Notes under the pieces: generated by a model | Seen by the model: only the letters and a program-made list of their open reading frames with translations | Databases searched by the model: none | What the model was told of the DNA's origin: nothing | From: Candidatus Latescibacterota bacterium | GTDB taxonomy: Bacteria > Latescibacterota > UBA2968 | NCBI GenBank assembly: GCA_965207885.1 | Contig: OZ242311.1 | Coordinates: forward strand, 5,312,001-5,376,000 | Direction: 5' to 3' | DNA length: 64,000 nucleotides | Program-made: the position numbers and the translations under genes | Shown: piece after piece, positions 1-64,000 of the stretch | How positions within the stretch are numbered: position 1 is the first letter of the stretch | Layout: each line of letters opens with the position of its first letter

Positions 1-2744
1 AGAATCGTCGCCTCATCGTACAAATTGCCCAAAAAAGTCAACCCTCTCGGCGTACCCTCTGCAAACCCACAGGGCAAAATAACCGCAGGATGGCCCGTCA
101 AATTAGTCACAGCCAAACTCGTCCTACCACCGCGCGGCACCAACACCGCATCCCAGTCTTGCATCACCTGCGCCACATCGCGCATCAACAGAGCACGCAA
201 ACGCTGCGCCCGCAAATACTCCACAGCCGTCACCGTGCGCGCCGCTCGAAAATTATCGGGCCACGAACTCTTATCCGCCTCCGTCATCACATCCAGTTCT
301 CCGCGCAGAGTTGCATCGTCAAACATCGCGGAAGACTCAACCCGAAGCACCATCATAATCGCATCCGTTGGATAATCCGGCAGCGAAACGGGTTGTAAAT
401 CAGCGCCCAAACCGCGCATCACGTCCAGCGCAGCGGCATAAACGCCAGTGGGATCTTCGCCATCTGCCTCCTTCCGAAACTCAGACGCCAGATATCCAAT
501 CCGCAACCCGGATAAATCCACATCGGGACACCAGTTAAAAGGCGCATCCACCACCGAGCGATCCCTTCCATCCGGTCCACAAATCGCGTGAAACACAGCA
601 GCACAATCCTCCACACTGCGACACATAGGACCCAATTTATCCATAGTCCAGCTCAGCGCCATAGCCCCATAACGACTCACCCGCCCATAAGTCGGGCGCA
701 ACCCAACCACACCGCATGTGTGACTGGGCGAAACAATAGAACCGTGCGTTTCAGACCCGATACTGAACCCCACCAACCCCGACGCAGTTGCAGCGCCAGA
801 CCCGGCCGACGACCCGCTCGATCCCGTATCGGTATCCCAAGGATTGCGCGTCATACCCTCAAACCACGTCGGCCCCGACGCCAGCGCACCCAGTGACAAC
901 TTGGCAACCAGCACAGCACCCGCCTGTCTCAATTTTTTCACCACACTCGCATCCTCATCCGGCACTTGATCCCTAAACGGCGTAGCCCCCCACGTCGTGC
1001 GAATCCCCTTTGTACTCAACAGATCTTTCGCGCCCCAGGGAATACCGTGCAACGGACCTCTATAATCGCCCCTTGCGATCTCCGCCTCAGCGGCTTTTGC
1101 CTGTTCCATCGCCAGATCTTCTGTCAACGTAACCACACACTTCAACTTCTCCCCATAACGCGCGAGGCGACCCAGGTACAACCGCGTCAACTCAACCGGT
1201 GAAATCTCCCTCTGTGCAATCAAACGCGCAAGAGAACTCACCGGCAAAAAAGCCAGCTCATCATCGGCATCTGGCCGCGCAATATTGGCGTCACTCAGCG
1301 CAAACGGCTGCTGTTCGCCCTCGGGCACCTCCCCTGGCACAAACACCAGAGGTGGCTCGACATCATACCCCACCGACACATTGCGCAAAGCGACATATTG
1401 CCGCCCCTGCTTTTCAATTTGCCCCCGCACCTTTTGCCATTGCGCCCTGGAAAACGGCAACCGGGCAACATCTCCCAACCCCGACACCGCGCGATCCACC
1501 AGTGCATTCTCGCGCTCGGCAACCTCGTCCAAAAACACATGCCGAATTTCCGTATCGATATCCGGGCTGCATCCCTCACCTATCTCGCCGTGCGTGTACA
1601 AAAGCTGGGGAACCCCGATCTCGTTCTCGGGCGTAGCACAACGCTCCAGACTCGGCAACCAATCCGACACCGTATCATCCTCCGGAGAAACCCGATACGC
1701 CTGCCAGGTCTCCCCCACATCCCGCGATACAAACAACACAATAGCATTTGTCGGATCGGCCCAATCCCCGCCGCGCTTACACACCACACCCGCCGCGTAC
1801 AACACCCCATCCTTTGACACACTCAACACACATCGATCTGACATCGCACACCGCCCAAAAACTTTCTCGGCCAAAGGCAAAAAAGACTTGCGCTCCCATT
1901 CCCCTTTTTTCCAGCGATACAAAAACGTCTCGTCAAACTCGCCCTCTCGCCGGTTCAACGTAAAAAGCACCACATCGCCCGCACAGGTCACCACATTGCC
2001 AATGCGGATATCGAACCCATCGCTGTATTCAATCACACACGGAGAATCCGGCGTCACGGGCAAGTCGAGCCTCTCCCCCGCCACTGTCTCCCATGTCTCA
2101 CCCCAATCGCGCGACCGCATAATACCAAAACCGCGGCCCTTTGTATCTCCCGGATTATCCTCATTGCTCCGCGCCAGATGAAAAGACAAATACAGCACAT
2201 CGCCCTCAATGTGGATACAATTCTCAAGATGCACATAAGCCGGTGGTCCCTGAGGATCGACCAGCTTCACCGGCACTGTCCAATCCCCATTCACGGACCG
2301 CTGCTGATAAAACAGCCCCCAGGGCCGCTCGCGCTCATACGCCCCCCGATAACACGCGTGCAACACATCGCGCGCATCACACACCAGACTGGGATACGTC
2401 GCATTCGCACCGCCAAACGAAGGAAGCAGCTTCCACCTGGACGTATCATTGGGATGTACACTCACCGCGTGTTGCATCGGATTGTGATGCGGACCAAACG
2501 CGAGATAGAGAAACCCCTTCGAATCCATTGTCATTGCCGCGCCCGCGTGATTATCAACCCCATCTGCCACAAAAATTGGATCGCTCCACACTTTCGCCTC
2601 GTGACAATACGTTGCCACATACGTCTTGTGAATCTGATCCAACCACACCACATGCGTCTTGCCCTCCTGCGTAATAATTTTATTACTCATCCCATACGCC
2701 GTACCGCGCGTCGAACCAGTCTTTGACAAAACAGTGTATTCCAT
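1..2744 (-). CDS. BNR-4-type beta-propeller domain fused to an amidase-signature domain (3' end beyond window, >914 aa)
   Basis: Translated by hand, as it is absent from the ORF track (no stop inside the window). ATG at 2744 with a GAGAGG RBS. N-terminal half has DNHAGAAM..D..G.LYLAFGPHH and Asp-box SRDWGETW/SRDVGETW. C-terminal half, same frame, has GPLHGIPWGAKDL, GSSGSSAGSG and IGSETHGSIVSP amidase motifs. Confidence 0.85.
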   Translation of the reverse strand, partial: MEYTVLSKTGSTRGTAYGMSNKIITQEGKTHVVWLDQIHKTYVATYCHEAKVWSDPIFVADGVDNHAGAAMTMDSKGFLYLAFGPHHNPMQHAVSVHPNDTSRWKLLPSFGGANATYPSLVCDARDVLHACYRGAYERERPWGLFYQQRSVNGDWTVPVKLVDPQGPPAYVHLENCIHIEGDVLYLSFHLARSNEDNPGDTKGRGFGIMRSRDWGETWETVAGERLDLPVTPDSPCVIEYSDGFDIRIGNVVTCAGDVVLFTLNRREGEFDETFLYRWKKGEWERKSFLPLAEKVFGRCAMSDRCVLSVSKDGVLYAAGVVCKRGGDWADPTNAIVLFVSRDVGETWQAYRVSPEDDTVSDWLPSLERCATPENEIGVPQLLYTHGEIGEGCSPDIDTEIRHVFLDEVAERENALVDRAVSGLGDVARLPFSRAQWQKVRGQIEKQGRQYVALRNVSVGYDVEPPLVFVPGEVPEGEQQPFALSDANIARPDADDELAFLPVSSLARLIAQREISPVELTRLYLGRLARYGEKLKCVVTLTEDLAMEQAKAAEAEIARGDYRGPLHGIPWGAKDLLSTKGIRTTWGATPFRDQVPDEDASVVKKLRQAGAVLVAKLSLGALASGPTWFEGMTRNPWDTDTGSSGSSAGSGAATASGLVGFSIGSETHGSIVSPSHTCGVVGLRPTYGRVSRYGAMALSWTMDKLGPMCRSVEDCAAVFHAICGPDGRDRSVVDAPFNWCPDVDLSGLRIGYLASEFRKEADGEDPTGVYAAALDVMRGLGADLQPVSLPDYPTDAIMMVLRVESSAMFDDATLRGELDVMTEADKSSWPDNFRAARTVTAVEYLRAQRLRALLMRDVAQVMQDWDAVLVPRGGRTSLAVTNLTGHPAVILPCGFAEGTPRGLTFLGNLYDEATI

Positions 2745-2825
2745 AACACAACCTCTCTGTCTTGTTGCGTTCTTACCCTCCACCTGCTATAATAGACATC
2801 ATCAACTTCACACGAAAGGAAGAAT

Positions 2826-3653
2826 ATGTCCAATCTCAAAAACAAAGTCGCCCTGATAACCGGTGCTGGAGGTGAACACGGTATCGGACGTGCAATAGCG
2901 CTGCGTTTTGCGCGAGAAGGTGCCGATATTGTTATCTGTGATATAGATGCAAATGCCCGCGGCGACTGGGCTGGATTGCCCGCGGTTATCGAAGAAATCG
3001 AAGCAATGGGACGACGGGTTCTCGCAACAGAAGTCGATGTAACCAGCGCAGAGCAAGTCGAACAAATGGTACAGGCTGCACTCGCGCGCTTTGGCAAAAT
3101 CGACATCCTCGTCAACAACGCGGGTGCCCCTGCCGGACCGGACCGCGTACCCGTTGCCGAATTAGAAGAAGACGTCTTCGACCATGTTCACCGCGTAAAT
3201 GTCAAAGGCACCTTCTTGTGTTCCCGCGCCGTTGTCCGCCACCTCATCAAACGGAACAACGGGGGCAAAATTATCAACATCTCATCGACCTCGGGACTGC
3301 GCGGAATCGCCAGATTCGCGGCCTATTGCTCCTCAAAATTTGCCGTCATCGGATTCACGCAAAGCCTCGCCCATGAAATGGGGCCCTACGGCATTCAGGT
3401 CAACGCAATTTGCCCCGGCCTGATTGAAACCGAACGCCTGCACGGCATAGCCAGCGGATTAAAACCCAGCGGAACATCAATCGAAGACTTTAGAGCGCAA
3501 ATGGTCGAACGCACCTCTCAGAACAATCCACTCGGACGCATTGGGCAGCCAGAAGATGTTGCAAACGTCGCGGCATTTCTGGCCTCTCCCGATGGCGATT
3601 ACATGACCGGACAGGCAATCAGCGTATCGGGCGGAGCGGCCATGGTGCATTAG
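2826..3653 (+). CDS. SDR family NAD(P)-dependent oxidoreductase
   Basis: TGAGGEHGIG, NNAG, YCSSK catalytic motif. Confidence 0.92.
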   Translation: MSNLKNKVALITGAGGEHGIGRAIALRFAREGADIVICDIDANARGDWAGLPAVIEEIEAMGRRVLATEVDVTSAEQVEQMVQAALARFGKIDILVNNAGAPAGPDRVPVAELEEDVFDHVHRVNVKGTFLCSRAVVRHLIKRNNGGKIINISSTSGLRGIARFAAYCSSKFAVIGFTQSLAHEMGPYGIQVNAICPGLIETERLHGIASGLKPSGTSIEDFRAQMVERTSQNNPLGRIGQPEDVANVAAFLASPDGDYMTGQAISVSGGAAMVH

Positions 3654-4486
3654 TACAGAATGCGCTGATCGCTCAAATCCTTGCCGCCGACCGTGCGCGT
3701 AAGCGACCCACCCAAATACTCCACAACCTCCAAATCGGCCAGCGCATTGACAATATTATACATCGTAGGCAAATCTTCCCAACGCGCGCGGTTCCACGCA
3801 ATACACCCATCGCCAACCAGGTGCTCTTCAACCTTTCGATGCCCCCCCTTCGCCGGCGTAATAACCGGATAGGCAATATCCTCCTTACCCCATACGCCTG
3901 TCCGCGGCATATATTTGTAGTGAAGCGTCCCATCGACTTTCGCGCCACCGCCCTTCGCAGGTGTCGGATTTTCAGACGGTGACTTCAGATTCGTCACCGA
4001 AATATCCAGAAAATTGAACCCCAACCAACCCGCAACAGCCTGCGCCTCATTGCTCGTAATACGCGGCTCGGGCATCTCGCAATAGATCTTTGAAAACCCG
4101 AGTTCCTCGCGCCCGGTAATAATCGGATCACAGAGATTCTCCCAGAGCACAGAAAGAAAAGGCCCGCGAACATGGTCTCTCGCCCCCTTAAACACCGCCG
4201 GAAAAGAAACACCCAAAATATTGTAACCGCGCCCTGCCAGCCACTCAATTTCCTTCATATAACTGGCGTACACCGACACAACAGGCTCTCCGCCGAGTTC
4301 AAAACACTCGGGCAAAAGCGCCTTGAGTTGCTCCGCATTTGAAAGAAACGACACCGAAATCGAAGTATTCTTCGGATTATCCACACATTCAAATTTGCGA
4401 CCATCTGGACCCTGACGAGGCCCCATAAGCGGACCGAAATGCGTGGGCATGCGATACATCTTACCGGGTTGAAATTTATAAGCCAT
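3650..4486 (-). CDS. acetoacetate decarboxylase family protein
   Basis: MPTHFGP N-terminus, LAGRGYN, LWE...PIITGREELGFSK typical of ADC-like proteins. Confidence 0.8.
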   Translation of the reverse strand: MAYKFQPGKMYRMPTHFGPLMGPRQGPDGRKFECVDNPKNTSISVSFLSNAEQLKALLPECFELGGEPVVSVYASYMKEIEWLAGRGYNILGVSFPAVFKGARDHVRGPFLSVLWENLCDPIITGREELGFSKIYCEMPEPRITSNEAQAVAGWLGFNFLDISVTNLKSPSENPTPAKGGGAKVDGTLHYKYMPRTGVWGKEDIAYPVITPAKGGHRKVEEHLVGDGCIAWNRARWEDLPTMYNIVNALADLEVVEYLGGSLTRTVGGKDLSDQRILY

Positions 4487-4511
4487 AAAAACTCCTTTTT
4501 TGTGTTTTCAC

Positions 4512-5324
4512 CTACACCTCATTCAAATTGTCATACATAGACAGCGGCGACCCTGCGAACAGCCCGGCATCCACGGGCAAGACCACGCCCGAAATCCAGC
4601 GCGACTCATCACTGCCCAAAAACACGGCAGCCCAGGCAATATCCCACGCATTTCCCTCTGTGCCCAGCGGCGCAATTTTGCGGCGGCGCTCTCGCGACTC
4701 CTGGGGAATATTGCCGACAAAAGTCGTGTGAAGATGCCCGGGCGCAATACTATTCACGCGCACATTTTCGCGCCCGTGGTGAACCGCAGCCAGCCGCGTC
4801 AGCGTAATAATCCCTCCCTTGGTAATGCCATAGGGAACATTGCGCGAATTGCCAGCGCGCATACCGTCAATAGACGAAATATTAATAACAGAACCGCCGC
4901 CGGAAGCCGCCATCTCGGGAATCGCGTACTTACATAAAAAAACCATACTCTTAAGCCCCACATCCATCACGCGATGCCAATTTTCTTCTTCGACTTCTGT
5001 CACCCTCCCAGGCCCGTGAATCCCCACATTATTAAACAGAACATCCAACTTCCCATAGTGTTCAATCGCCGCATCTACAATCGCCCGACACTGATCCGTC
5101 TTTGAAACATCGGCCAAAACGACCTCTGCCTCTCCACCCTCCGCCCGAATCTCCGCCCGGGTCCTCTCCGCATTTTCCCCGTCAATATCCGCCAGAATGA
5201 CCCTCGCACCTTCGCGGGCAAAAAGCACCGCAGTCGCACTCCCTATCCCTCTCAATTTCCGATCCTCAACCTCGCGCGTCCCCGCACCCGTAACAATAGC
5301 GACCTTGTCTTTCAAACGATCCAT
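4512..5324 (-). CDS. SDR family oxidoreductase
   Basis: VTGAG...GIG, NNVG, YGITK, LPVDAG. Confidence 0.92.
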   Translation of the reverse strand: MDRLKDKVAIVTGAGTREVEDRKLRGIGSATAVLFAREGARVILADIDGENAERTRAEIRAEGGEAEVVLADVSKTDQCRAIVDAAIEHYGKLDVLFNNVGIHGPGRVTEVEEENWHRVMDVGLKSMVFLCKYAIPEMAASGGGSVINISSIDGMRAGNSRNVPYGITKGGIITLTRLAAVHHGRENVRVNSIAPGHLHTTFVGNIPQESRERRRKIAPLGTEGNAWDIAWAAVFLGSDESRWISGVVLPVDAGLFAGSPLSMYDNLNEV

Positions 5325-5334
5325 AAACAGTCCC

Positions 5335-6779
5335 TCATCTCCTCAAATTTACCCATCGCTGGTATTTGTCGTGATCAAATCGATCGCGCAGTGGCCCAAT
5401 ATGCGTCTCAATCAAATCCTGGCGAACCGACTCAAGCCCCGCATCTTCCACCAGATTATTCAACTCCTCCGGATCAGCCTCAACATCATACAGTTCAACT
5501 GGCCTCTCCGAAACCGATTCCACCCCGAGTTTATATCGCCCGTCAAAAACCATCGTATGGCCTAAAACCTCGCTAATAACAGCATCCTTTCCCCTCTGCG
5601 CCCCCTCTGCATCGACCCCTCCTTGAACCTGTGGAACAAAAGACTGCCCATCGGTCTGCAACGGTTCGGCATCCGCAATATCAACAACCGAAGCAACCAC
5701 ATCAATCACATCCGTCAACGCCCCGGTTTGCCACCCCGCGAACCTCCCGGCGGACGCACAATCAACGGAACGCGAACAGACGCATCGTAAAAAACGATCT
5801 TATTATACAACATGTGATCGCCCAGCATCTCGCCGTGATCTGAATTGTAAATCACCCATGTATTATCCGCGAGACCGGTCTCCTCAAGCGCGTCGAGCAT
5901 CTCGCCAATATAGTGATCGATAAGCGTAATCTTCGCGAAATAATTAACCATCATGATTTGTTTTTGCTCAACCGTCATACCCGACAGATTCTTGCTCCTC
6001 TGCATACGTCGAACATTAAGCGGAACGGGATCACCCGGCGCATCCATAATACCAGCCGGCATATCCCCGGGATCGTACATATCCCGGTACTCCTGCGGAG
6101 AATCAAACGGATCGTGGGGACCGGGACAAAGAACCTGCAAATAAAAAGGCTTATCGCCCTTGTAATCGCGAATCCAGTTCGCCGCAGTACGCCCCGTATA
6201 ACTATCTAAATGCGCCTCAGTAGGCAGTGGACAGGGAGGTTCCTCCCACGGCTTGAGCGTCCCGCTTTGCCAGGGAATGCGAAAATCATTGATAAATTTT
6301 CGATGCGTCTCCAACAGACCCAACTCATCGAGATAATCGGTATAAGGCGAACTGTGTTTGCCCGAAGCAATCGGACCGTGAAGCTCGTGCGGATCTTCAA
6401 ACCCCCACGCATTGAGCACATCGACGCGATCTCTGCTATGCGAAGCCGGTACCCCCCCGTGGAGATAGAGATGTGACTTCCCGATCAAAGCCGTATGATA
6501 ACCCGCATCGCGCACCTGACGCACATGGCTGGGATCTTCACAATCGGCGTCCTGATCATTTGCCCACAGCCCGTGTTCCCGGGGATACAGACCGCTCATC
6601 ATAGATGCGCGAGACGGCATACACAGCGGACAATTGGTATAGCACTGCGTATAAGTAACACTCTCAGACGCGAGGCGATCCAGATTCGGCGTCTTAACCG
6701 CCGGATGCCCGACGCACCCCATTGCATCGCCGCGATGCTGATCGGAAAAGATATAGAGAATATTGGGTTGATCAGCCAT
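5335..6779 (-). CDS. sulfatase (choline-sulfatase-like), split by a 1-nt frameshift near 5735
   Basis: PNIL..SDQHR, CMPSR (CxPxR), SDHGEMLGDH. The C-terminal part (TDVIDV..RYKL..ELYDVEADPEELNNL) lies in ORF 5335..5718. Adding one G to the G-run restores RGWQTGALTDVID. Confidence 0.85.
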
Positions 6780-6791
6780 AAAAACTCCTTG

Positions 6792-6884
6792 CGAATCAAC
6801 GAATCAACGAATCAGCGAACCCCGCCCATCCTCCAAAACCAGTATGTATCTCCATTCGTCTATTCGTCTATTCGTCTATTCGTC
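6792..6884. repeat. two short 8-mer tandem arrays in inverted orientation
   Basis: (CGAATCAA)-type array at 6792-6819 and (ATTCGTCT)-type array at 6854-6884. Confidence 0.7.
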
Positions 6885-7912
6885 ATCGCGACCCTGCGCC
6901 CCCTCGACATCAGCGCCGCCTCATAAACCTTCATAACAGACAGCGCGAACTCCAGGGACCCGACCTCCGCCGTCCTATCCTCCAGAACACAGTCGCAGAA
7001 ATAGCGCATCTCATCGTAAAAGCCCTGCGTAAAAAGCGCCTTATTCTCAAGGGTCCCCAGCGTGTCTTGAGGCTCCCATGAGATCGCACCAGACTCCAAA
7101 CCCGTGGGAATATAACTTCTCGTACTTGAATAATTAAAAGGAATACCGCGTTCCAGAGTCACGCGAAGATCTTTGTCAATCGCCACATGCTGCTGCCCCC
7201 AAAATGCATACCGCTCGCATCCACGACGCGCAGAAACCAGATTAAAAGACCCCACGACACCACTCGCAAATTCGAGAATACACACACCAGTGCCGTGATC
7301 GCTTCTGTGCATAGTAACAGCCGAAACATCCCCTCCAACAGCGAGAAGCAGCGAAAGCGGATGGCAGCCATTCTTCAGCCAGTTGGGCGCTTCGCGCGTT
7401 CTGAGCACCTGCTCTCCATCCTCGGGAATCGTCATCGGATATTCTGCGGAAAGTCCCCTGAGCGGACCGCAATCCTCTGTCCCCATCAACTCAATCACCT
7501 TCCGGGTCGCCGGCATAAATGCCTTCTTGAACCCCACAACGACCACGCGATCCCCGCGATGGCGCATCATGGTTTCCACCTCAGAAGCCAGCGTAGCAGG
7601 CGGCTTCTCCATCCACACGTGCAGCCCGGCATCAAGCGCCTCGCACGCCAGTTCTGGATGTGCTTCTGGAGACACACAGATAAAAACGCAATCCAGATCT
7701 TCACCCGCGTACATATCCGCAGTGCTGGCATAGCAAGCATCCACGCCGTATTCCTCCGCCGTCGCCTTCGCGAGATCCAGCCTCAAATCGCAAAAAGCCT
7801 TAAGCCTCACCGGAAGATAATGCATCGCAGGCAGGATATTCCTGTAGCAATGTGACCCCACGCCAACAACGCCGACATTCAGCCGGCTTTCAAACTCTCT
7901 CTGATAACTCAT
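6860..7912 (-). CDS. Gfo/Idh/MocA family oxidoreductase
   Basis: [19 protein letters not shown] motif. Confidence 0.9.
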
Positions 7913-7917
7913 AGCTG

Positions 7918-8322
7918 CTATCTGGCAAAACTGGAGCGCAATTTAATACCCCATCTGCCATCCTCATACGTAAGAACATAAAGTGAATCGTGAGCGGCAA
8001 TCACCGAACCGTCTTCGCGGTAGCGGGTAAATTGCGTATCAACGTGAATCTTCTCATCCGAACAATGGACAATTTCGCGCCGGGTCCAAACACTGTAGTG
8101 CCAGCCGATATTGCCCAACCCCGTCCTCACACGCGCGATAAATGTATCGTCCATATCTGCGTCTTCCCATCGGTGCATAATTCCCGAAGCCAGACGAAAA
8201 TGTGGAAAATGCATCGTCGCCTTCCACGCCTGGAGATCCAGCGCATTAAAACCGACCATCCACGCATCCAGCACGGGAATCGCCCGTTCTCTCGCCTGTG
8301 CAACCGCCTCTTCTGATGGCAT
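7918..8322 (-). CDS. hypothetical protein, probable NTF2/SnoaL-like fold
   Basis: 134-aa ORF in operon. Pattern FNA.D..AW...HFPH.RL and terminal [12 protein letters not shown]. Confidence 0.6.
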
Positions 8323-8335
8323 AAGCCCTCCAATC

Positions 8336-10810
8336 CTAACCGTGTGGCAAATAATACTTGTGAAGTTGCTCTTTCGCCACGCCCTTTGCGATCAGACCGT
8401 CAACATAGTCGTCATCATAACCCAATTCCCCGAGAATCTCCCTCGTATGCGCACCCTGTTTGGGACAAGCGTAGAGCAATTGAACAGGCGCGTTTTTCAG
8501 ACGCACATAAGCGGGCGGCGCGAGATCGACAGCACTGCCAGCCGGGTGATCCGTAAAGCGAACAATAGAAATGGAGCGCCCATCATCCCATGTGTCCAAA
8601 TTATCGTCACACACCTCGTGCAAAAACATCTCGCGAATATCCTCAAGCGAATCAATGCGGTGCCCGGCCAGCTCCACCTCGTTAAAAACATTAACCCAAT
8701 GGCCTACATCGCGTTTTTTGATCTCACCCTCTAAAAATTCGCCCGCATCCTCATCAGGTGTATTCTCCAACCCCGCAACACACCTCAACTTATCCATCTC
8801 ATGCTCCAACCCACCCAGGAAAACCCAGCCATCGCGCGCGCGATACATGCGGTGAAGCGCGTGTTCACCAACAGCATCTTGTCCCGCTGGTTCATCGCCC
8901 GAGCACCCGGCTTCGCAAGCATACATAAAAGGCGCCTGCACGAGTTGCCCCCCCTGAGCGAGCGAAGTCGTCACAAAATCGCCACCATCGGGCACGCCAC
9001 TGCGCCTGCGCTTGAGCAACGCCAGCACTGCGCCATAAGTTGCCGAATATCCCGTAATATAATCGATACACGACGCCCAACCGTGCAAGATCGGTTTATT
9101 ACCCTCGCCAGCATAGCGCATTTGTATCCCCGTCGAACCCTGAAGCAAAGGATCAAAACCCGGTCGATTCATCCACGGACCAGGGCGCGGACCATTAAAC
9201 GCCGTCAAATTGAGATACACAATATCGGGTTTGCATCTCTTAACAGCATCGTAGTCAATACCCAAACTTTGCGCAACCCCGGGCCGGAAATTGTGAACAA
9301 TAACATCGGCGGTTTCAACCAGCTTCATAAAAGCTGCCCTGCCAGCCTCGTCTTTCAAATTCAAAATCACACTGCGCTTGCCGGGGCTAACTTCCAGGGG
9401 AAACCAACTGGAAATGCGCGGCCCAAAATAGGGTTCTGGCGGATCGATCTTAATAACCTCCGCGCCGTATTCCGCCAACGTGCGCGCACTGGCTGGTCCC
9501 GCGAGCACATTGGACAAATCCAGAACGCGAATACCTTTTAGAATGGGTTGTGCAGCTTCCATAGATTTGGATTCACCGCCACCTGCAAAAGATTCATCTG
9601 CGTTCATCTGCGTCATCTGCGGATACGCTTCTAACGGTCTCGACGGCCTGGGAACCGCGCATTCATCGGGCGTCTTGGCAAGCCACGTCTGCACCCCGAG
9701 TTGCCGCATAGGTCCATACTCGGGATCATCAACCACAACCGTCAAAGCCGCTTCTTCAGTCTCGGATTTGTGCAACCACTCCTGTGCCGTGCGCTGAATC
9801 GTACACGGCACGCCAGCAGCCGTCAAAACATCGACCCAGTGTTGTGCGGGTTCACTTGCCAGCACACTTTCAATTTTTTCGCGCGCTTTGAGATTCCATT
9901 CGCTGGACAAATGGGATGAATCGGGAATATTATTCGTCAGATGGAGATTCTCATAAACCGGCACATCGACCATCCCCTCTGCGATCAAATCATCGTACAC
10001 CTCCAGCGCTTTGACCAGTGACCGACTATTTCGGGAATGTCCAGCCGTAATAATATAAAGCCATTGCCCATCGCTCGCCCGAAACGTACCAATAAAAGGC
10101 GACCCCGCGCCACTGGATTGTTTCTGGCGACCAGCATTGGCTGGCGTGCCATATCGCGCGGGTTTATCCGCCACATCCAGCATAATAACCGCCATAGCAG
10201 ACATCGCCGCACCAACCAGAGAAACCTCAATCACATCGCCGCGCCCACTCTCTTCACGCGCATACAACGCAAGTGTAACAGCGATAGCACCGTGAATCGC
10301 CCCATAAGTCGAACCCAATGGCATCGGCGTATAAACAGGCGGCAAATCCGATCTTCTACTTTGAAGATCTGTATATTGACCTATAGCCGCGCTGATAATA
10401 CCTTCAAATGCGCGAATAGACGCTCTTTCATCCGTCGAAGCAAAACCCGGCAAAGAGAGATAAACCAACTCCGGATTCAGCGTAGTCATCTCTTCTGCCC
10501 CCAAACCCAATCGCTGCATAACACCCGGGCGGAAATTTTCAATAACCACATCTGCCGAACGGATTAAATTCACCGCAGTCGCGAGATTATCTGCATTTTT
10601 CAGGTCCAGGGTAACGCGCTGTTTGCCCCGATTAAAAACGCCATTTGCCGGCGTATCGTAATCCGGTTTGCCCGGCCGATCCACCTTAATCACCTCAGCA
10701 CCCTGATCTGCGAGCAACATCCCCGTCAAAGGCCCGGCAATATAATGACCGAAATCGACAACGCGGATCCCGGTCAATGGCGCTTGCTTATCGCGTTCTG
10801 GATTCATCAA
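8336..10810 (-). CDS. CaiB/BaiF family III CoA transferase, two tandem domains
   Basis: Two GIRV(V/L)D..(I/L)AGP..LA.(Q/Y)GAEVIK repeats and two NFRPG motifs. Confidence 0.9.
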   Translation of the reverse strand: MMNPERDKQAPLTGIRVVDFGHYIAGPLTGMLLADQGAEVIKVDRPGKPDYDTPANGVFNRGKQRVTLDLKNADNLATAVNLIRSADVVIENFRPGVMQRLGLGAEEMTTLNPELVYLSLPGFASTDERASIRAFEGIISAAIGQYTDLQSRRSDLPPVYTPMPLGSTYGAIHGAIAVTLALYAREESGRGDVIEVSLVGAAMSAMAVIMLDVADKPARYGTPANAGRQKQSSGAGSPFIGTFRASDGQWLYIITAGHSRNSRSLVKALEVYDDLIAEGMVDVPVYENLHLTNNIPDSSHLSSEWNLKAREKIESVLASEPAQHWVDVLTAAGVPCTIQRTAQEWLHKSETEEAALTVVVDDPEYGPMRQLGVQTWLAKTPDECAVPRPSRPLEAYPQMTQMNADESFAGGGESKSMEAAQPILKGIRVLDLSNVLAGPASARTLAEYGAEVIKIDPPEPYFGPRISSWFPLEVSPGKRSVILNLKDEAGRAAFMKLVETADVIVHNFRPGVAQSLGIDYDAVKRCKPDIVYLNLTAFNGPRPGPWMNRPGFDPLLQGSTGIQMRYAGEGNKPILHGWASCIDYITGYSATYGAVLALLKRRRSGVPDGGDFVTTSLAQGGQLVQAPFMYACEAGCSGDEPAGQDAVGEHALHRMYRARDGWVFLGGLEHEMDKLRCVAGLENTPDEDAGEFLEGEIKKRDVGHWVNVFNEVELAGHRIDSLEDIREMFLHEVCDDNLDTWDDGRSISIVRFTDHPAGSAVDLAPPAYVRLKNAPVQLLYACPKQGAHTREILGELGYDDDYVDGLIAKGVAKEQLHKYYLPHG

Positions 10811-11056
10811 CTATCTCCTCAAATAAGGTCCTCTGATGACTCATTAACTGACGTTACGCATAGATCGCCTGTCATTCCCATTTCATAAGCATGACAAGAT
10901 ATAGAGTTGCTACGTAAGGTCAAATATATTTAAATACCGACCTGTCTGTCAGATGCACAGGCTGATGGCAAAACCGTATTGATCGATGTGCAAACCAGCA
11001 TGGAGAGTAAACAATCGCGGTTTTAATCTCTGTCAAAAATACCAGAAGTATAAACC

Positions 11057-11087
11057 AAAAAACCACGCCCAAAGGACATGGTTTTTT
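11057..11087 (-). terminator. intrinsic terminator closing the RiPP/T1SS operon
   Basis: Minus strand CCATGTCC-TTT-GGGCGTGG stem (with G:U pairs) flanked by A6/T6, about 60 bp after the PPIase stop. Confidence 0.75.
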
Positions 11088-11147
11088 GTTAATAGAAGAT
11101 ACAACTAAAAATAGGAAATTACATACAAAAGTGACAAAGGTAATTCA

Positions 11148-11969
11148 CTACTCCTCTGAGACATTCACATCCTCTTTGGGAAGCGCGTCCTCTGTACATA
11201 TCGAATCCAAGAATGGGTAAGATATGTGGTTTCGTTTTGCCTCGCGTCTTAAACGGAGTTGATAGAGTTCCTGCACACAACGCGCTTTTGTAGCTTCATC
11301 GAGCACAGCGAGGCAGTGTTGTTGAATATAGTACAGCGCATAGCCCGTTTCCACTTTTATGGGACCAATCACCTCACCTACCTCAGCGGCAAATAATAGG
11401 GACGCAACTTCAGCGGGCAAGTCTCGTCGGCTCTGGCGACCGAGATAACCACTTGCAGGGCGCGTGTGCTCATCGAGGGAATATTGACGCGCGAGGGTGT
11501 GAAAATCTCGCCCACCATCCTTGATCTGCATCGCAATCTCTTCGGCAATGTCCTGTTCATTGACCAGAATCCAGCATATTTCCCGACGTTCAGACGCCAG
11601 TTTCTGGCTTGCAAAATGCGTTTGAATCGCTTCAGTAGTGATTTGCGCTTTCAAACGCTCCTGGAGCATCTGATATTCAATTTCCCGTGCCATGTCAGTG
11701 AAGGTGATATTGCGTTGTGATAACCAGTTTTCCGTATCTTCAACACTTTCCAATCTGTTTTTGTACCGCCATTGGTCTATCCCCTTTTGCAGTTCATTTT
11801 GAGGAATTTTAATTTTTTCTCGTTGGGCGATTTGAAAGACCAGACCGCGTTGCGTAAAGAGCTCGTGCAAGCTGTCCTTGTTAGTCGCCCGCATTGATTT
11901 CACGATATGGGACAAGCGAATTTGTGTCTCGTTTATTTGAATGATGACGGGGTCAATTGAATTTGCCAT
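11148..11969 (-). CDS. PpiC/rotamase-type peptidyl-prolyl isomerase associated with a peptide export cluster
   Basis: F..LARQYSLD..T....GYLG...R..LP and GEVIGPIK rotamase signature. Resembles PPIases that accompany PCAT/HlyD bacteriocin clusters. Confidence 0.82.
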   Translation of the reverse strand: MANSIDPVIIQINETQIRLSHIVKSMRATNKDSLHELFTQRGLVFQIAQREKIKIPQNELQKGIDQWRYKNRLESVEDTENWLSQRNITFTDMAREIEYQMLQERLKAQITTEAIQTHFASQKLASERREICWILVNEQDIAEEIAMQIKDGGRDFHTLARQYSLDEHTRPASGYLGRQSRRDLPAEVASLLFAAEVGEVIGPIKVETGYALYYIQQHCLAVLDEATKARCVQELYQLRLRREAKRNHISYPFLDSICTEDALPKEDVNVSEE

Positions 11970-11970
11970 T

Positions 11971-13320
11971 TTATTTTTCAGCCTCTGGAGAAAGCGCGGC
12001 CAGGTCGCGCAATTGCCGCAGTGGATTGAGTGCGAGCATCAAAATGGACTGGCGGTCTGTTATGATTTCTGCCGCGCCCTTCATGCCAAACATAAATGCT
12101 TTTTCCTCGCCGTGTACAAGAATGGTCGTGTACTCCAGATCAATAATGCCTCTAAACACAGTTCCCGAACCGTCATCGCCCATTGCGTCAGGTGAAATCT
12201 GTCTCAAATAGCCGTGCTGGATGCCGTAGTCCTGAAATGGAAATGCTTCAAATTTGAGCTTTACCTTTTGTCCAGATGACAGCAGGCCCACGTCTTTATT
12301 TAATATCAGGGCTTCGGCTACAATCGGCGTCGAGGCCGGTGCAATAGTTACCAGTGTCTGGCCTTTATTGACCACTTGACCTGGTGTATTGACCAGAACT
12401 TGTGTGACGATTCCCGGTTCAGGTGCAAGAATTAGATCGATGTCTGCATCAACAGATCGATTAACCGTTTGTTTCGCTTGTTTGAGTCTGATTTCTGCAA
12501 TGTCATAAGCATTTTGGAAGTTTGCCCGAGTGCGTTCGAGTTCGAGTCGTTCTTCGAGAATTTGGCGTTTTAAGTCCTTTAGGGAAACCTCATAACGATT
12601 GATCTCTGCCATCCGCGCGGGCAGTTCTGCCAATGCGCTCAGATAGCGGACTTTGGCTTCATCGCGTGCCGCAAGGCTGATGAGTCTCTTTTCGTACAAT
12701 TTTTGGTTTTGTTCATATTGTTGTTTCAAATGTTCTACTTCTGCGGAACGGAATTGTATTTCGATCTCAAGGTCGGGGGGTTGAGACGTTTCTGTGTGTT
12801 TTCCAAGTGCTTCCCGGTAGGTCTGCATTGCTGTTTGCATGACGTGAACGCGATGCTCAAGCGCGGAGATGGTCTCTTTTGCCAAAATTCTTTTTTGCGG
12901 CAGGGTTTGTTGCAGATCAAATTCTGCTTTTTTGAATGCGATTTCTGCTTGTTCCAGTTCGCGGAACTCCTTGAGGGTTTCTTGCGAGCGGAGTCTGAAT
13001 AAGATCTGCCCTTCAGCAATCAGGTCCCCCGAATGGATAGCGATTTCCTGGATTTCGCCAGAACGCGGTGCCTGGATGTTCTGAACCTTTCCCAATGGGA
13101 CCAGACGAAATGGGGCTGTTGCGACAACATCGACCTGACCGTACCAGGCCCATGCTATGGAGATGGCAATAAAAAGCAGCAGAATATAAATAAGCGCGCG
13201 GCTGAAAAAAGGGTGTAATGATCCTAAAAACTCGATGGTGCTTTCGGCCAAATCCGTTTCGTTTTCAAGCGGTTTTTCGCGTGGTTCTATTGGCAATTTT
13301 TCAATTTGAGCTTCGGCCAT
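11971..13320 (-). CDS. HlyD family type I secretion membrane fusion protein
   Basis: N-terminal TM helix, coiled-coil middle, ILAPEPG, LKFEAFPFQDYG, GMKGAAEIIT. Confidence 0.92.
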   Translation of the reverse strand: MAEAQIEKLPIEPREKPLENETDLAESTIEFLGSLHPFFSRALIYILLLFIAISIAWAWYGQVDVVATAPFRLVPLGKVQNIQAPRSGEIQEIAIHSGDLIAEGQILFRLRSQETLKEFRELEQAEIAFKKAEFDLQQTLPQKRILAKETISALEHRVHVMQTAMQTYREALGKHTETSQPPDLEIEIQFRSAEVEHLKQQYEQNQKLYEKRLISLAARDEAKVRYLSALAELPARMAEINRYEVSLKDLKRQILEERLELERTRANFQNAYDIAEIRLKQAKQTVNRSVDADIDLILAPEPGIVTQVLVNTPGQVVNKGQTLVTIAPASTPIVAEALILNKDVGLLSSGQKVKLKFEAFPFQDYGIQHGYLRQISPDAMGDDGSGTVFRGIIDLEYTTILVHGEEKAFMFGMKGAAEIITDRQSILMLALNPLRQLRDLAALSPEAEK

Positions 13321-13358
13321 TGAAATTCCGTTTTTTGTAATGTGTTAGCACGCTCGCG

Positions 13359-16325
13359 TTACACGACCTGCAATTGTTGTCCCGATAGATTGCAATAAAG
13401 TCCTTGTTCTGCGATGAGTGTATCGTGCGTGCCCTGTTCAATAATGTTCCCGTCATCCAGTACAAGGATCAAATCCGCATCTTTTACTGTGCTCACCCGG
13501 TGGGCGATGATAAACGCGGTCTTACCTTCCAGCATGGTGTCTAACCCTTCCTGAATCGCTCGCTCGGACTCTGTATCCAGAGCATTGGTGGCCTCATCAA
13601 AGATGATAATTTTGGGGTCGCCATATAGTGCTCTGGCAATGGACAGGCGTTGTCGCTGACCACCGGAAAGTCCCACACCCTGTTCCCGAATTTTGGTTTC
13701 ATATCCCATTGGCAGGTCTTTGATAAAGTCGTGGGCATAAGCGAGTTTGGAAACTTCCATCAAACGATCCATATCGACATCTTTGACCCCTATGGCGATA
13801 TTTTCGGTGATGGTGGCATTGAACATGACGGGTTCTTGCAAAACCATCCCCACCTGACGCCGCAACCATCCAGGATCAAATTCGCGCAGGTCTGTGTCAT
13901 CGAGGGTAACGCACCCCTCTGTGGGATCAAATAGTCGGGGTATGAGTTTTACCAGTGTTGTCTTGCCCGCACCGCTACGGCCTACTATGGCTACTTTCTG
14001 GCCGGACGATATGTCCAAATTTATGTCGCTTAAGACATAAGGTTCTGTCGATCCCGATCCATACCGGAAGAATACATCGTCAAATGCGATGTGTCCTTCT
14101 ACGTCTGTGAGTTGAACCGAATAGTTGCGGTTGCGCGATGACTCGGTTCGCATATCGTAGATATCGTTTAATCGGTCCAGCCCCATTTTTGCCAGTTGAA
14201 TCTGCGGCCACAGGTTAATCAATCCCATAATTGGTCCCAATACCCTGCCACTGAGCATATTGAATGCGATTAGTTGACCGACAGATAAGTCGCCCTGAAT
14301 GACCAGGTTCGCGCCATACCAGAGCACGATGGTGCTGCCCAAAACATTGTTTAGCTGTCCAAAAGACCCAAATAGCATATTTGTTTTGATTGCAGTAAAA
14401 CCAATTTTTATTTCCTGGGTCAAGCGTTCTTCCCAGGACCATCGCGTGGATTTTTCGACTGCGAGGGTTTTTATGACTTCAATGCCGCGTAGAGAATCAA
14501 TGAGTAAGGATGACCATTCTGAGCGGGCGAGAAAAGAGCGCTGGTTGATGGACTTGAGGATTGGGGTGTAGATTAAGGTCAGGATAATGCTAAACGGTAT
14601 GAATGCCAGAACATAGAGTGTCAAAGTGGTGTGGTAATAGAACATCAAGCCCAGATAGACAAAGATCATGATTGCATCAAGGACGGCTGAAATAGCCGTT
14701 TCTGTCAACAAGCTCCTCAAGTATTGGCTCTCTCGAAATCGCGTCATGATTTCACCGGTTCTGCGGAGGGCGAAAAACCGCATGGGCAGACGGAGGAGAT
14801 GGTGGTAGATGTGTGATAACATCGAGATGCTGATGCGCGCTCCCACATATCCAATCAGGTAGTTGCGCAGTGATGATGTGGCGATCCGAAATAAGGTGAT
14901 GATGATCATGCCTAAGAGCAGGAGATTGAGCAGACTATTATCCTGGTGAACGAGGACTTGATCGAGGATCATCTGGGTGAACAGAGGAGAAGCAAGGCCA
15001 AAGAGGTTCAGTACAAGGGAGGCGATCAGGATTTCGATGAGAATGCCGAGGTATGGACGGGCGAGTGGGAAAAACCGCCTGAACGATGATTTTCTTCCCC
15101 TGTATCTTGCGACCTTGTCGGTGTATTCAAGTATTAAGGCGAGTTTGGACCACTTGTCTTCAAATTCTTTGCGGGAGATTTTTCGGCGTCCAAGTGCAGG
15201 GTCGGCGATCCATGCGTATTTTGAACTGATGCGATACAGAACGACAAAGTGATAGCCTTCCCAGTGTGCGATAAGCGGCAGGTCTCTTTCTCCGATTTCA
15301 CTGTATCCAATCCGCACGCCGCGCGTTAAAAAGCCCAGGTTTTCAGCGGCTTCGGCAAGTGCGGATAGGGATGTGCCTTCCCGCGAGACATTGGCCATGT
15401 CTCGAAGTCGGTTTAATCCAATGGATTGTCCATAATATTGACAGATCATGCCGAGGCAGGCCGCGCCGCAATCGGTCTCATCGTGTTGCTTGATGTAGGG
15501 AAATGTGATGTAATTTCGCAGTTTTCGAGGGCTTTGATCAGAGATGCTATTTTCAGGCTCGATTTCTATTGTTTTAATTCGACCATTTTGCGGCACTGTC
15601 TCGCGCGGCTCTTCTTGTTCATTTTTCTCGAAGATCCGAATGAGTTGGGGAGCACTTTCAAGCACTCTGGCAAAGTCGCTGTGCGAAAGGGTGTAGAGCA
15701 CGACTTCTGTTTCTGTTTCAATAGTGATTTCATCACACTGCATGCCGCTAAAAAAGTCGCCCGGCTTTAACCTTTTGGAAGGCTGGTTCCCCTCTCTCAA
15801 CTGCAAGGTTCCGCGGCCAATGAGATAGAGTTTTTTTGCTTCTTCATCCTGCCATACTGCTTTTTCTCCTTCCGCAATAACCTTCCGCGCCAGACATTGG
15901 AAAAAGAGCTGCATAACCTCCTGGAGGTTTACGGTGTCCAGCGCTATGAATTTTGTGAAGTTTCGATAGGCGATGTCTCGCACTTGATCGAGCAGGTATG
16001 GAGTCAGTTCCCGATGCTCTGATACGAGGGCGTGAAAGTTGCCCTGAGAAATTTTCAGTACGATTGAGGATTCAACCGCTCGAACCGTTGCCCTGCGCGG
16101 TTTGCCCGTGAGCAATGCGCCTTCTCCGCAATGGTCGCCGGGAAAGAGATAACCGAGGGTCTGCATCTCATCATTGCTGTCTCTCGTTAAAACCCTGAGT
16201 TGCCCGGATACGACATAGTAAAAGCAATCGCCCCTGTCGCCTTCATAAAACAAAACCTCTCCGAGATTGACCTGCATTTCCTCTGCATGAGGTCTCAGAG
16301 AGGCATATAGATCGGTTCGTTTCAT
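13359..16325 (-). CDS. peptidase-containing ABC transporter (PCAT): 2 x cNMP-binding + C39 peptidase + ABC TMD + NBD
   Basis: cNMP motifs (GEGALL...PRRATV). C39 triad intact: QHDETDCGAAC, HWEGYHFVV, ADP. Walker A GRSGAGKT, signature LSGGQRQR, DEAT. Confidence 0.95.
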   Translation of the reverse strand: MKRTDLYASLRPHAEEMQVNLGEVLFYEGDRGDCFYYVVSGQLRVLTRDSNDEMQTLGYLFPGDHCGEGALLTGKPRRATVRAVESSIVLKISQGNFHALVSEHRELTPYLLDQVRDIAYRNFTKFIALDTVNLQEVMQLFFQCLARKVIAEGEKAVWQDEEAKKLYLIGRGTLQLREGNQPSKRLKPGDFFSGMQCDEITIETETEVVLYTLSHSDFARVLESAPQLIRIFEKNEQEEPRETVPQNGRIKTIEIEPENSISDQSPRKLRNYITFPYIKQHDETDCGAACLGMICQYYGQSIGLNRLRDMANVSREGTSLSALAEAAENLGFLTRGVRIGYSEIGERDLPLIAHWEGYHFVVLYRISSKYAWIADPALGRRKISRKEFEDKWSKLALILEYTDKVARYRGRKSSFRRFFPLARPYLGILIEILIASLVLNLFGLASPLFTQMILDQVLVHQDNSLLNLLLLGMIIITLFRIATSSLRNYLIGYVGARISISMLSHIYHHLLRLPMRFFALRRTGEIMTRFRESQYLRSLLTETAISAVLDAIMIFVYLGLMFYYHTTLTLYVLAFIPFSIILTLIYTPILKSINQRSFLARSEWSSLLIDSLRGIEVIKTLAVEKSTRWSWEERLTQEIKIGFTAIKTNMLFGSFGQLNNVLGSTIVLWYGANLVIQGDLSVGQLIAFNMLSGRVLGPIMGLINLWPQIQLAKMGLDRLNDIYDMRTESSRNRNYSVQLTDVEGHIAFDDVFFRYGSGSTEPYVLSDINLDISSGQKVAIVGRSGAGKTTLVKLIPRLFDPTEGCVTLDDTDLREFDPGWLRRQVGMVLQEPVMFNATITENIAIGVKDVDMDRLMEVSKLAYAHDFIKDLPMGYETKIREQGVGLSGGQRQRLSIARALYGDPKIIIFDEATNALDTESERAIQEGLDTMLEGKTAFIIAHRVSTVKDADLILVLDDGNIIEQGTHDTLIAEQGLYCNLSGQQLQVV

Positions 16326-16358
16326 GATGTTTTCCAGCCCCGCTTTGCATAAAGTCTT

Positions 16359-16931
16359 TTACTCAGCTTCAAATACACGCCACTTTGAGTCGGGTGACTT
16401 CTTGAGCACTGTCTTGTCCGAAAGCAGAACCTGAAATATGTATCGACTGCCATTAACAGGCATCTGTGCATGGACTGAATAGCAACGCCGGCACGCCTTT
16501 ATCTTGATCTCTGTGTCACAGGGGATACAGTCCATGTGTCCTGAAGGGTTTCTTTTACATCGCAGGCACTCAATTTGTTCGATCAGGTTTTTGTTCCGTT
16601 CCTGGTATTTCACCAACTCGCCAGGAGCTATCATGGCACCTATATACTCCAGACCTGCAGAGTGACACTCTTTGCAGTACCATCCTGAAAAGTCGCCGTA
16701 CACGAGTTGACAATTACCACATATGGAAATGTACTCCACATCTGGCTCGCGATTCTCAAAACGCCTGAAGTATGCCAGAATATCGGCCTTATCATCATCG
16801 GACAATTTCTCAAATGGCTGTAGTTTGGATCCACACTCCTGGCAGGGGTCGCCAAAGAAACGTTTTGCCCAGAGACCACCAATTCCCAGGACTACAATAA
16901 TGAGAATGGTCAAAATAATAAACGCTTCCAC
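16359..16931 (-). CDS. membrane-anchored Cys-rich protein with six CxxC motifs (probable multi-zinc-ribbon)
   Basis: N-terminal hydrophobic helix. CQEC, CGNC, CKEC(H), CLRC, CIPC, CRRC. Confidence 0.65.
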   Translation of the reverse strand: MEAFIILTILIIVVLGIGGLWAKRFFGDPCQECGSKLQPFEKLSDDDKADILAYFRRFENREPDVEYISICGNCQLVYGDFSGWYCKECHSAGLEYIGAMIAPGELVKYQERNKNLIEQIECLRCKRNPSGHMDCIPCDTEIKIKACRRCYSVHAQMPVNGSRYIFQVLLSDKTVLKKSPDSKWRVFEAE

Positions 16932-17074
16932 AGTAGGGTCCTCTTGTCAGTGTTTATTGCTATGTCCTCTGCCCTACGGGTTTTCGTCTCTATCCATCTG
17001 TGTCCATCTGCATAAAACGCTCAAATGGACCGCTGCGCAATTATACACCGTTCACTCGCGTTTTTTTTGCGGAT

Positions 17075-18430
17075 CTATTCAATCAATTCTTTGACATCGT
17101 GAATGCGAATATCAACCTCAGGCAAGTGTTTATTCAGAATGTCTATGATGTAATCTTTCGGACCGAGAAAAAGCATGATCATATTCTCCTGTACAAAGAA
17201 TTTTTCGAGAAAAGCTCGCACCTCAACATCGGTGACGGAATCATAACCGCCTTTGTGAGTTGGCGAATTATAGATGGCTTGATATACCTCATTGTCCAGT
17301 CTTCGCTGTAGTGTCAACAACTCATGAGCATAGATGACATTGCGACTTTCACGCAACTCTTTTATTGCCGCCCAAAAGCGGGGATTGTCGGGCAGTTTTC
17401 GGATGAAATCGGACATTTTTACGATCAACGCTTCACTATTATGGAATTGAGGATCAGCAAAAATTTCAAGAAACATGATTCCCTCTGATGATGACAAATT
17501 GCAAGAAGGGCCATAGACCAATCCCAACTCTTCTCTGAAATGTGTATTGAGCAAGCCTTGAGTACCATATCGTACAAGTATCCTGGATATCATTTTTGGA
17601 ATATAGCTCTCTTCTTTTTCTAAATTTCCACAAGGTATCAGCCAAAAACAAAAAATACTTTTTACGCCTGAAAAATTAAATACAAAAGCTGTAGGACCGA
17701 TATTATAATCCGTTATTGGAAATTTCGGTGAATGCACAAACCCCCCTGCCTGTCCGTGTTGCAGCAAGTGGGTCTCTCGCTTTTCTATAACTGGACGAAG
17801 TAGTTTCGAGATCTCAGTAGAATCGAGGTCTGAAATCACCTTAAAAAACACCACGTCTGTTTTCAGCAGTTGATCATAATATTGCGTGATGTCCTTAAGC
17901 GAGAGATTTTTGAGCGTTTTTAAAGATATATGTTTCTTTATGCCTTTTGTTTTTGAAAGTGCAAAATTTTTTATAAACGTATAATCCCGCAGGTAAGCCC
18001 GGTAATCAGCAACCAGCCCTTTTTTTATATCTTGTAATTCAGACTCAGAAAACTCGAGATTATATATGAAATCGCGGACTATTTTTATAGATCTGCCACT
18101 ATTCTCAGATAAGCCATAAATGGATATTGTTCGGTATAGGGTATTAGTAGTGATATTCAGACGAGTACCTAATGCTTCTAATTGATCCATATACCCCTGC
18201 TTTTGGACAGCCTTCCAGATCAATTGTGAGACTACCATTGCAAGCCCAGCTTGATATGGCTGTTCCGCACCGCTCCCAGCTCCGAGGAAGATAATCTCAA
18301 TTTTGGTCAATGGCGCGCGTTTGTCCTGGCGATAAAAAATTTGGTGGTTAGGTATCTCTGCAAAAGCGGGCAGGATACTAACCACGCAGCACAGAGCAAA
18401 ATTAAGTATCACTTTCAGAAACATATTCAT
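17075..18430 (-). CDS. M16 peptidase, non-catalytic subunit, with signal peptide
   Basis: M16 features (GSGAE...AGLA; FREELGLVYG) without HxxEH. N-terminal Sec-like signal ending PAFA. Confidence 0.75.
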   Translation of the reverse strand: MNMFLKVILNFALCCVVSILPAFAEIPNHQIFYRQDKRAPLTKIEIIFLGAGSGAEQPYQAGLAMVVSQLIWKAVQKQGYMDQLEALGTRLNITTNTLYRTISIYGLSENSGRSIKIVRDFIYNLEFSESELQDIKKGLVADYRAYLRDYTFIKNFALSKTKGIKKHISLKTLKNLSLKDITQYYDQLLKTDVVFFKVISDLDSTEISKLLRPVIEKRETHLLQHGQAGGFVHSPKFPITDYNIGPTAFVFNFSGVKSIFCFWLIPCGNLEKEESYIPKMISRILVRYGTQGLLNTHFREELGLVYGPSCNLSSSEGIMFLEIFADPQFHNSEALIVKMSDFIRKLPDNPRFWAAIKELRESRNVIYAHELLTLQRRLDNEVYQAIYNSPTHKGGYDSVTDVEVRAFLEKFFVQENMIMLFLGPKDYIIDILNKHLPEVDIRIHDVKELIE

Positions 18431-18549
18431 TGGTCTTTCGAGAGAACTTCCTACGTAAATTTTTTATCTATAAACAGTGTGACAAGACCACCCAGCAGCG
18501 TTAGAAAATCTACGCCTGTCAATATCATAATTCCATAGTGTAAGGATGT

Positions 18550-19887
18550 TCACGGAGGTGACATTTTCTTTTTTGACACCGTTAGAGAATAGGTTATGGA
18601 ATTGTCATCCGTCATGTACTGGTCTATAATGCGAGGGATGTCTTCTCTGCGAATGGATTTGAGGTCTTTTATCAATTTGGGATATAGGAGGGGATCGTTG
18701 GCGTGGGCAAATGCCTGTCCAAATGAATAAGCCATGTTTGAACGGTTGTAAAATGCGGAATACATTGTGGTCAACTGCTGGTTTCGAGCCGTATTGAGTT
18801 CTGCGTCGGAGATGGATTTCAGATTCTCCAACTCTTTGCTGATCATGTTCTGGAACCTATTTCTGGACGTATCATAGGGTAGTTCTGCATAGCAATGCAT
18901 CAAGCTAAATCCTTTATAGCTGCTGAGTTCCACCTGAAAAACACTTGCGAGCTTAGAACCAACGACGGTAGATCGCAAAGAATTTGAGGACTTATCCAAG
19001 ATATAGTCCAGAATAAGCAGGCCAGCGTAGTCGCGATGTCCTAAATTGGGTGTGTACCAGCCCTTTCTGAATATAGTAACAATGAGATTTTTTAAAGTGT
19101 GTTTTAATCTTTTTCCGAGCACTTCACGGTTCGGATATTGGGGAGAATACGGTTTGCTCGGTATTTGCTCATTGCCATAAGCTTCGTCCAATTTTTTCAA
19201 GACCTGGTCAACATCCACATCGCCGATCACGACAATCAGTCTCTTTTGACGGCGCAGAAAATTCTCATAATACGCTTTCAAATCATCAGATTCGAGTTGT
19301 GTAATAAAAGCCTCAGTACCAAGGTCATTAAAATTCTTTTTTTTGTAAATTAAAGAAAAAAAAGAATTCTTGTGTCTAAGTTTTAAACTTGATAATCTAT
19401 GACTTCTTTCCGTCAGTACGATTTTCTTTTCTTTTTTTATAATTTCCTCATTGATCACTGTGTTGTAATATCTTTCCGAATCTATCTTAACCGCGAGATC
19501 AAACTTATCCTTCGGAAATTTTAGTATAAAGCATGTAAAATGATAATCAGTAAAGGCTTTTTGTTCTCCTTCATTATCTGCGATAATTTGATTGAGTTTC
19601 CCCGGCGCATAGCTGCCAATGCCCGCTATGACATGCTCTAAAAAATGTATCCGTCCTTGTTGACCTTCCTCTTCATCTGCCGAGCCAGCATCATAAAAGG
19701 TATGGTATTCAAAGGTTGGGATTGTTCGATCTACAACAATAACAGCGTCGAGGTTGGGATTGATGGTATAATATTGCGCGACGAGTTCTTCAGATAATGT
19801 GGCTGTGCCAACAAGATCGTAGGCAACGCAAATGCCCGTTGGCAAGACGCATACAAGGAATGAGGTGAGTGCGTAAGTTTTCATCAT
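18550..19887 (-). CDS. M16 (pitrilysin/insulinase) zinc peptidase, catalytic subunit, with signal peptide
   Basis: AGSADE...G.IHFLEH inverted zinc motif, EKKIVLTE. Hydrophobic N-terminus. Confidence 0.85.
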   Translation of the reverse strand: MMKTYALTSFLVCVLPTGICVAYDLVGTATLSEELVAQYYTINPNLDAVIVVDRTIPTFEYHTFYDAGSADEEEGQQGRIHFLEHVIAGIGSYAPGKLNQIIADNEGEQKAFTDYHFTCFILKFPKDKFDLAVKIDSERYYNTVINEEIIKKEKKIVLTERSHRLSSLKLRHKNSFFSLIYKKKNFNDLGTEAFITQLESDDLKAYYENFLRRQKRLIVVIGDVDVDQVLKKLDEAYGNEQIPSKPYSPQYPNREVLGKRLKHTLKNLIVTIFRKGWYTPNLGHRDYAGLLILDYILDKSSNSLRSTVVGSKLASVFQVELSSYKGFSLMHCYAELPYDTSRNRFQNMISKELENLKSISDAELNTARNQQLTTMYSAFYNRSNMAYSFGQAFAHANDPLLYPKLIKDLKSIRREDIPRIIDQYMTDDNSITYSLTVSKKKMSPP

Positions 19888-19969
19888 GTTTGATACTCAG
19901 CAAAGTTGGGAATGGCTGCCTCGCCTATATATATCTGGATACATTCTTGCACTGCACAGTATAAAATCT

Positions 19970-20002
19970 GAAGGTTCTTCCAGCAGGCCTGAAAGAACCT
20001 TC
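19970..20002 (-). terminator. 14-bp stem-loop downstream of the double-glycine precursor (terminator or mRNA-stabilising hairpin)
   Basis: Minus strand GAAGGTTCTTTCAG-GCCTG-CTGGAAGAACCTTC, with one G:U pair. Confidence 0.6.
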
Positions 20003-20059
20003 TTAGTCATGTAATCCCTGAGAAACCGGACTATGTAGTGTTAAACGTGTACAATGGTA

Positions 20060-20656
20060 TCAGTTACCTACTCTCGTATTATCTTGTCCGGTTGTCTCAA
20101 ATCCATCAAAAAGTCCATTCTCATCCTCCTCACCCCCCTCATCATTGGTACCACAATTACCATCACAATTCTCATCATCACAATTCTCACAATTCTCATT
20201 ATCATCTTCTCCCTCACCTTCTCCCTCACCTTCTCCCTCACCACAATCCCCACTGTCGCCATCCTCTGGTCCTGCCATCTGATCACTATAAAAAAACTCC
20301 TCAGCAGCATCTGGATTAACAGGCTGGTTTATTTGCGTCCAGTCGGGTAACTGATCCCCTTCCCTATACATCTCGAGTGGTGATATCTGTGGTCCATTGT
20401 CCCCAAAATTAGGTGATGGTGGTAGCCCAGGTTCAGGAGAACCAAAAACAGAGGTGACAATATCCCAGATGGTAGGTCCCGTGTTCCAATCTATTGGGTC
20501 TTCATCTTTGCATTTACTTTTCCCCCCATCCCCACCCCGAGCCATGTTCATTTCTTGTATTGAAATGGTCTCGGAGAGGATAGAGAGCGGTTTACAAGTA
20601 AGTCCTGTAATGGATGTGGTGATACCTTCACTCTGTTCAGAAATATTTTTTGACAT
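20060..20656 (-). CDS. 198-aa acidic, Cys-containing double-glycine-leader protein (putative PCAT substrate / RiPP precursor)
   Basis: TAGGAG RBS. I31-S-x-x-E-M-x-x-A-R-G-G42 is in exact register with the LSxxELxxIxGG leader consensus. Acidic C-terminus with (GE)6 and an xNC-repeat segment. Confidence 0.75.
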   Translation of the reverse strand: MSKNISEQSEGITTSITGLTCKPLSILSETISIQEMNMARGGDGGKSKCKDEDPIDWNTGPTIWDIVTSVFGSPEPGLPPSPNFGDNGPQISPLEMYREGDQLPDWTQINQPVNPDAAEEFFYSDQMAGPEDGDSGDCGEGEGEGEGEGEDDNENCENCDDENCDGNCGTNDEGGEEDENGLFDGFETTGQDNTRVGN

Positions 20657-20667
20657 AATACTATCTC

Positions 20668-21538
20668 CTAGGTAGTGTCTGAAAAGTAAGCTTTGAAGAG
20701 TTGTCTGATACAGGCCAGCTTGACCATAGTGAGAAAATGAGTCGCCTTTTTTTCAAATCGGGTCACAATCCGTCGGCAGTGTTTAAGCCAACCAAAGAGA
20801 CGCTCCACGATATTGCGTTTGGCATATAATCTTTTATCACACTTAGGCCGTGGTCCTCTCTTACGCCGTTTTCTGCCTTTGGGAATCGCCTTGTTTGGGA
20901 TAGCAGCCTTGATACCCCGTTTGCGTAGATAGACTCTGATGCGTGAGACATCATAAGATTTATCAGCTACCAGATACTTGGGTCGGTTTCTTGGACGCCC
21001 TCGTTTGGTGGGTATGCATACCTTTGACAGTAGCCTTTCAGCCTGTGTGGATTCTGACTGGTTACCAGGGAGAAGATCCACTGCTAAAGGATGCCCGACT
21101 GCATCGCAAAGAAGATGGATTTTCGTGGTCAAACCGCCACGAGAGCGTCCTAAAGCGTGATCTGGGGGCTCTTCTTCACCCTTTTTGCCCTTTTTTTTTC
21201 GCTCCTGCCGCGGCTTGTGTGGCTCGAATATGGGTTGCATCCATCATCCAGGTCGCATAATCTAAAAGACCATCTTCACCCAATTTGAGATGTAGCTTTT
21301 CTACAATGCGATCAAAGGTGCCATCCTGTTTCCATTTGCAGAATCGGTCAAAGGCTGTCTGCCAAGGACCATATCGTTCTGGCAGGTCGCGCCAAGCTGC
21401 ACCTGAACACAATATCCAGAAGATCCCGTTGAATAATGTACGATCATCCCGACGGGGACGACCCATCTTCTTCGGCGGTGGGAACAGGTCTTGGATCAGA
21501 TGCCAAGCCTCGTCGCGCAGTTCATATCTCCGTTGCAT
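20668..21538 (-). CDS. IS5-family transposase (ORF A 21176..21538 and ORF B 20668..~21200, joined at an A9 run)
   Basis: GRPR.DDR..FNGIFW.L.SG..WRDLP.RYGPWQT; GRSRGGLTTKIH; VADKSYD; RNIVER.F..LK..RRI.TRFEK. Confidence 0.92.
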
Positions 21539-21607
21539 ATCATACTCCTTGGTTTAGGGCGTATGCTGCAACTAAAATACATACTTTACGACTTTTCAGA
21601 CACTACC
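20671..21607 (-). mobile_element. IS5-family insertion sequence (two-ORF, IS427/IS1031-like)
   Basis: Perfect 17-bp terminal IRs GGTAGTGTCTGAAAAGT / ACTTTTCAGACACTACC. Inserted in CTAG with TA duplicated (20669-20670, 21608-21609). Confidence 0.92.
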
Positions 21608-21642
21608 TAGTAAGGGTTATTACTTGTGGATTGATTAAAATC

Positions 21643-22586
21643 TCACTTAAGAAATTTTGCTGTCTCGCCATCTTTACACGTACGATCTCTGTCGTGAAAA
21701 AATAGAAAGTTGCGAAAAAACGTATTGACGATTGTCATATAACAGGCATTCTGTTTTCTTTTTTGAGCTTCTGGTGGAAGATCCGTGAACTCCTGGATGC
21801 GCTCAGGTGTCACCCCATGGATGTCGCGAATGGTATTGAACAGACCAATCAGATCTGTTTCACAGCAGTTATTCGCTTTAGCCAGCACGCTCAAATACAC
21901 ATCATCAACATGCGATAATGCCTTTGCAATTCGGGTGCGAGTCTCACTGACAGACTGAACATCCGAAAGCCTATCAGGCGCATCCCAACACGGTGTCACG
22001 GATTTGATCTTACGCAGCACGGCCAGATGGTGGTCTTCGCGGATAATCTCCACAGCAAAACTACTGGGATAGACGGACAGCCAGTTCTCGACAATTTGCT
22101 TCTCATAAGACCTTCTGAAATCGTCCAGAATGACCAGACCACCAATCTTGATCTGGTCATAAACCTGGTAAAGGCATGCCTCCCGACCTCGCAAGGTATA
22201 GACTGGCGGACCATCAATAACCACGCAATCTATCTCTTCCTTCCAAAACACCCCATCTTCATAAGTCAAAAATTCCGTATCTCCATAAGATTCAAGGGTA
22301 ATTGGACGATGTTTGATCGATAGATTGCGCTTATCCCAGAATGTTTGCATCAGACTCAGGGTCTCTGCAAAATTCCGCCAGTCGCCTTCTATAGACAGAA
22401 CCTCGGTTCCAAAAACGCCATCGCCAGACGGATAGAACTCGGACCACTTCCAAATTCGAGAATTCTTTCTACTGGAGACATCTGAAGAAGCGTGGTTGCG
22501 ATTCTCTCAAACGCTGTCTCACCAATGCTCCAGCCCGCGTCCAGATTAAGCCGATCCGGTATTTTGAGGTCGGAAATTTTATGCAT
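21643..22586 (-). CDS. class I SAM-dependent methyltransferase (Methyltransf_24-like), split by a 1-nt frameshift near 22412
   Basis: ILEFGSGPSS motif I in ORF 22389..22586. One extra T in the T5 run continues into GTEVLSIEGD...VVIDGPP...GGLVILDD in ORF 21643..22350. Confidence 0.8.
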
Positions 22587-22589
22587 GCC

Positions 22590-24032
22590 TTACTTCTTTA
22601 CTTCAGATACCACTTCCAGATCATATCGTCGCTGCAACAAAGACGCATCTTCCTCTGCAATCTCCATACACATCTCCATCGCCAATTCATAGCGATAGCG
22701 CGTCTGTTCACAAGCAACAGGGTTGGGATACATCGGATCACCCGTTGTCGTCCGCGCCTCCCAAAGACATCCGCCACCACACAGGTTGCGCGCCCAGCAC
22801 GTCTTGCACTCAGGACGATTATTCACATTGAACTGCGCGTCAAAATGCTGCTGCTTTTCGCGGTCAATACCCGCAAACACATCACCCATCTTAAACTCGG
22901 GCGCATCGGCCAAACTCGAACAAAAATAAATCGACCCATCTGCTGCAATAGCCAGATACTGCTTGCCACCCAGGCATCCATGACAGGATTTCTGGCGCGT
23001 CAACAGTTTCTGAATCCGCGGATCAAACTCTTCACTCTCTTCACCATTTAGAATGGCTTTGAGCGCACGCCTACTCCGCTTGTAAATTTGCTGCTTCAAC
23101 GCAGGTATGTGTTCTTCCCGAATCGCATAAGGCGCATCCGGTGAAACAACAGCCGGACCAACAAGCGCGTTATCAGTACCCAGAGAACGCAACGCATCGG
23201 CAATCTGATCCTCGTCCATATCATACGCTGTCATAACAGCCTGCAAATACACCCTCTCGGGAACCTCAGCAGTCAATTTCTGTACATTCTTTGCCACAAC
23301 ATCATAAGTGCCAGAACCATTGTGAAACTTGCGAATGCGGTCCTGTGTCTGACGCCCACCATCCAGACTGACCTTAATTTGAAACTTTTCATCAACCAAA
23401 AACTGCTTCATCTCGTCGGTCAACAACGTGCCATTGGTCACAATGCCAAAACCAACCTGCACACCCAATCGCGCTGATAGGGATTTGGCAAATGGGACAA
23501 GCTCCTGCATCAATGGAAAATTCAGAAGCGGCTCTCCGCCAAAAAAATCAATCTGGCATCGTCCCAATACCTGAGCCTCGGCAACAATCCAGCGTATGGC
23601 TTGCTCGGCAACATCTATTTGCATCAGCATCGCCTTACCGCCATAATCTCCACCGTGGGCAAAGCAATAAGCACACTGAATATTGCAAGTATGGGAAACG
23701 TGCAAAGACACCTGCAACCGATCTGTCTGCGATACGCCACAGGCTGCCACCCCTTCTGTCGTCGGCACACTGGATACCAGAGGCAAAGCACCATCCGAAA
23801 TCAAACCCACCTGGGACAGTTCCTCAATGGCCTCGACAATTTCTTCTGCCTCGTATTGATCAGCCAACCTCTGAACAACCTGCGAAACAGACAAACCCTC
23901 GCAACACTCTAAAATCGCCTCGAAAAGAGTATCCAATTTAAAAAATAGACCCGTCTCAATCTGATAGACAATCGGTTGTTCTTGCTCTTCTGTTTGAAAA
24001 AGATGCATTTCACATTTCTGAATGCACAGCAT
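22590..24032 (-). CDS. radical SAM/SPASM peptide maturase with N-terminal RRE-like domain (CteB/PapB/QhpD-like)
   Basis: LHVSHTCNIQCAYCFA (CxxxCxxC), IDFFGGEPLLN, VTNGTLL, VSLDG. SPASM C..CLGG...FC...CKTCWARNLCGGGC...C. GAGGAG RBS 8 nt before ATG 24032. Confidence 0.93.
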   Translation of the reverse strand: MLCIQKCEMHLFQTEEQEQPIVYQIETGLFFKLDTLFEAILECCEGLSVSQVVQRLADQYEAEEIVEAIEELSQVGLISDGALPLVSSVPTTEGVAACGVSQTDRLQVSLHVSHTCNIQCAYCFAHGGDYGGKAMLMQIDVAEQAIRWIVAEAQVLGRCQIDFFGGEPLLNFPLMQELVPFAKSLSARLGVQVGFGIVTNGTLLTDEMKQFLVDEKFQIKVSLDGGRQTQDRIRKFHNGSGTYDVVAKNVQKLTAEVPERVYLQAVMTAYDMDEDQIADALRSLGTDNALVGPAVVSPDAPYAIREEHIPALKQQIYKRSRRALKAILNGEESEEFDPRIQKLLTRQKSCHGCLGGKQYLAIAADGSIYFCSSLADAPEFKMGDVFAGIDREKQQHFDAQFNVNNRPECKTCWARNLCGGGCLWEARTTTGDPMYPNPVACEQTRYRYELAMEMCMEIAEEDASLLQRRYDLEVVSEVKK

Positions 24033-24056
24033 AGCACGCACTCCTCAAAACCCAAA

Positions 24057-24245
24057 TCACTTAGCCTGATCATCAACCTGTTCGAAATCGTCCCAATCGT
24101 CATCATCGGGAAAGGGCAGAGGGGGAACGCCAAAATCACCGGAGGGACAGAGCACTTCAAAACTATGCACAGTTTGGTACATAAGGATGCTACCTTCTTG
24201 ATCTATCGTTCCATTGATCAAAGTCAACTTACGTCGCGTTGTCAT
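24057..24245 (-). CDS. 62-aa putative RiPP precursor peptide
   Basis: AAGGAG RBS. First gene after the sigma54 promoter, directly upstream of the rSAM. Leader RRKLTLINGT, single CPSGD, acidic tail. Confidence 0.78.
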   Translation of the reverse strand: MTTRRKLTLINGTIDQEGSILMYQTVHSFEVLCPSGDFGVPPLPFPDDDDWDDFEQVDDQAK

Positions 24246-24291
24246 GTTACTCTCCTTGATAATGCAAAAATCTTAGATGCCGTTACTATAT

Positions 24292-24308
24292 TGCAAGATC
24301 CGTGCCTA
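24292..24308 (-). promoter_or_regulatory. sigma54 (-24/-12) promoter
   Basis: Minus strand TAGGCACGGATCTTGCA versus consensus TGGCACG-N4-TTGC(A/T). About 47 bp upstream of the precursor ATG and adjacent to a GAFTGA activator. Confidence 0.85.
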
Positions 24309-24323
24309 AAATCGCCTCAGCAC

Positions 24324-24355
24324 AAAAAAAAGCACTTGAAAATGCTCAAGTGCTT
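24324..24355 (-). terminator. intrinsic terminator-like hairpin between the activator gene and the sigma54 promoter
   Basis: Perfect 10-bp IR AAGCACTTGA-N6-TCAAGTGCTT followed by a T-run on the minus strand. Confidence 0.6.
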
Positions 24356-24498
24356 GAAAAACAAAGAGATAAAATTTAAAAATTATTTGTATTGTAAATG
24401 CGGCATCCAAATATATGTGTATCTAATAGATACGCATATAACCGTTCATTTAGGCAAAATATGTATAAATGATTGATTAATATAAAAATAAATTAAAG

Positions 24499-24533
24499 TG
24501 CATCTAAATGATACATTGTCACAAAATGATACA
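24499..24533. promoter_or_regulatory. tandem enhancer-like (UAS) sites for the sigma54 activator
   Basis: TGCATC-TAAAT-GATACA and TGTCAC-AAAAT-GATACA, 18-bp period, about 200 bp upstream of the -24/-12 box across an AT-rich spacer. Confidence 0.6.
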
Positions 24534-24545
24534 TTCGTTCAATAT

Positions 24546-27500
24546 CTATCTCAACCCCAAACGATTCATCTTTCTATACAAGCTGGCACGCACCAACCCC
24601 AGTTCTTCGGCCGTACGCTTAATATTACCCTCGTATTTTTCGAGCGCATCCATAATCAACCGTCTCTCATACTCCTGCATACGATCTTGTAAACGCCCTC
24701 CTGCTTGCGTGTGGGCATCCGCCCGTGCAGACAAGTGATATTCGACAAAGATACCCGACACAGCGTGAATGACAGCTTCTGAAAACAAATCAGGCGTAAT
24801 ATCACCCTCTTCTTCTGACAATGCTACCGCACGTCGAATTTCATGCTCCAACTCGCGCACATTACCAGGCCAGTTGTAACTTGTGAGTGCCCTGATTGCA
24901 CCCACTGTCAACCCTCCAACCGACTTTCTTGCCTCTTCTTTTGCTCGAATGAGCAGATGTCCAGCCAATAATGGCACATCTTCAAGGTGTTCTCGTAAAG
25001 GTGGCATATCGATCTGAATCCCGTGCAACCGGTAATACAAATCTTCGCGGAAAGAACCGTTTTCAACTTCTTTTTTTAAGTCTCGATTGGTCGCTGCAAT
25101 AATGCGTACATCCACTTCGCGATCCTCTGTTTCTCCCACACGCCGAATCTCACCTTCTTGCAACACCCGCAACAAACTTCTTTGCAACTGCGGCGGAGCA
25201 TCGGCGATTTCATCGAGAAGAACCGTGCCCCCATCAGCCGCTTCAAAAATCCCCTTATGATCTTCACTCGCGCCAGTAAACGCGCCTTTTTTGTGCCCAA
25301 ACAACTCACCCTGCAACAACTCTGGTGATAGTGTAGCACAATTTTGTGACAAAAATCGTTGATCTTTGCGCCTGCTATTGTAGTGTATGGCACGCGCAGC
25401 CAACTCTTTGCCCGTACCTGTTTCGCCCTGCACAAGTACGGGAATATCACTTTGTGAAGCGCGTTCGATAAGCTGGTAAACCACCTGCATAGCATCACTC
25501 TGCCCGACCAGATCATCAAGCCGGTACCGCCTTTCGACCTGTTGCTGAAAATATTGTGCTTTCTCTTCCAGTTGTTCATACATCCTCGCATTGACCAGCG
25601 CCAGCCCCACCAGATTCGCAAAAGCCTGTAAAAACGTCTGATCTGCTTCAGAAAATGCGTTGTCAATACCGCGATGATCCACATATAGCGCACCGATAAC
25701 ACCTTCCTTAACATGAAAAAGAGGCACACACAATACAGACCGAATGTGGTAGTCTATCACGCTCTGATACCGATTTAATCTTTCGTCTGTCTGGGCATCC
25801 ATGCTCAAAACGGGTTCATTGGTCTCAATAACGCGGCGAATAATACCCCGACTCAGTTCTTCTGCATCATCTGCTTCTACATTGTAGTAGCGCACGGCAT
25901 CAACCACAAAGCCTTTTGGGGTCTCATTTTTAATCGCAATAAGCACCCGCTCTGCTGGATAGACAGCCAACAAATTACCCAGAGTTCGATCCAATAACAC
26001 CTTGACATCGCGCTCTGTGGTCAATTCGTGGCTCACTTCGTAAAGCAAGCTCAAACGATCGACAGACAATGTATCGACTGAAATCCCAGAAATAGATGCG
26101 GCACCTGCTTGCGCGATAGCAGGCAAGTCCTCCTTGCGAGAAGATTTATCCAATTGATTTAATAAAATCCGTGTTTTCTCCAGAAAATAAGACATCTCCA
26201 TCTCTTCAAACGCCTGTTTTGCCGCTTCAAGATGTACTTGCGCTTTTGGTACATCATCGCGCTCGAGATAAAACTCCCCTGCTATCAACAGCGCACGCGC
26301 CCAGTGATCGCCTTTAGATTCTCTTCGGCATTCAATCGCCTGCTCAAAAGCCTCTTCAGCCTCAGCTATCCGCCCTGCATGAGCAAAAGCCGCACCAATA
26401 CCACAATACACCAAGGGCAATATGCCCGTGAACATACCCGATGTTTGTTGCGTACCTTCACTGGCTTTTTCTGCCCATTCAAATGCTGTTTCTGTATCTC
26501 CCATTCTCGCAGCAACCGTTGCCGCAATCGCATAAGCGCGATAGATATAATCTCTTCGCGATATTTGCAAAAACCCCTCCACCGAGGTCTCGGCATATTC
26601 CAATGCCTCGGCAAAATCACCGCGTTCCAGTGCCAATTCTCCCAGATAAAGGAAATTCACTGCCTCCCCATACACAAGTCCTTGCTTCCTCCACTCACCA
26701 ATGACCTCATAGCAAACGGCTTCTGTACGGGTGAGATCTCCCAGATAAAAATAAACCCTTTGAAGCGAATTAAGTGCCCCAATGCGATGATGTTCAAATC
26801 CAAGCTGTTGAGATGTTTTTACAGCCACTTCTAGATATTCTTTGGCTGTTTCAAATCGAAAGTCCACCAATGCAGCTTGACCTTCTCGAACTTGTATAAA
26901 AGCGTCTTTCTGCGGATCTATCAACACACGACGTTTCTCTATTTCCAGACGCATATACTCAAGTGCTTCTTTGTGCCGTCCAGATACATCGCACAAATAA
27001 GCCAAACTGCCCAATGCTTGAACTTCTCCGTCGAGATCATCCAGTTCACGATAAAGTCGCAATGCCTCCAGCATATATTCTTTTGCAATTTCTCCATGTT
27101 GAAGTACGCTGTGAATACCACCTTCATTCCACAAAATACGCGCTTTCAAATCTCTCCGGTCATCGGGCAATAACGCCTTTGCCTCGCCTAAAAGTTCCAA
27201 TGCTTTATTGTGTTGACCACAATTGCGCAACGTATCTGCATAATCGCACAAAAAGTCGATAGCATTTACTTGTGATTCAAAAACGCCATCCGCCTGCTGT
27301 ACAGCCTCAAACCGTCTCAATGCCTGGCGATAAGCGTGTTTTTCCAATGCTTTTTTGCCCGCCATGAGCGTATATTTCACAGCCTTATCTCGTTCTTCTG
27401 CCGCCGCAAAATGATTCGCCAATTCTTCTATCAATTCTTCTGCATCTTCCGAATCTTCCAGAGCATTGCCAATTTCTCGATGCAACAACCGCCGCCGCAC

Positions 27501-29420
27501 ATCTTGCATGCGGTCGTAAATTGCACGCCGACACAACTCCTGTGAAAACCGATATCGATCTTCAGCCTCTCCACAAGCCTCCAAAAGCCCTTCTGCAATA
27601 AGATAGTCCAGCACATCTAACAGTTCTAACTCATCACCGCGCCAAACTGCGGCCAATAGTTCAAAAGAAAAATCACTCAGAAAAACACAGGCGTATTCCA
27701 GCACCCGACGTTGCACAGCAGGCAGAGTAGCTACGCGCCTGTACAAAACCTCTAAAATGCCATCAGACAACAGGGTTTCGGGAAATTCTCCCCACTGCCA
27801 ATCGCCGGACACATTCTGCCAAACCACATCGGCATTGACCAGTGTCCTCATTGCCTCTAAGACAAACAGGGGTTGTCCACCCGTTTCTCTGAATAGGGTT
27901 TGCAAGGCATCAGAAGGTATGGACCGCTCCCCCAACATCGATGCCGCTAAATATCCCACCTCTTCTTGTTGTAAATACTCCAACTGAATCTGAGTCGCCT
28001 CAGCAAGTTCATTGCTGTGTATAAAATTCTCAATTTCCTCTGAAAGCGGTTCCAGGTTAGACCATCGACAAGTCAGGCATAACAAAAACGGACACGGTTC
28101 TGGATCGCGCAACACATACTGCAAAAATTCCAGAATCAATTCATCAAGCCATTGAATATCTTCCAAACTCAATACAATGGGCTGTTTCTGTCGCAGACGC
28201 TTTAATAACTGCGACCAATGCTCCATAATAGAAAACTTGTCCGTCTCTAATGAATCGGGCACTCTCCCCACCAAATCCGTCGTCTTTACCTGCTGAAAAG
28301 CATCAATTAACGCACCGTATATTTGTCCGCCCTCTTCTCGTCCTGCACCTTTCAAACACAGAAAATCATGGATCAAAGCATCGCCCAAGAGTTCTTCAAT
28401 CAGTCTCGTTTTACCCACACCAGACTCACCCGAGATCAGAACTACGCGCTGTTTGCCAGCCTGTACATCCTGCAACATCGCACCCAGTATCTTCATTTCA
28501 GATTCCCGCCCGACAAATTGTGGGCGCACAACTTTTCTATGCACATCGCGCTGCTCGTCCTCCAGCAGCACAAGTTCCGATGGTGCTACATTATTTAAGG
28601 CTTGCACCAACTCCCCTGCCGATTGATAACGATCAACACGATCCTTTGCCAGCAACCTCAGCACAATTTGTTTCATCTGTTCGGGAACAGCGATATTGAC
28701 TTCGTCTATTGGTAGCGGCATCTTTCGAATATGCTTCAGAATAACTGATATGGGATTTTGTCCAGAAAAGGGCGATGCGCCCGTGAGCATCTCGTATAAA
28801 ATCACGCCCAATGAGTACAAATCTGACCGATGATCCACCCACAACCCTTTACCCTGCTCTGGCGACATATATTCTGCTGTACCAATCGTTGCACCCGTCT
28901 GAGTAATGGAAGCACCGTGCAAATGCCTGAATTTCGCCAGCCCCAGATCCAGAATCGTGGTCTCAATCCCCTCTTCTGTTTCCAAAACCATAATATTGGA
29001 TGGCTTGAGATCGCGATGCACCGCACCCTGAGCGTGGACATAAGCCAACCCCTCGGCAATTTGTTGTATCAAATCAAAAAAGTGAGACGCCCGAAATTGC
29101 TCTAACAGTACACGATCAGCAATTATCTTTTCCAATGTCTTTCCGGGCAAATATTCCATTGTAAAATAGGGGCGATCTTCGGCAAAGCCCCAAGTATATG
29201 TGCGCACCAGGCGCGGGTGCTGAAATCTGTTCAACACTTGAAATTCTCTGTGAAAACGGCGGTACACAGCCTTCTGATCCACCATGGTATTCAAGATTTT
29301 GAGCGCGCACTCCTGGCCTTGCTCCAGGTCTAACACCCGATAGACTTCGCCCATGCCCCCGGTTCCCAGGTGCGCCTGGATTTGGTATTTGTTGTCGAGA
29401 ATGGTGCCGATTGCAAACAT
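24546..29420 (-). CDS. 1624-aa Ser/Thr kinase - AAA ATPase - TPR - GAF - sigma54 interaction - Fis HTH transcriptional activator
   Basis: GTGGMGEV, ALK, HRDLKPSN, DLG, GTAEYMSPE. FVGRESE..GESGVGKT (AAA_16-like). Helical TPR region. GAF (RSVLCVPL). GETGTGKE, GAFTGA, WPGNVRELE and C-terminal HTH. Confidence 0.92.
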   Translation of the reverse strand: MFAIGTILDNKYQIQAHLGTGGMGEVYRVLDLEQGQECALKILNTMVDQKAVYRRFHREFQVLNRFQHPRLVRTYTWGFAEDRPYFTMEYLPGKTLEKIIADRVLLEQFRASHFFDLIQQIAEGLAYVHAQGAVHRDLKPSNIMVLETEEGIETTILDLGLAKFRHLHGASITQTGATIGTAEYMSPEQGKGLWVDHRSDLYSLGVILYEMLTGASPFSGQNPISVILKHIRKMPLPIDEVNIAVPEQMKQIVLRLLAKDRVDRYQSAGELVQALNNVAPSELVLLEDEQRDVHRKVVRPQFVGRESEMKILGAMLQDVQAGKQRVVLISGESGVGKTRLIEELLGDALIHDFLCLKGAGREEGGQIYGALIDAFQQVKTTDLVGRVPDSLETDKFSIMEHWSQLLKRLRQKQPIVLSLEDIQWLDELILEFLQYVLRDPEPCPFLLCLTCRWSNLEPLSEEIENFIHSNELAEATQIQLEYLQQEEVGYLAASMLGERSIPSDALQTLFRETGGQPLFVLEAMRTLVNADVVWQNVSGDWQWGEFPETLLSDGILEVLYRRVATLPAVQRRVLEYACVFLSDFSFELLAAVWRGDELELLDVLDYLIAEGLLEACGEAEDRYRFSQELCRRAIYDRMQDVRRRLLHREIGNALEDSEDAEELIEELANHFAAAEERDKAVKYTLMAGKKALEKHAYRQALRRFEAVQQADGVFESQVNAIDFLCDYADTLRNCGQHNKALELLGEAKALLPDDRRDLKARILWNEGGIHSVLQHGEIAKEYMLEALRLYRELDDLDGEVQALGSLAYLCDVSGRHKEALEYMRLEIEKRRVLIDPQKDAFIQVREGQAALVDFRFETAKEYLEVAVKTSQQLGFEHHRIGALNSLQRVYFYLGDLTRTEAVCYEVIGEWRKQGLVYGEAVNFLYLGELALERGDFAEALEYAETSVEGFLQISRRDYIYRAYAIAATVAARMGDTETAFEWAEKASEGTQQTSGMFTGILPLVYCGIGAAFAHAGRIAEAEEAFEQAIECRRESKGDHWARALLIAGEFYLERDDVPKAQVHLEAAKQAFEEMEMSYFLEKTRILLNQLDKSSRKEDLPAIAQAGAASISGISVDTLSVDRLSLLYEVSHELTTERDVKVLLDRTLGNLLAVYPAERVLIAIKNETPKGFVVDAVRYYNVEADDAEELSRGIIRRVIETNEPVLSMDAQTDERLNRYQSVIDYHIRSVLCVPLFHVKEGVIGALYVDHRGIDNAFSEADQTFLQAFANLVGLALVNARMYEQLEEKAQYFQQQVERRYRLDDLVGQSDAMQVVYQLIERASQSDIPVLVQGETGTGKELAARAIHYNSRRKDQRFLSQNCATLSPELLQGELFGHKKGAFTGASEDHKGIFEAADGGTVLLDEIADAPPQLQRSLLRVLQEGEIRRVGETEDREVDVRIIAATNRDLKKEVENGSFREDLYYRLHGIQIDMPPLREHLEDVPLLAGHLLIRAKEEARKSVGGLTVGAIRALTSYNWPGNVRELEHEIRRAVALSEEEGDITPDLFSEAVIHAVSGIFVEYHLSARADAHTQAGGRLQDRMQEYERRLIMDALEKYEGNIKRTAEELGLVRASLYRKMNRLGLR

Positions 29421-29831
29421 GACCCGCTCTACTTTCTCCAGATCAACAAGACTTTGGAAGCCATTTTAAAACGTTTGCGAACTGATTGGTAATTTCAAAA
29501 GAATTGGCTGAGGGATGTGCATAATTCAAAAGCAGACTGCCTTGATGTGCGAAGTAGTTCGGAATGGACAATATATTATCTATAAATATTTATAATAGCT
29601 TGATATATTGCTTAATAAACAGTCTTTTAAAGAAAAAACGATACATTGTATTAATCACAATATATCGCCCTTATTAGAGGATCGCAAGCCTATTTTTATA
29701 TTTCGCAATGCGTCAAATTCAGGATTTTTTTAACCTTTTTTGCGACACGGGGCGCAGTTTATTCTGTTGCGATTCACTATAATAATAATTTTATATTACG
29801 GTAGTTAGCCAAAAGCGTCGTGGAGGAACAA

Positions 29832-30017
29832 ATGTCTAAAAACAAATCTCTCGAACAACGAGTCGCTACAATTTTAGAGACCTACGATCAGCAGGGCATT
29901 CACCGAACAGGAACAACAGGAGATACGAAAAACGCACACTATTTGGCCGAGCAAATAAAAGCCGCTGGCCCCTTGCAATCAATCTGCAAAAAATTGTACG
30001 CCTCACCCATGCGTTGA
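29832..30017 (+). pseudogene. truncated 5' gene remnant at the cluster border
   Basis: Strong GGAGG RBS and a protein-like N-terminus (YDQQGIHRTGT..D...A.YLA) that ends abruptly after about 60 codons. Confidence 0.4.
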
Positions 30018-30053
30018 CCAAACTGACAGTGCAACTGGCCGACTCAGATGATC

Positions 30054-31937
30054 TTATGTAGCAACGCGTTTTTGCACCAACACCAGAACGAGAAAAATCG
30101 CCGCTCCAACAGCATGACATACCAGCAAAGGCCAAAGCAACAGCACCGCTGCCGCCAGGAACAAGACGCGATATAATACACTCAGCGACACCATGTGAAA
30201 ACCCTCAGAAGCCGCCGCAAAAGACAGCAGCCCCAGAAGCGTAGCTATCACAGTCTCAATAACGTGCCAGGTCTCCCCCTCAAAAAGGATGGGCGTATAG
30301 CAAAAAAGCAGAGGAATAAAATAAATACCCTTGGCAATGCGCCACGACTCAAAACCCGTACGCAGCGGATTTGCCCCCGCAATACCCGCAGCGGAATACG
30401 CAGCCAGACAAACCGGCGGCGTGACATTGGCATCCTGTGAATACCAGAAAATCAGCAAATGCGCCGCAATCAGACTCACCCCCAGATTGGTCAGCGCAGG
30501 CGCAGCCAGAACTGCCAGCACGATATAAGATGCCGTCACCGGCAAGCCCATACCCAGAATCAGAGACGCAATGGCAATAAGCACAACAGTAATGAGCACA
30601 CTGCTTCCGGCAATCGCCGAAATCAGCAAAGAAAACTTGATCCCAACACCAACCATCAGCACCACACCCACAATAATACCCGCACACAGCAGAATAATAC
30701 CCGTGGTAATCATATTGTGAGCACCCAGCGCAAGTGCATCGACAATATCGCGGATATTCATGCGCGTATTCTTATTCAACCAGCTCGCAACAACAATACT
30801 CGCGGTTCCCGTTGCCGCGGCAAACGTGGGTGTAAAACCGTAGATCAGTGTACCCACCAGCACCATAATAGGAATCGCAAAATGCCAGCCTTCGCGGATC
30901 GTAGCGCGGATATCCGGAAGTTCCGAAGCAGGCAGGGGCGCAATCCCTCTTTTTCGCGCGCGAAAATGAATAAAAAAAGTAACACTCAAAAAATAGATCA
31001 GCGCGGGGATAAAAGACACAGCGACAATAGTCAGATAGGGGATTTGCGTCCACTGACTCATAATAAATGCGCCCGCACCCATAATCGGCGGCATGAGTTG
31101 ACCACCCGTAGATGCCGCCGCTTCGACCGCACCTGAAAACGTAGGCGAAAAACCCGTGCGCTTCATCATCGGAATAGTAAGCGAACCCGACCCCACCGTA
31201 TTCGCCACAGCACTCCCCGAAATTGAGCCGAGCATACCACTGGCAAAAACCGCCATCTTTGCCGGTCCACCCACTGTGCGCCCCAGCAGCGCAAGTGCCA
31301 GACGAATCATAAAATCGCCCGCACCCGAACGCAGGAGAAACGCGCCAAAAAGCACAAAAAGCGCGACAAAAGTAGATGAAATAGTCGCAATCGTCCCAAA
31401 AATCCCATCGGGCGCGAAATACATGCGATATAACAAGCGCGGAAATGACACACCGGGAAACGCCCATATACCCGAAAGATACCGCCCCCAAAAAAGCGCG
31501 TACGTGAGAAACACAAGCGCGAGCAGCGGAATAAAAAAACCAGTCGTACGACGGGTAATCTCGAGCAAAAGGAGAATCGCAATACCCGCAAAAATGAGAT
31601 CAGCCGTATTTGGCACCTCGTTGCGGGCGTGTAGCGCATCCTCAAAAAACACGAGATAAAGGGCGACAACCAGAGAGAGAATGGCGAAAATATAATCGAG
31701 AATCAGCGTGCGCAAGGCATAGCGCGAAGAGACGGGATAAAGCAGATATCCCAAAAAAAGAATGAAGGCATAATGGGTGGCATTGCGCTGCAATTCGGGC
31801 AAAACGCCCAGCGTATTGCTCCACAGGTGAAACAGAGACAGGCAGACCCCCACAACAACCACGAGCACCTGATGCCTGCCAGTAAGCACGCGATGCGGTG
31901 TACTCACTTCGCCGCCCTGTTCAAATTCGGAATTCAA
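30054..31937 (-). CDS. TRAP transporter 4TM/12TM fused permease (TAXI-type)
   Basis: GGPAK.AV, ISGSAVAN, AASTGGQLMPPIMGAGAF, GMGLPVTASY. Confidence 0.93.
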   Translation of the reverse strand: MNSEFEQGGEVSTPHRVLTGRHQVLVVVVGVCLSLFHLWSNTLGVLPELQRNATHYAFILFLGYLLYPVSSRYALRTLILDYIFAILSLVVALYLVFFEDALHARNEVPNTADLIFAGIAILLLLEITRRTTGFFIPLLALVFLTYALFWGRYLSGIWAFPGVSFPRLLYRMYFAPDGIFGTIATISSTFVALFVLFGAFLLRSGAGDFMIRLALALLGRTVGGPAKMAVFASGMLGSISGSAVANTVGSGSLTIPMMKRTGFSPTFSGAVEAAASTGGQLMPPIMGAGAFIMSQWTQIPYLTIVAVSFIPALIYFLSVTFFIHFRARKRGIAPLPASELPDIRATIREGWHFAIPIMVLVGTLIYGFTPTFAAATGTASIVVASWLNKNTRMNIRDIVDALALGAHNMITTGIILLCAGIIVGVVLMVGVGIKFSLLISAIAGSSVLITVVLIAIASLILGMGLPVTASYIVLAVLAAPALTNLGVSLIAAHLLIFWYSQDANVTPPVCLAAYSAAGIAGANPLRTGFESWRIAKGIYFIPLLFCYTPILFEGETWHVIETVIATLLGLLSFAAASEGFHMVSLSVLYRVLFLAAAVLLLWPLLVCHAVGAAIFLVLVLVQKRVAT

Positions 31938-31939
31938 AC

Positions 31940-32950
31940 CTATTCCCCTATCAGAGACGGCGGAATATCGATACCCTTCTCGCTATAATAGCGCGCGGCA
32001 CCCGCATGCAGGGGAACAGCCAGACCCATCGTGGCTTTCTCGAGAGACATTGCGAGGGTGGCCTTGTGGATATTTTGAATCTCCTCTAAATTCTCATAAA
32101 TAGTTTTTGTAATCTCATAGACCACATCCTCGGGCAAATCTGCTCTACACGCCAAAAAATTGGGTTGTGCAATCGTCTCAATCGCTTCGGACTGCCCGGG
32201 ATACGTATTGGCCGGAATAATATAGCGCGTCCACATGGGAAACACATTTTGGATCGCCGCGAGATGATCATCGCTAAAAGCAAGCACAGAAACCCCGTCC
32301 GCACCGAGCTGAGCAAAAGCCTGCGTCACAGCAGCCACGGGCGGACCAGCCGAAAGAGTAGCCCCTGCAATACGGCCGTCAATCATAGCCTGAGCAGACG
32401 GACTATAACCCAAATACTCAGACGTAAAATCCTCATCCGGAGAAATATTAAGCGCTGCGAGAATAGTTCGCGTCGCGCCTTCTGTACCACTGCCGCGTTT
32501 GCCAATAACATATTTTCGGCCGAGTTTTCTCAAGTCCTCAACAGTACCTGTTTTGGCATCGGACGCCCGAAGTATAAAATGCTCGACATTCTCCCATAGC
32601 AGGGTAATAGACCGGAGATCCCTAACCGCTTGCCCCTGATAAGTCCTCTCTCCGCGATAAGCCATCGCGCCGTACAAACCCAGCAAAATCGCCAGATGTG
32701 CCTCTCGATTGACCAGCATCTGAATATTCTCGGCCGACCCTGCAGAATTGATAGCTGCGACCACAATCTTGGGCTGTAGCTTCTGTGTAATCGTCGTACT
32801 CAGCGCCACACCCACCGGATAATACGTACCGCCGGGCGTGGCCGTTGCAACAATCAAATTCTGCGTCTGCATACCCTCCTGCGGTGCCCCACAGGAGATA
32901 CAAAACAACAAAACAAGAACGAAATAGATACGCGACATGAAAGACCTCAT
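31940..32950 (-). CDS. TAXI family TRAP solute-binding subunit
   Basis: ATATPGGTYYPVG, SAGSAENI, PLHAGAARYY. Lipobox-like ISC. Confidence 0.92.
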   Translation of the reverse strand: MRSFMSRIYFVLVLLFCISCGAPQEGMQTQNLIVATATPGGTYYPVGVALSTTITQKLQPKIVVAAINSAGSAENIQMLVNREAHLAILLGLYGAMAYRGERTYQGQAVRDLRSITLLWENVEHFILRASDAKTGTVEDLRKLGRKYVIGKRGSGTEGATRTILAALNISPDEDFTSEYLGYSPSAQAMIDGRIAGATLSAGPPVAAVTQAFAQLGADGVSVLAFSDDHLAAIQNVFPMWTRYIIPANTYPGQSEAIETIAQPNFLACRADLPEDVVYEITKTIYENLEEIQNIHKATLAMSLEKATMGLAVPLHAGAARYYSEKGIDIPPSLIGE

Positions 32951-33077
32951 ACTAAAAAAGTGAACAGATATTTATCCGCATAATTATACCCGCCCGTCTA
33001 TATGCGTCAAGGGAAAACACCTTTGCACCTTGACAACCCCTGTTGCGATTTCTATACTTCTCCTGAGGAGTAGCTCT

Positions 33078-34061
33078 ATGGATAACACGCGCACAATTCT
33101 CTTTTGCACACTCGCATCCGTCATGCTTTTGTCTGGCTGTGCACAGTATCGGGCGTATCGCCATTTAGACCGCGCTATTGCTATCGAGGCCAATGGCGAT
33201 CGCGAAACAGCGCTGGCGATATTTCAGGCTGCTGTGGATATTTGTCCTGAAGACGCGGTTTTGCGGCGGTGGTTGGGCAGGGCATATCTGAGGCGCAGCC
33301 AATACGACGCAGCGCGCGTCGAATTTGAAACTGCGCTCGGATTAGCGCCCAATTATATGATCTTGTACCGTGACCTCGCAATCATCAATGAAGCACTTGA
33401 GAGGCCAGACGCCGCTATCGCGTGGCTGGAAAAAGCCATATCACAAGTACCCGAGCATCGGGAATCTTACCGCGACCTCGTCAGCCTCTATCTGGCTCAC
33501 GACCAGTTGAGCGAAGCCCAATCCCTATTGGAAACAGTTATCGAACAGTGGCCAAAAACGATATGGGCACATTTTCAACTGGGCGGTCTTTACATGGTAT
33601 TAAAATGGCCCGAGCGAGCCGAAGAAGCTTATGTACAGGTACTGGATATTGAACCCAAAAACGACAATGAAGCAGAAATACAGGCACGCGCGCACGGCGA
33701 GTTGGGCAATGTCTATTACGAACGCAAAAACTATGAGCGAGCCGAAGAATTCTACAAAAAGGCACTGGAGCTCAACCCCCTCGACGACAGCAGCCTGAAC
33801 AATCTCGCCTGGATATACGCCATTCAGGGGATACACCTGCGCGAAGGCATTCGCCTATCGCGGCGGTCTTTGCGCCTGCGCCCACACACGCCTTCCTACC
33901 TGGACACACTGGCCGAATTGCATTACCAGATGGGCAATACCGAGCGCGCCATTTTCATCATCCGCCAGGCCATTGCATTGAATCCAGATAATCCAGAAGT
34001 GCGCGCCCATCTCCATCGACAACTCGCCAAATTTATTTCCGGCGGACGGGGAAAGGTATAA
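33078..34061 (+). CDS. TPR-repeat lipoprotein
   Basis: GAGGAG RBS before ATG 33078, LLSGC lipobox, multiple TPR repeats, LNNLAW..A / YLDTLA. Confidence 0.85.
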   Translation: MDNTRTILFCTLASVMLLSGCAQYRAYRHLDRAIAIEANGDRETALAIFQAAVDICPEDAVLRRWLGRAYLRRSQYDAARVEFETALGLAPNYMILYRDLAIINEALERPDAAIAWLEKAISQVPEHRESYRDLVSLYLAHDQLSEAQSLLETVIEQWPKTIWAHFQLGGLYMVLKWPERAEEAYVQVLDIEPKNDNEAEIQARAHGELGNVYYERKNYERAEEFYKKALELNPLDDSSLNNLAWIYAIQGIHLREGIRLSRRSLRLRPHTPSYLDTLAELHYQMGNTERAIFIIRQAIALNPDNPEVRAHLHRQLAKFISGGRGKV

Positions 34062-34117
34062 TGAATTAAAAATTGGGAAGCAAGGCGGATTAACCACTAA
34101 CCACTGACTACTGACTT

Positions 34118-35958
<1,841 letters not shown>

Positions 35959-35969
35959 AGGCACAAAAA

Positions 35970-36695
35970 GTGAGTGATTTACTACAAATCGCATCGCCAA
36001 TTTTACCCGAAGAGACCCGCGCGCGCCTAAACGCAGTGTACGCACAGGTCCCCGCTGTATCGTGCGCAGGTTGCGATGCACCGGGAAGCTGTTGCGAACT
36101 GACAGATGCCGAATACAACGACGATTTTGCAACCATGTATCCGCTCTACGCCGTCGAATACATCAACATCATAGATTATGTGCGCTCGCACTTTGATCCC
36201 AAAAAACAGCGAGAACTGCTGAACACAGTTGAAGAACGCCCGCGCCGTTGTCCGTTCTTAACACCCGAAGGCGGCTGCTCAATCCATCCGGCGCGTCCCT
36301 TAACCTGTCGCACCTACGGTATTTTGAACCAGGTATCGCAGGTCAACGCCACCGCTGAATCCGCACGCGACCAGGTACCCTATCAATGGATATCATCCTT
36401 CTTATCCACAGAGCGATACACAGTATGCCCAAAAACCAGATTACAAGAAACCGACAAAGTCGATGCACACATGAAAGCGATGGTATCTCTGGAATACGAG
36501 CGCGAATTGATCTATCTGTCGGACACACTGAACTGGTTGGACGCGGACCGCCGAGAACTATTCCAACAAATAACAAAAAAAACCCACCCCACGCGGTGGA
36601 CGTGGGGTGGATTTAACGCACTCGCCCAAAAACCATTAAAATGGGTAAAACATCATTTTGCAAATTTTTGGAAAGCATCTTTTCTAGGTGAATAA
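35970..36695 (+). CDS. YkgJ family cysteine-cluster protein
   Basis: CAGC....CC, CPFL, CSIHPARPLTCRTY. Confidence 0.82.
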   Translation: MSDLLQIASPILPEETRARLNAVYAQVPAVSCAGCDAPGSCCELTDAEYNDDFATMYPLYAVEYINIIDYVRSHFDPKKQRELLNTVEERPRRCPFLTPEGGCSIHPARPLTCRTYGILNQVSQVNATAESARDQVPYQWISSFLSTERYTVCPKTRLQETDKVDAHMKAMVSLEYERELIYLSDTLNWLDADRRELFQQITKKTHPTRWTWGGFNALAQKPLKWVKHHFANFWKASFLGE

Positions 36696-36729
36696 TCCGT
36701 CATTTAATGAATTTTATCATATATTCTAT

Positions 36730-37011
36730 ATGATCAGAACGTTTAAATGCCGAAATACCGAACAAATTTTCAATCGCCAGCGATCGCGCAAATTTCCTCA
36801 GGACATTCAGCAAGTAGCATTGAGAAAATTGCGAATGCTCAACCGTTCAACATCTTTGCAGGATCTACGCGTTCCACCTGCGAACCGATTAGAAAAATTG
36901 CGAGGAAATCGCGCTGGACAATACAGTATTCGTATCAATGACCAGTGGAGAATATGTTTTATCTGGCGAGATGGCGATAGTTTTAGCGTTGAAATTGTCG
37001 ATTATCATTGA
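36730..37011 (+). CDS. higB: HigB-type (RelE/ParE superfamily) toxin
   Basis: MIRTF, DLRVPPANRLEKLRG.RAGQYSIRINDQWRICF.W, VEIVDYH. Confidence 0.93.
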   Translation: MIRTFKCRNTEQIFNRQRSRKFPQDIQQVALRKLRMLNRSTSLQDLRVPPANRLEKLRGNRAGQYSIRINDQWRICFIWRDGDSFSVEIVDYH

Positions 37012-37020
37012 GGGAATACG

Positions 37021-37317
37021 ATGAACAAAAAATTAAATCCGATTCATCCCGGAGAAGTTCTGTTAGAGGAATTTCTCAAGCCTATGAATATGAGCCAGAA
37101 TCGTCTGGCCCTTGGTATAGGCGTTCCACCGTATCAAATTAACGAGATTGTATCGGGAAAGCAGGGTATCACAGCCGACATCGCTTTGCGCCTGGCGAAA
37201 TATTTCAACATGTCTCCACAATTTTGGATGGGTTTGCAGATAGACTATGAACTCGACATGGCTGAAGATCTATTGGGGGATCGTTTAGACCGTGAAGTGC
37301 AAGTTTACATGAGTTGA
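37021..37317 (+). CDS. higA: HigA family antitoxin
   Basis: IHPGEVLLEEFL, HTH, ALRLAKYF..SPQFWMGLQ. Confidence 0.93.
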   Translation: MNKKLNPIHPGEVLLEEFLKPMNMSQNRLALGIGVPPYQINEIVSGKQGITADIALRLAKYFNMSPQFWMGLQIDYELDMAEDLLGDRLDREVQVYMS

Positions 37318-37350
37318 CCTCGCCTGCTCCTAATTCTTAATTCCTAATTC

Positions 37351-38316
37351 CTAATACCCCTTCTCCTTATCCACTACATTCTGCAGCGCCTCACCCCTCA
37401 CATACCTGTGCAAATTATCCACAAACCGCACCATAGCACGCCTCCGAATATGTTGTGAAGACCCCGCGCTATGCGATGTCAAAATCACATTGGGTTCGGT
37501 CCACAGCGGACTATCTTCTGGACAGGGTTCCGTATAAGTCACATCCAGCCCAATACCCGCCAGTTTGCCCGACCGCAACGCCGCGACCATAGCCTCCTCA
37601 TCCACCACCTTTCCCCGACTCACATTGACGAGCAAACTACCCGCCATCAACCGATCAAACATCTCACCCGACAGCATCTTATGCGTTTCAGCCGTACTGG
37701 GGCAACATACCATAACCACGTTGGACTGCGACATAAGTTCGGGCAAATAATCCATCTTCTCCAACCGATCCACGGAATCGGGACACGCCATATCCTCCGG
37801 ATCGACCGCAATAACCCGAAACTCAAACGCCTTTGCGCGGTCTGCAATCGCCCGTCCAATGCCGCCCAAACCAATAATACCCATCGTCATACCCGCCAGT
37901 TCCAAACACGGCACACGCTCCCAGTGCTTGGTCTTCATAAACTCCAACTGCGTATGAATCTGTCGCGTCAACGCCAGCAATAGCGCAAACCCATGCTCTG
38001 CAATCTGGGGACCGAACAACCCCCCCGCATTGGTCAAAACCATATCGCTATTCTTAAATTTTTCATACAACTGCCCTTCGGCTCCCGCATGGGGCTGCTG
38101 AACCCACTTCAACGCATCTGCGTAATCAAAATCGGATTCCGGAAGCCGGCCAAAAAGCACTTCCACGCCCGACAAATAATCAGCCTGCTTTTCCCCCTCC
38201 GGCAAAAAAATCACCTCAACCTCAGAAGGCGCACCTTCTAACAACGCCTCAACATCCTCTGAATACCGACTGCCAATCAACGTGCGAACCATGCTCATAT
38301 CTCCTTTTGGTCTCAT
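37351..38316 (-). CDS. D-2-hydroxyacid dehydrogenase family protein
   Basis: GIIGLGGIG, VNVSRG, GLDV..EP, SHSAG. Confidence 0.92.
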   Translation of the reverse strand: MRPKGDMSMVRTLIGSRYSEDVEALLEGAPSEVEVIFLPEGEKQADYLSGVEVLFGRLPESDFDYADALKWVQQPHAGAEGQLYEKFKNSDMVLTNAGGLFGPQIAEHGFALLLALTRQIHTQLEFMKTKHWERVPCLELAGMTMGIIGLGGIGRAIADRAKAFEFRVIAVDPEDMACPDSVDRLEKMDYLPELMSQSNVVMVCCPSTAETHKMLSGEMFDRLMAGSLLVNVSRGKVVDEEAMVAALRSGKLAGIGLDVTYTEPCPEDSPLWTEPNVILTSHSAGSSQHIRRRAMVRFVDNLHRYVRGEALQNVVDKEKGY

Positions 38317-38409
38317 GAATAACTAAATCAGCCTCTGGTCTTTCTCATGGTACAAAAAGAAAACGCCACCGCAAAGTATTTCCGATGGCGTTCTGGATAA
38401 TATTCATTA

Positions 38410-40098
38410 TCAAAGATACCGTTTGATGAGATCGGCAATATCCCCATACCCTTTTTTCTCTGCCCAGGCGAGAGGTGTTGCCCAATTAGCACCCGCCAGT
38501 GTGGGATCGGCACCGCGCTCGAGATAGAGACGCGCGAGATCGTATTTGCCCCATCGCGCAGCCCAGCCAAGCGGTGAAGATTGCAAAAGCTCATCGACCA
38601 CATCGAGATCGGCACCATAATCGAGGAGAATGGTGGCAAAGGCGACGCGCTCAGCTTCGGTCATAATCACCTCTCCCCACACAACACCGCATGCCGCCAT
38701 GTGATGCGCAAGGCGATACCCGAAACGCCCGACCAGATTGGGGCTGACGCCGTGATCGAGAATCAAGCGAAAAATCTCGGGATAGACCGCGCGATCAAAA
38801 TCTCGGAATTTGCGATGAGGGTGAGTCCGCCACAGGCGCACAGGTTGCTCAAGCAAGCCAAACCAGCGACCGTCATTTGCATCCCACTCGAGTTGACGCA
38901 GACACATCCCCACAATATTGGGATCGCCCCCACAGCCCGCAGCCCACAAAAGCCTCTCCGCAAGAGAAGAATCATTGTGAAGCGCAACCGCAGCGGCAGA
39001 AGTCTCACCTTCAAGACCAGCAGTAATATGATCCAAAACCCCGCCGTATCTAAACAGCAAACCCTTCATTTTATCGTCGCGATTATTATACGCAGCCGCT
39101 ATGGGATTGCCACTCGCGTAAATACTCGCATTGGGATCGGCACCGCGCTCGAGCAGAAGTTCGGCAATCTCATACTGCGAATGACCTGCCGCATGAGCCA
39201 GCGGTTGGCCCCACGAATAGGGTTTGGTCTCATAGTGATGCAGTTGGTATCTGTCGTCGGGATCGAGCCCCAGATCCAGCAGCATACGCACCATATCGAG
39301 ATTGTCATTTTGTACAGCGATCTGTAAAAGACCGTCTCGCTCGCTGTCATTGGACTGAAAGCGTTCGGGATGTTGTCTCTTATACTCTTGAACAAAACCA
39401 AGATCCCCAAGCGCGACAGCAGACTCAAGCGATTGTTCGCATCCGGCCTGAAGCAGAATACCCGCACAAATCAAACACCCCTCATTGAGCGGCCTGTTGC
39501 GACCGCGAATATTGTGAACAGCACCGTCGAGAGGCGATTGGCCCTCGGGCGTGAGATGGGTGATATCCGCACCGCGCTTGAGCAGATATTGAACAAGCTC
39601 ATAATTTCCAAGAGATGCACCAGTGTGAATCACACTACCGCCATTGCGATGGCAGGCGTCGATCAAATCGGGATTCTTATAGAGAATTTCCACAGTCTCC
39701 ATCATCCGCCCCTCGCGAATAGCCTCAAAAAGCGCGTCATTCTCCTCCGTAATCGCAATATTCTTACAGGCCGCGAATTTGCGTTTCTCGTCTTCCTCTC
39801 GCAAAATCTGAACAATATCATCCAGACCGCGTTCATCTGCTATAGTAAGCGCGTCCGTAGCATCGCGATGGGGATAAATACCCGACGTGTGATCTGCACC
39901 CGCCTCCATGAGAACGCGCACCGCATCCGCGTGCTGATTCATAACCGCGTAATGAATGGCGAGATGCTCATTGTTTTCGGCCATATGCACATTGACCAGA
40001 TCGGGTTGCACATCGAGAATCTGACGAATTTTGGCGACATCGCCCTCACTTGCGGCTTCGCATAAGTCGGCGACCTGATAAGTTCCATTTATATCCAT
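38410..40098 (-). CDS. ankyrin repeat protein
   Basis: Multiple LL..GAD.N / SPL..A ankyrin repeats. Confidence 0.88.
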   Translation of the reverse strand: MDINGTYQVADLCEAASEGDVAKIRQILDVQPDLVNVHMAENNEHLAIHYAVMNQHADAVRVLMEAGADHTSGIYPHRDATDALTIADERGLDDIVQILREEDEKRKFAACKNIAITEENDALFEAIREGRMMETVEILYKNPDLIDACHRNGGSVIHTGASLGNYELVQYLLKRGADITHLTPEGQSPLDGAVHNIRGRNRPLNEGCLICAGILLQAGCEQSLESAVALGDLGFVQEYKRQHPERFQSNDSERDGLLQIAVQNDNLDMVRMLLDLGLDPDDRYQLHHYETKPYSWGQPLAHAAGHSQYEIAELLLERGADPNASIYASGNPIAAAYNNRDDKMKGLLFRYGGVLDHITAGLEGETSAAAVALHNDSSLAERLLWAAGCGGDPNIVGMCLRQLEWDANDGRWFGLLEQPVRLWRTHPHRKFRDFDRAVYPEIFRLILDHGVSPNLVGRFGYRLAHHMAACGVVWGEVIMTEAERVAFATILLDYGADLDVVDELLQSSPLGWAARWGKYDLARLYLERGADPTLAGANWATPLAWAEKKGYGDIADLIKRYL

Positions 40099-40112
40099 GT
40101 TGACCCCTTTCT

Positions 40113-42491
40113 CTATTTACTCTCGGCGCAATACCTCTGCGGGATTTGCACTGGCGGCTTTATAGACTTGATATCCAACCACGAGGATTGTTGCAACAAC
40201 AACACCCAGAGCACTAACCACAAAAGGAAAAAACCCAGATCTACACGATAGGCAAAATTCTGCAACCAATTCCGCATCAAAAAATATCCAACCGGACACG
40301 CAATCGTGCTGGCGAACACAGCGAGCCTGGCAAAGTCCTGACTAATCAAAACGACGAGATGAGATGCCGAAGCCCCCAGCACCTTGCGAATACCAATTTC
40401 GCGGGTGCGCTGTTCAGCGGCAAAAGCCGCCAAACCCGCCAGACCCAGACAGGCCAGTACAATGGCGACAATTGCAGACCGCGTAAAAATATGCCCCTGG
40501 CGTTGTTCTCGTCGGTATTTGGAATCGATATAATCGTCAATAAAAAAGTATTCAAAAGGCCGCGTCGGGATAAAATGCGTCCAGGTCTCTTCAACAAAAG
40601 CCATCGTCTCCCGAATACGGTCGGATTTAATCTTGAGATGCAAGTACTTCAAATCCGCACCCGCCGCAGACAAAACCACAGGACCCAAAGGTTCTCTCAG
40701 AGAACGCACGTGAAAATCTCCCATCACGCCAATAACCTGCGCGGGTCTCTCCCCAATCATCAGCGTATGCCCCAGGGGATTCGACCAACCGAATCGCTTT
40801 GCAGCAGTCTCATTTATCACCACCTGCATCGCGCTCGAATTCTCTGTCACCTGCTCCGCATAAGCCTGCGAAAAACTTCGACCCGCGAGTATTGAAATAT
40901 TGTAACACGTGAGAAAATCTTCATTCGCCCGAAAAACGCGCACATCAACTTCTCTGTCAGGCATTTCAACATCCGACACAAAACGTCGGCTCGGCCAACT
41001 GTGTCCGGGCAGATCCAAACTCGTACCCGCTGCGACAATATTGGGATGCTGGAGAAATCGCTGTTTGACCGCGTTATATTGACCATTTAAGCGAATTTGA
41101 TCCGCATCGGGACCAAAAATTTTCACCACAACAATCTCATCGCGATCAAAACCCAAATATTTACTCTGCACCAGATCCATTTGCTGATAGACCACGAGCG
41201 TAGATGCAATGAGAATAGCAGACACGGCAAATTGCACCACCACGAGACCTTTCCGTAGCCAGAGATCTCCTGGAAGCCTGTTGCGCAGCCCCTTCAGCGC
41301 ATCGACGGGCTGCTGCGCCGAAAGATAAAAAGCGGGATAACTTCCCGAAATCAGAGATGTAACCAGCGCAATACACACAATCCACCAAACATGATCAAAA
41401 ATATTAAAGACAAGCGGTTGCCCCATCAGACCTGAAAATTGGGGCAGCAGCAACACCGTCAATCCAAAAGATACGGGCAGAGCAACCCCGGTAAACAACA
41501 CAGACTCGCACAAAAACTGCCCCATAATATGCTGCCTGCGCGCCCCCACAACCTTGCGCAGACCAATTTCGCGGGCGCGTATAGCTGATCGCGCAGTAGC
41601 CAGATTCATAAAATTGATACAGGCGATGAGCAAAATACCCACGCCCAGAACAGACAGGGGATAGAGATCGCGGACATCCCGATACGGCATCCCCGAATCA
41701 CCTGTAAAACCCTCCAGATCAATCCTGGAATACAGATGGACGCGCGGCAAAGCCTGGAGATGGTAAGTCGCCTCTTGAGACTCAGACGGAAAGCGAGCGA
41801 CAAGCGCATGCTCAAGAGCCTCAACATCTGCATCGGGACGCAAACGCACGTAAATCGGCGCAGTGCGTATAGCCCAGTTATCAGACGCAAAAAACGTCAC
41901 ACTATCAAACTCCAGGCGCGTATTGGTGGGGCGATCTTTCATCACAGCAACAACCGTAAATACCTGCTGATAGGTCTCGCGCTGCACCTCAACGGTGCGA
42001 CCAATGGGGTCTTTATGACCATAGAGCTTATTGGCGACACTCTGCGTTAAAACAATAGATGCATCTCGGCGTTTGAGCGCGGTCGCATCCCCCCGAATAA
42101 TATCCAGACCAAAGAAATCCACAACATCTCCATCAACCGGACACAGGCGCTGTTGAAATAACCGGTCCTCCGCGCGAAACCAGGACGTGATACGGCGAAA
42201 CTGAACAACAGCCTCGACCTCGGGATATTCATCGCGCAAATGCACGGCAATCTCTGAGGGAAGTGCGCCGCGCCATTCGACTTGCCCCCGCGCATCTATA
42301 TCCCTCTTCATAATCCGATAGACGCGATCGGCCTGGGGGCGAAAGGCGTCATAGCTCATCTCGTAGCGAATAGAAAGCATAATGAGCACAGCACACGTCA
42401 ATCCAATAGCCAGACTGCTCAGACTGATAATCGCATAGAACTTGTGACGCATCGCGTTGCGAATCGCAACTGTCAGAAAATTGTAGAACAT
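40113..42491 (-). CDS. ABC transporter permease (MacB/FtsX-like), with a 1-nt frameshift near the C-terminus (true stop probably at 40117)
   Basis: INF.NL.TARS..RAREIGLRKVVGA, VQFAVS, QRTREIGIRKVLGA. The canonical end AASANPAEVLRRE lies in another frame after a T-run at about 40230. Confidence 0.88.
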   Translation of the reverse strand: MFYNFLTVAIRNAMRHKFYAIISLSSLAIGLTCAVLIMLSIRYEMSYDAFRPQADRVYRIMKRDIDARGQVEWRGALPSEIAVHLRDEYPEVEAVVQFRRITSWFRAEDRLFQQRLCPVDGDVVDFFGLDIIRGDATALKRRDASIVLTQSVANKLYGHKDPIGRTVEVQRETYQQVFTVVAVMKDRPTNTRLEFDSVTFFASDNWAIRTAPIYVRLRPDADVEALEHALVARFPSESQEATYHLQALPRVHLYSRIDLEGFTGDSGMPYRDVRDLYPLSVLGVGILLIACINFMNLATARSAIRAREIGLRKVVGARRQHIMGQFLCESVLFTGVALPVSFGLTVLLLPQFSGLMGQPLVFNIFDHVWWIVCIALVTSLISGSYPAFYLSAQQPVDALKGLRNRLPGDLWLRKGLVVVQFAVSAILIASTLVVYQQMDLVQSKYLGFDRDEIVVVKIFGPDADQIRLNGQYNAVKQRFLQHPNIVAAGTSLDLPGHSWPSRRFVSDVEMPDREVDVRVFRANEDFLTCYNISILAGRSFSQAYAEQVTENSSAMQVVINETAAKRFGWSNPLGHTLMIGERPAQVIGVMGDFHVRSLREPLGPVVLSAAGADLKYLHLKIKSDRIRETMAFVEETWTHFIPTRPFEYFFIDDYIDSKYRREQRQGHIFTRSAIVAIVLACLGLAGLAAFAAEQRTREIGIRKVLGASASHLVVLISQDFARLAVFASTIACPVGYFLMRNWLQNFAYRVDLGFFLLWLVLWVLLLQQSSWLDIKSIKPPVQIPQRYCAESK

Positions 42492-42497
42492 GGAAAC

Positions 42498-43346
42498 TCA
42501 GGGAAAACGACCAGCGTGTTGATAGACGCGGTCTCCGTGTGCCATAAGCATCTCATTCTCTTCTGGCGCAGGTGCCCGCCAATCATCCAACAGTGAAAAA
42601 TCGTGCTCAAGCTCCGCCCGGTCGTTGGGCGCTGCAATCGCAATGGCGACAGAAGGATAGGCCAGTGCAAAGCGGTACCACTCTCTTGCAGGTGGCGGTA
42701 TAAAATCGGGTGGATCATCCGGGGTGGGCTTCATCAAAGCACCCCAGCGCAGACAGGTATAAACAACCACCGGAATACTGATCGGATCGGTCAACGGGAA
42801 CACATCCTCTTCTGCACCACGGTGGGCGGCATTGTACCGGAGCATAAGCATATCCAGAGGGCGGGACTCAACCTGTTCAGGCGCGCGAAGTTCACCCATA
42901 GCAATGCGCGCGGCCATATTGCGCTGGTGGCTGGTAAGCCCGAGAAAGCGCACCTTCCCCTGCCCTTGGGCGCGAGCCATAGCTTCATAAGCGCCCCCTT
43001 CAGACGCGATATCGCACCATTCGCCCTCGCTCTCCACATAGTAAAAAGTCACAACATCTATATAATCGGTATTCAGCTCACACAACGCATCTTCAAGCTC
43101 TCGTTCCGCACCTGAAGCAGTACGGGACTTAAGCTGCCATGCCAGTACAATCTCCTCCCGCTCCACCCCCATACCCGCAACAGCGCTACTCAAACCATCG
43201 GGACGACCGCACCAATTGAGATAATTGACACCGCGCTCAACTGCATAACGGACATCGGCAGGGGACAAATGCGTATTGCCCCTTGTAGCCAGACCCAGGC
43301 GACAAAGAGGCGGAGTATTCTGATCAAATTGAAAAGTACGTCGCAT
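42498..43346 (-). CDS. aldo/keto reductase family protein
   Basis: LNTDYIDV, GKVRFLGLTSH, RYNAAHRG. GGAGG RBS before ATG 43346. Confidence 0.8.
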   Translation of the reverse strand: MRRTFQFDQNTPPLCRLGLATRGNTHLSPADVRYAVERGVNYLNWCGRPDGLSSAVAGMGVEREEIVLAWQLKSRTASGAERELEDALCELNTDYIDVVTFYYVESEGEWCDIASEGGAYEAMARAQGQGKVRFLGLTSHQRNMAARIAMGELRAPEQVESRPLDMLMLRYNAAHRGAEEDVFPLTDPISIPVVVYTCLRWGALMKPTPDDPPDFIPPPAREWYRFALAYPSVAIAIAAPNDRAELEHDFSLLDDWRAPAPEENEMLMAHGDRVYQHAGRFP

Positions 43347-43378
43347 GAATTCCTCCCGAAACTGTTTAACACAATTTC

Positions 43379-44576
43379 CATAGTACACGACAAAAAATAA
43401 AAGACCTGTGAAAAAAGCTAAAAAGAGTTAGGTTTGAATGTCCCAAGACAAACCTTTCTCATCTTAACAAGGCACAGGTCTATGTCTCCTGAAACTATTG
43501 AACTTCAAACGATTATGCAAGGATATTTTCACTGGCATAAAGCCCGAATAACGTTTACCGCTGCGTTCATATTGTCGCTGATAAAATTGCGTAGCGTCAA
43601 TTTTATGAAACTGGCAAACGCACTCAATGGAACCGTCAAGCAGAAATCTAATTATCGTCGTATCCAACGCTTCTTTGCCCACTTTGCCTTACCCTATGCG
43701 TGTGTGAGACAATTGATCTTGCACTTATTACCTATAAAGTCGGATTTTATAGTCTCAATAGATCGCACCAATTGGAAGTTGGGAAAATTCAATATCAACA
43801 TCCTAACCGCAGGCATTATCTATGAAGGGGTCGCCTTTCCTATCTGTTGGCACTTGTTAAAAAAACGGGGCAATTCCAATAGTGATGAGCGTATCCATTT
43901 GATGCAAGAAATGCTCAACTGCATCTGCAAATCGCATATCCGCGTTGTCGTCGCAGACAGAGAATTTATTGGAAGAGAATGGTTTAGGTGGTTAGACACA
44001 CAAAATATACCCTTTGTTATTCGCATCAAGGAAAACGCTCTTGTCTCATCAGGCGGTAGAGAGATCCCCATAAGAAAACGGTTTGAAAATCTTAATATCC
44101 ATCAGCAGGTCAACTTGTGCAAACGCCACCGCGTTTATGACCTGCCTGTATATCTGTCTGCACTAAGATTGAAGGACCAATACCTCATTCTTGCCAGCAA
44201 CCAAAAAGGTCAAGCCGCATTGGATACCTATAAAAAACGATGGGGCATTGAAGTCCTTTTTGCCAATCTTAAAAGTCGAGGATTTAATCTGGAAGAGACC
44301 CATCTTATACATCAAGACCGCATTGAGAAACTCATCGCGCTTTTGGCCATTGCCTGCATCTGGGCGCATATCATCGGCGAATGGATAGCAAAAACAAATC
44401 CTTTGACGATCAAAAATCACGGGCGGATGGAGAAAAGTCTCTTCCGATATGGGTTGGACTATTTGCAGTATGTCCTGCTCAATATAAACCAACAAACCCA
44501 ACAGTTCCTCATATGCATTCGTTTACTGAGTAATCCGCCACTGTTTAAAACAATTTAAGTTTTGTCGTGTACCATG
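43379..44576 (+). mobile_element. IS4-family insertion sequence
   Basis: 17-bp IRs CATAGTACACGACAAAA / TTTTGTCGTGTACCATG (1 mismatch). 9-bp target duplication CACAATTTC at 43370-43378 and 44577-44585. Confidence 0.93.
43434..44558 (+). CDS. IS4 family DDE transposase
   Basis: IDRTNWK, ADREF, YKKRWGIEVLF..LK (YREK motif). Confidence 0.93.
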   Translation: MNVPRQTFLILTRHRSMSPETIELQTIMQGYFHWHKARITFTAAFILSLIKLRSVNFMKLANALNGTVKQKSNYRRIQRFFAHFALPYACVRQLILHLLPIKSDFIVSIDRTNWKLGKFNINILTAGIIYEGVAFPICWHLLKKRGNSNSDERIHLMQEMLNCICKSHIRVVVADREFIGREWFRWLDTQNIPFVIRIKENALVSSGGREIPIRKRFENLNIHQQVNLCKRHRVYDLPVYLSALRLKDQYLILASNQKGQAALDTYKKRWGIEVLFANLKSRGFNLEETHLIHQDRIEKLIALLAIACIWAHIIGEWIAKTNPLTIKNHGRMEKSLFRYGLDYLQYVLLNINQQTQQFLICIRLLSNPPLFKTI

Positions 44577-44715
44577 CACAATTTCATAAACAAAAATACT
44601 GCACATATGTATAGTTTTAATTTTGGGAAATGTCAAGGGCAAACACATAGATTTTAGCGATGTATTGACATCGGGCGTAAGATAGCTATAATCATGTCCA
44701 AATTTGACATAATTC

Positions 44716-45969
44716 TTGCGAACAGGAATCATATTGACCAAACACAATCCCTATGAAGCATTTCACATCAGGGAATTTCGGTTATACGCACTGGGCTGGT
44801 TTGTCGCATTAGTCGGCACGCAAATTCAGAGCGCCGCCATAGGATGGGAAATGTACGCGCGCACCGGGCAGGCACTCGCGCTCGGCCTGGTGGGTCTGGC
44901 AATCGCATTGCCCACAATGATCCTCGCACTCCCCGCGGGATATCTCGCCGACCGCTTTAACCGACGCACAGTCATGATGTTGAGCTTAACGGGCACAACA
45001 TTAACCTCTCTGGGCCTTGCCGCAGTATCGTGGAAACAGGGACCAATTGCCCTGATGTACGCCATACTCGTCGTCGATGCCGCAATAACCGTACTCGGCG
45101 CCCCAGCACGGCGGGCAATTGTACCCCAATTGGTACCCCGCGGGATATTTCCCAATGCCGTGGCATGGAGCATGAGCTTGATGCAAATGGCGTGGGTAGT
45201 GGGACCCATGATCGGGGGCTTGATCGCAGCAGTCTATGTACCTGCAGCGTACCTTGCAAGTGCCGGATGTACGGGATGGTTCTTGTTGATATTGTCCCGA
45301 TTGCGCGTACCGCCCGTAGAACGCGATAAAAATGCAGCGCGAATTTCACCACTACAAAATCTGATGGGCGGACTGGTGTTTCTGAAGAACAATCAATTGC
45401 TATTGTCGCTCATGGCACTGGACATGTTTGCCGTGCTCCTGGGCGGAGCCGTGTATTTATTGCCGATATACGCGCAGGATATATTGAAGGTAGGCTCAGA
45501 GGGATTTGGAATATTGCGCTCAGCACCTGCGGTGGGTGCCCTGATAATGGCACTCACGCTGGCACACTTGCCCCCGATGAAAAAAGCCGGCAGAAATCTG
45601 CTCCTCACCGTAGCTGGCTTTGGCGTGGCAACCATAGTATTCGGAATATCGGAAAACTTTTGGTTGTCATTTGCGATGCTCGTATTAACCGGGGCATTTG
45701 ACAACGTGAGCATGGTCATTCGTCACACACTCGTACAGTTAATCACCCCCGATGCAATGCGCGGCAGAGTATCGGCTGTAAACGGAGTATTTGTAAGCGC
45801 GTCAAATGAACTGGGTGGTCTCGAATCTGGAGGCGTGGCGGAATTGTATGGACCTGTATTCTCAGTCGTAAGCGGCGGCATCGGAACACTTTTGGTCACA
45901 GGCATAACAGCAATAGCTTCCCCGAAGCTCAGAAAAGTAGGCGCACTGGATGAAGTGGAAGAGGGATAG
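44716..45969 (+). CDS. MFS transporter (EntS/MFS_3-like)
   Basis: GYLADRFNRR motif A, about 12 TM segments, TPDAMRGRV. Confidence 0.88.
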   Translation: MRTGIILTKHNPYEAFHIREFRLYALGWFVALVGTQIQSAAIGWEMYARTGQALALGLVGLAIALPTMILALPAGYLADRFNRRTVMMLSLTGTTLTSLGLAAVSWKQGPIALMYAILVVDAAITVLGAPARRAIVPQLVPRGIFPNAVAWSMSLMQMAWVVGPMIGGLIAAVYVPAAYLASAGCTGWFLLILSRLRVPPVERDKNAARISPLQNLMGGLVFLKNNQLLLSLMALDMFAVLLGGAVYLLPIYAQDILKVGSEGFGILRSAPAVGALIMALTLAHLPPMKKAGRNLLLTVAGFGVATIVFGISENFWLSFAMLVLTGAFDNVSMVIRHTLVQLITPDAMRGRVSAVNGVFVSASNELGGLESGGVAELYGPVFSVVSGGIGTLLVTGITAIASPKLRKVGALDEVEEG

Positions 45970-46014
45970 GATAGCAGGAGGGATACTGATCAGACCTGGA
46001 CCGCAACCTGTGAT

Positions 46015-46953
46015 CTAATGCCGCTTGATAACAACATAACTGATATCATCATCGGGTGTATTAAACGCGATGAGGTCCTCTTTAATCGCGTAGAAAATTT
46101 CTTTGGCGGTCAGATCTTTGATCTCGTGAAGTTTTTGTTCCAGATAATGCGGCGCGTAAAACTCGCCATTTCGGTGGTGTTCAACCAGACCATCGGTAAA
46201 AAGAATAAGAATATCGCCCGTGCCCATCAAATCCCATTCATTAAGTTGGTATTCTTCCTTAAAACCGAGCACACTCTCATTGATATTGCGATCGATATCG
46301 CGTCCCGAGGGAAGCGTACCAATGGGCGGAGAGGCAATCATTCTATCTTCGGACACATCGACAATACCTTTGTACTTGCGCGAATACACCAGCGGCATGG
46401 GATGTCCGGCCGACAGAAACTGGAAATGCCCTTCCTGAGATATCTCCCCGTAAATCATCGTAATAAATTTACTGAGACTCGACGAATTGTAAAACCGCGT
46501 ATTGAGATTTTCAAACAACTTAGCCGTGATATTGCCGTAATAATCCATCTCGTAAAGCGCACCCAGCAAAAAAGCCTGATGGAGCATCGCGGCGAGAAGC
46601 GCGTCCGTGATCTGATGCCCCGAAACATCGGCCACTGCCACACCCGCCTTAAAGCGACATTCCTCCAACTTTTTGACAACATAATCCTGCCCGCGGTCGC
46701 GGGCTTTTCTTATGCGGGCATTGAGATCATAGCGCTTCTTAAAATCGACATACACAATATGATCGCCACCCACAATGCCATTGAGCGGAATAGTCTCGCC
46801 GTAAATATCAACCCCATCGAGCGCGGGTATTTCCCCCGGTAATGGTGTGACGTAGCGGGCAATATCCTGAAAATTATTCAACTCTCCCATGAGCATCTTC
46901 ATGGAGTCATTAACTTGCTGGAGACCCGTTTCGTCTATCTCATCAAAAGCCAT
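46015..46953 (-). CDS. PP2C-type (SpoIIE/RsbU-like) phosphatase
   Basis: VGGD, ADVSGH, SAGHP, FTDGL.E, DDIS. Confidence 0.87.
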   Translation of the reverse strand: MAFDEIDETGLQQVNDSMKMLMGELNNFQDIARYVTPLPGEIPALDGVDIYGETIPLNGIVGGDHIVYVDFKKRYDLNARIRKARDRGQDYVVKKLEECRFKAGVAVADVSGHQITDALLAAMLHQAFLLGALYEMDYYGNITAKLFENLNTRFYNSSSLSKFITMIYGEISQEGHFQFLSAGHPMPLVYSRKYKGIVDVSEDRMIASPPIGTLPSGRDIDRNINESVLGFKEEYQLNEWDLMGTGDILILFTDGLVEHHRNGEFYAPHYLEQKLHEIKDLTAKEIFYAIKEDLIAFNTPDDDISYVVIKRH

Positions 46954-47047
46954 AGAATTTTTATCACCTGTCTAAATATTAACCCGGCATCTGAACAGCC
47001 TCTAACCAAACGCAACGTTTCAAAAGTAACCATTTGTCGATCTCAAA

Positions 47048-49243
47048 TCAAGTCAGGCAATCCTCATCCGACAAAATCTTGTACGACGACATAAAAGGCA
47101 CGTAAAAAGAAGCAAACGATTTGGGACCTGAGCCATCAAAAAGCACAGTATCCCCAACGAGATCTTTGACAATGCGCTTGCCACTGCGGCTACCACTCGG
47201 ACGCATGGATTTCATCATGCGCGCCGCCTGTTCCAAAAAGCGTTTATCGCCCGAGTGCTCATAAGCATGACACAGCGCTTCCATTTCTCGGGGACCACCT
47301 GCGCGCCGCTGGAGACTGGGCAATTCCTTGTAAAAAAAGCGACCATCGGGCATCACACAGTGATCGAGTAAATCGCCCATCTCCGCCACAATAAGTGGCG
47401 GAATGCGACCATCTCCCGTCGCGGTATAATACCGGTGCAACGCATTGATCGCTATAGAAATCATAAAAGGAACGCGCACCAGCGTATGCGCGGTATAAGG
47501 CGCGAGAAAAGCCCCCCATTTTTCCTTCCACGCAATAAATTGCTCGGCAATACTGCGACACGCATCGAGGTATTTTTCTTCCCTCGTCTCAATGTACACA
47601 GCAATCAGACCGCGCATCGCCCAGCCAGTCTCGCGGGCTTGCTGCCCTCCGGCGCGGGCAAATTTGGGCGAATCGAGATGGCGGATCATATTATCCGCAA
47701 TAGAAACCGCCTTTTCGCGAGCCTCCCGTTTACCGGTCATGTGATAATAATCCAGCAACCCCTCGGTCCACTCGTGCGAAGGTGTTACACCGCCCGTCAC
47801 ATGCCCCGCCGTGTGAATGGGTTGTCCACCCACCTTGAGTGGATCGTCGCTGTAATGGCAAAAATCCACATCAATCCAGTGTTGTGCAGCCACACACGCG
47901 GCATCTCTAAACCGGCGCTCACCCGTCTTCGCATAGAGCAAAAACATCGCATGTGGAAAATCGTATTCATTATTGGTCCACACCAATTCCCCTTTGCCGC
48001 GCCCCTGCTGAGTGTACCCGTGATCCGGACCATCGCCCCAATGCATCATCCCAAGCCCCTGATTGCGCCCATCGGCCATATTGATAATACTGGCTTCAAT
48101 ATCCCAATTTTTATTCGAGGGAAAGAGATTCTCCCAAACATTGGCTTCGCGATACCACGACTCGGGCAAAATACCGATATCCGGATATTGAAATTGGAGC
48201 GATTGCACAATAACATCGTCCAGAGACATAGCAGAAGTGTGAAAATAAAATTGCATGCGATGGGTTTTCGCCACGCCCTGCAAAACCTTGACGGGATCCT
48301 GACTCGCGGGATAAATATCCAGATCAATGCCATCTTCGCCAACTGCAATCCCCTTGGGAAAATTCTGATGCGCTTGAAAAGGCGTAATACAAACGCCCTT
48401 TTCAGCATCGCACCAGTCTGCCCAGAAATCCCCGTAAAACGTATCAAGCACGTGTTCAACAGACTGAAAAACAATCGTCTCAGCATCCAGAAGACGCGCA
48501 TTTGCCCCCTCTGTAAGATCGGTGCGATAATAATCCTCTCCAGTAGCGCATCGCACATCGCCCGCACCCAATGCCGCGAACTTCAGCGCAATCTCTGCCA
48601 CATCAACACTCGCCACCTTCTCTCGATTGATAAACTGATAATCCAGGCGAAGAAAAGGTTTTCCCGCCCATGCCTCAATGAGAACGCGCATATCGAACAA
48701 TGTCCCCACATCGCCAACGTGCTCACCCGCACACTCAACCAGACTCCGCACGGGACCTGACTCCAGAACAGTAATGGTATCGATATTGGCGAAATACGAT
48801 CCACCTTCTGCACCAGCTATACCAAAAGAAGCATTTGCACCAAACCATTCAATATCATTTACGCGAATCGCCTTAAAAAGATCTGTCCCAAGCCCAACAT
48901 CAACAGAAAGAACACCCGTATCAATAGTATAGAAACCTCCCCCTTGCGTCACCGTAGTCCTCTCATCGGGATCAGGCGAAGCAATACTGCCATCAGTGGC
49001 AAAAGCGAGATCGTGTGCGCGGTTGCCGGGAAGATCAGCCAGAAAATGCGCCATAAGCCACTTAATCGACCCGTCGTCCCAGCGCGCTGTAACATCGGCC
49101 TGAACCGCTATATCTCTTACATCATTACAAATACCAAATTGCCCAGAGTCGGTAAGTCGCCCCTGGGCAAATGGAATACCGAGTGAAACGGGTTCGCCAA
49201 TGCGGTCGTACATCGAAAGTTTATCAAAATGAATCGTGGACAC
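47048..49243 (-). CDS. PcRGLX/YetA-like (exo-rhamnogalacturonan lyase family) protein
   Basis: GIPF..G.L, RWDDGSIKW N-terminus; NNEYD, HWIDVD, HEWTEG..DYY..TG, RETGW in the (alpha/alpha) barrel region. Confidence 0.6.
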   Translation of the reverse strand: MSTIHFDKLSMYDRIGEPVSLGIPFAQGRLTDSGQFGICNDVRDIAVQADVTARWDDGSIKWLMAHFLADLPGNRAHDLAFATDGSIASPDPDERTTVTQGGGFYTIDTGVLSVDVGLGTDLFKAIRVNDIEWFGANASFGIAGAEGGSYFANIDTITVLESGPVRSLVECAGEHVGDVGTLFDMRVLIEAWAGKPFLRLDYQFINREKVASVDVAEIALKFAALGAGDVRCATGEDYYRTDLTEGANARLLDAETIVFQSVEHVLDTFYGDFWADWCDAEKGVCITPFQAHQNFPKGIAVGEDGIDLDIYPASQDPVKVLQGVAKTHRMQFYFHTSAMSLDDVIVQSLQFQYPDIGILPESWYREANVWENLFPSNKNWDIEASIINMADGRNQGLGMMHWGDGPDHGYTQQGRGKGELVWTNNEYDFPHAMFLLYAKTGERRFRDAACVAAQHWIDVDFCHYSDDPLKVGGQPIHTAGHVTGGVTPSHEWTEGLLDYYHMTGKREAREKAVSIADNMIRHLDSPKFARAGGQQARETGWAMRGLIAVYIETREEKYLDACRSIAEQFIAWKEKWGAFLAPYTAHTLVRVPFMISIAINALHRYYTATGDGRIPPLIVAEMGDLLDHCVMPDGRFFYKELPSLQRRAGGPREMEALCHAYEHSGDKRFLEQAARMMKSMRPSGSRSGKRIVKDLVGDTVLFDGSGPKSFASFYVPFMSSYKILSDEDCLT

Positions 49244-49418
49244 AATTCCTCCCTTAAGTTCATCAAACCAATCTGCGTTTCATCGAATATATTTCAAAGC
49301 TCTCCCTCATGCAACAACGCTATAAACTTGACAGCTTGACGGAGTATGGTTTTGTCTTATATTATCGCCACGCAGTTGGATTCTATCTCCTCCACAATCC
49401 AATAGAAAGGATTATACT

Positions 49419-50051
49419 ATGTCATTGCAATTAGGCGATGTTGCCCCCGACTTTACGGCAGAAACCACGGAAGGCACCGTCAATTTTCACGAATGGCTGG
49501 GTGATGGCTGGGGCATTCTGTTCTCCCATCCCGCCGACTTTACGCCGGTATGCACCACCGAATTGGGTGCCATGGCGAATATCAAAGACGAATTTGACAA
49601 ACGCGGCGTCAAAGTCTTAGCGATCAGCGTTGATCCCCTCGAATCGCATGAAGGCTGGATTAGCGACATCAACGAAACGCAAAATGCAACCGTCAATTAT
49701 CCCATGATCGCCGACCCCGACCGCGAAGTAGCCGACCTCTACGAAATGATCCATCCCAATGCAGATAACACGCTAACCGTGCGATCGGTATTTGTAATTG
49801 GACCCGACAAAACAATCAAACTGATGCTCACCTACCCCGCATCTACGGGCCGCAACTTCGACGAAATACTGCGCGTAGTCGATTCTCTGCAATTGACAGC
49901 CAGGCACAGTTTGGCCACGCCCGTGAACTGGCGACCCGGCGAAGACGTGATTATTTCGCCTACAGTTACAGACGAAGAAGCCGACGAGCGATTCCCCGGA
50001 TACACCGCTGTAAAACCCTATTTGCGCGTCATACAGCAACCCGCTGAGTAA
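49419..50051 (+). CDS. 1-Cys peroxiredoxin (Prx6)
   Basis: FSHPADFTPVCTTE, YPASTGRNFDEILR. Confidence 0.95.
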   Translation: MSLQLGDVAPDFTAETTEGTVNFHEWLGDGWGILFSHPADFTPVCTTELGAMANIKDEFDKRGVKVLAISVDPLESHEGWISDINETQNATVNYPMIADPDREVADLYEMIHPNADNTLTVRSVFVIGPDKTIKLMLTYPASTGRNFDEILRVVDSLQLTARHSLATPVNWRPGEDVIISPTVTDEEADERFPGYTAVKPYLRVIQQPAE

Positions 50052-50104
50052 ACGACCACCCGCAAAAAGCAAAAGGTCTGTGACACTTGTCACAGACCTT
50101 TTTT
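50024..50104 (+). repeat. repeat A, copy 1 (peroxiredoxin 3' end plus terminator)
   Basis: Near-identical to 52713-52795. Confidence 0.85.
50071..50104. terminator. bidirectional intrinsic terminator
   Basis: AAAAGGTCTGTGACA-CT-TGTCACAGACCTTTT, between convergent genes. Confidence 0.85.
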
Positions 50105-50121
50105 ATTTTCACTATCCCAAT

Positions 50122-52569
50122 CTATTCATGCCGCAGTGCTTCCACCGGATTCGATACCGCCGCGCGAAGGGCGTGGAAACTCACAGTAAACAACGCAATC
50201 GCCAGGGCAACCGCACCACTCAAAACAAATATCCACCACGAAAGATCCGTGCGATAGGCAAAACCCTCCAGCCAACTTCGCATGACAAAATAGACAACCG
50301 GCCATGCAAACAGATTCGCAATCAGAACCATAATTGCAAATGTTCTGGAAATTAGCATCACTATATTTGACACACTCGCACCCAAAACCTTACGCACCCC
50401 AATCTCTTTCACGCGCTGCTCAACTGTAAATGCTGCAAGACCAAACAGCCCCATACAAGCGAGCAAAATCGCCATTCCCGAAGAGAGCAACGTCAGAGCC
50501 TGCGCCCGCTGTTCTGCAGAGTACATATATTCAAACTGCTGGTCCCACATCATATATTCAAATGGCTGATCCGCAGGGGCGAAACGCTTCCAGGTCTTTT
50601 CAAAAAAAGCGAGCGTTTCTTCCATGCCTTCGGCTTTGACGCGCACGCCCAAACTATAAAATTGCTGATGCCGAAGCGTTAGCGCAACAGGACCTATTTC
50701 TTCTTGCAACGGACCGTAGTGAAAGTCTTGCACAACACCAACCACCGTCCCCTTCCGATTCCTCTCTCGATCAACCCACTCAAAAGACTTGCCAATAGGA
50801 TCATCCCAACCGAGCCGCGCAACCGCTGTTTCATTGATGATAAAAGCTTTTGACGTATCTGTGGGAAATGCAATCGGATCAAATTTGCGCCCTTCTACCA
50901 GTTCGATCTGAAACACGTCGAGATAATCTTCATCGACCTCCAAGAGAGGCATACGCCAATCCGTGCCCTCGTGCCCCTCTGCCCGAATGGTCCGGATAAT
51001 CCCCCCACTCCAACCAACCCGCCAGCGATACGCCGTTGCTTCGAGCGCATTCGGATGGGTGAGGAATGCCTCTTTCACCGTGGCATAACGGGCAGCGAGC
51101 TTTTGCCCCGGATCCAATTTTGTTTCCTGGTCAAGAACAAATATGGGCATGAGAACCATCTGCTCCATATTAAGACCCAGATGCTTATTTTTAATATAAT
51201 CGAGTTGCTGATAGATCACTCCCGTACTCGCGAGCAAAATAATTGAAATTGCAAATTGCACCACCACCAATCCTCTTCGAATCCACTGCCCCCGAGAACC
51301 CGCGCGAAACGCTCCCTTCAGCGTTTCTGTGGGTTCATACGCCGAAAGAAAAAACGCGGGATAAACACCAGCCAACAGCCCGACGAATACGGCAATACCA
51401 ATCAAAGAAATTACAAGCAACGGATCGCTCAACAAATTCAACTCAATCTGTTTAAAGAAAAAGGCATTAAACTCGGGAAGCACCAATTTGACGGCAACAA
51501 GCGCGAGCACAAGCGCGACCAGTGCTGTGAGAACAGACTCGCCCAAAAACTGACCCATCAGTTGTGAGCGATACGCACCCGACACCTTTCGCAAACCCAC
51601 CTCGTGCGCCCTGCGAGCCGATTGCGCCGTCGTCAAATTTGTGAAATTAATACATCCAATCGCAAGCACCAGAACCGCAATAGCACCAAATTGATAAACG
51701 CGGTCAATATCGCCGTACCAATCCAGACCGTAGTCCTTCCTCGAATAGAGATAAATGCGATTGAGAGGCTGGAGATGATACGCATTTGTACGCGCGATCT
51801 CTGCCCCCATATAGCGATCGATCAACTCGGGAAATTTTGCGGACAGCGCCTTTGGATCCGCCCCTTCTCGCAGCAGAAAATACGTATTGACGGGACGCCA
51901 GCCATCGGTTGGTATCCAATCTTCCCAGGCGTACTTCGCGCCTGGGGACGTAAATCCGCCTGTTGAGAGATAATCGATTTCACCGAAGCCGAGTGTAGAA
52001 TTGCGAGGCACATCTTTTAATATTGCCGTGATGGTGCGCTCGCCTCCGTGGTGATTGCTCTCAGCGGTGATGGTCTTGCCAATCGGATCTTCGTCTCCAA
52101 ACAACCGTTTTGCCGCCGATTCTGTTATGGCGATCGCATTGGGATTGGGAAATGCAGTTTCGAGATTGCCGCGCACAAAGGGAAAATCGAAAATTTCAAA
52201 CAACTCGGGATCGGCAACACAGACACCCATCTCGAACTTTTTTTCGTCCAAACGCACATCTACGGAACTCCACGTTATCACGCGCACGGCTTTCTCTACT
52301 TCGGGAAAATCCTGCTCAAGTGCCCGCGCCAGCGCACCCGACGTTAATGGCAAATAATCTGATTGCCCTCCAGATCGGGTCTCTCGGATCACGCGATAAA
52401 TCCGATCTCCTTTTGCATGCCAACTGTCAAAACTCAACTCGTCCTGAATATAGAGCACGATCAAAAAGCACGTACTCAGACCAATGGCAAGCCCCAGAAT
52501 ATTAATTGCACTAAAGGATTTTTGCCGATTGAGATTTCTCAGTGCGATAATCAGATAATTTCTAAACAC
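50122..52569 (-). CDS. ABC transporter permease (MacB/FtsX-like)
   Basis: FRNYLIIALRNL, INFTNL, EVGLRKVSGA, QRVKEIGVRKVLGA, NPVEALRHE. GTG start after GGAGG. Confidence 0.92.
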   Translation of the reverse strand: MFRNYLIIALRNLNRQKSFSAINILGLAIGLSTCFLIVLYIQDELSFDSWHAKGDRIYRVIRETRSGGQSDYLPLTSGALARALEQDFPEVEKAVRVITWSSVDVRLDEKKFEMGVCVADPELFEIFDFPFVRGNLETAFPNPNAIAITESAAKRLFGDEDPIGKTITAESNHHGGERTITAILKDVPRNSTLGFGEIDYLSTGGFTSPGAKYAWEDWIPTDGWRPVNTYFLLREGADPKALSAKFPELIDRYMGAEIARTNAYHLQPLNRIYLYSRKDYGLDWYGDIDRVYQFGAIAVLVLAIGCINFTNLTTAQSARRAHEVGLRKVSGAYRSQLMGQFLGESVLTALVALVLALVAVKLVLPEFNAFFFKQIELNLLSDPLLVISLIGIAVFVGLLAGVYPAFFLSAYEPTETLKGAFRAGSRGQWIRRGLVVVQFAISIILLASTGVIYQQLDYIKNKHLGLNMEQMVLMPIFVLDQETKLDPGQKLAARYATVKEAFLTHPNALEATAYRWRVGWSGGIIRTIRAEGHEGTDWRMPLLEVDEDYLDVFQIELVEGRKFDPIAFPTDTSKAFIINETAVARLGWDDPIGKSFEWVDRERNRKGTVVGVVQDFHYGPLQEEIGPVALTLRHQQFYSLGVRVKAEGMEETLAFFEKTWKRFAPADQPFEYMMWDQQFEYMYSAEQRAQALTLLSSGMAILLACMGLFGLAAFTVEQRVKEIGVRKVLGASVSNIVMLISRTFAIMVLIANLFAWPVVYFVMRSWLEGFAYRTDLSWWIFVLSGAVALAIALFTVSFHALRAAVSNPVEALRHE

Positions 52570-52657
52570 AACAACCGCCTCCGAAATAAAAAATAAATGC
52601 GTCACGTACGAGTGTAGCTACGATCTTCAGAACCGTCAAGGTTTAGCATAAATTTCC

Positions 52658-52714
52658 AATTAAAAACCATCACCCATTGGACACATCTGGATCGCATATA
52701 GTTTCTCTTTCAGC
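52658..52714 (+). repeat. repeat B, copy 1
   Basis: 57-bp ungapped match to 53415-53471, about 9 mismatches by eye. Confidence 0.75.
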
Positions 52715-52795
52715 GCGTAATACAGCACCCCGCTGACTAACCGAGCCACCCGTAAAAAGCAAAAGGTCTGTGACACTCGTCACAGACCTTTTTTA
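52713..52795 (+). repeat. repeat A, copy 2 (duplicated peroxiredoxin 3' end plus terminator)
   Basis: GCGCGTAATACAGCACCCCGCTGACTAA...AAAAGGTCTGTGACACTCGTCACAGACCTTTTTT. Confidence 0.85.
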
Positions 52796-52859
52796 GTCAG
52801 AACAGATTCGATCGGGCAATGGCTCAAGTTGTGCGATTTTCTCTGCTTGTTCAGTGCGC

Positions 52860-52953
52860 ATCGCCTGCCACAAATCCCAATCCGATTGCAGGCGTTGAAA
52901 AGCGCGAAGAAGAATCCCGAGTCCACCAAAAGCGTTTTAGAACCCACGATCAT
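52860..52953 (-). pseudogene. truncated PIN/VapC-like toxin N-terminus
   Basis: MIVGSKTLLVDSGFFFALFN resembles the start of a PIN domain, overlaps the stop of the upstream gene, then degenerates. End coordinate approximate. Confidence 0.5.
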
Positions 52954-53257
52954 CAACGTACTCCGCGTATGTGCCGTAACCCGACCAGGGCGCGCTTTTG
53001 CGTCTGCCAATGATGAAACGTCCTCTTGTCTCTCCTTCTTGCATACAAATGATATATATCCGCGAGCGTTTATTCAGCAAGACTGCCTCCTCTATCTCGG
53101 TCTTGAGGGATTCAAATAAGTCTCCATCATAGCAGAACGAAAAACACGCGACGCTATTACCACACTCTTTTGCATCGTGATCGTCGAGCCAGGTGTACAG
53201 CCCTTCGTAATCACCTGTCACACCGAGATCGTAAGATATCCAAATAAAACTTTGCAT
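52937..53257 (-). CDS. hypothetical protein (WISYDL..DY..LY; possible Cas2/VapD-like ferredoxin fold)
   Basis: 106-aa ORF with AAGG RBS. The hydrophobic-YD start is reminiscent of Cas2/VapD-like proteins. Confidence 0.55.
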   Translation of the reverse strand: MQSFIWISYDLGVTGDYEGLYTWLDDHDAKECGNSVACFSFCYDGDLFESLKTEIEEAVLLNKRSRIYIICMQEGETRGRFIIGRRKSAPWSGYGTYAEYVDDRGF

Positions 53258-53414
53258 ATCCTTAGCCTTTCACTGGATTTTGAAAAATACCGTGACCGTA
53301 TTAAAAATATCTTCAATACCACGATTTCGGAACGAATTTATCATACCATATATTAATTGTCAATTATCGATGTCTATAGCTCAGCGCAACGGGACCAATT
53401 TTTTCTCGCAAACG

Positions 53415-53471
53415 AATTAAAAACTATAACCCGTTAGACACACCTGGGCTGCATATAGTTTCTCTTTTAGC
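53415..53471 (+). repeat. repeat B, copy 2
   Basis: See 52658-52714. Confidence 0.75.
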
Positions 53472-53535
53472 CGCGATAAATTATATTGGACGAGTTATAT
53501 TTCCATGTTCCCACACATCCTCTGCCTGATCCATC

Positions 53536-54381
53536 ATGAAGACCTTCACCCGTACAACCCTCTATCTGATCATCCTCTCTACCTTCTTACCCGGATGCAA
53601 AGACAAACCCACTGCCCCGCCGGAAGAACCAGAGTCGCCACCGCCCGTTGTATCGCAGACGCAAACAGGTATCCAGATCACAACCCATGTGGGCACGACG
53701 CACACCCTCATCTTAATACCCGAAGGACCGTTCGAAATGGGTGCCAACAACGGCATCCGCAACGAAGGCCCAGAACACACCGTCCATCTCAAAGCCTATT
53801 ACATAGACCATACAGAAATCTCCAATGCCCAATGGAACCCCTACGCCATTGCCGAGCGCCAACTGCCCAACTTCGCCCCGGCCGAACATCCCGTTGTCAA
53901 CATCAACTGGTTTCAAGCCAGCGAATACTGCGCATGGCTCGGCGGACGCCTGCCCACCGAAGCCGAATGGGAAAAAGCAGCGCGCGGAACAGACGGGCGT
54001 ATCTATCCCTGGGGCGCTGCCCCGGATCCCAACCGCGCCAACTACCTCAACAGCGGCGACCCCTTTGACAACGGCACAGCACCTGTTGCATATTATCGGG
54101 AAGGCAATAGAGACGGGCGCAGCCCTTATGGCGTATTGGACATGGCAGGCAATGTTTGGGAGTGGACACAAGACGAATACGACAGCGCGTACTATCAACG
54201 CAGCCCACGCGATAACCCCGTCAATTACGAACTCAGAACCCACTTCTTGCACCTCGAACGCGTTGTCCGCGGCGGATCCTGGTTCAGCACGGCCTTCCTG
54301 GTACGCACAACCGCGCGCGACGCTCGAACATCCAATCTCCAGACCAATACCCTTGGATTTCGGTGTGTGGTGGATCGGTAA
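53536..54381 (+). CDS. SUMF1/FGE-sulfatase domain lipoprotein (non-catalytic FGE-like)
   Basis: LPGC lipobox, RLPTEAEWEKAARG, DMAGNVWEW, RGGSW, GFRC. Lacks the FGE catalytic Cys pair after RGGS. Confidence 0.88.
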   Translation: MKTFTRTTLYLIILSTFLPGCKDKPTAPPEEPESPPPVVSQTQTGIQITTHVGTTHTLILIPEGPFEMGANNGIRNEGPEHTVHLKAYYIDHTEISNAQWNPYAIAERQLPNFAPAEHPVVNINWFQASEYCAWLGGRLPTEAEWEKAARGTDGRIYPWGAAPDPNRANYLNSGDPFDNGTAPVAYYREGNRDGRSPYGVLDMAGNVWEWTQDEYDSAYYQRSPRDNPVNYELRTHFLHLERVVRGGSWFSTAFLVRTTARDARTSNLQTNTLGFRCVVDR

Positions 54382-54400
54382 TTTCTATTTTTTTATACAA

Positions 54401-54440
54401 AAAAAGACACGCATTCATATATCGAGTGCATGTCCTTTTT
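54401..54440. terminator. bidirectional terminator
   Basis: AAAAAGACACGCATTC...GAGTGCATGTCCTTTTT, between convergent genes. Confidence 0.65.
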
Positions 54441-54454
54441 ACTTTTGACAAAGA

Positions 54455-54997
54455 TCAAAGGCCGAGGATTTTGAGAAGCCTTTTCAATTCGTCGTCATAT
54501 CGAGCCGCCCGCTGTAAGTCAGATAAGGCGAAACGCCGGCTCAACTGATCCGCCGTCAGTTGTTTGCTGTACTCGGACCAAACTTTCCGAAGTTCCGCCT
54601 CCGCGTTGTTTACAATTTTTCGCCTCTCGTGTCCTTCATGTAGCCTGAGCAATAACCCTTCCAGGTTTGGACGCAAAAAAATGAGCTTTAATTTCTCCTT
54701 CGACGCCACACTTTGCGCGTCGCGTCCGGCCTGTTTGTCTTGTCTAATGCGGTCAGAGTCTAACAACACCAGCCTGTCGCTAATATCTCGCCTTCCGGGA
54801 TGTCTATTCAAGTAGCGGGCGGCTTCCTCGACAACGACTACTGAATCGCCGCCGTCTGCTGGCTTAGTGTCCAGATGCAGATGCAAACACTTCTCGTTGC
54901 AACAGTCTTGAAGGAATCTGACGAAGGCCCGGTCACTCGTCCCCTCAACCCCGATAAATATGACTCGCCTGCGTTCAACCCTGTAGCGACGCACCAC
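54455..54997 (-). CDS. RloB-like (TOPRIM-type) protein
   Basis: IFIGVEG.SD, LLDSD, PNLE..LL.LH. Coupled to the AAA ATPase. Confidence 0.7.
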   Translation of the reverse strand: MVRRYRVERRRVIFIGVEGTSDRAFVRFLQDCCNEKCLHLHLDTKPADGGDSVVVVEEAARYLNRHPGRRDISDRLVLLDSDRIRQDKQAGRDAQSVASKEKLKLIFLRPNLEGLLLRLHEGHERRKIVNNAEAELRKVWSEYSKQLTADQLSRRFALSDLQRAARYDDELKRLLKILGL

Positions 54998-55000
54998 TTT

Positions 55001-56209
55001 TTAACCAATCTTTGGAATACCACCGAGCACTCCCGCCCGGTATTTGGGATAGAGACATGTATCTCGGCGGAGACCCTGCACATCTTGTGCGCCATGCACG
55101 CGAGTCGCGCCACTGCTATCCTTCTCGACGATAAAAATCTCCTCCTTTTCCAGATTATCGAGCAAGCCAACATTGTGAGAGGAAACAAAAAGCTGTGCGC
55201 CTGAAGGATTGACCTCTTGAGAGCGGAACCAGCTAAGAATTTCTCCGGCGATATCCACATGGAGATCGCCATCTATCTCATCGAGGACAGCAGGAACGCC
55301 ATGGCGAAGCGCGGTACCAATCTGAGGCAACAGATGGAACAGGCGTTTTGTCCCACTGGATTCAAGACTCAGGGGGATCGGCGTATCAAGCCCGTGATGG
55401 TCAAAGAACACTTCCTTTTCCCCAGATCGGTCAGAAATATTTATATCCTGAATTCCCAAATCACTGGATCGGATACGATTTCTAACCCAGGATTCCATAT
55501 CGGGATCGTCCTCAAATGTATCCATCACTGTTTGAGTCGGAGGCGTCCATCTCTCATGAAACATGATATTGGATGACCAAAGAAAATCTTCCATCCAGTC
55601 TGCAATACGCATTGCCAGAGGCACATTGAGCATGGCGAGCGTAGCGATCATCGATGAGTCTTTTCGAATAACTGCCTGGAGGCTATCATCCCTGAGCTTA
55701 AGACCAAATTCGCTGGAAACATATATAGGTTCTCCCGGGGCACCGCGCTCAAAAAGGCGCCGGGGGCGGCCCTTTGGGAAGTAGGACAAGGCTTCGTAAG
55801 AGAAGAAAGGATCATTGGAGTTAGCAGCACCGCATACCACCACCAACTCGTATCGGAACAACTGACGGATCTCGCCCAGCCAATCTGCTTCGAACTCCAT
55901 GCAAAATCGCTTCGGTTCGTTTCTGGTTTTCTTTGTCCAAAAGGGTAAAAAGGCCTTAATCGGTCCGGTCCTCTCAGTGGGGGATGCGAATGAGGCGATG
56001 AAGGCAGTAGCGACCAGCGCACTGAGCAATGTTGACTTGCCTGACCCATTGGGGCCTATGAGTACGACTACAGAAGGAAGCCGGATATCTGGCTTTGCTG
56101 TACTCTTTCGGAACCGCGGCAGGTCGGGGGCAGTTCCCGGAATACGCAGGTCAAGAACCACTTCTTCGCGGACCGAATGGAAGTTAGATATAGAAAATTT
56201 GTGAATCAT
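55001..56209 (-). CDS. AAA_21 family ATPase (RloA/AbiEii-like)
   Basis: NFHS, GPNGSGKS, ESSGTKR, LDEID..LH, QLFVSSH, YRAG.LGGIP. Confidence 0.85.
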   Translation of the reverse strand: MIHKFSISNFHSVREEVVLDLRIPGTAPDLPRFRKSTAKPDIRLPSVVVLIGPNGSGKSTLLSALVATAFIASFASPTERTGPIKAFLPFWTKKTRNEPKRFCMEFEADWLGEIRQLFRYELVVVCGAANSNDPFFSYEALSYFPKGRPRRLFERGAPGEPIYVSSEFGLKLRDDSLQAVIRKDSSMIATLAMLNVPLAMRIADWMEDFLWSSNIMFHERWTPPTQTVMDTFEDDPDMESWVRNRIRSSDLGIQDINISDRSGEKEVFFDHHGLDTPIPLSLESSGTKRLFHLLPQIGTALRHGVPAVLDEIDGDLHVDIAGEILSWFRSQEVNPSGAQLFVSSHNVGLLDNLEKEEIFIVEKDSSGATRVHGAQDVQGLRRDTCLYPKYRAGVLGGIPKIG

Positions 56210-56331
56210 ATTGAAATAATAACAACTTTTCGTTGAGATAGCAATATAATAGTCAAAAAATAACGGGATAATCAGTATCCCGCTCTTGTGGACTGATTGC
56301 CCCGTTCCGTGTGTAAAATCCCTTTGTATTC

Positions 56332-59300
56332 TCAAACTCGAGCAGTGTGATAGACCTCTTTGAGCAATGCGTCCATGATGAAATCGCGCAGAGCTTTGTC
56401 AGACATAAAATCATTAACGATCTTCTGGTTTCTGCCCTGTCGTTGAACAAATGCCTTCATCACCTCGGGTTCAAAAACCTGCTTAAACTGATCAATTGAA
56501 TTGGCCTGCGCCTGTTCTGCAAGACGTGAATTTCGCGCCATATCGCCTGAAATCTGATCAAATAGCAACTTATCCTCATCCGTCCAACTGGTGCCAAATC
56601 GCTCGTTAATCACTTCAATAATAGACGATAGCGGTGCGGTATGGTCATCCTTGGCCTTTGCCGTACCAACATCGCCCACGCCCTGCACAAAATCTTTGTC
56701 TCCCACCTCCAATGCCCCACTACCCGAAAATGTCATCTCGTTGCGGTAGTGTGAAAGCGCAACTTCGTCGTCGAGTTCCAACATCCCCTCGCCCGAACGG
56801 CGAGGCAATTTGGTGAACAAATGCCTCCCATACGCATAGAGCTTCTCCAACTCGGTATCCTGCCATTCGATAATCTGACTCAAACCATATAGCCGTATAA
56901 AGCTCTGCAAGGTACTTTTGAAAATCTCGCCTTCTTCCGTGTACGCTTCCCCACCCGAACCCGGGACACCGTAAGATTGCTTGAATCGCTCCACAGCGGG
57001 ATCAACCCATTTGTTGAGTAGCCCGTGATCATGCCTTGTTTGATGTGGTTGGAGCTTGAAATAAGTCAGGGCAAATTCCTCAATCTCCTCATCGCGCAGC
57101 ACAGGTTCGCTTTTCAGTCTTGCATCCAGCGTATAGAGATGATTGGAATCGGTCGGTTCATCGATCTCCGTCTGTTCGTAATATGGCTTGAACGCCTCTT
57201 TGATCTCATCAATCTCATTGGCAAAATCCAGCACAAATGTATCCACCTTCCCGCCTGCTGTGCGGTTGAGCCGCGACAAAGTCTGAACAGCTTTCAGGTC
57301 TGCCAGCCGCTTATCGACGAACATCGTGTGCAAAAGAGGTTGATCAAAACCAGTCTGATACTTCTCCGCAACAATCAAAATCTGATATTCGGGCGTCGCA
57401 AAATAGGCGGGCAATTCTCGTTCACTGATGCCGTTCATGCTCGCCTCTGTGTAATGCTTATCCTCGACATCTGGATCGACAACAGTTCCTGAAAATGCCA
57501 CAAGCGTTTTGAGATCAGTATATCCTCTTGCCGCAATATATTTGTCAAAAGCCTGTTTGTAGCGCACCGCGTGTAACCGCGAGCGCGTAACAACCATCGC
57601 TTTGGCTTTGCCATTGATCTTCTTGCGCGTGAAAGCGCGAAAATGCTCAACCATAATTTCCGTCTTCTGCGCGATATTGTGCGGATGCAAACTCATAAAC
57701 CGCGCAATAGCCCGCTTCGCCTTGCTTTCATCCACCTCGGGATCGTCTTCAATCGCTTTGGACAATTTGTAATACGTCCTGTACGTGGTATAATGCTTGA
57801 GCACATCGTGGATAAAGCCCTCTTCAATACCCTGACGCATAGCGTAAAGATGGAACGGCTGCGGATTGCCCTCTGCATCGCGCACACCAAACATTTCGAG
57901 CGTGCGGTGTTTAGGCGTAGCCGTAAAAGCATAAAAATTGATATTCGGCTGCGGTCCCCGGCGTTTGGCCTCCGCAAGAATCAAATCTTCCATATCGGGC
58001 GGATCTTCTCCCTCAGCTTCCTCAGCCTCCGCTTGCTCAAGCCCACCCAACACACCGCGCAAATTACTCGCACTTCGCCCACCCTGACTGCTATGAGCCT
58101 CATCCACAATCACCGCGAATGTCCTGTCTGACAGATCCTCCACCTTGCCCATCAAAAAAGAAAATTTTTGCAGCGTCGTAATGATAATCTTTGTCCCCTT
58201 ATTGAGTTCATCAGCCAGATCACTCGAATTGCGATCCTCATCAATTTTGACAACCACGCCCTGCTTGTGTTCGATCTGATAGATATTATCCTGCAACTGC
58301 TTGTCCAGATTGCGCCGGTCAGAAACAACCACAACCGAATTGAAAATAGGCGCATCCGCATCATCGTGGATACTGGCAAGCTGATGGGCAAGCCACGAAA
58401 TGGTATTGGTCTTACCCGATCCAGCACTATGCTGAATCAGATAATTGTGACCCACACCTTTGGCTCTGGTATCTGCGATCAGATTGCGAACAGCGGTAAG
58501 CTGGTGATAGCGGGGAAAAATGAGCGTTTCTCTGGTGGTAGTTTTGCGCGTGGTGACGTCGGCAGTCTTTTCCACATGAAGGTGGATAAATCTGTGGATA
58601 ATATCCAACCAACTATCGCGCTACCAGATTTCTTCCCAGAGATAGCCAGTTTTGTATCCCGTCTGATACTCGTGATCGCCTGGATTGCCTTTGCCGCCTC
58701 TGTTACCCGTGTTAAAAGGCAAGAAGAAAGTCTTATCACCCGAAAGCCGCGTAGTCATATACACATCATCGGTATCAACGGCAAAATGCACCAGCGCACG
58801 TTTTTTGAACTGGATAAGGGGTGTTCTAACGGTAGGAACGCGGTCCTTGATATATTGCTGAATAGCGTGACCCGTACGCTGTCCAGTGAAAGCGTTTTTG
58901 AGTTCAACCGTAGCAATGGGCAGACCGTTAAGCGACAAGAGCATATCTATCGAATTATTGCTATCCAGATCATAACGCACCTGTCGCGTCACCGTGAGAC
59001 GATTCTGATTATAGCGTTTTTCTGTTTCAATATTCAGACGAGTTGGCGGACGAAAATACGCCAGACGCAGATGTTTCCCCCGGTCACGCACGCCATTCCG
59101 CACCACATCGAGCAACCCGCGCTTATCGCACTCAGAGGCAATCCGCTTGACAACTGCCTCCTCCACCGCGCTGCCATAGCTCCTCTTGAGCGCGTCCATT
59201 GTATCGGGCTGCGTCTCATTGAGAAATGCGAGCAACGTGTGTTTATCCAGACCGAGTGCCGGATCGAACTGGCGACTATCAGCTTTGGCATATCCAGCGC

Positions 59301-59364
59301 GATCTACCAGCCACGCTTCAATCGCGTCCTCAAAGTCTTTTTCAGATGTGGATTTGCTGGTCAT
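56332..59364 (-). pseudogene. hsdR: type I restriction enzyme R subunit with an in-frame TAG at 58621-58623
   Basis: Nuclease IDM...NGLP.ATVELKN in 58621..59364. HSAGSGKT, DEAHSSQ, FTATPK, QTGFDQP, VQTLSRLNR in 56332..58608. The reading frame is continuous: EEIW-TAG-RDSWLDII. Confidence 0.88.
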
Positions 59365-59501
59365 TGTGAGAGCTCAAGAAATATTCAAAAAAATGAGACC
59401 TCATCCAAGACCGTACAAACGGTTTCGGACGGGCCTTTTTCTCAAACCGTGTCATCTGCAGAGGCAGATCGGTTAGCCAGAACTTGAAACAAATAGAAAC
59501 T

Positions 59502-59930
59502 CTATGTATTCTCTTGCAAGTACCGAAGGATACCTGCCTTGATCTGATTTTTATCCGAACTGTTCAGACATAGCTGTTCTAATTTATTCTTTATCTCGGT
59601 TGCATCCCGCAATACCTGTTCAACGTTACTATTTTTTTCAACCAAAGTATCATTGAGAATATAATCAGCCTTTCGGCGCCAACCATGAAGGCTCCTGATC
59701 TTCTCACCCAATTTTTCCACCTCCGTAACCCCACATCCACAAAGAGAATTAAATACATTTCCGTGTGCGCTGGCCCCTCCCCCCACTCGCCCACCTAAAG
59801 CCTGGATAACGTTGGCCCCTATATGATGTGAAGCATAATAGGCGCGGCTAACAGCAGTCCGTTTCTTAGCTGGTGAAGCGGAACCTTGTGCAAGATCAAG
59901 TGCTAAATTGAAAAATTCATTTGGATCCAT
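59502..59930 (-). CDS. HEPN domain protein (UPF0332-like)
   Basis: RTAVSRAYYASHH and L..WRRKADY motifs. Confidence 0.78.
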   Translation of the reverse strand: MDPNEFFNLALDLAQGSASPAKKRTAVSRAYYASHHIGANVIQALGGRVGGGASAHGNVFNSLCGCGVTEVEKLGEKIRSLHGWRRKADYILNDTLVEKNSNVEQVLRDATEIKNKLEQLCLNSSDKNQIKAGILRYLQENT

Positions 59931-59933
59931 TGA

Positions 59934-60548
59934 CTATTCCGCAATATCCAAAAGAAGTTGGAAATGTGCTCTTGCCTCTGCTGGAACCTCCTCAACCCAG
60001 GTATCAAGAAATATGTCATAAAAGTCATTAATTTCTTCTGGGTCACCCGAGACCGAGAATAATACCTCAACAAAGACATCTTCAGATTCATCATCTTCTT
60101 GAAGACTGAATTCTCTACCCTCTAAATTTGGGAAATAGCTCTCAAGAAGCCCGGGTATCTTTGAATACCACTCTGCTATGCCTTTTTCTATACAAAAAGC
60201 CTCTATAGCATCAATTTCATTAGCATCAATTTCATCAAAATCAGAAGGATGGATTGAGGGATAAATCGTATCTGCAGGGGAAATAAATACGGTAATAATA
60301 TCTCTTTCAGCAGCCAAAATTTCTGCCCAAGGCCCAACAAAGTCCAGTGTGCTATCAACACCAGAATTTTGTGCCAAAGGTGACGCAATTTCCTCAATGC
60401 CGCAGTCAGAAGTTCCGGAAAATCCCCTCCATCTTCTTCGCAGAGAAGGATCGAGTTCAGGCCTACGAGGTTCAGCCAGAAAATCAGGAGTATCTGTACT
60501 CAGAAAATATTGCTCTGCTGAAACTGAAGAATTTCTATTCACCTTCAA
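59934..60548 (-). CDS. hypothetical acidic protein
   Basis: 204-aa ORF coupled to its neighbours on both sides. Confidence 0.6.
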   Translation of the reverse strand: MKVNRNSSVSAEQYFLSTDTPDFLAEPRRPELDPSLRRRWRGFSGTSDCGIEEIASPLAQNSGVDSTLDFVGPWAEILAAERDIITVFISPADTIYPSIHPSDFDEIDANEIDAIEAFCIEKGIAEWYSKIPGLLESYFPNLEGREFSLQEDDESEDVFVEVLFSVSGDPEEINDFYDIFLDTWVEEVPAEARAHFQLLLDIAE

Positions 60549-61383
60549 AACTCCTCAATAAATCGCCCTCAGAAAATTTCACGAACCAATCGTGAGTGAT
60601 CTCATGAGCGGAATCTAACCAATTCTCAAGCCCTTTGGGTATAATGGGGACATCGTTTCCTGCAGACTGTACAGTCGTGTGCCAAATAATTGATGGACAT
60701 TCATTACCATCCTTCTTTGCGTTTCCAGTTGCAAATAGCACAACCGCCTGACCTTTCGGTTTATTGCATGGAAAAGATACTTCAAATTTAAGGGACCGGG
60801 GTTTATACTCTATATGTCCACCTTCCAAGCCATCGGGTAACGTGATACCGACCTTTAGTTTGTCACGCAGAAATTGTCTCACATCCTCTCTTGTGTGGTC
60901 AAATTGAATAGCATCAATATATTTGAGATAGATACTTACAGGTTCAAGTCTTTCTTTTTGTGGATATGCTGAGTAGTAATATTCTACAGCTTCCAGAACA
61001 TCTGTCTTGAAATGCGACCAAATATATTTTGATGTTTCATTAAAAGTGAAAATTCCAGGACCGACTTGAATCACAGGCCACCCGTCCTGCTGGGTTCTGA
61101 AACGATGTTGGACAGTGTAACCAGCCATTTCATCTGGAATATGAGCAGAAGGAAGAGGTTCATAATAAGGAAACTTACCCTCAATCTGACCATGCAACCT
61201 CCCCAAAAGAAATTTGTAATCAAAGGACTGTTCCTTTTCTTGTTCTGGCAACCGCCACCGAATCTCTACATAAGCCTCAACTAAAGGCTTATTCTTCAAA
61301 TCTTCATAAGACTTCAAGGAATCCATATATAATTTCCTGATAGTTTCTGGCCTTAGCTCGTCTAGTCCGAAAAAATTGAGCAA
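60535..61383 (-). CDS. TIGR04255 family protein
   Basis: LKNKPLVEA.VEIRW, IQVGPG.FT.N...Y.W..F, LKYID, WL..AH....WF. The true start may be about 20 codons downstream. Confidence 0.75.
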   Translation of the reverse strand: MLNFFGLDELRPETIRKLYMDSLKSYEDLKNKPLVEAYVEIRWRLPEQEKEQSFDYKFLLGRLHGQIEGKFPYYEPLPSAHIPDEMAGYTVQHRFRTQQDGWPVIQVGPGIFTFNETSKYIWSHFKTDVLEAVEYYYSAYPQKERLEPVSIYLKYIDAIQFDHTREDVRQFLRDKLKVGITLPDGLEGGHIEYKPRSLKFEVSFPCNKPKGQAVVLFATGNAKKDGNECPSIIWHTTVQSAGNDVPIIPKGLENWLDSAHEITHDWFVKFSEGDLLRSFEGE

Positions 61384-61475
61384 ATTGCGTGCCAGAAAGA
61401 TGATTTTTAAAAATTGAGAGACAAAATAGTGCTTGTTTAGATACCGGTCAATATCTTTCCGTTATAATCCGAACA

Positions 61476-61736
61476 TTAATTTTCTGCTGGCAATATCTCG
61501 TCCCCACGGCGCGGTGGCTCATCGCCCGCTGTCTTCAGCAAACTACCAAACGCCTCCAAATCTGCGCGTGTAGCGCGTTCCTGAAAGTAGCGAACCGTCC
61601 GCAAAGCAGCTAACTTCTCCGCTACTGCCACGTTAATAAACTGGTTGAGCGTTGTACCCTCTTCCTCCGCCACCTTTTCCGCCTCAGCTTTAAGCGAGGC
61701 AAGCAGGCGCAGGGTGTAATTACTCATAGTAGCCAT
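61476..61736 (-). CDS. ribbon-helix-helix / HicB-like antitoxin-family protein
   Basis: SNYTLRL..SLK..AE..A..EG.TLNQFI..AVAEK. Confidence 0.75.
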   Translation of the reverse strand: MATMSNYTLRLLASLKAEAEKVAEEEGTTLNQFINVAVAEKLAALRTVRYFQERATRADLEAFGSLLKTAGDEPPRRGDEILPAEN

Positions 61737-61763
61737 AATTTTCTAATCAGGGTCTATCGTACT

Positions 61764-64000
61764 TCATTCAGCACGCAGTCGGATGAGAAGGGGCCAAAAC
61801 GCCTTGGCTTGTGAAACTGGCAACTCTTTACAAAAGCGTCGAACCATAAATTCGAGATTCGGTATGTTATCTTTCCATATTTCGATAATTTGGCTCAATA
61901 TTTCTACAAAATGAGTAATCGTTTCCTGAGATTGCAGACCTGCTGCAATAGAAATGTCAACTGCTGCGTCAAACGCAGTTAGTAAGCGCTCTCTTTTTAA
62001 CATAGCGTTCTCACTATTATCGGTAGGCCCTTCTGGAGATTCCTTTTCTAAATACTCAACTATCTTCAATAGCTCTGACTTTAGATGATTACTGATATCT
62101 TTCGTACCAACTTGCTTGGCCTGAAGGATAGCTGCATTTAGGGCGACATGGCCACCGTTTGCATCTTTCTGATACATATCCGCAAATTCCGTTTGAAGTA
62201 TGATTTCTCTAATGGTATCTCGGAAATTCTCGTAGGGAGGTAAATCACCTAATATTGCCTGGATATATACCCACGGAGACCACTCATTATCTTTCTGTCT
62301 TAACCTTTCTACTGCCGCAGCTGTGATTTTTTGTAATGAAGCAGTGGTCAGTTGTGTCGCCATTTCTTTATCTAATAGACTTGACAAAGTTTCGCCCGGA
62401 TCCTTGCCGAGAAATGATTGCAGTTTATTTTGTGCTTGGGTTGAGTCTAAGAGTAGCTGTGGAATAGGGACAATCATATTTTCAACTGATCGAAAACCCT
62501 GATCACGAAATAGACGCTTGAGTTTTCCGTCAACAAAAACATTTGCTTTATCCCCAATGCTATAAGACAAACCATGAAATAAGAACGATATGTCTTGAAT
62601 CCGAGCCGGATGAGCAATATCGTACCAATAATCAGATTTTCGTTCAAATATCTCAAAAGGGAGTCTCTTATTGCTTAAATCCTTAAATGTCTCTTCAAGC
62701 CATGCATCGGGAGCACCCAAATCTGAAAATATACGATATAGCTCATTAGCATGTGCCCAGACCATAAAAAGTCGAATGTGGGAGGGCAATTGCCGAAATT
62801 CGGACCAATGATAGAGTTCCTCATTCGACCACTTCAGAAGAGATAAAAAAGCTGAAAGTTTCGTCTTTCCTTCATCACTAAAGAGATTTCGGATAATTTT
62901 CTTTCCCAACCGCCAGAATGCAGATTGCTCATCACCAGCCTGAATCAACAGATGCACAAAATGGATCTGTGTTAAGGGCGAACCAGCAGTTCTTGAAAGT
63001 TCTTTAATTAAAGTATGTTGTTCTTCATCAGGTAAATCCAAAACAGCATTTACCAATGCCTGGGAAAGGGGAATAGGAAGATTGGAAAAACGCGATATTG
63101 CTGTTTTAATCCCTTCATCTTGTATCAATTCACTTGTCTGGCTTTCCAGCCATTCATGCAGCTTTGAACCCGCCTCAACATCAGTTGTCAACCTGTAATG
63201 TCTTAGTAAACCTTCAGTACTTGGAGGACGCAAATCAAATATAGGAAAATCCGGTTGGGTCTCTATGTATTTATAAAGTTTGGAATAATAGACCGCAGCA
63301 CTGTTTTTGACCCAAGAACGGGCTTTTTCAATTCTTCTGCCTGGTTCTTCAATAGAAACGATTTCTGCAATCGCTTTCTCAAATGTCTTCCTGGGGCAAT
63401 CAAACCAGGACCTGTTCCGACGCAGAACAGCCTCGCGTTCTTCAGACGACTCGAGCAACAGTTCCAAAGTAGCCTCTGAAAGCACCTTTTCTTCTGTTCC
63501 CGGTTCATCAAGACAAATGGCTTTATTGCCATTATCCAACTTGAATGGGATAAACTTAACTTCTCGATCTCTTTCAAGTGTGGAAAGGATAGCCTCACGT
63601 CCGTTTATTGCCTCAGAAGAAGCCTCAAAAAATTCATCAGGGTCAAAATGCAGACCAAAAGCCTTAGCAAAAGGACGTAAACTGAAACCAATTTTTGCCA
63701 TAAAATCGGTATCACGCCTTAATTCCTCACGGATAGGATCAGGCAAGTCATTATATAAAAATTGCAATAATTTCACGGTGACGTCTGCTGTATCTTTATC
63801 AAGTTCCTGATCCAGCATAGACATTAGAGATATTTTCAGGACATCAGCAACCTCTACAATAAGATTTGGGTCCGCTTCAAATTTGTTATGCAAAAAAGAT
63901 TTGTATAACCAATCATAATATACAGTCCGCTGTTTTGGACGACCATTTTCATCTTGCTCGTGAAGAAATGATATTGCGCCGTCAATTAGTCCAGAAAAGG
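61764..64000 (-). CDS. C-terminal part of a large, mostly helical hypothetical protein (defence-island context), 5' end beyond window
   Basis: The frame is open from 64000 to the stop at 61764 (checked upstream of 63893). Lower GC than the flanking host genes. No motif recognised. Confidence 0.7.
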   Translation of the reverse strand, partial: FSGLIDGAISFLHEQDENGRPKQRTVYYDWLYKSFLHNKFEADPNLIVEVADVLKISLMSMLDQELDKDTADVTVKLLQFLYNDLPDPIREELRRDTDFMAKIGFSLRPFAKAFGLHFDPDEFFEASSEAINGREAILSTLERDREVKFIPFKLDNGNKAICLDEPGTEEKVLSEATLELLLESSEEREAVLRRNRSWFDCPRKTFEKAIAEIVSIEEPGRRIEKARSWVKNSAAVYYSKLYKYIETQPDFPIFDLRPPSTEGLLRHYRLTTDVEAGSKLHEWLESQTSELIQDEGIKTAISRFSNLPIPLSQALVNAVLDLPDEEQHTLIKELSRTAGSPLTQIHFVHLLIQAGDEQSAFWRLGKKIIRNLFSDEGKTKLSAFLSLLKWSNEELYHWSEFRQLPSHIRLFMVWAHANELYRIFSDLGAPDAWLEETFKDLSNKRLPFEIFERKSDYWYDIAHPARIQDISFLFHGLSYSIGDKANVFVDGKLKRLFRDQGFRSVENMIVPIPQLLLDSTQAQNKLQSFLGKDPGETLSSLLDKEMATQLTTASLQKITAAAVERLRQKDNEWSPWVYIQAILGDLPPYENFRDTIREIILQTEFADMYQKDANGGHVALNAAILQAKQVGTKDISNHLKSELLKIVEYLEKESPEGPTDNSENAMLKRERLLTAFDAAVDISIAAGLQSQETITHFVEILSQIIEIWKDNIPNLEFMVRRFCKELPVSQAKAFWPLLIRLRAE

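What the first reader, a model, noticed from the sequence alone, without database searches (positions are those of the whole stretch)
11148..29420. Candidate new RiPP system: sigma54/kinase-controlled, two-precursor radical SAM cluster with type I export
Seen: an 18-kb co-directional block encoding a kinase-bEBP activator, sigma54 promoter, 62-aa peptide, RRE-rSAM/SPASM enzyme, methyltransferase, (IS5), 198-aa GG-leader acidic protein, M16 peptidase pair, six-CxxC membrane protein, C39 PCAT, HlyD and PPIase, closed by a terminator. Known: each part is a RiPP hallmark (CteB/PapB/QhpD ranthisynthases, PCAT leader removal, M16 heterodimers as in PqqF/G and AlbE/F, PPIases in bacteriocin clusters). 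Inference: the combination matches no named family I know. It has two very different Cys/Asp-rich substrates, one carrying the rSAM-type leader and the other the export leader, and both are strongly acidic rather than cationic. It may produce a thioether-stapled, methylated, secreted acidic polypeptide (metal-binding, structural or signalling) rather than a classical antibiotic.
Basis: partly seen in the sequence, partly recalled or inferred. Interest (0 to 1): 0.92.

Follow-up and report, generated by a model that had tools for sequence, protein, structure and literature searches.

The report
Two peptide cassettes, not one system
The 18-kb block in this sponge-associated Latescibacterota genome is real, but it is two separable gene cassettes lying side by side: a sigma-54-controlled radical-SAM peptide module, and an export module for hypervariable acidic proteins; both are uncharacterised.

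Summary
Comparison with relatives splits the block in two.

Cassette A (21.6-29.4 kb) holds a giant kinase/STAND/GAF sigma-54 activator, three dyad sites, a -24/-12 promoter, a 62-aa single-Cys peptide, an RRE-rSAM/SPASM enzyme and a methyltransferase. It occurs three times in this genome. The activator precedes the rSAM in 22 of 23 other loci examined, across three Latescibacterota families.

Cassette B (11.1-20.7 kb) holds a 198-aa protein with a conserved 41-aa Gly-Gly leader and an acidic core, a secreted M16 pair, a six-CxxC protein, a cNMP-PCAT, HlyD and a PPIase. Orthologous copies lack any rSAM or activator in 5 of 7 loci, one of them in a genome with no rSAM.

Only 2 of 37 rSAM copies in the genus adjoin cassette B. 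Here the methyltransferase is frameshifted, and an IS5-family element sits 12 nt before the 198-aa gene's ATG.

A fold model places the 62-aa leader on the RRE (0.72 against 0.00 for controls).

Verdict: observation confirmed, integrated two-precursor system not supported. A is a ranthipeptide-like new family. B is a new PCAT substrate family.

The parts
24546..29420 (-). Cassette A regulator (1624 aa): Ser/Thr kinase + STAND-type AAA_16 NTPase + TPR + GAF + sigma-54 AAA+ activator + Fis-type HTH
   Evidence: Pfam hits. The HRD, GAFTGA and Walker A motifs are read from the translation. Paralogues of about 80% identity stand upstream of the other two rSAM copies in the genome.
24417..24535 (-). 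Three dyad-symmetric sites, putative binding sites of the activator (UAS)
   Evidence: They are conserved in position in the alignment of 15 intergenic regions (A5). Two sequence variants go with locus type. The binding role is inferred, not shown.
24330..24355 (-). Terminator-like hairpin closing the regulator gene, just upstream of the promoter
   Evidence: Found by the scan. The stem and T-run are conserved in 15 of 15 aligned loci.
24292..24307 (-). Sigma-54 (-24/-12) promoter
   Evidence: It is the only match to the core pattern in the window, with 0.06 expected. An equivalent element stands at the same place in 21 of 23 loci scanned. rpoN is present in the genome.
24057..24245 (-). 62-aa precursor peptide: conserved N-terminal leader, one invariant Cys (C33), Pro-rich segment, Asp-rich tail
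   Evidence: Translation. Alignment A2 of 20 peptides has M1, N11, G18 and C33 invariant. The model places residues 4-14 on the RRE.
22590..24041 (-). RRE-radical SAM/SPASM maturase (483 aa from GTG; the ATG at 24032 matches the paralogues' start)
   Evidence: Pfam PqqD, Radical_SAM and SPASM. Best NCBIfam match is the SCIFF maturase at 267 bits against a cut-off of 425. CteB structure 5wgg matches at E 1.5e-61. CX3CX2C and the SPASM cysteines are invariant in A1.
21643..22586 (-). Methyltransf_24-like methyltransferase gene, broken by a frameshift near 22406 (N part 22389-22586, C part 21643-22350)
   Evidence: Searches show the two frames. The intact 302-aa paralogue is at L018 11492-12400. 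All 120 homologues listed of 280 found are about 300 aa long. Searches give the family.
20669..21610 (-). IS5-family insertion sequence (two overlapping transposase ORFs, 20-nt inverted ends), inserted in the 5' leader of the 198-aa gene
   Evidence: It interrupts a 5' box that is conserved upstream of 12 other Gly-Gly genes.
20060..20656 (-). Cassette B substrate: 198-aa protein with a conserved 41-aa leader ending Gly-Gly and an acidic, hypervariable core
19970..20002 (-). Hairpin between the substrate gene and the first M16 gene (possible attenuator)
   Evidence: 14-bp stem. Its function is inferred.
18550..19887 (-). M16 peptidase with HxxEH motif and N-terminal signal-like segment (active subunit)
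   Evidence: Pfam Peptidase_M16 and M16_C. The motif and the hydrophobic N-terminus are read.
17075..18430 (-). M16 peptidase homologue without HxxEH, with signal-like N-terminus (non-catalytic partner)
   Evidence: and the sequence.
16359..16931 (-). 190-aa protein with one N-terminal TM helix and six CxxC motifs
   Evidence: Sequence. Only a sub-threshold double zinc ribbon hit and no Atlas look-alike at 0.9 or above. It travels with M16 pairs.
13359..16325 (-). PCAT: two cNMP-binding domains + C39 peptidase + ABC exporter
11971..13320 (-). HlyD-type periplasmic adaptor
   Evidence: TIGR01843 at 206.8 bits against a cut-off of 208.65. Pfam HlyD_3.
11148..11969 (-). PpiC-type peptidyl-prolyl isomerase, distant relative of TIGR04500
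   Evidence: Rotamase at 8.1e-14. TIGR04500 at 69 bits against a cut-off of 180.
11056..11088 (-). Terminator-like hairpin closing cassette B
   Evidence: 15-bp stem followed by a T-rich tail.

Best explanation
The block is two autonomous cassettes that happen to lie head to tail.

Cassette A is a sigma-54 circuit.
- The 1624-aa kinase/STAND/TPR/GAF activator senses an unknown cue. It binds the three dyad sites and opens the -24/-12 promoter.
- That promoter drives the 62-aa peptide, the rSAM and the methyltransferase.
- The rSAM's N-terminal RRE holds the conserved leader. The rSAM/SPASM core then makes one intramolecular crosslink from the single invariant Cys to a residue in the Pro-rich core. 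This is most likely a thioether, by analogy with CteB, PapB and QhpD.
- The methyltransferase, where intact, adds a methyl group. In this copy it is frameshifted.
- No protease or exporter belongs to the conserved cassette.

Cassette B is a secretion module.
- Proteins with a near-invariant 41-aa leader and hypervariable, 25-45% Asp+Glu cores are cut after Gly-Gly by the C39 domain.
- They are exported by the cNMP-gated PCAT with HlyD.
- The PPIase acts as a cytoplasmic helper.
- The signal-peptide-bearing M16 pair acts outside the cytoplasm.

What is shown: gene content, co-conservation and the regulatory elements. What is inferred: all chemistry, and the sensing, export and processing steps.
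For: Cassette A is a unit.
- There are three copies in this genome and 2-3 in most of the 15 of 20 same-genus genomes that have it.
- The activator stands upstream of the rSAM in 22 of 23 other loci with upstream sequence. These include families f2 and f3, at 40% regulator identity and 44-53% rSAM identity.
- A peptide ORF with the same leader and invariant Cys was found in 20 loci.
- The promoter is present in 21 of 23 loci scanned, and the dyads, hairpin and Shine-Dalgarno sequence are conserved in 15 of 15 aligned loci.
- The rSAM has an RRE, the CX3CX2C motif and the SPASM cysteines invariant in 23 sequences, and matches CteB at 1.5e-61.
- The complex model scores 0.72 against 0.00 for the best of 3 controls. 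That mark was reached by 58 of 80 solved complexes and 2 of 110 mismatched pairs. The runs agree in at least 42% of contacts, and the partner's pLDDT is at least 47. Peptide residues 4-14 lie on rSAM residues 31-37 and 67-78. A CteB-leader complex is solved, so this pass may only reflect that likeness.

Cassette B is a unit without A.
- Loci with PCAT, HlyD and PPIase 88-93% identical to the window's carry the Gly-Gly protein, the M16 pair and in 4 of 5 the CxxC protein, but no rSAM or regulator. This holds in L113, L114, L116, L117 and L118.
- The M16 subunit is found in 20 of 20 same-genus genomes, including the 5 without an rSAM match.
- The leader profile finds 31 cluster representatives at E of 1e-10 or less among 1.84 billion proteins, all with the leader at the N-terminus.
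- Their cores have a median 28% Asp+Glu, 3% Lys+Arg and 0-7 Cys in 28 sequences.
- No sigma-54 element lies within 700 nt upstream of 12 of 13 Gly-Gly genes.
- A receiver/AraC regulator stands upstream of them in L111, L114, L116, L117 and L118.
Against: - In this genome and in G012 (L021) the rSAM cassette lies directly upstream of the Gly-Gly gene, in the same orientation. The junctions differ: methyltransferase plus IS here, a 77-aa ORF there. The adjacency therefore recurs or has persisted.
- Here no terminator-like site, and no receiver/AraC regulator, lies between the methyltransferase stop and the Gly-Gly gene. Before the IS came in, cassette B was probably read through from the sigma-54 promoter.
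- The window's 198-aa core has CX3D/E-like spacings (read; that PapB prefers CX3D is recalled, not tested).
- Cassette A has no protease or exporter of its own, which an adjoining PCAT and M16 pair could in principle supply.
- Eight of 15 same-genus peptides have Gly-Gly just before the invariant Cys.
- No chemistry was measured.
Confidence: 0.66

Rival explanations
1. One integrated pathway. The rSAM, with or without the methyltransferase, modifies both the 62-aa peptide and the 198-aa protein. The products are trimmed by the M16 pair and exported by the PCAT and HlyD, all under the kinase-bEBP.
For: - The genes are co-directional and adjacent in the window and in L021.
- No terminator-like site lies between the methyltransferase and the Gly-Gly gene.
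- The 198-aa core holds 6 Cys among many Asp and Glu.
- Cassette A lacks its own protease and exporter.
Against: - Only 2 of 37 rSAM copies in the genus adjoin the module.
- 5 of 7 orthologous export loci lack the rSAM.
- Gly-Gly proteins, one with 4 core Cys, occur in genomes with no rSAM match (G009 and G018, 98% complete).
- Core Cys count ranges from 0 to 7, and 3 of 28 cores have none.
- The Gly-Gly leader shows no likeness to the leader motif that the model places on the RRE.
- Gly-Gly before the Cys is not conserved in the 62-aa family, and the window's own peptide lacks it.
Confidence: 0.12
2. This particular copy is a decaying, largely silent locus. The methyltransferase is a pseudogene and the IS cuts the export genes off from their promoter. 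The working copies are the two other A cassettes and the second PCAT trio elsewhere in the genome.
For: - The methyltransferase is frameshifted, while all 120 homologues listed are about 300 aa.
- The IS sits inside the conserved 5' leader.
- The IS has 23 identical copies, which suggests a recent burst.
- The other A copies are at L017 and L018, and a second PCAT-HlyD-PPIase trio exists.
- In the contigs of run X1 about half the depth at 22406 lacks the extra base that the paralogue has. This is consistent with the frameshift being in the reads, but the run may be the assembly's own source.
Against: - All other ORFs in the block are intact.
- The IS keeps an AGGAG just before the ATG, and its transposase runs in the same direction, so read-through is possible.
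- The frameshift sits next to a T-run and could be an assembly error. Contigs cannot settle this.
Confidence: 0.3
3. Cassette A does not make a secreted natural product. The modified peptide stays in the cell as a signal or cofactor-like molecule tied to its own regulator, for example as a ligand or substrate of the kinase/GAF activator.
For: - No protease or exporter lies in the conserved cassette in 15 same-genus loci.
- The giant sensor-regulator is strictly linked to the rSAM (22 of 23 loci).
- Two dyad-site variants go with two locus types, as if the circuits were kept apart.
- QhpD, a near-equal NCBIfam match (258 bits), matures an enzyme subunit rather than an antibiotic (recalled).
Against: - This is purely inferential.
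- Exporters can be encoded elsewhere in the genome.
- SCIFF-type systems also lack exporters, and their role is unknown (recalled).
Confidence: 0.2

Closest known systems
SCIFF/CteB-, PapB- and QhpD-type radical SAM/SPASM thioether (ranthipeptide) maturases
   Same: - N-terminal RRE, CX3CX2C motif and a full SPASM cysteine set.
- Best NCBIfam matches are SCIFF at 267 bits, QhpD at 258, the Nif11-peptide rSAM at 253 and PapB at 229.
- The CteB structure matches at E 1.5e-61.
- A short precursor is encoded just upstream.
- antiSMASH already reports 'ranthipeptide' and 'RRE' clusters in sponge-associated Latescibacterota MAGs (PMC12993501, passages read). Whether those are this family I could not check.
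   Different: - All matches are below the curated cut-offs of 340-855 bits.
- Identity to SCIFF maturases is only 29-34%.
- The precursor has a single invariant Cys followed by a Pro-rich segment, not a multi-Cys or CX3D-repeat core.
- Asp after the Cys is not conserved in families f2 and f3.
- A dedicated kinase-bEBP and sigma-54 promoter are linked to it. A search for 'ranthipeptide' with 'sigma-54' found no paper.
Double-glycine leader / PCAT-HlyD export systems (class II bacteriocin, NHLP/Nif11 type)
   Same: - C39 peptidase fused to an ABC exporter, with a HlyD adaptor.
- One conserved leader ending Gly-Gly in front of many divergent cores.
   Different: - The leader matches no NCBIfam or Pfam family.
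- Cores are long (about 100-175 aa) and strongly acidic, not small and cationic.
- The PCAT carries two cNMP-binding domains.
- A secreted M16 pair and a six-CxxC membrane protein accompany it.
- No modifying enzyme belongs to the module.
PPIase-associated graspetide clusters (rosaritide: precursor, ATP-grasp, TIGR04500 PpiC-type protein, PCAT)
   Same: A PpiC-type protein related to TIGR04500 is encoded next to a PCAT with a Gly-Gly-cut precursor (PMC13097080, section 8 read).
   Different: - Cassette B has no ATP-grasp ligase.
- The PPIase scores 69 bits against a cut-off of 180.
- The substrates are proteins of 150-200 aa.
M16 peptidase pairs of RiPP pathways (PqqF/G, AlbE/F; recalled, not tested here)
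   Same: Two adjacent M16 homologues, one with HxxEH and one without.
   Different: - Both carry signal-like N-termini, so they probably act outside the cytoplasm.
- The pair, with or without the CxxC protein, also occurs without any Gly-Gly gene or PCAT at two other places in this genome.

Membership tests
Radical SAM/SPASM RiPP maturase with RRE (ranthipeptide-type) | CX3CX2C radical SAM motif | tested here: met
   C119, C123 and C126 are invariant in 23 sequences. Radical_SAM hit at 1.5e-15.
Radical SAM/SPASM RiPP maturase with RRE (ranthipeptide-type) | SPASM domain with the cysteines for auxiliary Fe-S clusters | tested here: met
   SPASM hit at 3e-05. C356, C374, C412, C415, C421, C425 and C444 are invariant.
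Radical SAM/SPASM RiPP maturase with RRE (ranthipeptide-type) | N-terminal RRE (PqqD-like) that binds the precursor's leader | tested here: met
   PqqD hit over residues 25-78. The model places peptide residues 4-14 on residues 31-37 and 67-78, scoring 0.72 against 0.00 for controls. This is model support only.
Radical SAM/SPASM RiPP maturase with RRE (ranthipeptide-type) | Score above the curated cut-off of a named equivalog (SCIFF, QhpD, Nif11-rSAM, PapB) | tested here: not met
   Scores of 267, 258, 253 and 229 bits against cut-offs of 425, 453, 519 and 340. It is a separate clade.
Radical SAM/SPASM RiPP maturase with RRE (ranthipeptide-type) | Formation of a Cys thioether to a non-alpha carbon of the core | not testable with these tools
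   This needs mass spectrometry and NMR of the co-expressed product.
PCAT / double-glycine export system | C39 peptidase domain fused to an ABC exporter | tested here: met
   Peptidase_C39 at 3e-40, ABC_membrane at 3.4e-56 and ABC_tran at 1.6e-32.
PCAT / double-glycine export system | Adjacent substrate with a conserved leader ending Gly-Gly | tested here: met
   G41 and G42 are invariant in 12 leaders. The leader profile finds 31 representatives.
PCAT / double-glycine export system | Membrane-fusion (HlyD) partner | tested here: met
   TIGR01843 at 206.8 bits, just under the cut-off of 208.65. Pfam HlyD_3.
PCAT / double-glycine export system | Cleavage after Gly-Gly and export | not testable with these tools
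   An in vitro C39 assay or a secretion assay is needed.
Sigma-54 dependent operon with bEBP | -24 GG / -12 GC promoter, AAA+ activator with GAFTGA, rpoN in the genome | tested here: met
   promoter; activator; rpoN.
TIGR04500 peptide-maturation PpiC-like protein | Score above the curated cut-off | tested here: not met
   69 bits against 180.
M16 heterodimeric peptidase | HxxEH zinc motif in one subunit only | tested here: met
   The motif is read in the 445-aa protein and absent from the 451-aa protein. Both have M16 and M16_C hits.

The most novel reading that the evidence does not exclude
Cassette A is a new RiPP class. It has a single Cys-anchored crosslink into a Pro-rich core, not the Cys-Asp ranthionine pattern. 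It is wired to paralogous, mutually insulated kinase/STAND/GAF sigma-54 sensor-regulators with matching operator variants, and is kept in 2-3 copies per genome in sponge-associated Latescibacterota. In this genome, and in one other, such a circuit has captured the promoter-proximal position of a secretion module for hypervariable polyacidic proteins. Here the two are therefore co-regulated and could share processing and export.
Probability: 0.15. Interest if true: 0.8.

Novelty: new variant of a known kind. Interest (0 to 1): 0.55.

Why it matters
- It corrects a tempting over-reading. Adjacency in one genome made two cassettes look like one elaborate pathway, and comparison across relatives separates them.
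- Each cassette is still an uncharacterised, lineage-restricted family in uncultured sponge symbionts.
- Cassette A offers a compact test case of four genes and one Cys. It could show what a SCIFF-like maturase does with a non-canonical core, and why a RiPP operon needs a 1600-aa sensor.
- Cassette B is a family of exported, recombining polyacidic proteins behind one leader. Such proteins could bind cations or act on the host, which is testable.
- The conserved leader gives a handle for finding all of cassette B's substrates.

Tried and rejected
- Methyltransferase fold: the AlphaFold2 model built on a 17-row, 81-91% identical alignment gave a mean pLDDT of 39.3. It was too poor to use, so no fold search was run.
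- Genome-contig scan with the rSAM alignment: the patterns were swamped by SCIFF maturases of Bacillota. Only 3 of 80 loci were Latescibacterota. It served mainly to name the phylum.
- Flank synteny: none of 23 flanking ORFs of the window matched the fetched loci at 60% identity or more. The insertion history could therefore not be reconstructed.
- AraC-HTH idea: I first thought the 118-aa AraC-HTH gene after the methyltransferase in L018 and L011 was a relic of cassette B's receiver/AraC regulator. An AraC-HTH gene also follows the distant cassette A of L027, so I dropped it as evidence of a shared history.
- Rfam: no family reached its gathering score in 10500-30000.
- Atlas look-alikes of the six-CxxC protein were all below 0.9.
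- Reads: only contigs were available. RNA run X19 laid contigs at 90-99% likeness on the methyltransferase and IS parts and none on the rSAM. That shows neither transcription nor silence of this strain's genes. A part without cover is no finding. Sponge-metagenome runs hold part of the stretch. X5 laid 4 of 10 contigs at 99% or more.
- Literature searches found no description of either cassette. Supplements were not opened, and those of PMC12993501 may list the antiSMASH clusters.

Full report
**What is there.** The window is G000:C1:5312001-5376000 of a 6.23-Mb single-contig genome. Its closest named relatives are Candidatus Latescibacterota MAGs. Runs labelled sponge metagenome hold parts of the stretch. 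In order of transcription they are:

- a 1624-aa protein with Ser/Thr kinase, AAA_16/STAND, TPR, GAF, sigma-54 AAA+ and HTH_8 domains;
- a 62-aa ORF;
- an rSAM with PqqD-like RRE and SPASM;
- a methyltransferase-like gene;
- an IS5-family element;
- a 198-aa acidic protein;
- two M16 homologues;
- a 190-aa protein with one TM helix and six CxxC motifs;
- a PCAT with two cNMP-binding domains;
- HlyD;
- a PpiC-type PPIase;
- a terminator-like hairpin.

The block has 41-48.5% G+C, against 51-57% in the flanks.

**Three corrections.**

- The methyltransferase is split by a frameshift near 22406, next to a T-run. Its intact 302-aa paralogue gives only a weak Methyltransf_24 hit, though 26 of 30 Atlas look-alikes are of that family. 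All 120 homologues listed, of 280 found, are about 300 aa long.
- The 62-aa peptide has one Cys.
- The IS has 942 bp, 20-nt inverted ends and 23 identical full-length copies. It sits 12 nt upstream of the 198-aa gene's ATG, inside a 5' box that is conserved before 12 other genes of that family. An AGGAG remains before the ATG.

**Cassette A is a conserved unit.**

- The rSAM occurs three times in this genome at 93-94% identity. It also occurs in 15 of 20 other genomes of the genus, mostly in 2-3 copies.
- In the phylum sample it is found in 25 of 168 genomes, all in three families.
- By tblastn, the big regulator stands upstream of the rSAM in 22 of 23 non-window loci for which upstream sequence was available. 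These are 18 loci and 4. The exception is L030, where the rSAM itself is split. L021 and L032 begin at the rSAM and say nothing.
- Downstream, the 15 same-genus loci carry the methyltransferase (8), a 340-aa sensor-less sigma-54 activator (5), both (1), or neither (L021). Families f2 and f3 carry a second rSAM and glycosyltransferases instead.
- A peptide ORF was found in 20 loci. In alignment A2, M1, N11, G18 and C33 are invariant, and a leader motif around KLxL(I/V)NG and prolines after the Cys are nearly so. The Asp-rich tail is confined to the genus.
- The -24/-12 element is the only match to its core pattern in the window, with 0.06 expected. It recurs at the same place in 21 of 23 loci.
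- The aligned intergenic regions of 15 loci share three dyad sites, a hairpin with a T-run, the promoter and the Shine-Dalgarno sequence. The dyads come in two variants. One is in the six loci with the short activator, the other in the nine with the methyltransferase only.
- rpoN is present.

**The enzyme and its substrate.**

- The rSAM keeps the CX3CX2C motif and seven SPASM cysteines in 23 sequences.
- It matches SCIFF, QhpD, Nif11-type and PapB models almost equally, all below their cut-offs. It matches the CteB structure at 1.5e-61.
- The next relatives outside the phylum are SCIFF maturases at 29-34% identity.
- A complex model of the rSAM with the peptide scored 0.72, against 0.00 for the best of three controls. 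That mark was reached by 58 of 80 solved complexes and 2 of 110 mismatched pairs. The runs agree in at least 42% of contacts, and the partner's pLDDT is at least 47. My own alignments were used, so the calibration counts hold only roughly.
- The confident contacts are peptide residues 4-14 and 18-26 against rSAM residues 31-37 and 67-78, that is, the RRE. A CteB-leader complex is solved, so this shows likeness to a known mode and not proof of binding.

**Cassette B stands alone in relatives.**

- The active M16 subunit is found in 20 of 20 genomes of the genus and in 11 of 13 of genus g6, usually in several copies. This includes the five same-genus genomes with no rSAM match.
- I examined seven loci whose PCAT is 92-93% identical to the window's: the window, L021, L113, L114, L116, L117 and L118. 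Five have no rSAM or regulator in the fetched flanks.
- Comparing the coordinates, only 2 of 37 rSAM matches in the genus share a neighbourhood with an M16 gene. These are the window and G012:C56. The 37 are 34 near-full-length and 3 partial matches, some on short contigs.
- The leader, ending RGG, is nearly invariant in 12 genes. Its profile finds 31 representatives at E of 1e-10 or less in 1.84 billion proteins, always at the N-terminus, followed by a gap down to 46 bits.
- The 28 cores of 40 aa or more have a median 28% Asp+Glu, 3% Lys+Arg and 0-7 Cys. They share C-terminal modules in mosaic fashion.
- A Gly-Gly protein with 4 core Cys lies in G018, which has no rSAM match at 98% completeness.
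- There is no sigma-54 element within 700 nt upstream of 12 of 13 such genes.
- A receiver/AraC-HTH regulator precedes them in L111, L114, L116, L117 and L118, but not in the window.
- This genome also has a second PCAT-HlyD-PPIase trio with two small acidic ORFs in front, and two M16 pairs without a Gly-Gly gene or PCAT.

**How it most likely works.**

- Cassette A: the regulator, on an unknown cue, activates the sigma-54 promoter. The RRE docks the leader. The rSAM makes one crosslink from Cys33 into the Pro-rich core, with thioether chemistry inferred from its relatives. The methyltransferase, broken in this copy, would add a methyl group. The fate of the product is unknown, because the conserved cassette has no protease or exporter.
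- Cassette B: the C39 domain cuts after Gly-Gly, and the PCAT with HlyD exports the acidic protein. The cNMP domains probably gate this. The M16 pair, whose N-termini look like signal peptides, acts outside the cytoplasm. The PPIase may be a helper, as a TIGR04500 protein is co-expressed with the synthetase in the rosaritide graspetide cluster (PMC13097080, section 8 read).

All of these steps are inferred.

**What keeps the integrated reading alive.** The adjacency recurs in G012 with a different junction. In the window no terminator-like site and no receiver/AraC regulator separate the methyltransferase from the Gly-Gly gene. Before the IS arrived, cassette B here was therefore probably transcribed from the sigma-54 promoter. 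I put biochemical integration at about 0.12.

**Novelty.** antiSMASH surveys already list 'ranthipeptide' and 'RRE' clusters in sponge-associated Latescibacterota MAGs (PMC12993501, passages read). I could not check whether those are the same clusters. I found no paper describing the peptide family, the kinase-bEBP linkage, the Gly-Gly leader family or the acidic cores (searches; supplements not seen). I rate the finding as a new variant of known kinds.

Noticed in passing
window 20669-21610 and 22 other places in G000: A 942-bp IS5-family element is present in 23 full-length copies, all 100% identical. This suggests a recent burst of transposition.
   Followed up: partly
G000:C1:2052473-2058583 (outside the window): A second PCAT-HlyD-PPIase trio (55, 49 and 38% identity) has two small acidic ORFs with Gly-Gly-like leaders directly upstream.
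   Followed up: partly
window 24417-24535; alignment A5: The three dyad sites upstream of the sigma-54 promoter come in two sequence variants. One goes with the loci that carry the short activator (6 loci), the other with the methyltransferase-only loci (9 loci). The regulator paralogues may therefore be insulated from one another.
   Followed up: partly
L017 7375-8397; also L009, L015, L023, L024, L025: A 340-aa sigma-54 activator with no sensor domain (AAA+ and HTH only) follows the rSAM in one subtype of cassette A.
   Followed up: no
L027 7896-15716; L119 7351-11408: In families f2 and f3 the regulator-peptide-rSAM core is followed by a second, 25-30% identical rSAM and GT4 glycosyltransferases; in L027 (f2) also by an AraC-HTH protein, a hexapeptide transferase and a class I methyltransferase.
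   Followed up: partly
G000:C1:406759-409567 and 882541-886193: M16 pairs occur with no Gly-Gly gene or PCAT nearby, and the second pair has the six-CxxC protein. The M16/CxxC set is therefore a sub-module of its own.
   Followed up: partly
window 10001-30000: The whole block has lower G+C (0.41-0.485) than its flanks (0.51-0.57), which fits an island-like origin.
   Followed up: no
L119 12820-13609: The peptide gene of this distant locus seems split over two frames, with the leader in one and the Cys/Pro-rich core in another. No sigma-54 element was found there at up to 2 mismatches.
   Followed up: no
G000:C1:216553-219021: A third methyltransferase copy lies next to a short sigma-54 activator with no rSAM nearby. 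It is possibly a remnant of a fourth cassette A.
   Followed up: no

Follow-up and report, generated by a model that had tools for sequence, protein, structure and literature searches.

A polyanionic double-glycine-leader protein family as the probable cargo of a HetC-like PCAT/HlyD exporter in one genus of Latescibacterota

The prochlorosins are PCAT-exported precursors in which a conserved leader precedes a hypervariable core, and PqqF/PqqG is a heteromeric M16 protease pair of a RiPP pathway. In cyanobacteria, clusters that combine a long PCAT with HlyD, a rotamase and M16 proteases have been described, and extra cleavage sites for M16 in these clusters were proposed by Wang et al. (PMC3140520, in part). 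HetC of Nostoc is a cNMP-PCAT that binds ppGpp, and its substrate is given as unknown (PMC10986499, in part). Heteromeric M16 proteases also process RiPP precursors, as reported for PttP1/PttP2 and AlbEF (PMC10885120, in part).

The locus described here has in common with the cyanobacterial group I and II clusters and with HetC a cNMP-type domain N-terminal to the C39-ABC portion, an HlyD protein and a rotamase (SurA-like/PpiC), and it shares M16 genes with group II and a nearby GG-type precursor with the cyanobacterial clusters; under the definition of the group II/HetC type, namely cNMP domains before C39-ABC together with HlyD, rotamase and M16, it conforms to that type in domain and gene content (PMC3140520, in part). 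It differs in belonging to another phylum, where it is confined to one Latescibacterota genus, in the tandem arrangement of its cargo and M16 cassettes, and in its cargo, a polyanion of 110-180 aa without family match. Whereas the substrate of HetC is unknown, an unambiguous cargo lies adjacent to the transporter here, the likeness to HetC being one of domains and not of compared HetC sequence (PMC10986499, in part). The NHLP and Nif11 precursors resemble the present family in their constant leader ending in GG, their many unrelated cores and their net negative charge (PMC3140520, in part); however, the 42-aa leader here matches neither the NHLP nor the Nif11 models, the cores are several times longer, and no modifying enzyme is consistently linked. 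We found no description of this cargo/exporter system in the literature, and the supplementary tables of PMC3140520 may list similar acidic precursors. The cargo family is new, whereas the architecture of the cluster has been reported before, from cyanobacteria. Taken as a whole, the observations are best explained, in our view with good probability, by a protein that the long PCAT/HlyD exporter encoded downstream would take as its cargo, with the adjacent rSAM gene belonging to a separate cassette.

The window, that is, the whole stretch of DNA analysed, comprises 64,000 nucleotides of a Candidatus Latescibacterota genome (GCA_965207885.1, contig OZ242311.1, positions 5,312,001 to 5,376,000); positions below are counted within it, and every feature given with coordinates lies on its minus strand. 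The cargo gene (P0001, 20060..20656) is a real open reading frame with an AGGAGA ribosome-binding site 5' of its ATG, and it encodes 198 aa, of which residues 1-42 (nt 20531-20656) form the leader and residues 43-198 the core. Residues 31-42 (ISIQEMNMARGG) place Ile at -12, Ser at -11, Glu at -8, Met at -7, Ala at -4 and Gly-Gly at -2/-1, and thus display the GG, the hydrophobic residues at -4, -7 and -12 and the acidic residue at -8 of a double-glycine leader. An earlier note on this DNA had proposed a C39-type leader ending at G42 and a mature part of 156 aa; both are present, and across 14 genes the leader and its GG end are conserved far beyond chance. In one alignment (A1), 18 of the 19 invariant columns fall inside residues 1-42, the last of these being G42; in another (A2, 14 leader genes), 15 columns are invariant, E35, M36, G41 and G42 among them, and conservation ends at the GG. 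The first 42 residues are shown by this conservation, at the level of sequence, to be a dedicated double-glycine leader that stays constant before a variable core.

An exhaustive profile search returned at least 31 clusters (50% identity) carrying the leader at residues 1-40. The leader is present in 8 of 168 Latescibacterota genomes, all from a single genus (8 of its 21 genomes), and the cassettes of cargo gene and M16 pair are repeated in tandem. In the genomes with a PCAT variant of 75-84% identity (G092 and G089), a search for a diverged leader yielded no intact cargo gene, and in G092 only a leaderless acidic remnant.

The exporter genes follow the M16 pair on the same strand. The long PCAT (13359..16325) comprises two cNMP-binding domains, a C39 peptidase and the ABC membrane and ATPase domains; its C39 domain (residues about 270-410) matches Pfam at 3e-40, the catalytic Q-x6-C and HFVV...DP motifs can both be read in the sequence, and in NCBIfam the NHLP exporter model ranks second for the PCAT, with a score under the cut-off of that model. 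An HlyD-family periplasmic adaptor (11971..13320) is followed directly by a PpiC-type peptidyl-prolyl isomerase (11148..11969) that has no N-terminal hydrophobic stretch and is 88-89% identical in four loci, and a membrane-anchored Cys-rich, zinc-ribbon-like protein of 190 aa (16359..16931) is encoded on the other side of the PCAT gene. Synteny was counted over those other loci whose sequence reaches as far as PCAT/HlyD: the order leader gene, M16a, M16b, (Zn-ribbon), PCAT, HlyD is kept in L002, L004, L006, L007 and L010 and partly in L003, with identities of 92-96% for the PCAT and 90-94% for HlyD across the syntenic loci. The PCAT N-terminus (at least 89% identity) occurs in seven of the eight leader-bearing genomes of the genus versus none of the 13 leader-less ones, and the long PCAT that tracks the leader is 89-100% identical. 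Because the occurrence of the leader tracks an orthologous long PCAT, the pairing of PCAT and cargo is well supported, and the assignment of the protein to PCAT/HlyD, already made in the earlier note, gains from the conserved leader ending in GG, the kept gene order and this co-occurrence.

From the mechanism of the family, we propose that the C39 domain of the PCAT would bind the leader and cut after Gly42, and that the ABC/HlyD machine would then export the 156-aa remainder. Judging from HetC, a nucleotide signal probably gates this export through the two N-terminal cNMP-type domains. Since the cluster contains no gene for an outer-membrane channel, the end point of the cargo could be either the periplasm or the outside of the cell. 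The Cys residues of the exported protein would most likely pair as disulfides, and an extracytoplasmic M16 heterodimer would probably trim or degrade it; of all the steps in the model, this one is the weakest. The position of the rSAM cassette upstream of the cargo gene would, in this model, be owed to chance in this lineage.

The mature cargo is strongly acidic, with 43 Asp and Glu residues (28%) against five Lys and Arg, 25 Gly, 14 Asn and a pI of about 4, and this composition is typical of the family: the medians of 51 cores are 141 aa, 28% D+E and 3% K+R. AF2 gave a mean pLDDT of 50.8, a pTM of 0.11 and no residue at 70 or above, and the mature protein is accordingly predicted to be intrinsically disordered. 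The mature cores are hypervariable and mosaic, with short modules shuffled behind one constant leader. Among the 51 cores, 41 have an even number of Cys or no Cys at all, the latter being the case in three, and an acidic four-Cys module, C-x2-C-x4-C-x3-C, recurs in 11 cores, the core of the present cargo included; across the family, Cys positions are not conserved. The cargo matched no Pfam or NCBIfam family at E<=0.01 and nothing in a PDB profile search, and an Atlas protein search returned nothing above noise level, its scores of 0.77-0.75 going to a GG bacteriocin cluster and, at 0.75, to one of QhpC; these serve as leads only. We considered and rejected a class II microcin or bacteriocin; mature peptides of that class are small, under about 10 kDa, and come with a dedicated immunity gene, whereas the mature part here has 156 aa and is strongly anionic, and the interval from the cargo gene to M16a holds no small immunity-like gene.

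As to function, our best guess for the mature cargo is an extracellular factor that diversifies and that a sponge-associated bacterium uses in interaction or competition. On a broader scale, we would suggest, tentatively and as a possibility that we consider unlikely, that the genus maintains a recombining repertoire of disordered, polyanionic exoproteins, comprising at least 31 clusters (50% identity) assembled from shuffled short modules. All would share an invariant 42-aa leader and a conserved 5' region, be exported by one nucleotide-gated HetC-like PCAT and be encoded in tandem cassettes with extracytoplasmic M16 heterodimers, a diversity-generating system through which the bacteria would interact with host or competitors. 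In that case, a HetC-type transporter would have its first clear cargo. Because this cargo is encoded next to the transporter and is easily recognised, the locus lends itself to a direct test of nucleotide-gated PCAT export. Substrates with a GG leader are seldom as large, acidic and mosaic as the members of this family, which may form a new class of disordered proteins secreted by uncultured symbionts.

The M16 pair raises a different possibility, in which export by the PCAT delivers a pro-protein from which M16a/M16b cuts short acidic active peptides, such as signals or bacteriocin-like products, outside the cytoplasm. The pair consists of an active peptidase subunit with an HFLEH motif (M16a, 18550..19887) and a partner subunit without HxxEH (M16b, 17075..18430), each with an N-terminal signal peptide, and in each of the 12 cassettes compared it is encoded directly 3' of the cargo gene; HFLEH is found in 15 of 15 M16a copies, and signal peptides are found on both subunits. 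Given these signal peptides and the C-terminal membrane anchor that most M16a copies carry, the pair acts outside the cytoplasm. Chambered M16 enzymes need disordered substrates, a need that the predicted disorder of the cargo would suit. There is precedent for such processing in PttP1/PttP2 and AlbEF (PMC10885120, in part) and in the M16 cleavage sites proposed for the cyanobacterial clusters (PMC3140520, in part). As in PttP1/PttP2 and AlbE/AlbF, an active HxxEH subunit and an inactive partner stand beside the gene of a ribosomal precursor (PMC10885120, in part); unlike the M16 proteases of RiPP pathways, however, both subunits here have signal peptides, most M16a copies are membrane-anchored, and the pairs also occur without cargo. 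M16 pairs are found in all 21 genomes of the genus, the 13 leader-less ones included, and the present genome holds two further pairs without a leader gene, which makes the link between pair and cargo a weak one. Nor does the pair co-vary with its cargo: over 12 cassettes, cargo similarity correlated with M16a and M16b similarity at Spearman 0.11 and -0.04, respectively (Mantel P=0.20), and we rejected on this basis a cognate relationship, whether immunity-like or specificity-matched. In addition, an in-frame stop (18550-18552) in the M16a of this genome, confirmed by the X1 contig, removes the C-terminal anchor that most copies have. A complex prediction for M16a, M16b and mature cargo scored 0.00 and was counted neither way. 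Weighing both sides, we regard a pro-protein as possible, if somewhat improbable, and favour trimming or degradation of an exported cargo.

The same stop codon bears on whether the locus is still in use. An IS5-family insertion sequence (20668..21610; DUF4096 and DDE reading frames, 20-nt perfect terminal inverted repeats, CTAG flanks) lies 11 nt 5' of the cargo start codon, where it separates the ribosome-binding site from the conserved 5' region, and this 0.94-kb element is present in the genome in 23 full copies of 100% identity, indicating recent activity. As the element parts the cargo gene from its conserved 5' region, expression in this genome is uncertain, and one may ask whether the locus is decaying here and the cargo gene no longer properly expressed. 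The M16a stop, the frameshifted methyltransferase gene further upstream and the occurrence of cargo remnants and PCAT fragments in related genomes would all fit such decay. However, the cargo reading frame, its ribosome-binding site and the PCAT, HlyD, M16b and Zn-ribbon genes are all intact, and the element has the same orientation as the cargo gene, so that read-through is possible. In a sponge RNA library (X24), one contig is at least 90% alike to part of the gene, a weak hint that probably stems from a relative; of the contigs from the two RNA runs, those of X24 cover small parts at 90-99% likeness and those of X22 the insertion sequence only, and expression is not thereby shown. Decay of the locus to the point of lost expression strikes us as unlikely.

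The composition of the mature cargo could also point, as the earlier note had allowed, to a secreted polyanion that binds cations, be it Ca2+, another metal or a mineral surface, with runs of Asp, Glu, Asn and Gly and the C-x2-C-x4-C-x3-C module as putative binding sites. The acidic residues, Gly, Asn and low pI reported above would favour such a role, as would the conserved four-Cys acidic module in 11 of 51 cores and the mostly even Cys numbers. Against it, no Ca- or metal-binding family was matched in Pfam, NCBIfam or PDB, and the hypervariability and module shuffling would not be expected of a simple metal binder, which leaves this role, in our judgement, doubtful. An RTX or other Ca-binding repeat protein was rejected, there being no Pfam family and no PDB relative.

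Finally, the earlier note had suggested that the neighbouring radical SAM enzyme crosslinks the cargo through thioethers in the manner of QhpC or PapA, in which case the protein would be a giant RiPP precursor whose Cys residues are joined to Asp or Glu by the rSAM/SPASM protein before PCAT export. The enzyme (22590..24041), encoded upstream of the cargo gene and co-oriented with it, carries a PqqD-like recognition domain at its N-terminus and scores best against the SCIFF maturase (267 bits), QhpD (258) and PapB (229), families that make Cys thioethers, all below their cut-offs. Without the insertion sequence, the rSAM-methyltransferase cassette would end about 45 nt before the cargo gene, and in L003, as in the window, the rSAM cassette is directly upstream of and co-oriented with the leader gene; in these two cases, co-transcription and an occasional functional link may exist. 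The motif of PapA is CX3D, and, as the earlier note recorded, four of the six mature Cys lie in CX3[D/E] (CKDED, CGEGE, CENCD and CGTND, the other two being CDDEN and CDGNC); the four-Cys acidic module and the noise-level QhpC hit of the Atlas search (0.75) could be read in the same sense. The ranthipeptide-type systems (SCIFF, QhpC, PapA) have in common with the locus a nearby related rSAM/SPASM protein with PqqD-like domain and a Cys- and Asp-rich core, but the motif here is at chance level, the Cys are unconserved, and the enzyme has a 62-aa peptide of its own and another distribution.

As to the motif, shuffles of the mature sequence gave P(>=4)=0.045 and those of the acidic tail P(>=3)=0.35, offsets +1 and +2 each place D or E after three of the six Cys, and family-wide 59 of 174 Cys have CX3[D/E] versus 49.9+-5.9 in shuffles (P=0.07), with offsets 1, 2, 3 and 6 scoring higher. 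Neither in the cargo nor in the family does CX3[D/E] exceed the chance level; the earlier note had itself cautioned that the motif arises easily in so acidic a sequence.

With respect to the enzyme, a conserved 62-aa reading frame (24057..24245 in the window), which has one invariant Cys and a PPLPFP-DDDD-WDDF tail, precedes the rSAM gene in 10 of 10 cassettes, including all three in this genome, and a sigma-54-type promoter (GGCAC-N5-TTGCA, 24293..24307) lies upstream of it. The GGCAC-N5-TTGC promoter is present in all six rSAM cassettes scanned (window, L011, L012, L014 and L015, with a variant in L016) and upstream of none of the 14 leader genes scanned. A sigma-54 motif scan of the whole window gave 60 matches against 68 expected, not above chance, and we made use only of the site at 24293-24307 because it is conserved in other rSAM cassettes. 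The rSAM gene adjoins a leader gene in two genomes only (window and L003), in G093, G094 and G088 its copies are found at other genomic positions, it mostly lies far from the PCAT loci, it was not found in two of the eight leader-bearing genomes (G095 and G096), and it is present in 10 of the 13 leader-less genomes of the genus. In L004 the cargo has the same Cys module, yet the rSAM copies of that genome are more than 1 Mb away. The methyltransferase-like gene of the cassette (21643..22586) carries a frameshift near 22406 that divides it in two, and in L003 most of it is deleted; neither its product nor the 62-aa peptide matched Pfam or NCBIfam, and the cargo itself matched neither QH-AmDH_gamma nor SCIFF there. 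The rSAM/SPASM enzyme thus appears to serve a separate, sigma-54-controlled cassette and not the cargo protein, and the 62-aa peptide is, judged from sequence, probably its true substrate. With a Cys module in only 11 of 51 cores and no Cys at all in three, crosslinking of the cargo by this enzyme is highly improbable, which removes a tempting RiPP assignment and leaves the conserved 62-aa peptide as the real candidate substrate.

Some smaller features of the gene described in the earlier note were likewise recovered. The (GE)6 run and the xNC repeats of the tail map to short DNA repeats at 20161..20242, the xNC run being built of 15-bp and 9-bp units (20161-20198) and the GE run of a 12-bp unit (20202-20242, 3.4 copies). 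The GE run is expanded in this genome only, its closest homologs having one or two GE/GD units at that place. Rfam had no match between 11000 and 30000. Between the cargo gene and M16a, the hairpin noted after the gene is real, a stem-loop (20002..19970) with a 14-bp stem, followed by AGATTTTATA; of 13 cassettes, 11 have it 3' of the leader gene, and this genome has it at three sites, the other two upstream of another M16a gene.

The cargo gene (20060..20656, minus strand) encodes a protein of 198 aa, its ATG preceded by an AGGAGA ribosome-binding site, and the sequence features that an earlier note had listed for it were all found on re-analysis. The leader ends in residues 31-42, ISIQEMNMARGG, and six cysteines lie in the mature part, 4/6 of them in CX3[D/E]. 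A (GE)6 run (20202-20242) is encoded by a 12-bp DNA repeat in 3.4 copies, an xNC run arises from 15-bp and 9-bp DNA repeats, and a hairpin with a 14-bp stem (20002..19970, minus strand) lies 3' of the gene. The mature protein holds 43 Asp+Glu and 5 Lys+Arg, with 25 Gly, 14 Asn and 13 Pro. Searches of Pfam, NCBIfam and the PDB with the cargo returned no match, and its AlphaFold2 model (15-row alignment) predicts disorder, with a mean pLDDT of 50.8, a pTM of 0.11 and 0 residues at 70 or above.

The cargo gene is real, and its conserved part is the leader. A word-based search gave 14 cargo homologs, whose alignment has 19 invariant columns, 18 of them inside residues 1-42 with G42 as the last; beyond residue 42 the homologs are divergent, unrelated segments rich in gaps. 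Among fourteen leader regions extracted from the loci, mean identity is 79% and 15 columns are invariant. When 1.84 billion representatives were searched exhaustively with a profile, the leader was placed at residues 1-40 in 31 clusters (50% identity), with 3 further weak matches that were non-N-terminal. Among the 51 different cores with a length of 30 aa or more, a set that includes obvious fragments and frameshifted variants (proteins such as P0019, P0023, P0029 and P0036), the medians are 141 aa, 28% D+E and 3% K+R. These cores are mosaics of short modules, namely W-D-W-L (13/51 cores), N-C-x-x-C-D-D-E-N-C-D-G-x-C (11/51), S-S-G-T-Q-D (10/51), E-C-T-V-P-x-D-C-G (9/51) and C-x-P-x-C-I-D-x-C-C (6/51), and the window's cargo has its centre in common with proteins whose tails differ, and its Cys tail in common with proteins whose centres differ. 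In P0019, P0023, P0029 and P0036 the tail turns from acidic to basic midway, which looks like a frameshift in a repetitive acidic coding region, by sequencing error or real slippage.

The proposal that this protein is the cargo of the C39 peptidase-containing ABC transporter (PCAT, 13359..16325) and HlyD (11971..13320) is supported by the conserved leader ending in GG, the kept gene order and the co-occurrence with the PCAT. Nine related loci were compared, all from Candidatus Latescibacterota MAGs. The order leader gene-M16a-M16b-(Zn-ribbon)-PCAT-HlyD is conserved in L002, L004, L006, L007 and L010, and L003 keeps this order as far as the contig end; the PCAT of L005 is reduced to a 59-aa fragment, and L008 and L009 stop before the PCAT position. 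The unit of cargo, M16a and M16b occurs in tandem, twice each in L005 and L008, each with an extra cargo-less M16 pair, and L003 has two cargo-M16 units and four leader genes. Identity across loci is 92-96% for the PCAT and 90-94% for HlyD, but just 54-73% for the M16 subunits. The PCAT comprises two cNMP-binding domains, one C39 domain (3e-40) with the catalytic Cys and His motifs, and ABC domains, and a PpiC-type rotamase lies 3' of HlyD in the window as well as in L002, L004, L006 and L007 (88-89% identity).

The leader profile was found in 8/168 phylum genomes, all of one genus (8/21 there; 0/147 outside), and the N-terminal half of the PCAT (at least 89% identity) in 7/8 leader-bearing genomes versus 0/13 leader-less genomes of the genus, counts that are descriptive as related genomes are not independent. 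One leader-bearing genome, G096, has leader genes and a PCAT fragment only, while G089, G092 and G086 have PCAT variants at 75-84%, and no intact leader gene was found in these three genomes. Taken together, these co-occurrence counts argue strongly that the protein would be exported as a cargo of the PCAT. In most loci the interval from M16b to the PCAT encodes a conserved membrane-anchored protein (16359-16931, minus strand; 64-82% identity), which has several CxxC pairs and no family match above cut-off. Every one of the 21 genus genomes also encodes a further cNMP-C39 PCAT, a paralog with about 45% identity (G000:C1:2053387-2054652 in the window's genome). Signs of decay are seen in relatives, with a leaderless acidic cargo remnant and PCAT fragments (L028 of G092, 15260-15499; L005, 13832-14008; G086) and a 289-aa M16b-like fragment at the usual position of the M16 pair in L007.

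The architecture of such a cluster is already known, since genome mining in cyanobacteria has described long C39 ABC transporters that carry CAP_ED (cNMP) domains and are accompanied by HlyD and a rotamase, with M16 peptidases also in the group II clusters (PMC3140520); the window likewise combines cNMP-C39-ABC, HlyD, rotamase and M16. One such PCAT is HetC of Nostoc, which binds ppGpp, its substrate being not known according to that report (PMC10986499). The novelty here lies in the cargo family, with its size, charge and mosaic variability, and in the tandem arrangement of the cassettes; the export cluster itself is of a known kind.

The M16 pair lies 3' of the cargo gene in 12/12 cassettes compared (18550..19887 and 17075..18430 in the window). 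HFLEH is present in 15/15 M16a copies and absent from M16b, both subunits have an N-terminal signal peptide, and most M16a copies have a C-terminal membrane anchor. An in-frame stop at 18550-18552 cuts off this anchor in the window, leaving a remnant readable in frame past the stop; a contig from sequencing run X1 has the same M16a sequence at the stop, and short M16a forms also occur in L006 and L007. AlbEF is said to belong with PttP1/PttP2 to the heteromeric M16 proteases. Processing of lanthipeptide precursors by PttP1/PttP2 has been described in one report (PMC10885120). The link to the cargo is weakened here because cargo similarity tracks neither M16a identity (Spearman 0.11, Mantel P=0.20; 12 cassettes) nor M16b identity (Spearman -0.04; 10 cassettes), M16a homologs occur in 21/21 genus genomes, and the window's genome has two more M16 pairs without leader gene or PCAT. 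The hairpin was found again 3' of the cargo gene in 11/13 cassettes, and its just two further sites in the window's genome are both 5' of another M16a. From the cargo-less pairs, the genus-wide M16a and this placing of the hairpin, we infer that the M16 pair is a broader extracytoplasmic module which may also act on the cargo. At L018 (G000:C1:874000-892500), cargo-type stem-loops (about 12264-12290 and 13526-13552) stand on either side of a 328-aa lipoprotein-like gene that lies 5' of another M16a-M16b-Zn-ribbon module without PCAT. Like L007 and L008, this locus has two ABC ATPase genes upstream.

The suggestion that the radical SAM/SPASM maturase (rSAM) crosslinks the cargo by thioethers found no support, as CX3[D/E] is not enriched and the rSAM has its own peptide cassette and another distribution. 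In the window's cargo, P(>=4) was 0.045 on shuffling the whole mature sequence and P(>=3) was 0.35 on shuffling the acidic tail alone, and offsets +1 and +2 each hold for 3/6 Cys; in the family, 59/174 Cys fit CX3[D/E] against 49.9+-5.9 after shuffling (P=0.07), and Cys-to-acid offsets 1, 2, 3 and 6 outscore it. Enrichment is thus absent in cargo and family. Of the 51 cores, 38 have an even number of Cys, 10 an odd number and 3 none. This pattern agrees better with disulfide pairing in the exported protein than with thioether formation, with the caveat that the sequences are interrelated.

The rSAM (22590-24041) has a PqqD-like domain, and its best model scores, to SCIFF, QhpD, Nif11 and PapB maturases, are all under cut-off. 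A conserved ORF of 60-70 aa precedes it in 10/10 cassettes, including 3/3 in the window's genome; in the window this ORF (24057-24245, 62 aa) has one invariant Cys and a tail with P-P-L-P-F-P, D-D-D-D and W-D-D-F. The sigma-54 promoter motif GGCAC-N5-TTGC lies 5' of it (24293-24307), recurs in L011, L012, L014 and L015 with a variant in L016, and was not found upstream of the 14 leader genes scanned. A sigma-54 activator gene lies upstream of the cassette: a 1624-aa regulator (24546-29420, minus strand) with Ser/Thr kinase, AAA/STAND-like ATPase, TPR, GAF, sigma-54 activator and HTH domains, the C-terminal part of which recurs 5' of other rSAM cassettes. Across the 21 genus genomes, the rSAM occurs in 16, including 10/13 leader-less ones, and was not found in the leader-bearing G095 and G096; its copies in G093, G094 and G088 are distant from PCAT loci. 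Directly 5' of the leader gene the cassette lies in the window and L003 only, and the intervening methyltransferase-like gene is damaged in both, by a frameshift and as a 3' remnant, respectively. Our reading is that this adjacency represents one rearrangement common to two lineages, not a biosynthetic link, and co-transcription of cassette and leader gene is possible. The 1-nt frameshift at about 22406 divides the gene into ORFs of 65 and 235 aa; one X1 contig carries one additional base at this position, which would bring the two ORFs back into frame, and possible explanations are a paralogous origin of that contig or an assembly error. The promoter, peptide, rSAM/SPASM with PqqD domain and often a methyltransferase-like protein of about 297 aa recur as an autonomous multi-copy RiPP-like cassette (22590-24307, minus strand; L011-L016, L020, L021), with 3 copies in the window's genome. 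Its peptide and methyltransferase-like protein have no Pfam or NCBIfam match, and the cassette may be a new ranthipeptide-like family.

Parts of the window are present in runs labelled sponge metagenome, with contigs of run X5 identical to the leader region and part of M16a. In the RNA library X24, one contig resembles part of the Cys-module region with a likeness of at least 90%; it is probably from a relative and is no proof of cargo transcription. Upstream of the cargo gene, a 0.94-kb IS5-family element (20668-21610; DUF4096 and DDE ORFs, 20-nt perfect inverted repeats, CTAG on both sides) ends 11 nt from the ATG. In all 14 other leader genes the roughly 30 nt before the start codon form a shared conserved stretch, and in the window the element divides it, one half on each side; the insertion is therefore recent. 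The 23 full-length copies in the 6.23-Mb genome, at 100% identity, point to a recent burst, and related copies occur at high depth in the RNA library X22. The element cuts the gene off from whatever promoter sits in the conserved 5' stretch, although both have the same orientation.

What the first reader, a model, noticed from the sequence alone, without database searches (positions are those of the whole stretch)
24057..24245. 62-aa precursor with a SCIFF/CteA-like leader and a single PapB-type Cys-X3-Asp site
Seen: MTTRRKLTLINGT...EVLCPSGDFGVPPLPFPDDDDWDDFEQVDDQAK, with a strong RBS, first gene after the sigma54 promoter and directly upstream of the rSAM. Known: the SCIFF precursor CteA begins, as I recall, MKHIKILNGS, which resembles RKLTLINGT, and that segment binds the CteB RRE. 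PapB crosslinks CX3D motifs. Inference: CPSGD is a one-ring ranthipeptide site. WDD/FPD triplets are alternative cyclophane (triceptide) sites. With only one Cys and no GG leader, it does not look like SCIFF, freyrasin or QhpC.
Basis: partly seen in the sequence, partly recalled or inferred. Interest (0 to 1): 0.8.

Follow-up and report, generated by a model that had tools for sequence, protein, structure and literature searches.

The report
New radical-SAM peptide precursor family
The 62-residue gene is a real, conserved precursor peptide that an adjacent radical-SAM enzyme probably cross-links, and it belongs to an undescribed family in uncultured marine Latescibacterota, but the proposed Cys-X3-Asp site is not the conserved feature.

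Summary
The ORF is real: 24057-24245, minus strand, with an AAGGAG RBS, a sigma-54 promoter and the rSAM/SPASM gene 24 nt downstream. It is coding. There are 3 paralogues in this genome, copies in 15 of 20 other genomes of the genus, and 148 database relatives. dN/dS is 0.27 in the leader and 0.11 in the anchor, and the Cys is invariant.

The rSAM falls in the SCIFF/QhpD/PapB clade but is below every curated cut-off. A complex model places leader residues 5-13 on the RRE strand and Cys33 beside auxiliary-cluster cysteines (ipSAE 0.84, best control 0.02). This may echo the solved CteB-CteA structure.

Asp at Cys+4 occurs in only 16 of 137 family members. The conserved core is C-x6-[VI]P-x2-[PS]FP followed by an acidic tail. 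The six-residue loop is hypervariable (96 variants, dN/dS 0.97). The leader shows no detectable sequence similarity to SCIFF leaders.

Every locus with upstream sequence has a roughly 1,600-aa kinase-STAND-TPR-GAF sigma-54 activator upstream. Only its residues 797-895 co-vary with the peptide loop (Mantel rho 0.52, p 1e-4), which hints that the regulator reads the peptide.

Verdict: a new variant of the ranthipeptide-like kind. The cross-link acceptor is unknown.

The parts
24057..24245 (-). 62-aa precursor peptide. Leader is about residues 1-32 (MTTRRKLTLINGTIDQEG.I..Y). Cys33 is invariant. Residues 34-39 form the hypervariable 6-residue loop. Residues 40-46 (VPPLPFP) are the conserved anchor. 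Residues 47-56 form the acidic tail DDDDWDDFEQ.
24252..24257 (-). Ribosome-binding site AAGGAG, 6 nt before the ATG
   Evidence: GGAG RBS in 37 of 37 copies
24292..24306 (-). Sigma-54 -24/-12 promoter element GGCACGGATCTTGCA
   Evidence: rpoN in genome
24322..24355 (-). 11-bp-stem hairpin followed by a T-run, between the activator sites and the promoter. Conserved in all three paralogous loci.
24405..24545 (-). Upstream activator region with three imperfect palindromes of the TG(T/C)ATC...GAT(A/G)CA type (for example 24412-24440). The arrangement is the same but the sequence differs in the two paralogous loci.
   Evidence: inferred to be EBP binding sites
24546..29420 (-). 1,624-aa regulator: Ser/Thr kinase, AAA_16/STAND NTPase, MalT-like TPR, GAF, sigma-54 AAA+ activator domain and Fis-type HTH
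   Evidence: found upstream of the peptide in 30 of 31 close loci
26736..27032 (-). Regulator residues 797-895, at the start of the MalT-like TPR region. This is the only part of the regulator whose divergence tracks the peptide loop.
22590..24041 (-). rSAM/SPASM maturase with an N-terminal PqqD-like RRE. CX3CX2C motif at C119/C123/C126, plus seven more invariant Cys in the SPASM part. Probable true start is the ATG at 24032.
21643..22586 (-). Frameshifted class-I methyltransferase-like gene, in 65-aa and 235-aa pieces. It is intact (302 aa) in the paralogous locus L011 and in 11 of 31 related loci.

Best explanation
The ORF encodes the precursor of an undescribed, lineage-restricted RiPP family. 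Relatives' records are titled Candidatus Latescibacterota MAGs, and the sequencing runs that hold it are labelled sponge or coral metagenomes.

Shown:
- The gene is conserved and under purifying selection.
- It always sits between a giant sigma-54 activator and an RRE-containing rSAM/SPASM enzyme of the SCIFF/QhpD/PapB (thioether-forming) clade.
- It has an invariant single Cys followed by a fixed-length hypervariable hexapeptide and an invariant [VI]P-x2-[PS]FP anchor.

Modelled, not shown:
- Leader residues 5-13 pair as a beta-strand with the RRE.
- Cys33 reaches the auxiliary cluster I cysteines (C356, C374), as in CteB-CteA.

Inferred:
- The rSAM abstracts a hydrogen from an acceptor residue at or beyond the anchor and joins it to the Cys33 sulfur. 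This would give one thioether macrocycle that encloses the variable loop.
- The acceptor is not the Cys+4 Asp. Candidates are the conserved V/I at Cys+7, the Pro at +9 or +11, or the Asp run from +14.
- Transcription is switched on by the adjacent kinase-STAND-TPR-GAF activator acting through three upstream palindromes and the sigma-54 promoter.
- In one lineage of the module a methyltransferase-like protein may add a further modification. That gene is broken in this window.
For: Conservation and coding signal:
- Three paralogous modules lie in the genome.
- The family is present in 15 of 20 other genomes of the genus, at 2-3 copies each.
- 148 database proteins match.
- Over 36 distinct DNA copies, dN/dS is 0.27 in the leader, 0.11 in the anchor and 0.97 in the loop. 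The Cys codon is TGT in 29 copies and TGC in 7.

Core architecture:
- 137 of 138 unique peptides match C-x(5-6)-[VI]P-x2-[PS]FP, and 134 of these have x6.
- There are 96 distinct loops.
- A second subfamily, found next to rSAMs 49-53% identical, keeps the leader pattern L-x-x-[IV]-N-[GA]...G-x-I and the core C-x6-[ILV]-L-P-P-P, but has no acidic tail.

Enzyme:
- Pfam finds Radical_SAM, SPASM and PqqD domains.
- The best NCBIfam hits are SCIFF 267, QhpD 258, nif11 253 and PapB 229 bits.
- The closest solved structure is CteB, 5wgg, E 1.5e-61.

Binding model:
- ipSAE was 0.84 against a best control of 0.02. In the tool's calibration the mark was reached by 58 of 80 solved complexes and 2 of 110 mismatched pairs.
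- The runs agree in at least 52% of their contacts, and the partner pLDDT is at least 48.
- Those counts hold only roughly here, because my own alignments and riding ligands were used.

Regulation:
- Promoter and RBS are present in 37 of 37 copies, and rpoN is in the genome.
- The big activator is upstream in 30 of 31 close loci.

Expression:
- Contigs from RNA libraries labelled sponge metatranscriptome, at least 85% alike, cover the rSAM. In 2 of 4 runs laid (X18, X23) they run into the peptide ORF.
- This is only a weak hint, because contigs cannot prove transcription.
Against: - No chemistry was seen. The thioether, its acceptor and even whether any ring forms are inferences from the enzyme clade.
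- The rSAM is below every curated equivalog cut-off, so its reaction may differ from those of CteB, PapB and QhpD.
- The complex model may reproduce the solved CteB-CteA complex from memory. It places only residues 33-34 of the core with confidence.
- No protease or exporter is conserved with the module, so maturation and destination are unknown.
- In this window the methyltransferase-like gene is frameshifted and an IS5 element follows it. This copy of the module may therefore be decaying, although the peptide, rSAM and activator frames are intact.
- In 5 of 28 loci fetched in full, the longest activator frame is only 695-1374 aa.
Confidence: 0.7

Rival explanations
1. CPSGD is a one-ring PapB-type site, and the rSAM links the Cys33 sulfur to the beta-carbon of Asp37 (CX3D).
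For: This copy does have Asp at Cys+4. PapB-type maturases are among the top HMM hits at 229 bits. PapB is reported to be tolerant of substrate changes (abstracts of PMC9413430 and PMC10739248).
Against: Asp at Cys+4 occurs in only 16 of 137 family members; Trp (33), Thr (21) and Pro (19) are all commoner there. The two paralogues in the same genome have Ser and Thr at that position, next to rSAMs that are 93-94% identical. The PapB model score of 229 is below its cut-off of 340.
Confidence: 0.06
2. A large-ring carboxylate variant. Cys33 is linked to one of the near-invariant Asp residues after PFP (Cys+14 to +17), as QhpD and PapB link Cys to Asp or Glu. The ring would have 14-17 residues and enclose both the loop and the proline anchor.
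For: D48, D49 and D50 are at least 90% conserved. The residue after PFP is Asp in 108 and Asn in 26 of 137 members. The enzyme's nearest characterised families act on Asp or Glu (QhpD 258 bits, PapB 229 bits).
Against: The subfamily served by rSAMs 49-53% identical lacks the acidic run altogether, yet it keeps Cys-x6-[ILV]-x-P-x-P. The tail does not co-vary with anything tested. The model gave no confident placement of the tail.
Confidence: 0.2
3. A carbon-carbon cyclophane (triceptide-type) cross-link at F-P-D or W-D-D, rather than a thioether.
For: F45 is invariant and Trp is present in 107 of 137 tails. Both sit in aromatic-X-X triplets.
Against: The cyclophane-forming families score far lower than the thioether families: YhhB 89 bits, FxsB 75 bits, against SCIFF 267. 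Trp is Arg in 12 members and Gly in 2, and the motif is absent in 16. The invariant Cys, placed at auxiliary cluster I in the model, would be left unexplained.
Confidence: 0.05
4. Modification of the Cys itself without ring formation, for example anSME-like oxidation to formylglycine, or some other chemistry.
For: Anaerobic sulfatase maturase is a detectable relative (117 bits; 4k36 E 2e-16). Pro is common at Cys+2, in 93 of the 134 six-residue loops.
Against: The anSME score is less than half that of the thioether families. The sulfatase motif Arg at Cys+4 occurs in only 8 of 137 members. The enzyme has an RRE and the peptide has a leader, which anSME systems lack (the anSME point is from general knowledge).
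Confidence: 0.05
5. Not a substrate at all: a small regulatory protein or peptide ligand of the adjacent activator that merely shares an operon with the rSAM.
For: The peptide loop co-varies with regulator residues 797-895 and not with the rSAM.
Against: The gene order peptide-then-rSAM with a 15-25 nt gap holds in all loci that have the sequence. The enzyme has an RRE domain. The complex model is confident only for the true pair. The two roles are also not exclusive.
Confidence: 0.04

Closest known systems
SCIFF system CteA/CteB (thermocellin) of Clostridia
   Same: A two-gene precursor-plus-maturase core. The maturase is an RRE-rSAM-SPASM enzyme, and CteB (5wgg) is the closest solved structure at E 1.5e-61. 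In the model, the leader lies as a beta-strand on the RRE and a Cys sits at auxiliary cluster I. This matches what passages of the review PMC8326336 describe for CteB-CteA. No dedicated protease or exporter is conserved with the module.
   Different: There is one Cys rather than six. There is no C-x-x-C-rich core. The maturase scores 267 bits against a cut-off of 425 and is only about 30-33% identical to SCIFF maturases. The precursor profiles are unrelated (probability 0.14%). The phylum differs. Control is by sigma-54 and a giant activator.
Freyrasin PapA/PapB
   Same: The maturase belongs to the thioether-forming rSAM/SPASM clade (229 bits). This copy has one C-x3-D.
   Different: PapA carries six CX3D motifs (abstract of PMC9413430). 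Here there is a single Cys, and Asp at +4 occurs in only 16 of 137 members. The score is below the cut-off of 340.
QhpC/QhpD (quinohemoprotein amine dehydrogenase gamma subunit maturation)
   Same: QhpD is the second-best HMM hit (258 bits). It forms Cys-Asp and Cys-Glu thioethers (review passage), and acidic residues are conserved here.
   Different: The score is below the cut-off of 453. No amine dehydrogenase genes are seen among the neighbours examined. The substrate is a short leader-bearing peptide, not an enzyme subunit.
Peptide-sensing TPR regulators and quorum-sensing-controlled rSAM peptides such as streptide
   Same: An rSAM-modified peptide is encoded next to a TPR-containing regulator. 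Streptide production is under quorum-sensing control (review passage). SCIFF ranthipeptides have been linked to quorum sensing (Chen et al. 2020; I saw this only as an entry in that review's reference list).
   Different: The regulator here is a 1,600-aa kinase-STAND-TPR-GAF sigma-54 activator, not an Rgg or RRNPP protein. That RRNPP receptors bind peptides through TPRs is recalled, not tested here. Binding of the peptide to the regulator was not tested either.

Membership tests
Ranthipeptide (radical non-alpha thioether RiPP) | Maturase is an rSAM/SPASM enzyme of the SCIFF/QhpD/PapB clade with an RRE | tested here: met
   Pfam finds Radical_SAM, SPASM and PqqD. The top NCBIfam hits are all thioether maturases, although each is below its equivalog cut-off. 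The closest solved structure is CteB.
Ranthipeptide (radical non-alpha thioether RiPP) | Cys sulfur linked to a beta or gamma carbon of an acceptor residue | not testable with these tools
   Needs MS/MS and NMR of the modified peptide.
SCIFF (TIGR03973 precursor / TIGR03974 maturase) | Six Cys in about 45 residues, with the conserved C-terminal Cys-rich core | tested here: not met
   119 of 137 members have one Cys. No NCBIfam hit for the peptide at E<=0.01. hhalign against 9 SCIFF precursors gave probability 0.14%.
SCIFF (TIGR03973 precursor / TIGR03974 maturase) | Maturase above the equivalog cut-off | tested here: not met
   266.7 bits against a cut-off of 425.
PapB/freyrasin | Conserved C-x3-D (or E) acceptor motif | tested here: not met
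   Asp at Cys+4 in 16 of 137 members. The paralogues in the same genome read CPSGS and CPSWT.
PapB/freyrasin | Maturase above the equivalog cut-off | tested here: not met
   229 bits against a cut-off of 340.
QhpD/QhpC | Maturase above the equivalog cut-off | tested here: not met
   258.2 bits against a cut-off of 453.
Triceptide / three-residue cyclophane RiPPs | Maturase of the XyeB/YhhB/FxsB type | tested here: not met
   YhhB 89 bits against a cut-off of 445; FxsB 75 bits against 370.
Sigma-54-dependent operon | GG at -24 and GC at -12 with canonical spacing, rpoN in the genome, and an enhancer-binding protein with an AAA+ sigma-54 domain nearby | tested here: met
   Transcription from this promoter itself was not shown.
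RRE-dependent RiPP precursor | Leader segment recognised by a PqqD-like domain of the maturase | tested here: inconclusive
   The PqqD domain scores 23.9 bits against a cut-off of 23.4. The complex model gave ipSAE 0.84 against a best control of 0.02, with residues 5-13 on rSAM residues 31-37. This is a model that may lean on the solved CteB-CteA complex, not a binding measurement.
SRCR domain (PF00530) | Match to the family profile | tested here: not met
   0 of 115 peptides hit Pfam SRCR at E<=10. hhalign against 46 diverse SRCR domains gave probability 10% and P 0.003.

The most novel reading that the evidence does not exclude
The activator-peptide-rSAM triad is a self-contained peptide-sensing circuit. 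The hypervariable six-residue loop, presented in a thioether ring, is the specificity determinant. It is read by residues 797-895 of the TPR sensor of its own giant STAND-type sigma-54 activator. The 2-3 paralogous modules per genome would then be separate 'pherotypes' or feedback loops.

A bolder addition: the conserved leader and the acidic W-D-D tail align, in order and with the Cys in register, to the first 37-39 residues of metazoan SRCR domains. The peptide could therefore derive from, or imitate, a host-type SRCR fragment.
Probability: 0.25. Interest if true: 0.85.

Novelty: new variant of a known kind. Interest (0 to 1): 0.62.

Why it matters
- It defines a precursor family that no library or paper I could search names. 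Pfam, NCBIfam and the ESM Atlas gave no meaningful match for the peptide, and two literature searches gave no hits. Papers that run antiSMASH on sponge-associated Latescibacterota list only generic 'ranthipeptide' clusters (passages of PMC12993501 and PMC11832590).
- The core design is unusual for the thioether rSAM clade: one invariant Cys, a fixed-length hypervariable loop, a proline anchor and an acidic tail. It is a natural library of at least 96 loop variants on one scaffold, which is useful for enzymology and peptide engineering.
- Pairing with a kinase-STAND-TPR-GAF sigma-54 activator, and the segment-specific co-variation with the loop, would make the open question of what ranthipeptides are for directly testable.

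Tried and rejected
- SCIFF-like leader homology: rejected (hhalign probability 0.14%).
- CX3D as the family site: rejected.
- Double-glycine leader: Gly-Gly precedes the Cys in only 32 of 137 members and not in this copy. I did not pursue a link to the C39 exporter downstream.
- SRCR homology: the hit in the 1.8-billion-protein search (E 7e-8) comes from five near-identical repeats of one scallop protein, so the E-value is inflated. Against those repeats alone hhalign gave probability 64% and P 6.7e-5. Pfam SRCR matched 0 of 115 peptides. Against a diverse SRCR profile hhalign gave only probability 10% and P 0.003; 2 of 300 column shuffles reached the observed score. I keep it as an unexplained resemblance, not a finding.
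- ESM Atlas: no usable hit.
- Conserved partners downstream of the rSAM: none is universal. Of 31 close loci, 11 have the methyltransferase-like gene intact, 3 have remnants of it, 10 have a small activator plus a UvrD-like helicase, 1 has the acidic protein plus M16 peptidase, and 6 have none of these within the flank.
- Loop class on trees: 7 changes on the tree of regulator segment 797-895 (2 of 1000 label shuffles gave 7 or fewer), against 9 on the tree of the rest of the regulator (62 of 1000). The difference is modest and rests on few independent events.
- RNA evidence: RNA-library contigs show no cover upstream of about 24325 in the 4 runs laid. Contigs of relatives at 85% likeness cannot show a transcript start, so I draw nothing from this.
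Supplements of papers were not requested.

Full report
**1. Observation**

An AAGGAG lies 6 nt before the ATG. A sigma-54 type element, GGCACGGATCTTGCA, lies at 24292-24306. It is the only such site in the window, with 0.16 expected by chance. The genome encodes rpoN.

Twenty-four nucleotides after the stop begins an rSAM/SPASM protein with a PqqD-like N-terminus, annotated here as 22590-24041 with a probable start at the ATG at 24032. Upstream, ending at 24546, is a 1,624-aa protein that combines a Ser/Thr kinase, an AAA_16/STAND NTPase, MalT-like TPRs, a GAF domain, a sigma-54 AAA+ activator domain and a Fis-type HTH.

**2. Is the ORF a gene?**

- The same genome holds two more copies of the whole module of activator, peptide and rSAM. 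The peptides are 67-69% identical and the rSAMs 93-94% identical.
- A profile of the three peptides finds 38 places in 16 of 53 genomes of the order. All are in one genus: 15 of its 20 other genomes, with 2-3 copies each. None is found in 32 genomes of ten other genera.
- The public protein collection holds 148 relatives at E<=0.01. None carries a name other than 'hypothetical protein'.
- Over 36 distinct DNA copies, dN/dS is 0.27 in leader codons 1-20, 0.11 in the seven anchor codons and 0.97 in the loop. The Cys codon is TGT in 29 copies and TGC in 7.
- All 37 of 37 distinct copies with enough upstream sequence keep the -24/-12 element 43-65 nt before the ATG, together with a GGAG RBS.
- Contigs from RNA libraries labelled sponge metatranscriptome, at least 85% alike, cover the rSAM and in 2 of 4 runs reach into the peptide ORF. 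This is only a weak hint, because contigs cannot prove transcription.

Records of near-identical loci are titled Candidatus Latescibacterota MAGs. Runs that hold the stretch are labelled sponge, coral or marine metagenomes.

**3. Anatomy of the family**

I compared 138 unique sequences: 120 database proteins, this genome's copies and the copies from genus loci.

- 137 match C-x(5-6)-[VI]P-x2-[PS]FP, and 134 of these have exactly six loop residues. The single miss (P0087) looks frameshifted.
- M1, L7, N11, G12, C33, P41, F45 and P46 are invariant. K6, L9, I10, E17, G18, I20, V40, P44, D48-D50, D52 and F54 are at least 90% conserved.
- The loop has 96 different sequences. Position +2 is Pro (93) or Ser (33), and position +3 is Gly (85), Tyr (29) or Thr (10).
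- Position +4 is Trp (33), Thr (21), Pro (19), Asp (16), Val (12), Ser (11) or Arg (8), among others.
- The tail has Trp in 107 of 137 members, Arg in 12 and Gly in 2.

A second subfamily sits next to rSAMs that are 49-53% identical, in a genus of the sister family (4 of 15 genomes there). It keeps the leader pattern L-x-x-[IV]-N-[GA]-x-x-D-x-x-G-x-I and has the core C-x-W-P-x-F-x-[ILV]-L-P-P-P. It lacks the acidic tail. The features common to both subfamilies are the Cys, the six-residue spacing, an aliphatic residue at +7, and Pro at +9 and +11.

**4. The enzyme**

NCBIfam ranks SCIFF (267 bits, cut-off 425), QhpD (258/453), the nif11-type maturase (253/519), a ScfB-related orphan (239/855) and PapB (229/340). 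Cyclophane formers and sulfatase maturases score far lower.

Database relatives form a clade of their own down to about 37% identity. There is then a gap to SCIFF maturases at about 30-33%. The CX3CX2C motif and seven further Cys are invariant across 100 sequences. The closest solved structure is CteB (5wgg, E 1.5e-61).

**5. Leader recognition**

I ran a complex prediction with the full rSAM, the peptide (both supplied as alignments), three 4Fe-4S clusters and SAM.

- It gave ipSAE 0.84, 0.83 and 0.84 in three runs, against a best control of 0.02.
- In the tool's calibration the mark was reached by 58 of 80 solved complexes and 2 of 110 mismatched pairs. Those counts hold only roughly here, because my own alignments and riding ligands were used.
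- The runs agree in at least 52% of their contacts. The partner pLDDT is at least 48.
- Peptide residues 5-13 touch rSAM residues 31-37, 24, 39-40 and 71-78 (the RRE) and 455-462.
- Residues 33-34 touch 356-358 and 374, which include two invariant SPASM cysteines.

This is the geometry described for CteB with CteA residues 1-21 (review PMC8326336, passages). The pass may therefore reflect likeness to that structure. By sequence the leader is not SCIFF-like: hhalign against nine SCIFF precursors taken from Firmicutes loci gave probability 0.14%.

**6.

The precursor call, the promoter, the RRE-binding segment and 'not SCIFF/freyrasin/QhpC' all hold. The CX3D site does not: Asp at +4 is present in 12% of the family and absent from both paralogues in the same genome. 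The cyclophane alternative fits neither the enzyme clade nor the replaceable Trp.

A loop of fixed length flanked by invariant residues suggests a ring that closes at or beyond the anchor. The data here cannot tell whether the acceptor is the aliphatic +7, a proline, or an Asp of the tail. The acidic tail is missing from the second subfamily, which argues weakly against the Asp run.

**7. Regulation and a possible sensing loop**

The intergenic region has the same layout in all three paralogues: two adjacent palindromes plus a third about 80 bp further on, an AT-rich stretch, a hairpin with a T-run, the -24/-12 element and the RBS. The palindrome sequences differ between paralogues. The big activator is upstream of the peptide in 30 of 31 close loci; the one exception starts at a contig edge.

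Among the three paralogous activators, the least conserved stretches are residues 849-898 and the pre-HTH/HTH end.

I then compared 22 loci that have a full-length activator and a six-residue loop.

- Pairwise loop distance correlates with activator distance only in windows 797-845 (rho 0.37) and 846-895 (rho 0.47). The other 30 windows give rho of 0.17 or less, including windows that are equally variable.
- For residues 797-895 as one segment the Mantel rho is 0.518, and none of 10,000 permutations reached it.
- The same segment gives rho 0.03 with the leader (p 0.39), -0.03 with the tail (p 0.58) and 0.26 with the eight residues before the Cys (p 0.002).
- rSAM windows give rho between -0.11 and 0.21.
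- On trees, loop class needs 7 changes on the segment tree and 9 on the tree of the rest of the protein. Two loci with xPxP loops share a distinct segment allele on unrelated backbones.

This is suggestive of co-diversification between the loop and the TPR sensor. It rests on few independent events and is not phylogenetically controlled.

**8. Context in this window**

The gene after the rSAM is a frameshifted methyltransferase-like gene. It is a 302-aa intact protein in paralogue L011, with a weak Methyltransf_24 match at E 0.003. An IS5 element follows it.

Further downstream, in order, lie:
- a 198-aa acidic protein with a double-glycine-type leader;
- two M16 peptidases;
- a zinc-ribbon-like protein;
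- a cNMP-binding/C39 peptidase/ABC exporter;
- a HlyD-type protein;
- a PPIase.

One other genome has the acidic protein and an M16 peptidase right after its rSAM. This neighbourhood is not part of the conserved module.

**9. Novelty and limits**

I found no name or paper for the peptide family. Two sponge-microbiome papers list only generic antiSMASH 'ranthipeptide' clusters in Latescibacterota (passages). Supplements were closed and might hold cluster tables that include these loci.

I rate this a new variant of the rSAM thioether-peptide kind, with an unusual core design and regulator. The chemistry is unproven.

Noticed in passing
window 21643-22586 (-): The methyltransferase-like gene after the rSAM is split by a frameshift into 65-aa and 235-aa frames. 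The 302-aa intact form is in L011:10193-11101 and has a weak Methyltransf_24 match (E 0.003, below the cut-off). It is intact in 11 of 31 related loci and a remnant in 3.
   Followed up: partly
window 20668-21538 (-): An IS5-family element with two overlapping transposase frames (120 and 190 aa), inserted between the broken methyltransferase-like gene and the acidic-protein gene.
   Followed up: no
window 20060-20656 (-); L058:2141-2614: A 198-aa very acidic protein whose conserved N-terminus ends in ...LSETISIQEMNMARGG, a double-glycine-type leader. The rest is variable and rich in Asp, Glu and Gly. It is a likely substrate of the C39-peptidase ABC exporter downstream. A 157-aa relative follows the rSAM in another genome.
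   Followed up: partly
window 11148-19887 (-): A run of export and processing genes: two M16 peptidases (18550-19887, 17075-18430), a 190-aa zinc-ribbon-like protein, a 988-aa exporter with two cNMP-binding domains plus C39 peptidase plus ABC domains (13359-16325), a HlyD-type protein and a PPIase.
   Followed up: no
window 24057-24245 versus animal SRCR domains (P0258 and 46 others): The family profile aligns to the first 37-39 residues of SRCR domains: L-x-L-[VI]-N-G...E-G-x-I-x-x-Y, then the Cys in register, then DD-x-WDD-x-D-x-A. The loop and proline anchor appear as a 14-residue insertion. hhalign gave P 0.003, and 2 of 300 column shuffles reached the score. Pfam SRCR matches none of the peptides. 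The resemblance is unexplained.
   Followed up: yes
L069, L070, L073, L074, L097-L100: A second precursor subfamily with core C-x-W-P-x-F-x-[ILV]-LPPP and no acidic tail. It sits next to rSAMs 49-53% identical and a related TPR-GAF sigma-54 activator, in a genus of the sister family (4 of 15 genomes).
   Followed up: partly
L076:2746-4041, L077:1216-2502: In two more distant Latescibacterota loci the rSAM (42-49% identical) is followed directly by a second rSAM/SPASM gene only 25-26% identical to it.
   Followed up: no
L107, L112, L113, L116, L123: In 5 of 28 fully fetched modules, the longest open frame of the big activator is only 695-1374 aa. Either some copies are interrupted or the assemblies carry errors.
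   Followed up: no
L010:10376-14708 and 10 related loci: One lineage of the module is followed by a 340-aa sigma-54 activator that has no sensor domain, and by a 1,093-aa UvrD-like helicase with a long N-terminal extension.
   Followed up: no
window 24322-24355 (-): A terminator-like hairpin with a T-run sits between the activator binding sites and the sigma-54 promoter in all three paralogues. It could insulate the peptide operon from read-through from the activator gene, or it could be a bending or binding site.
   Followed up: no
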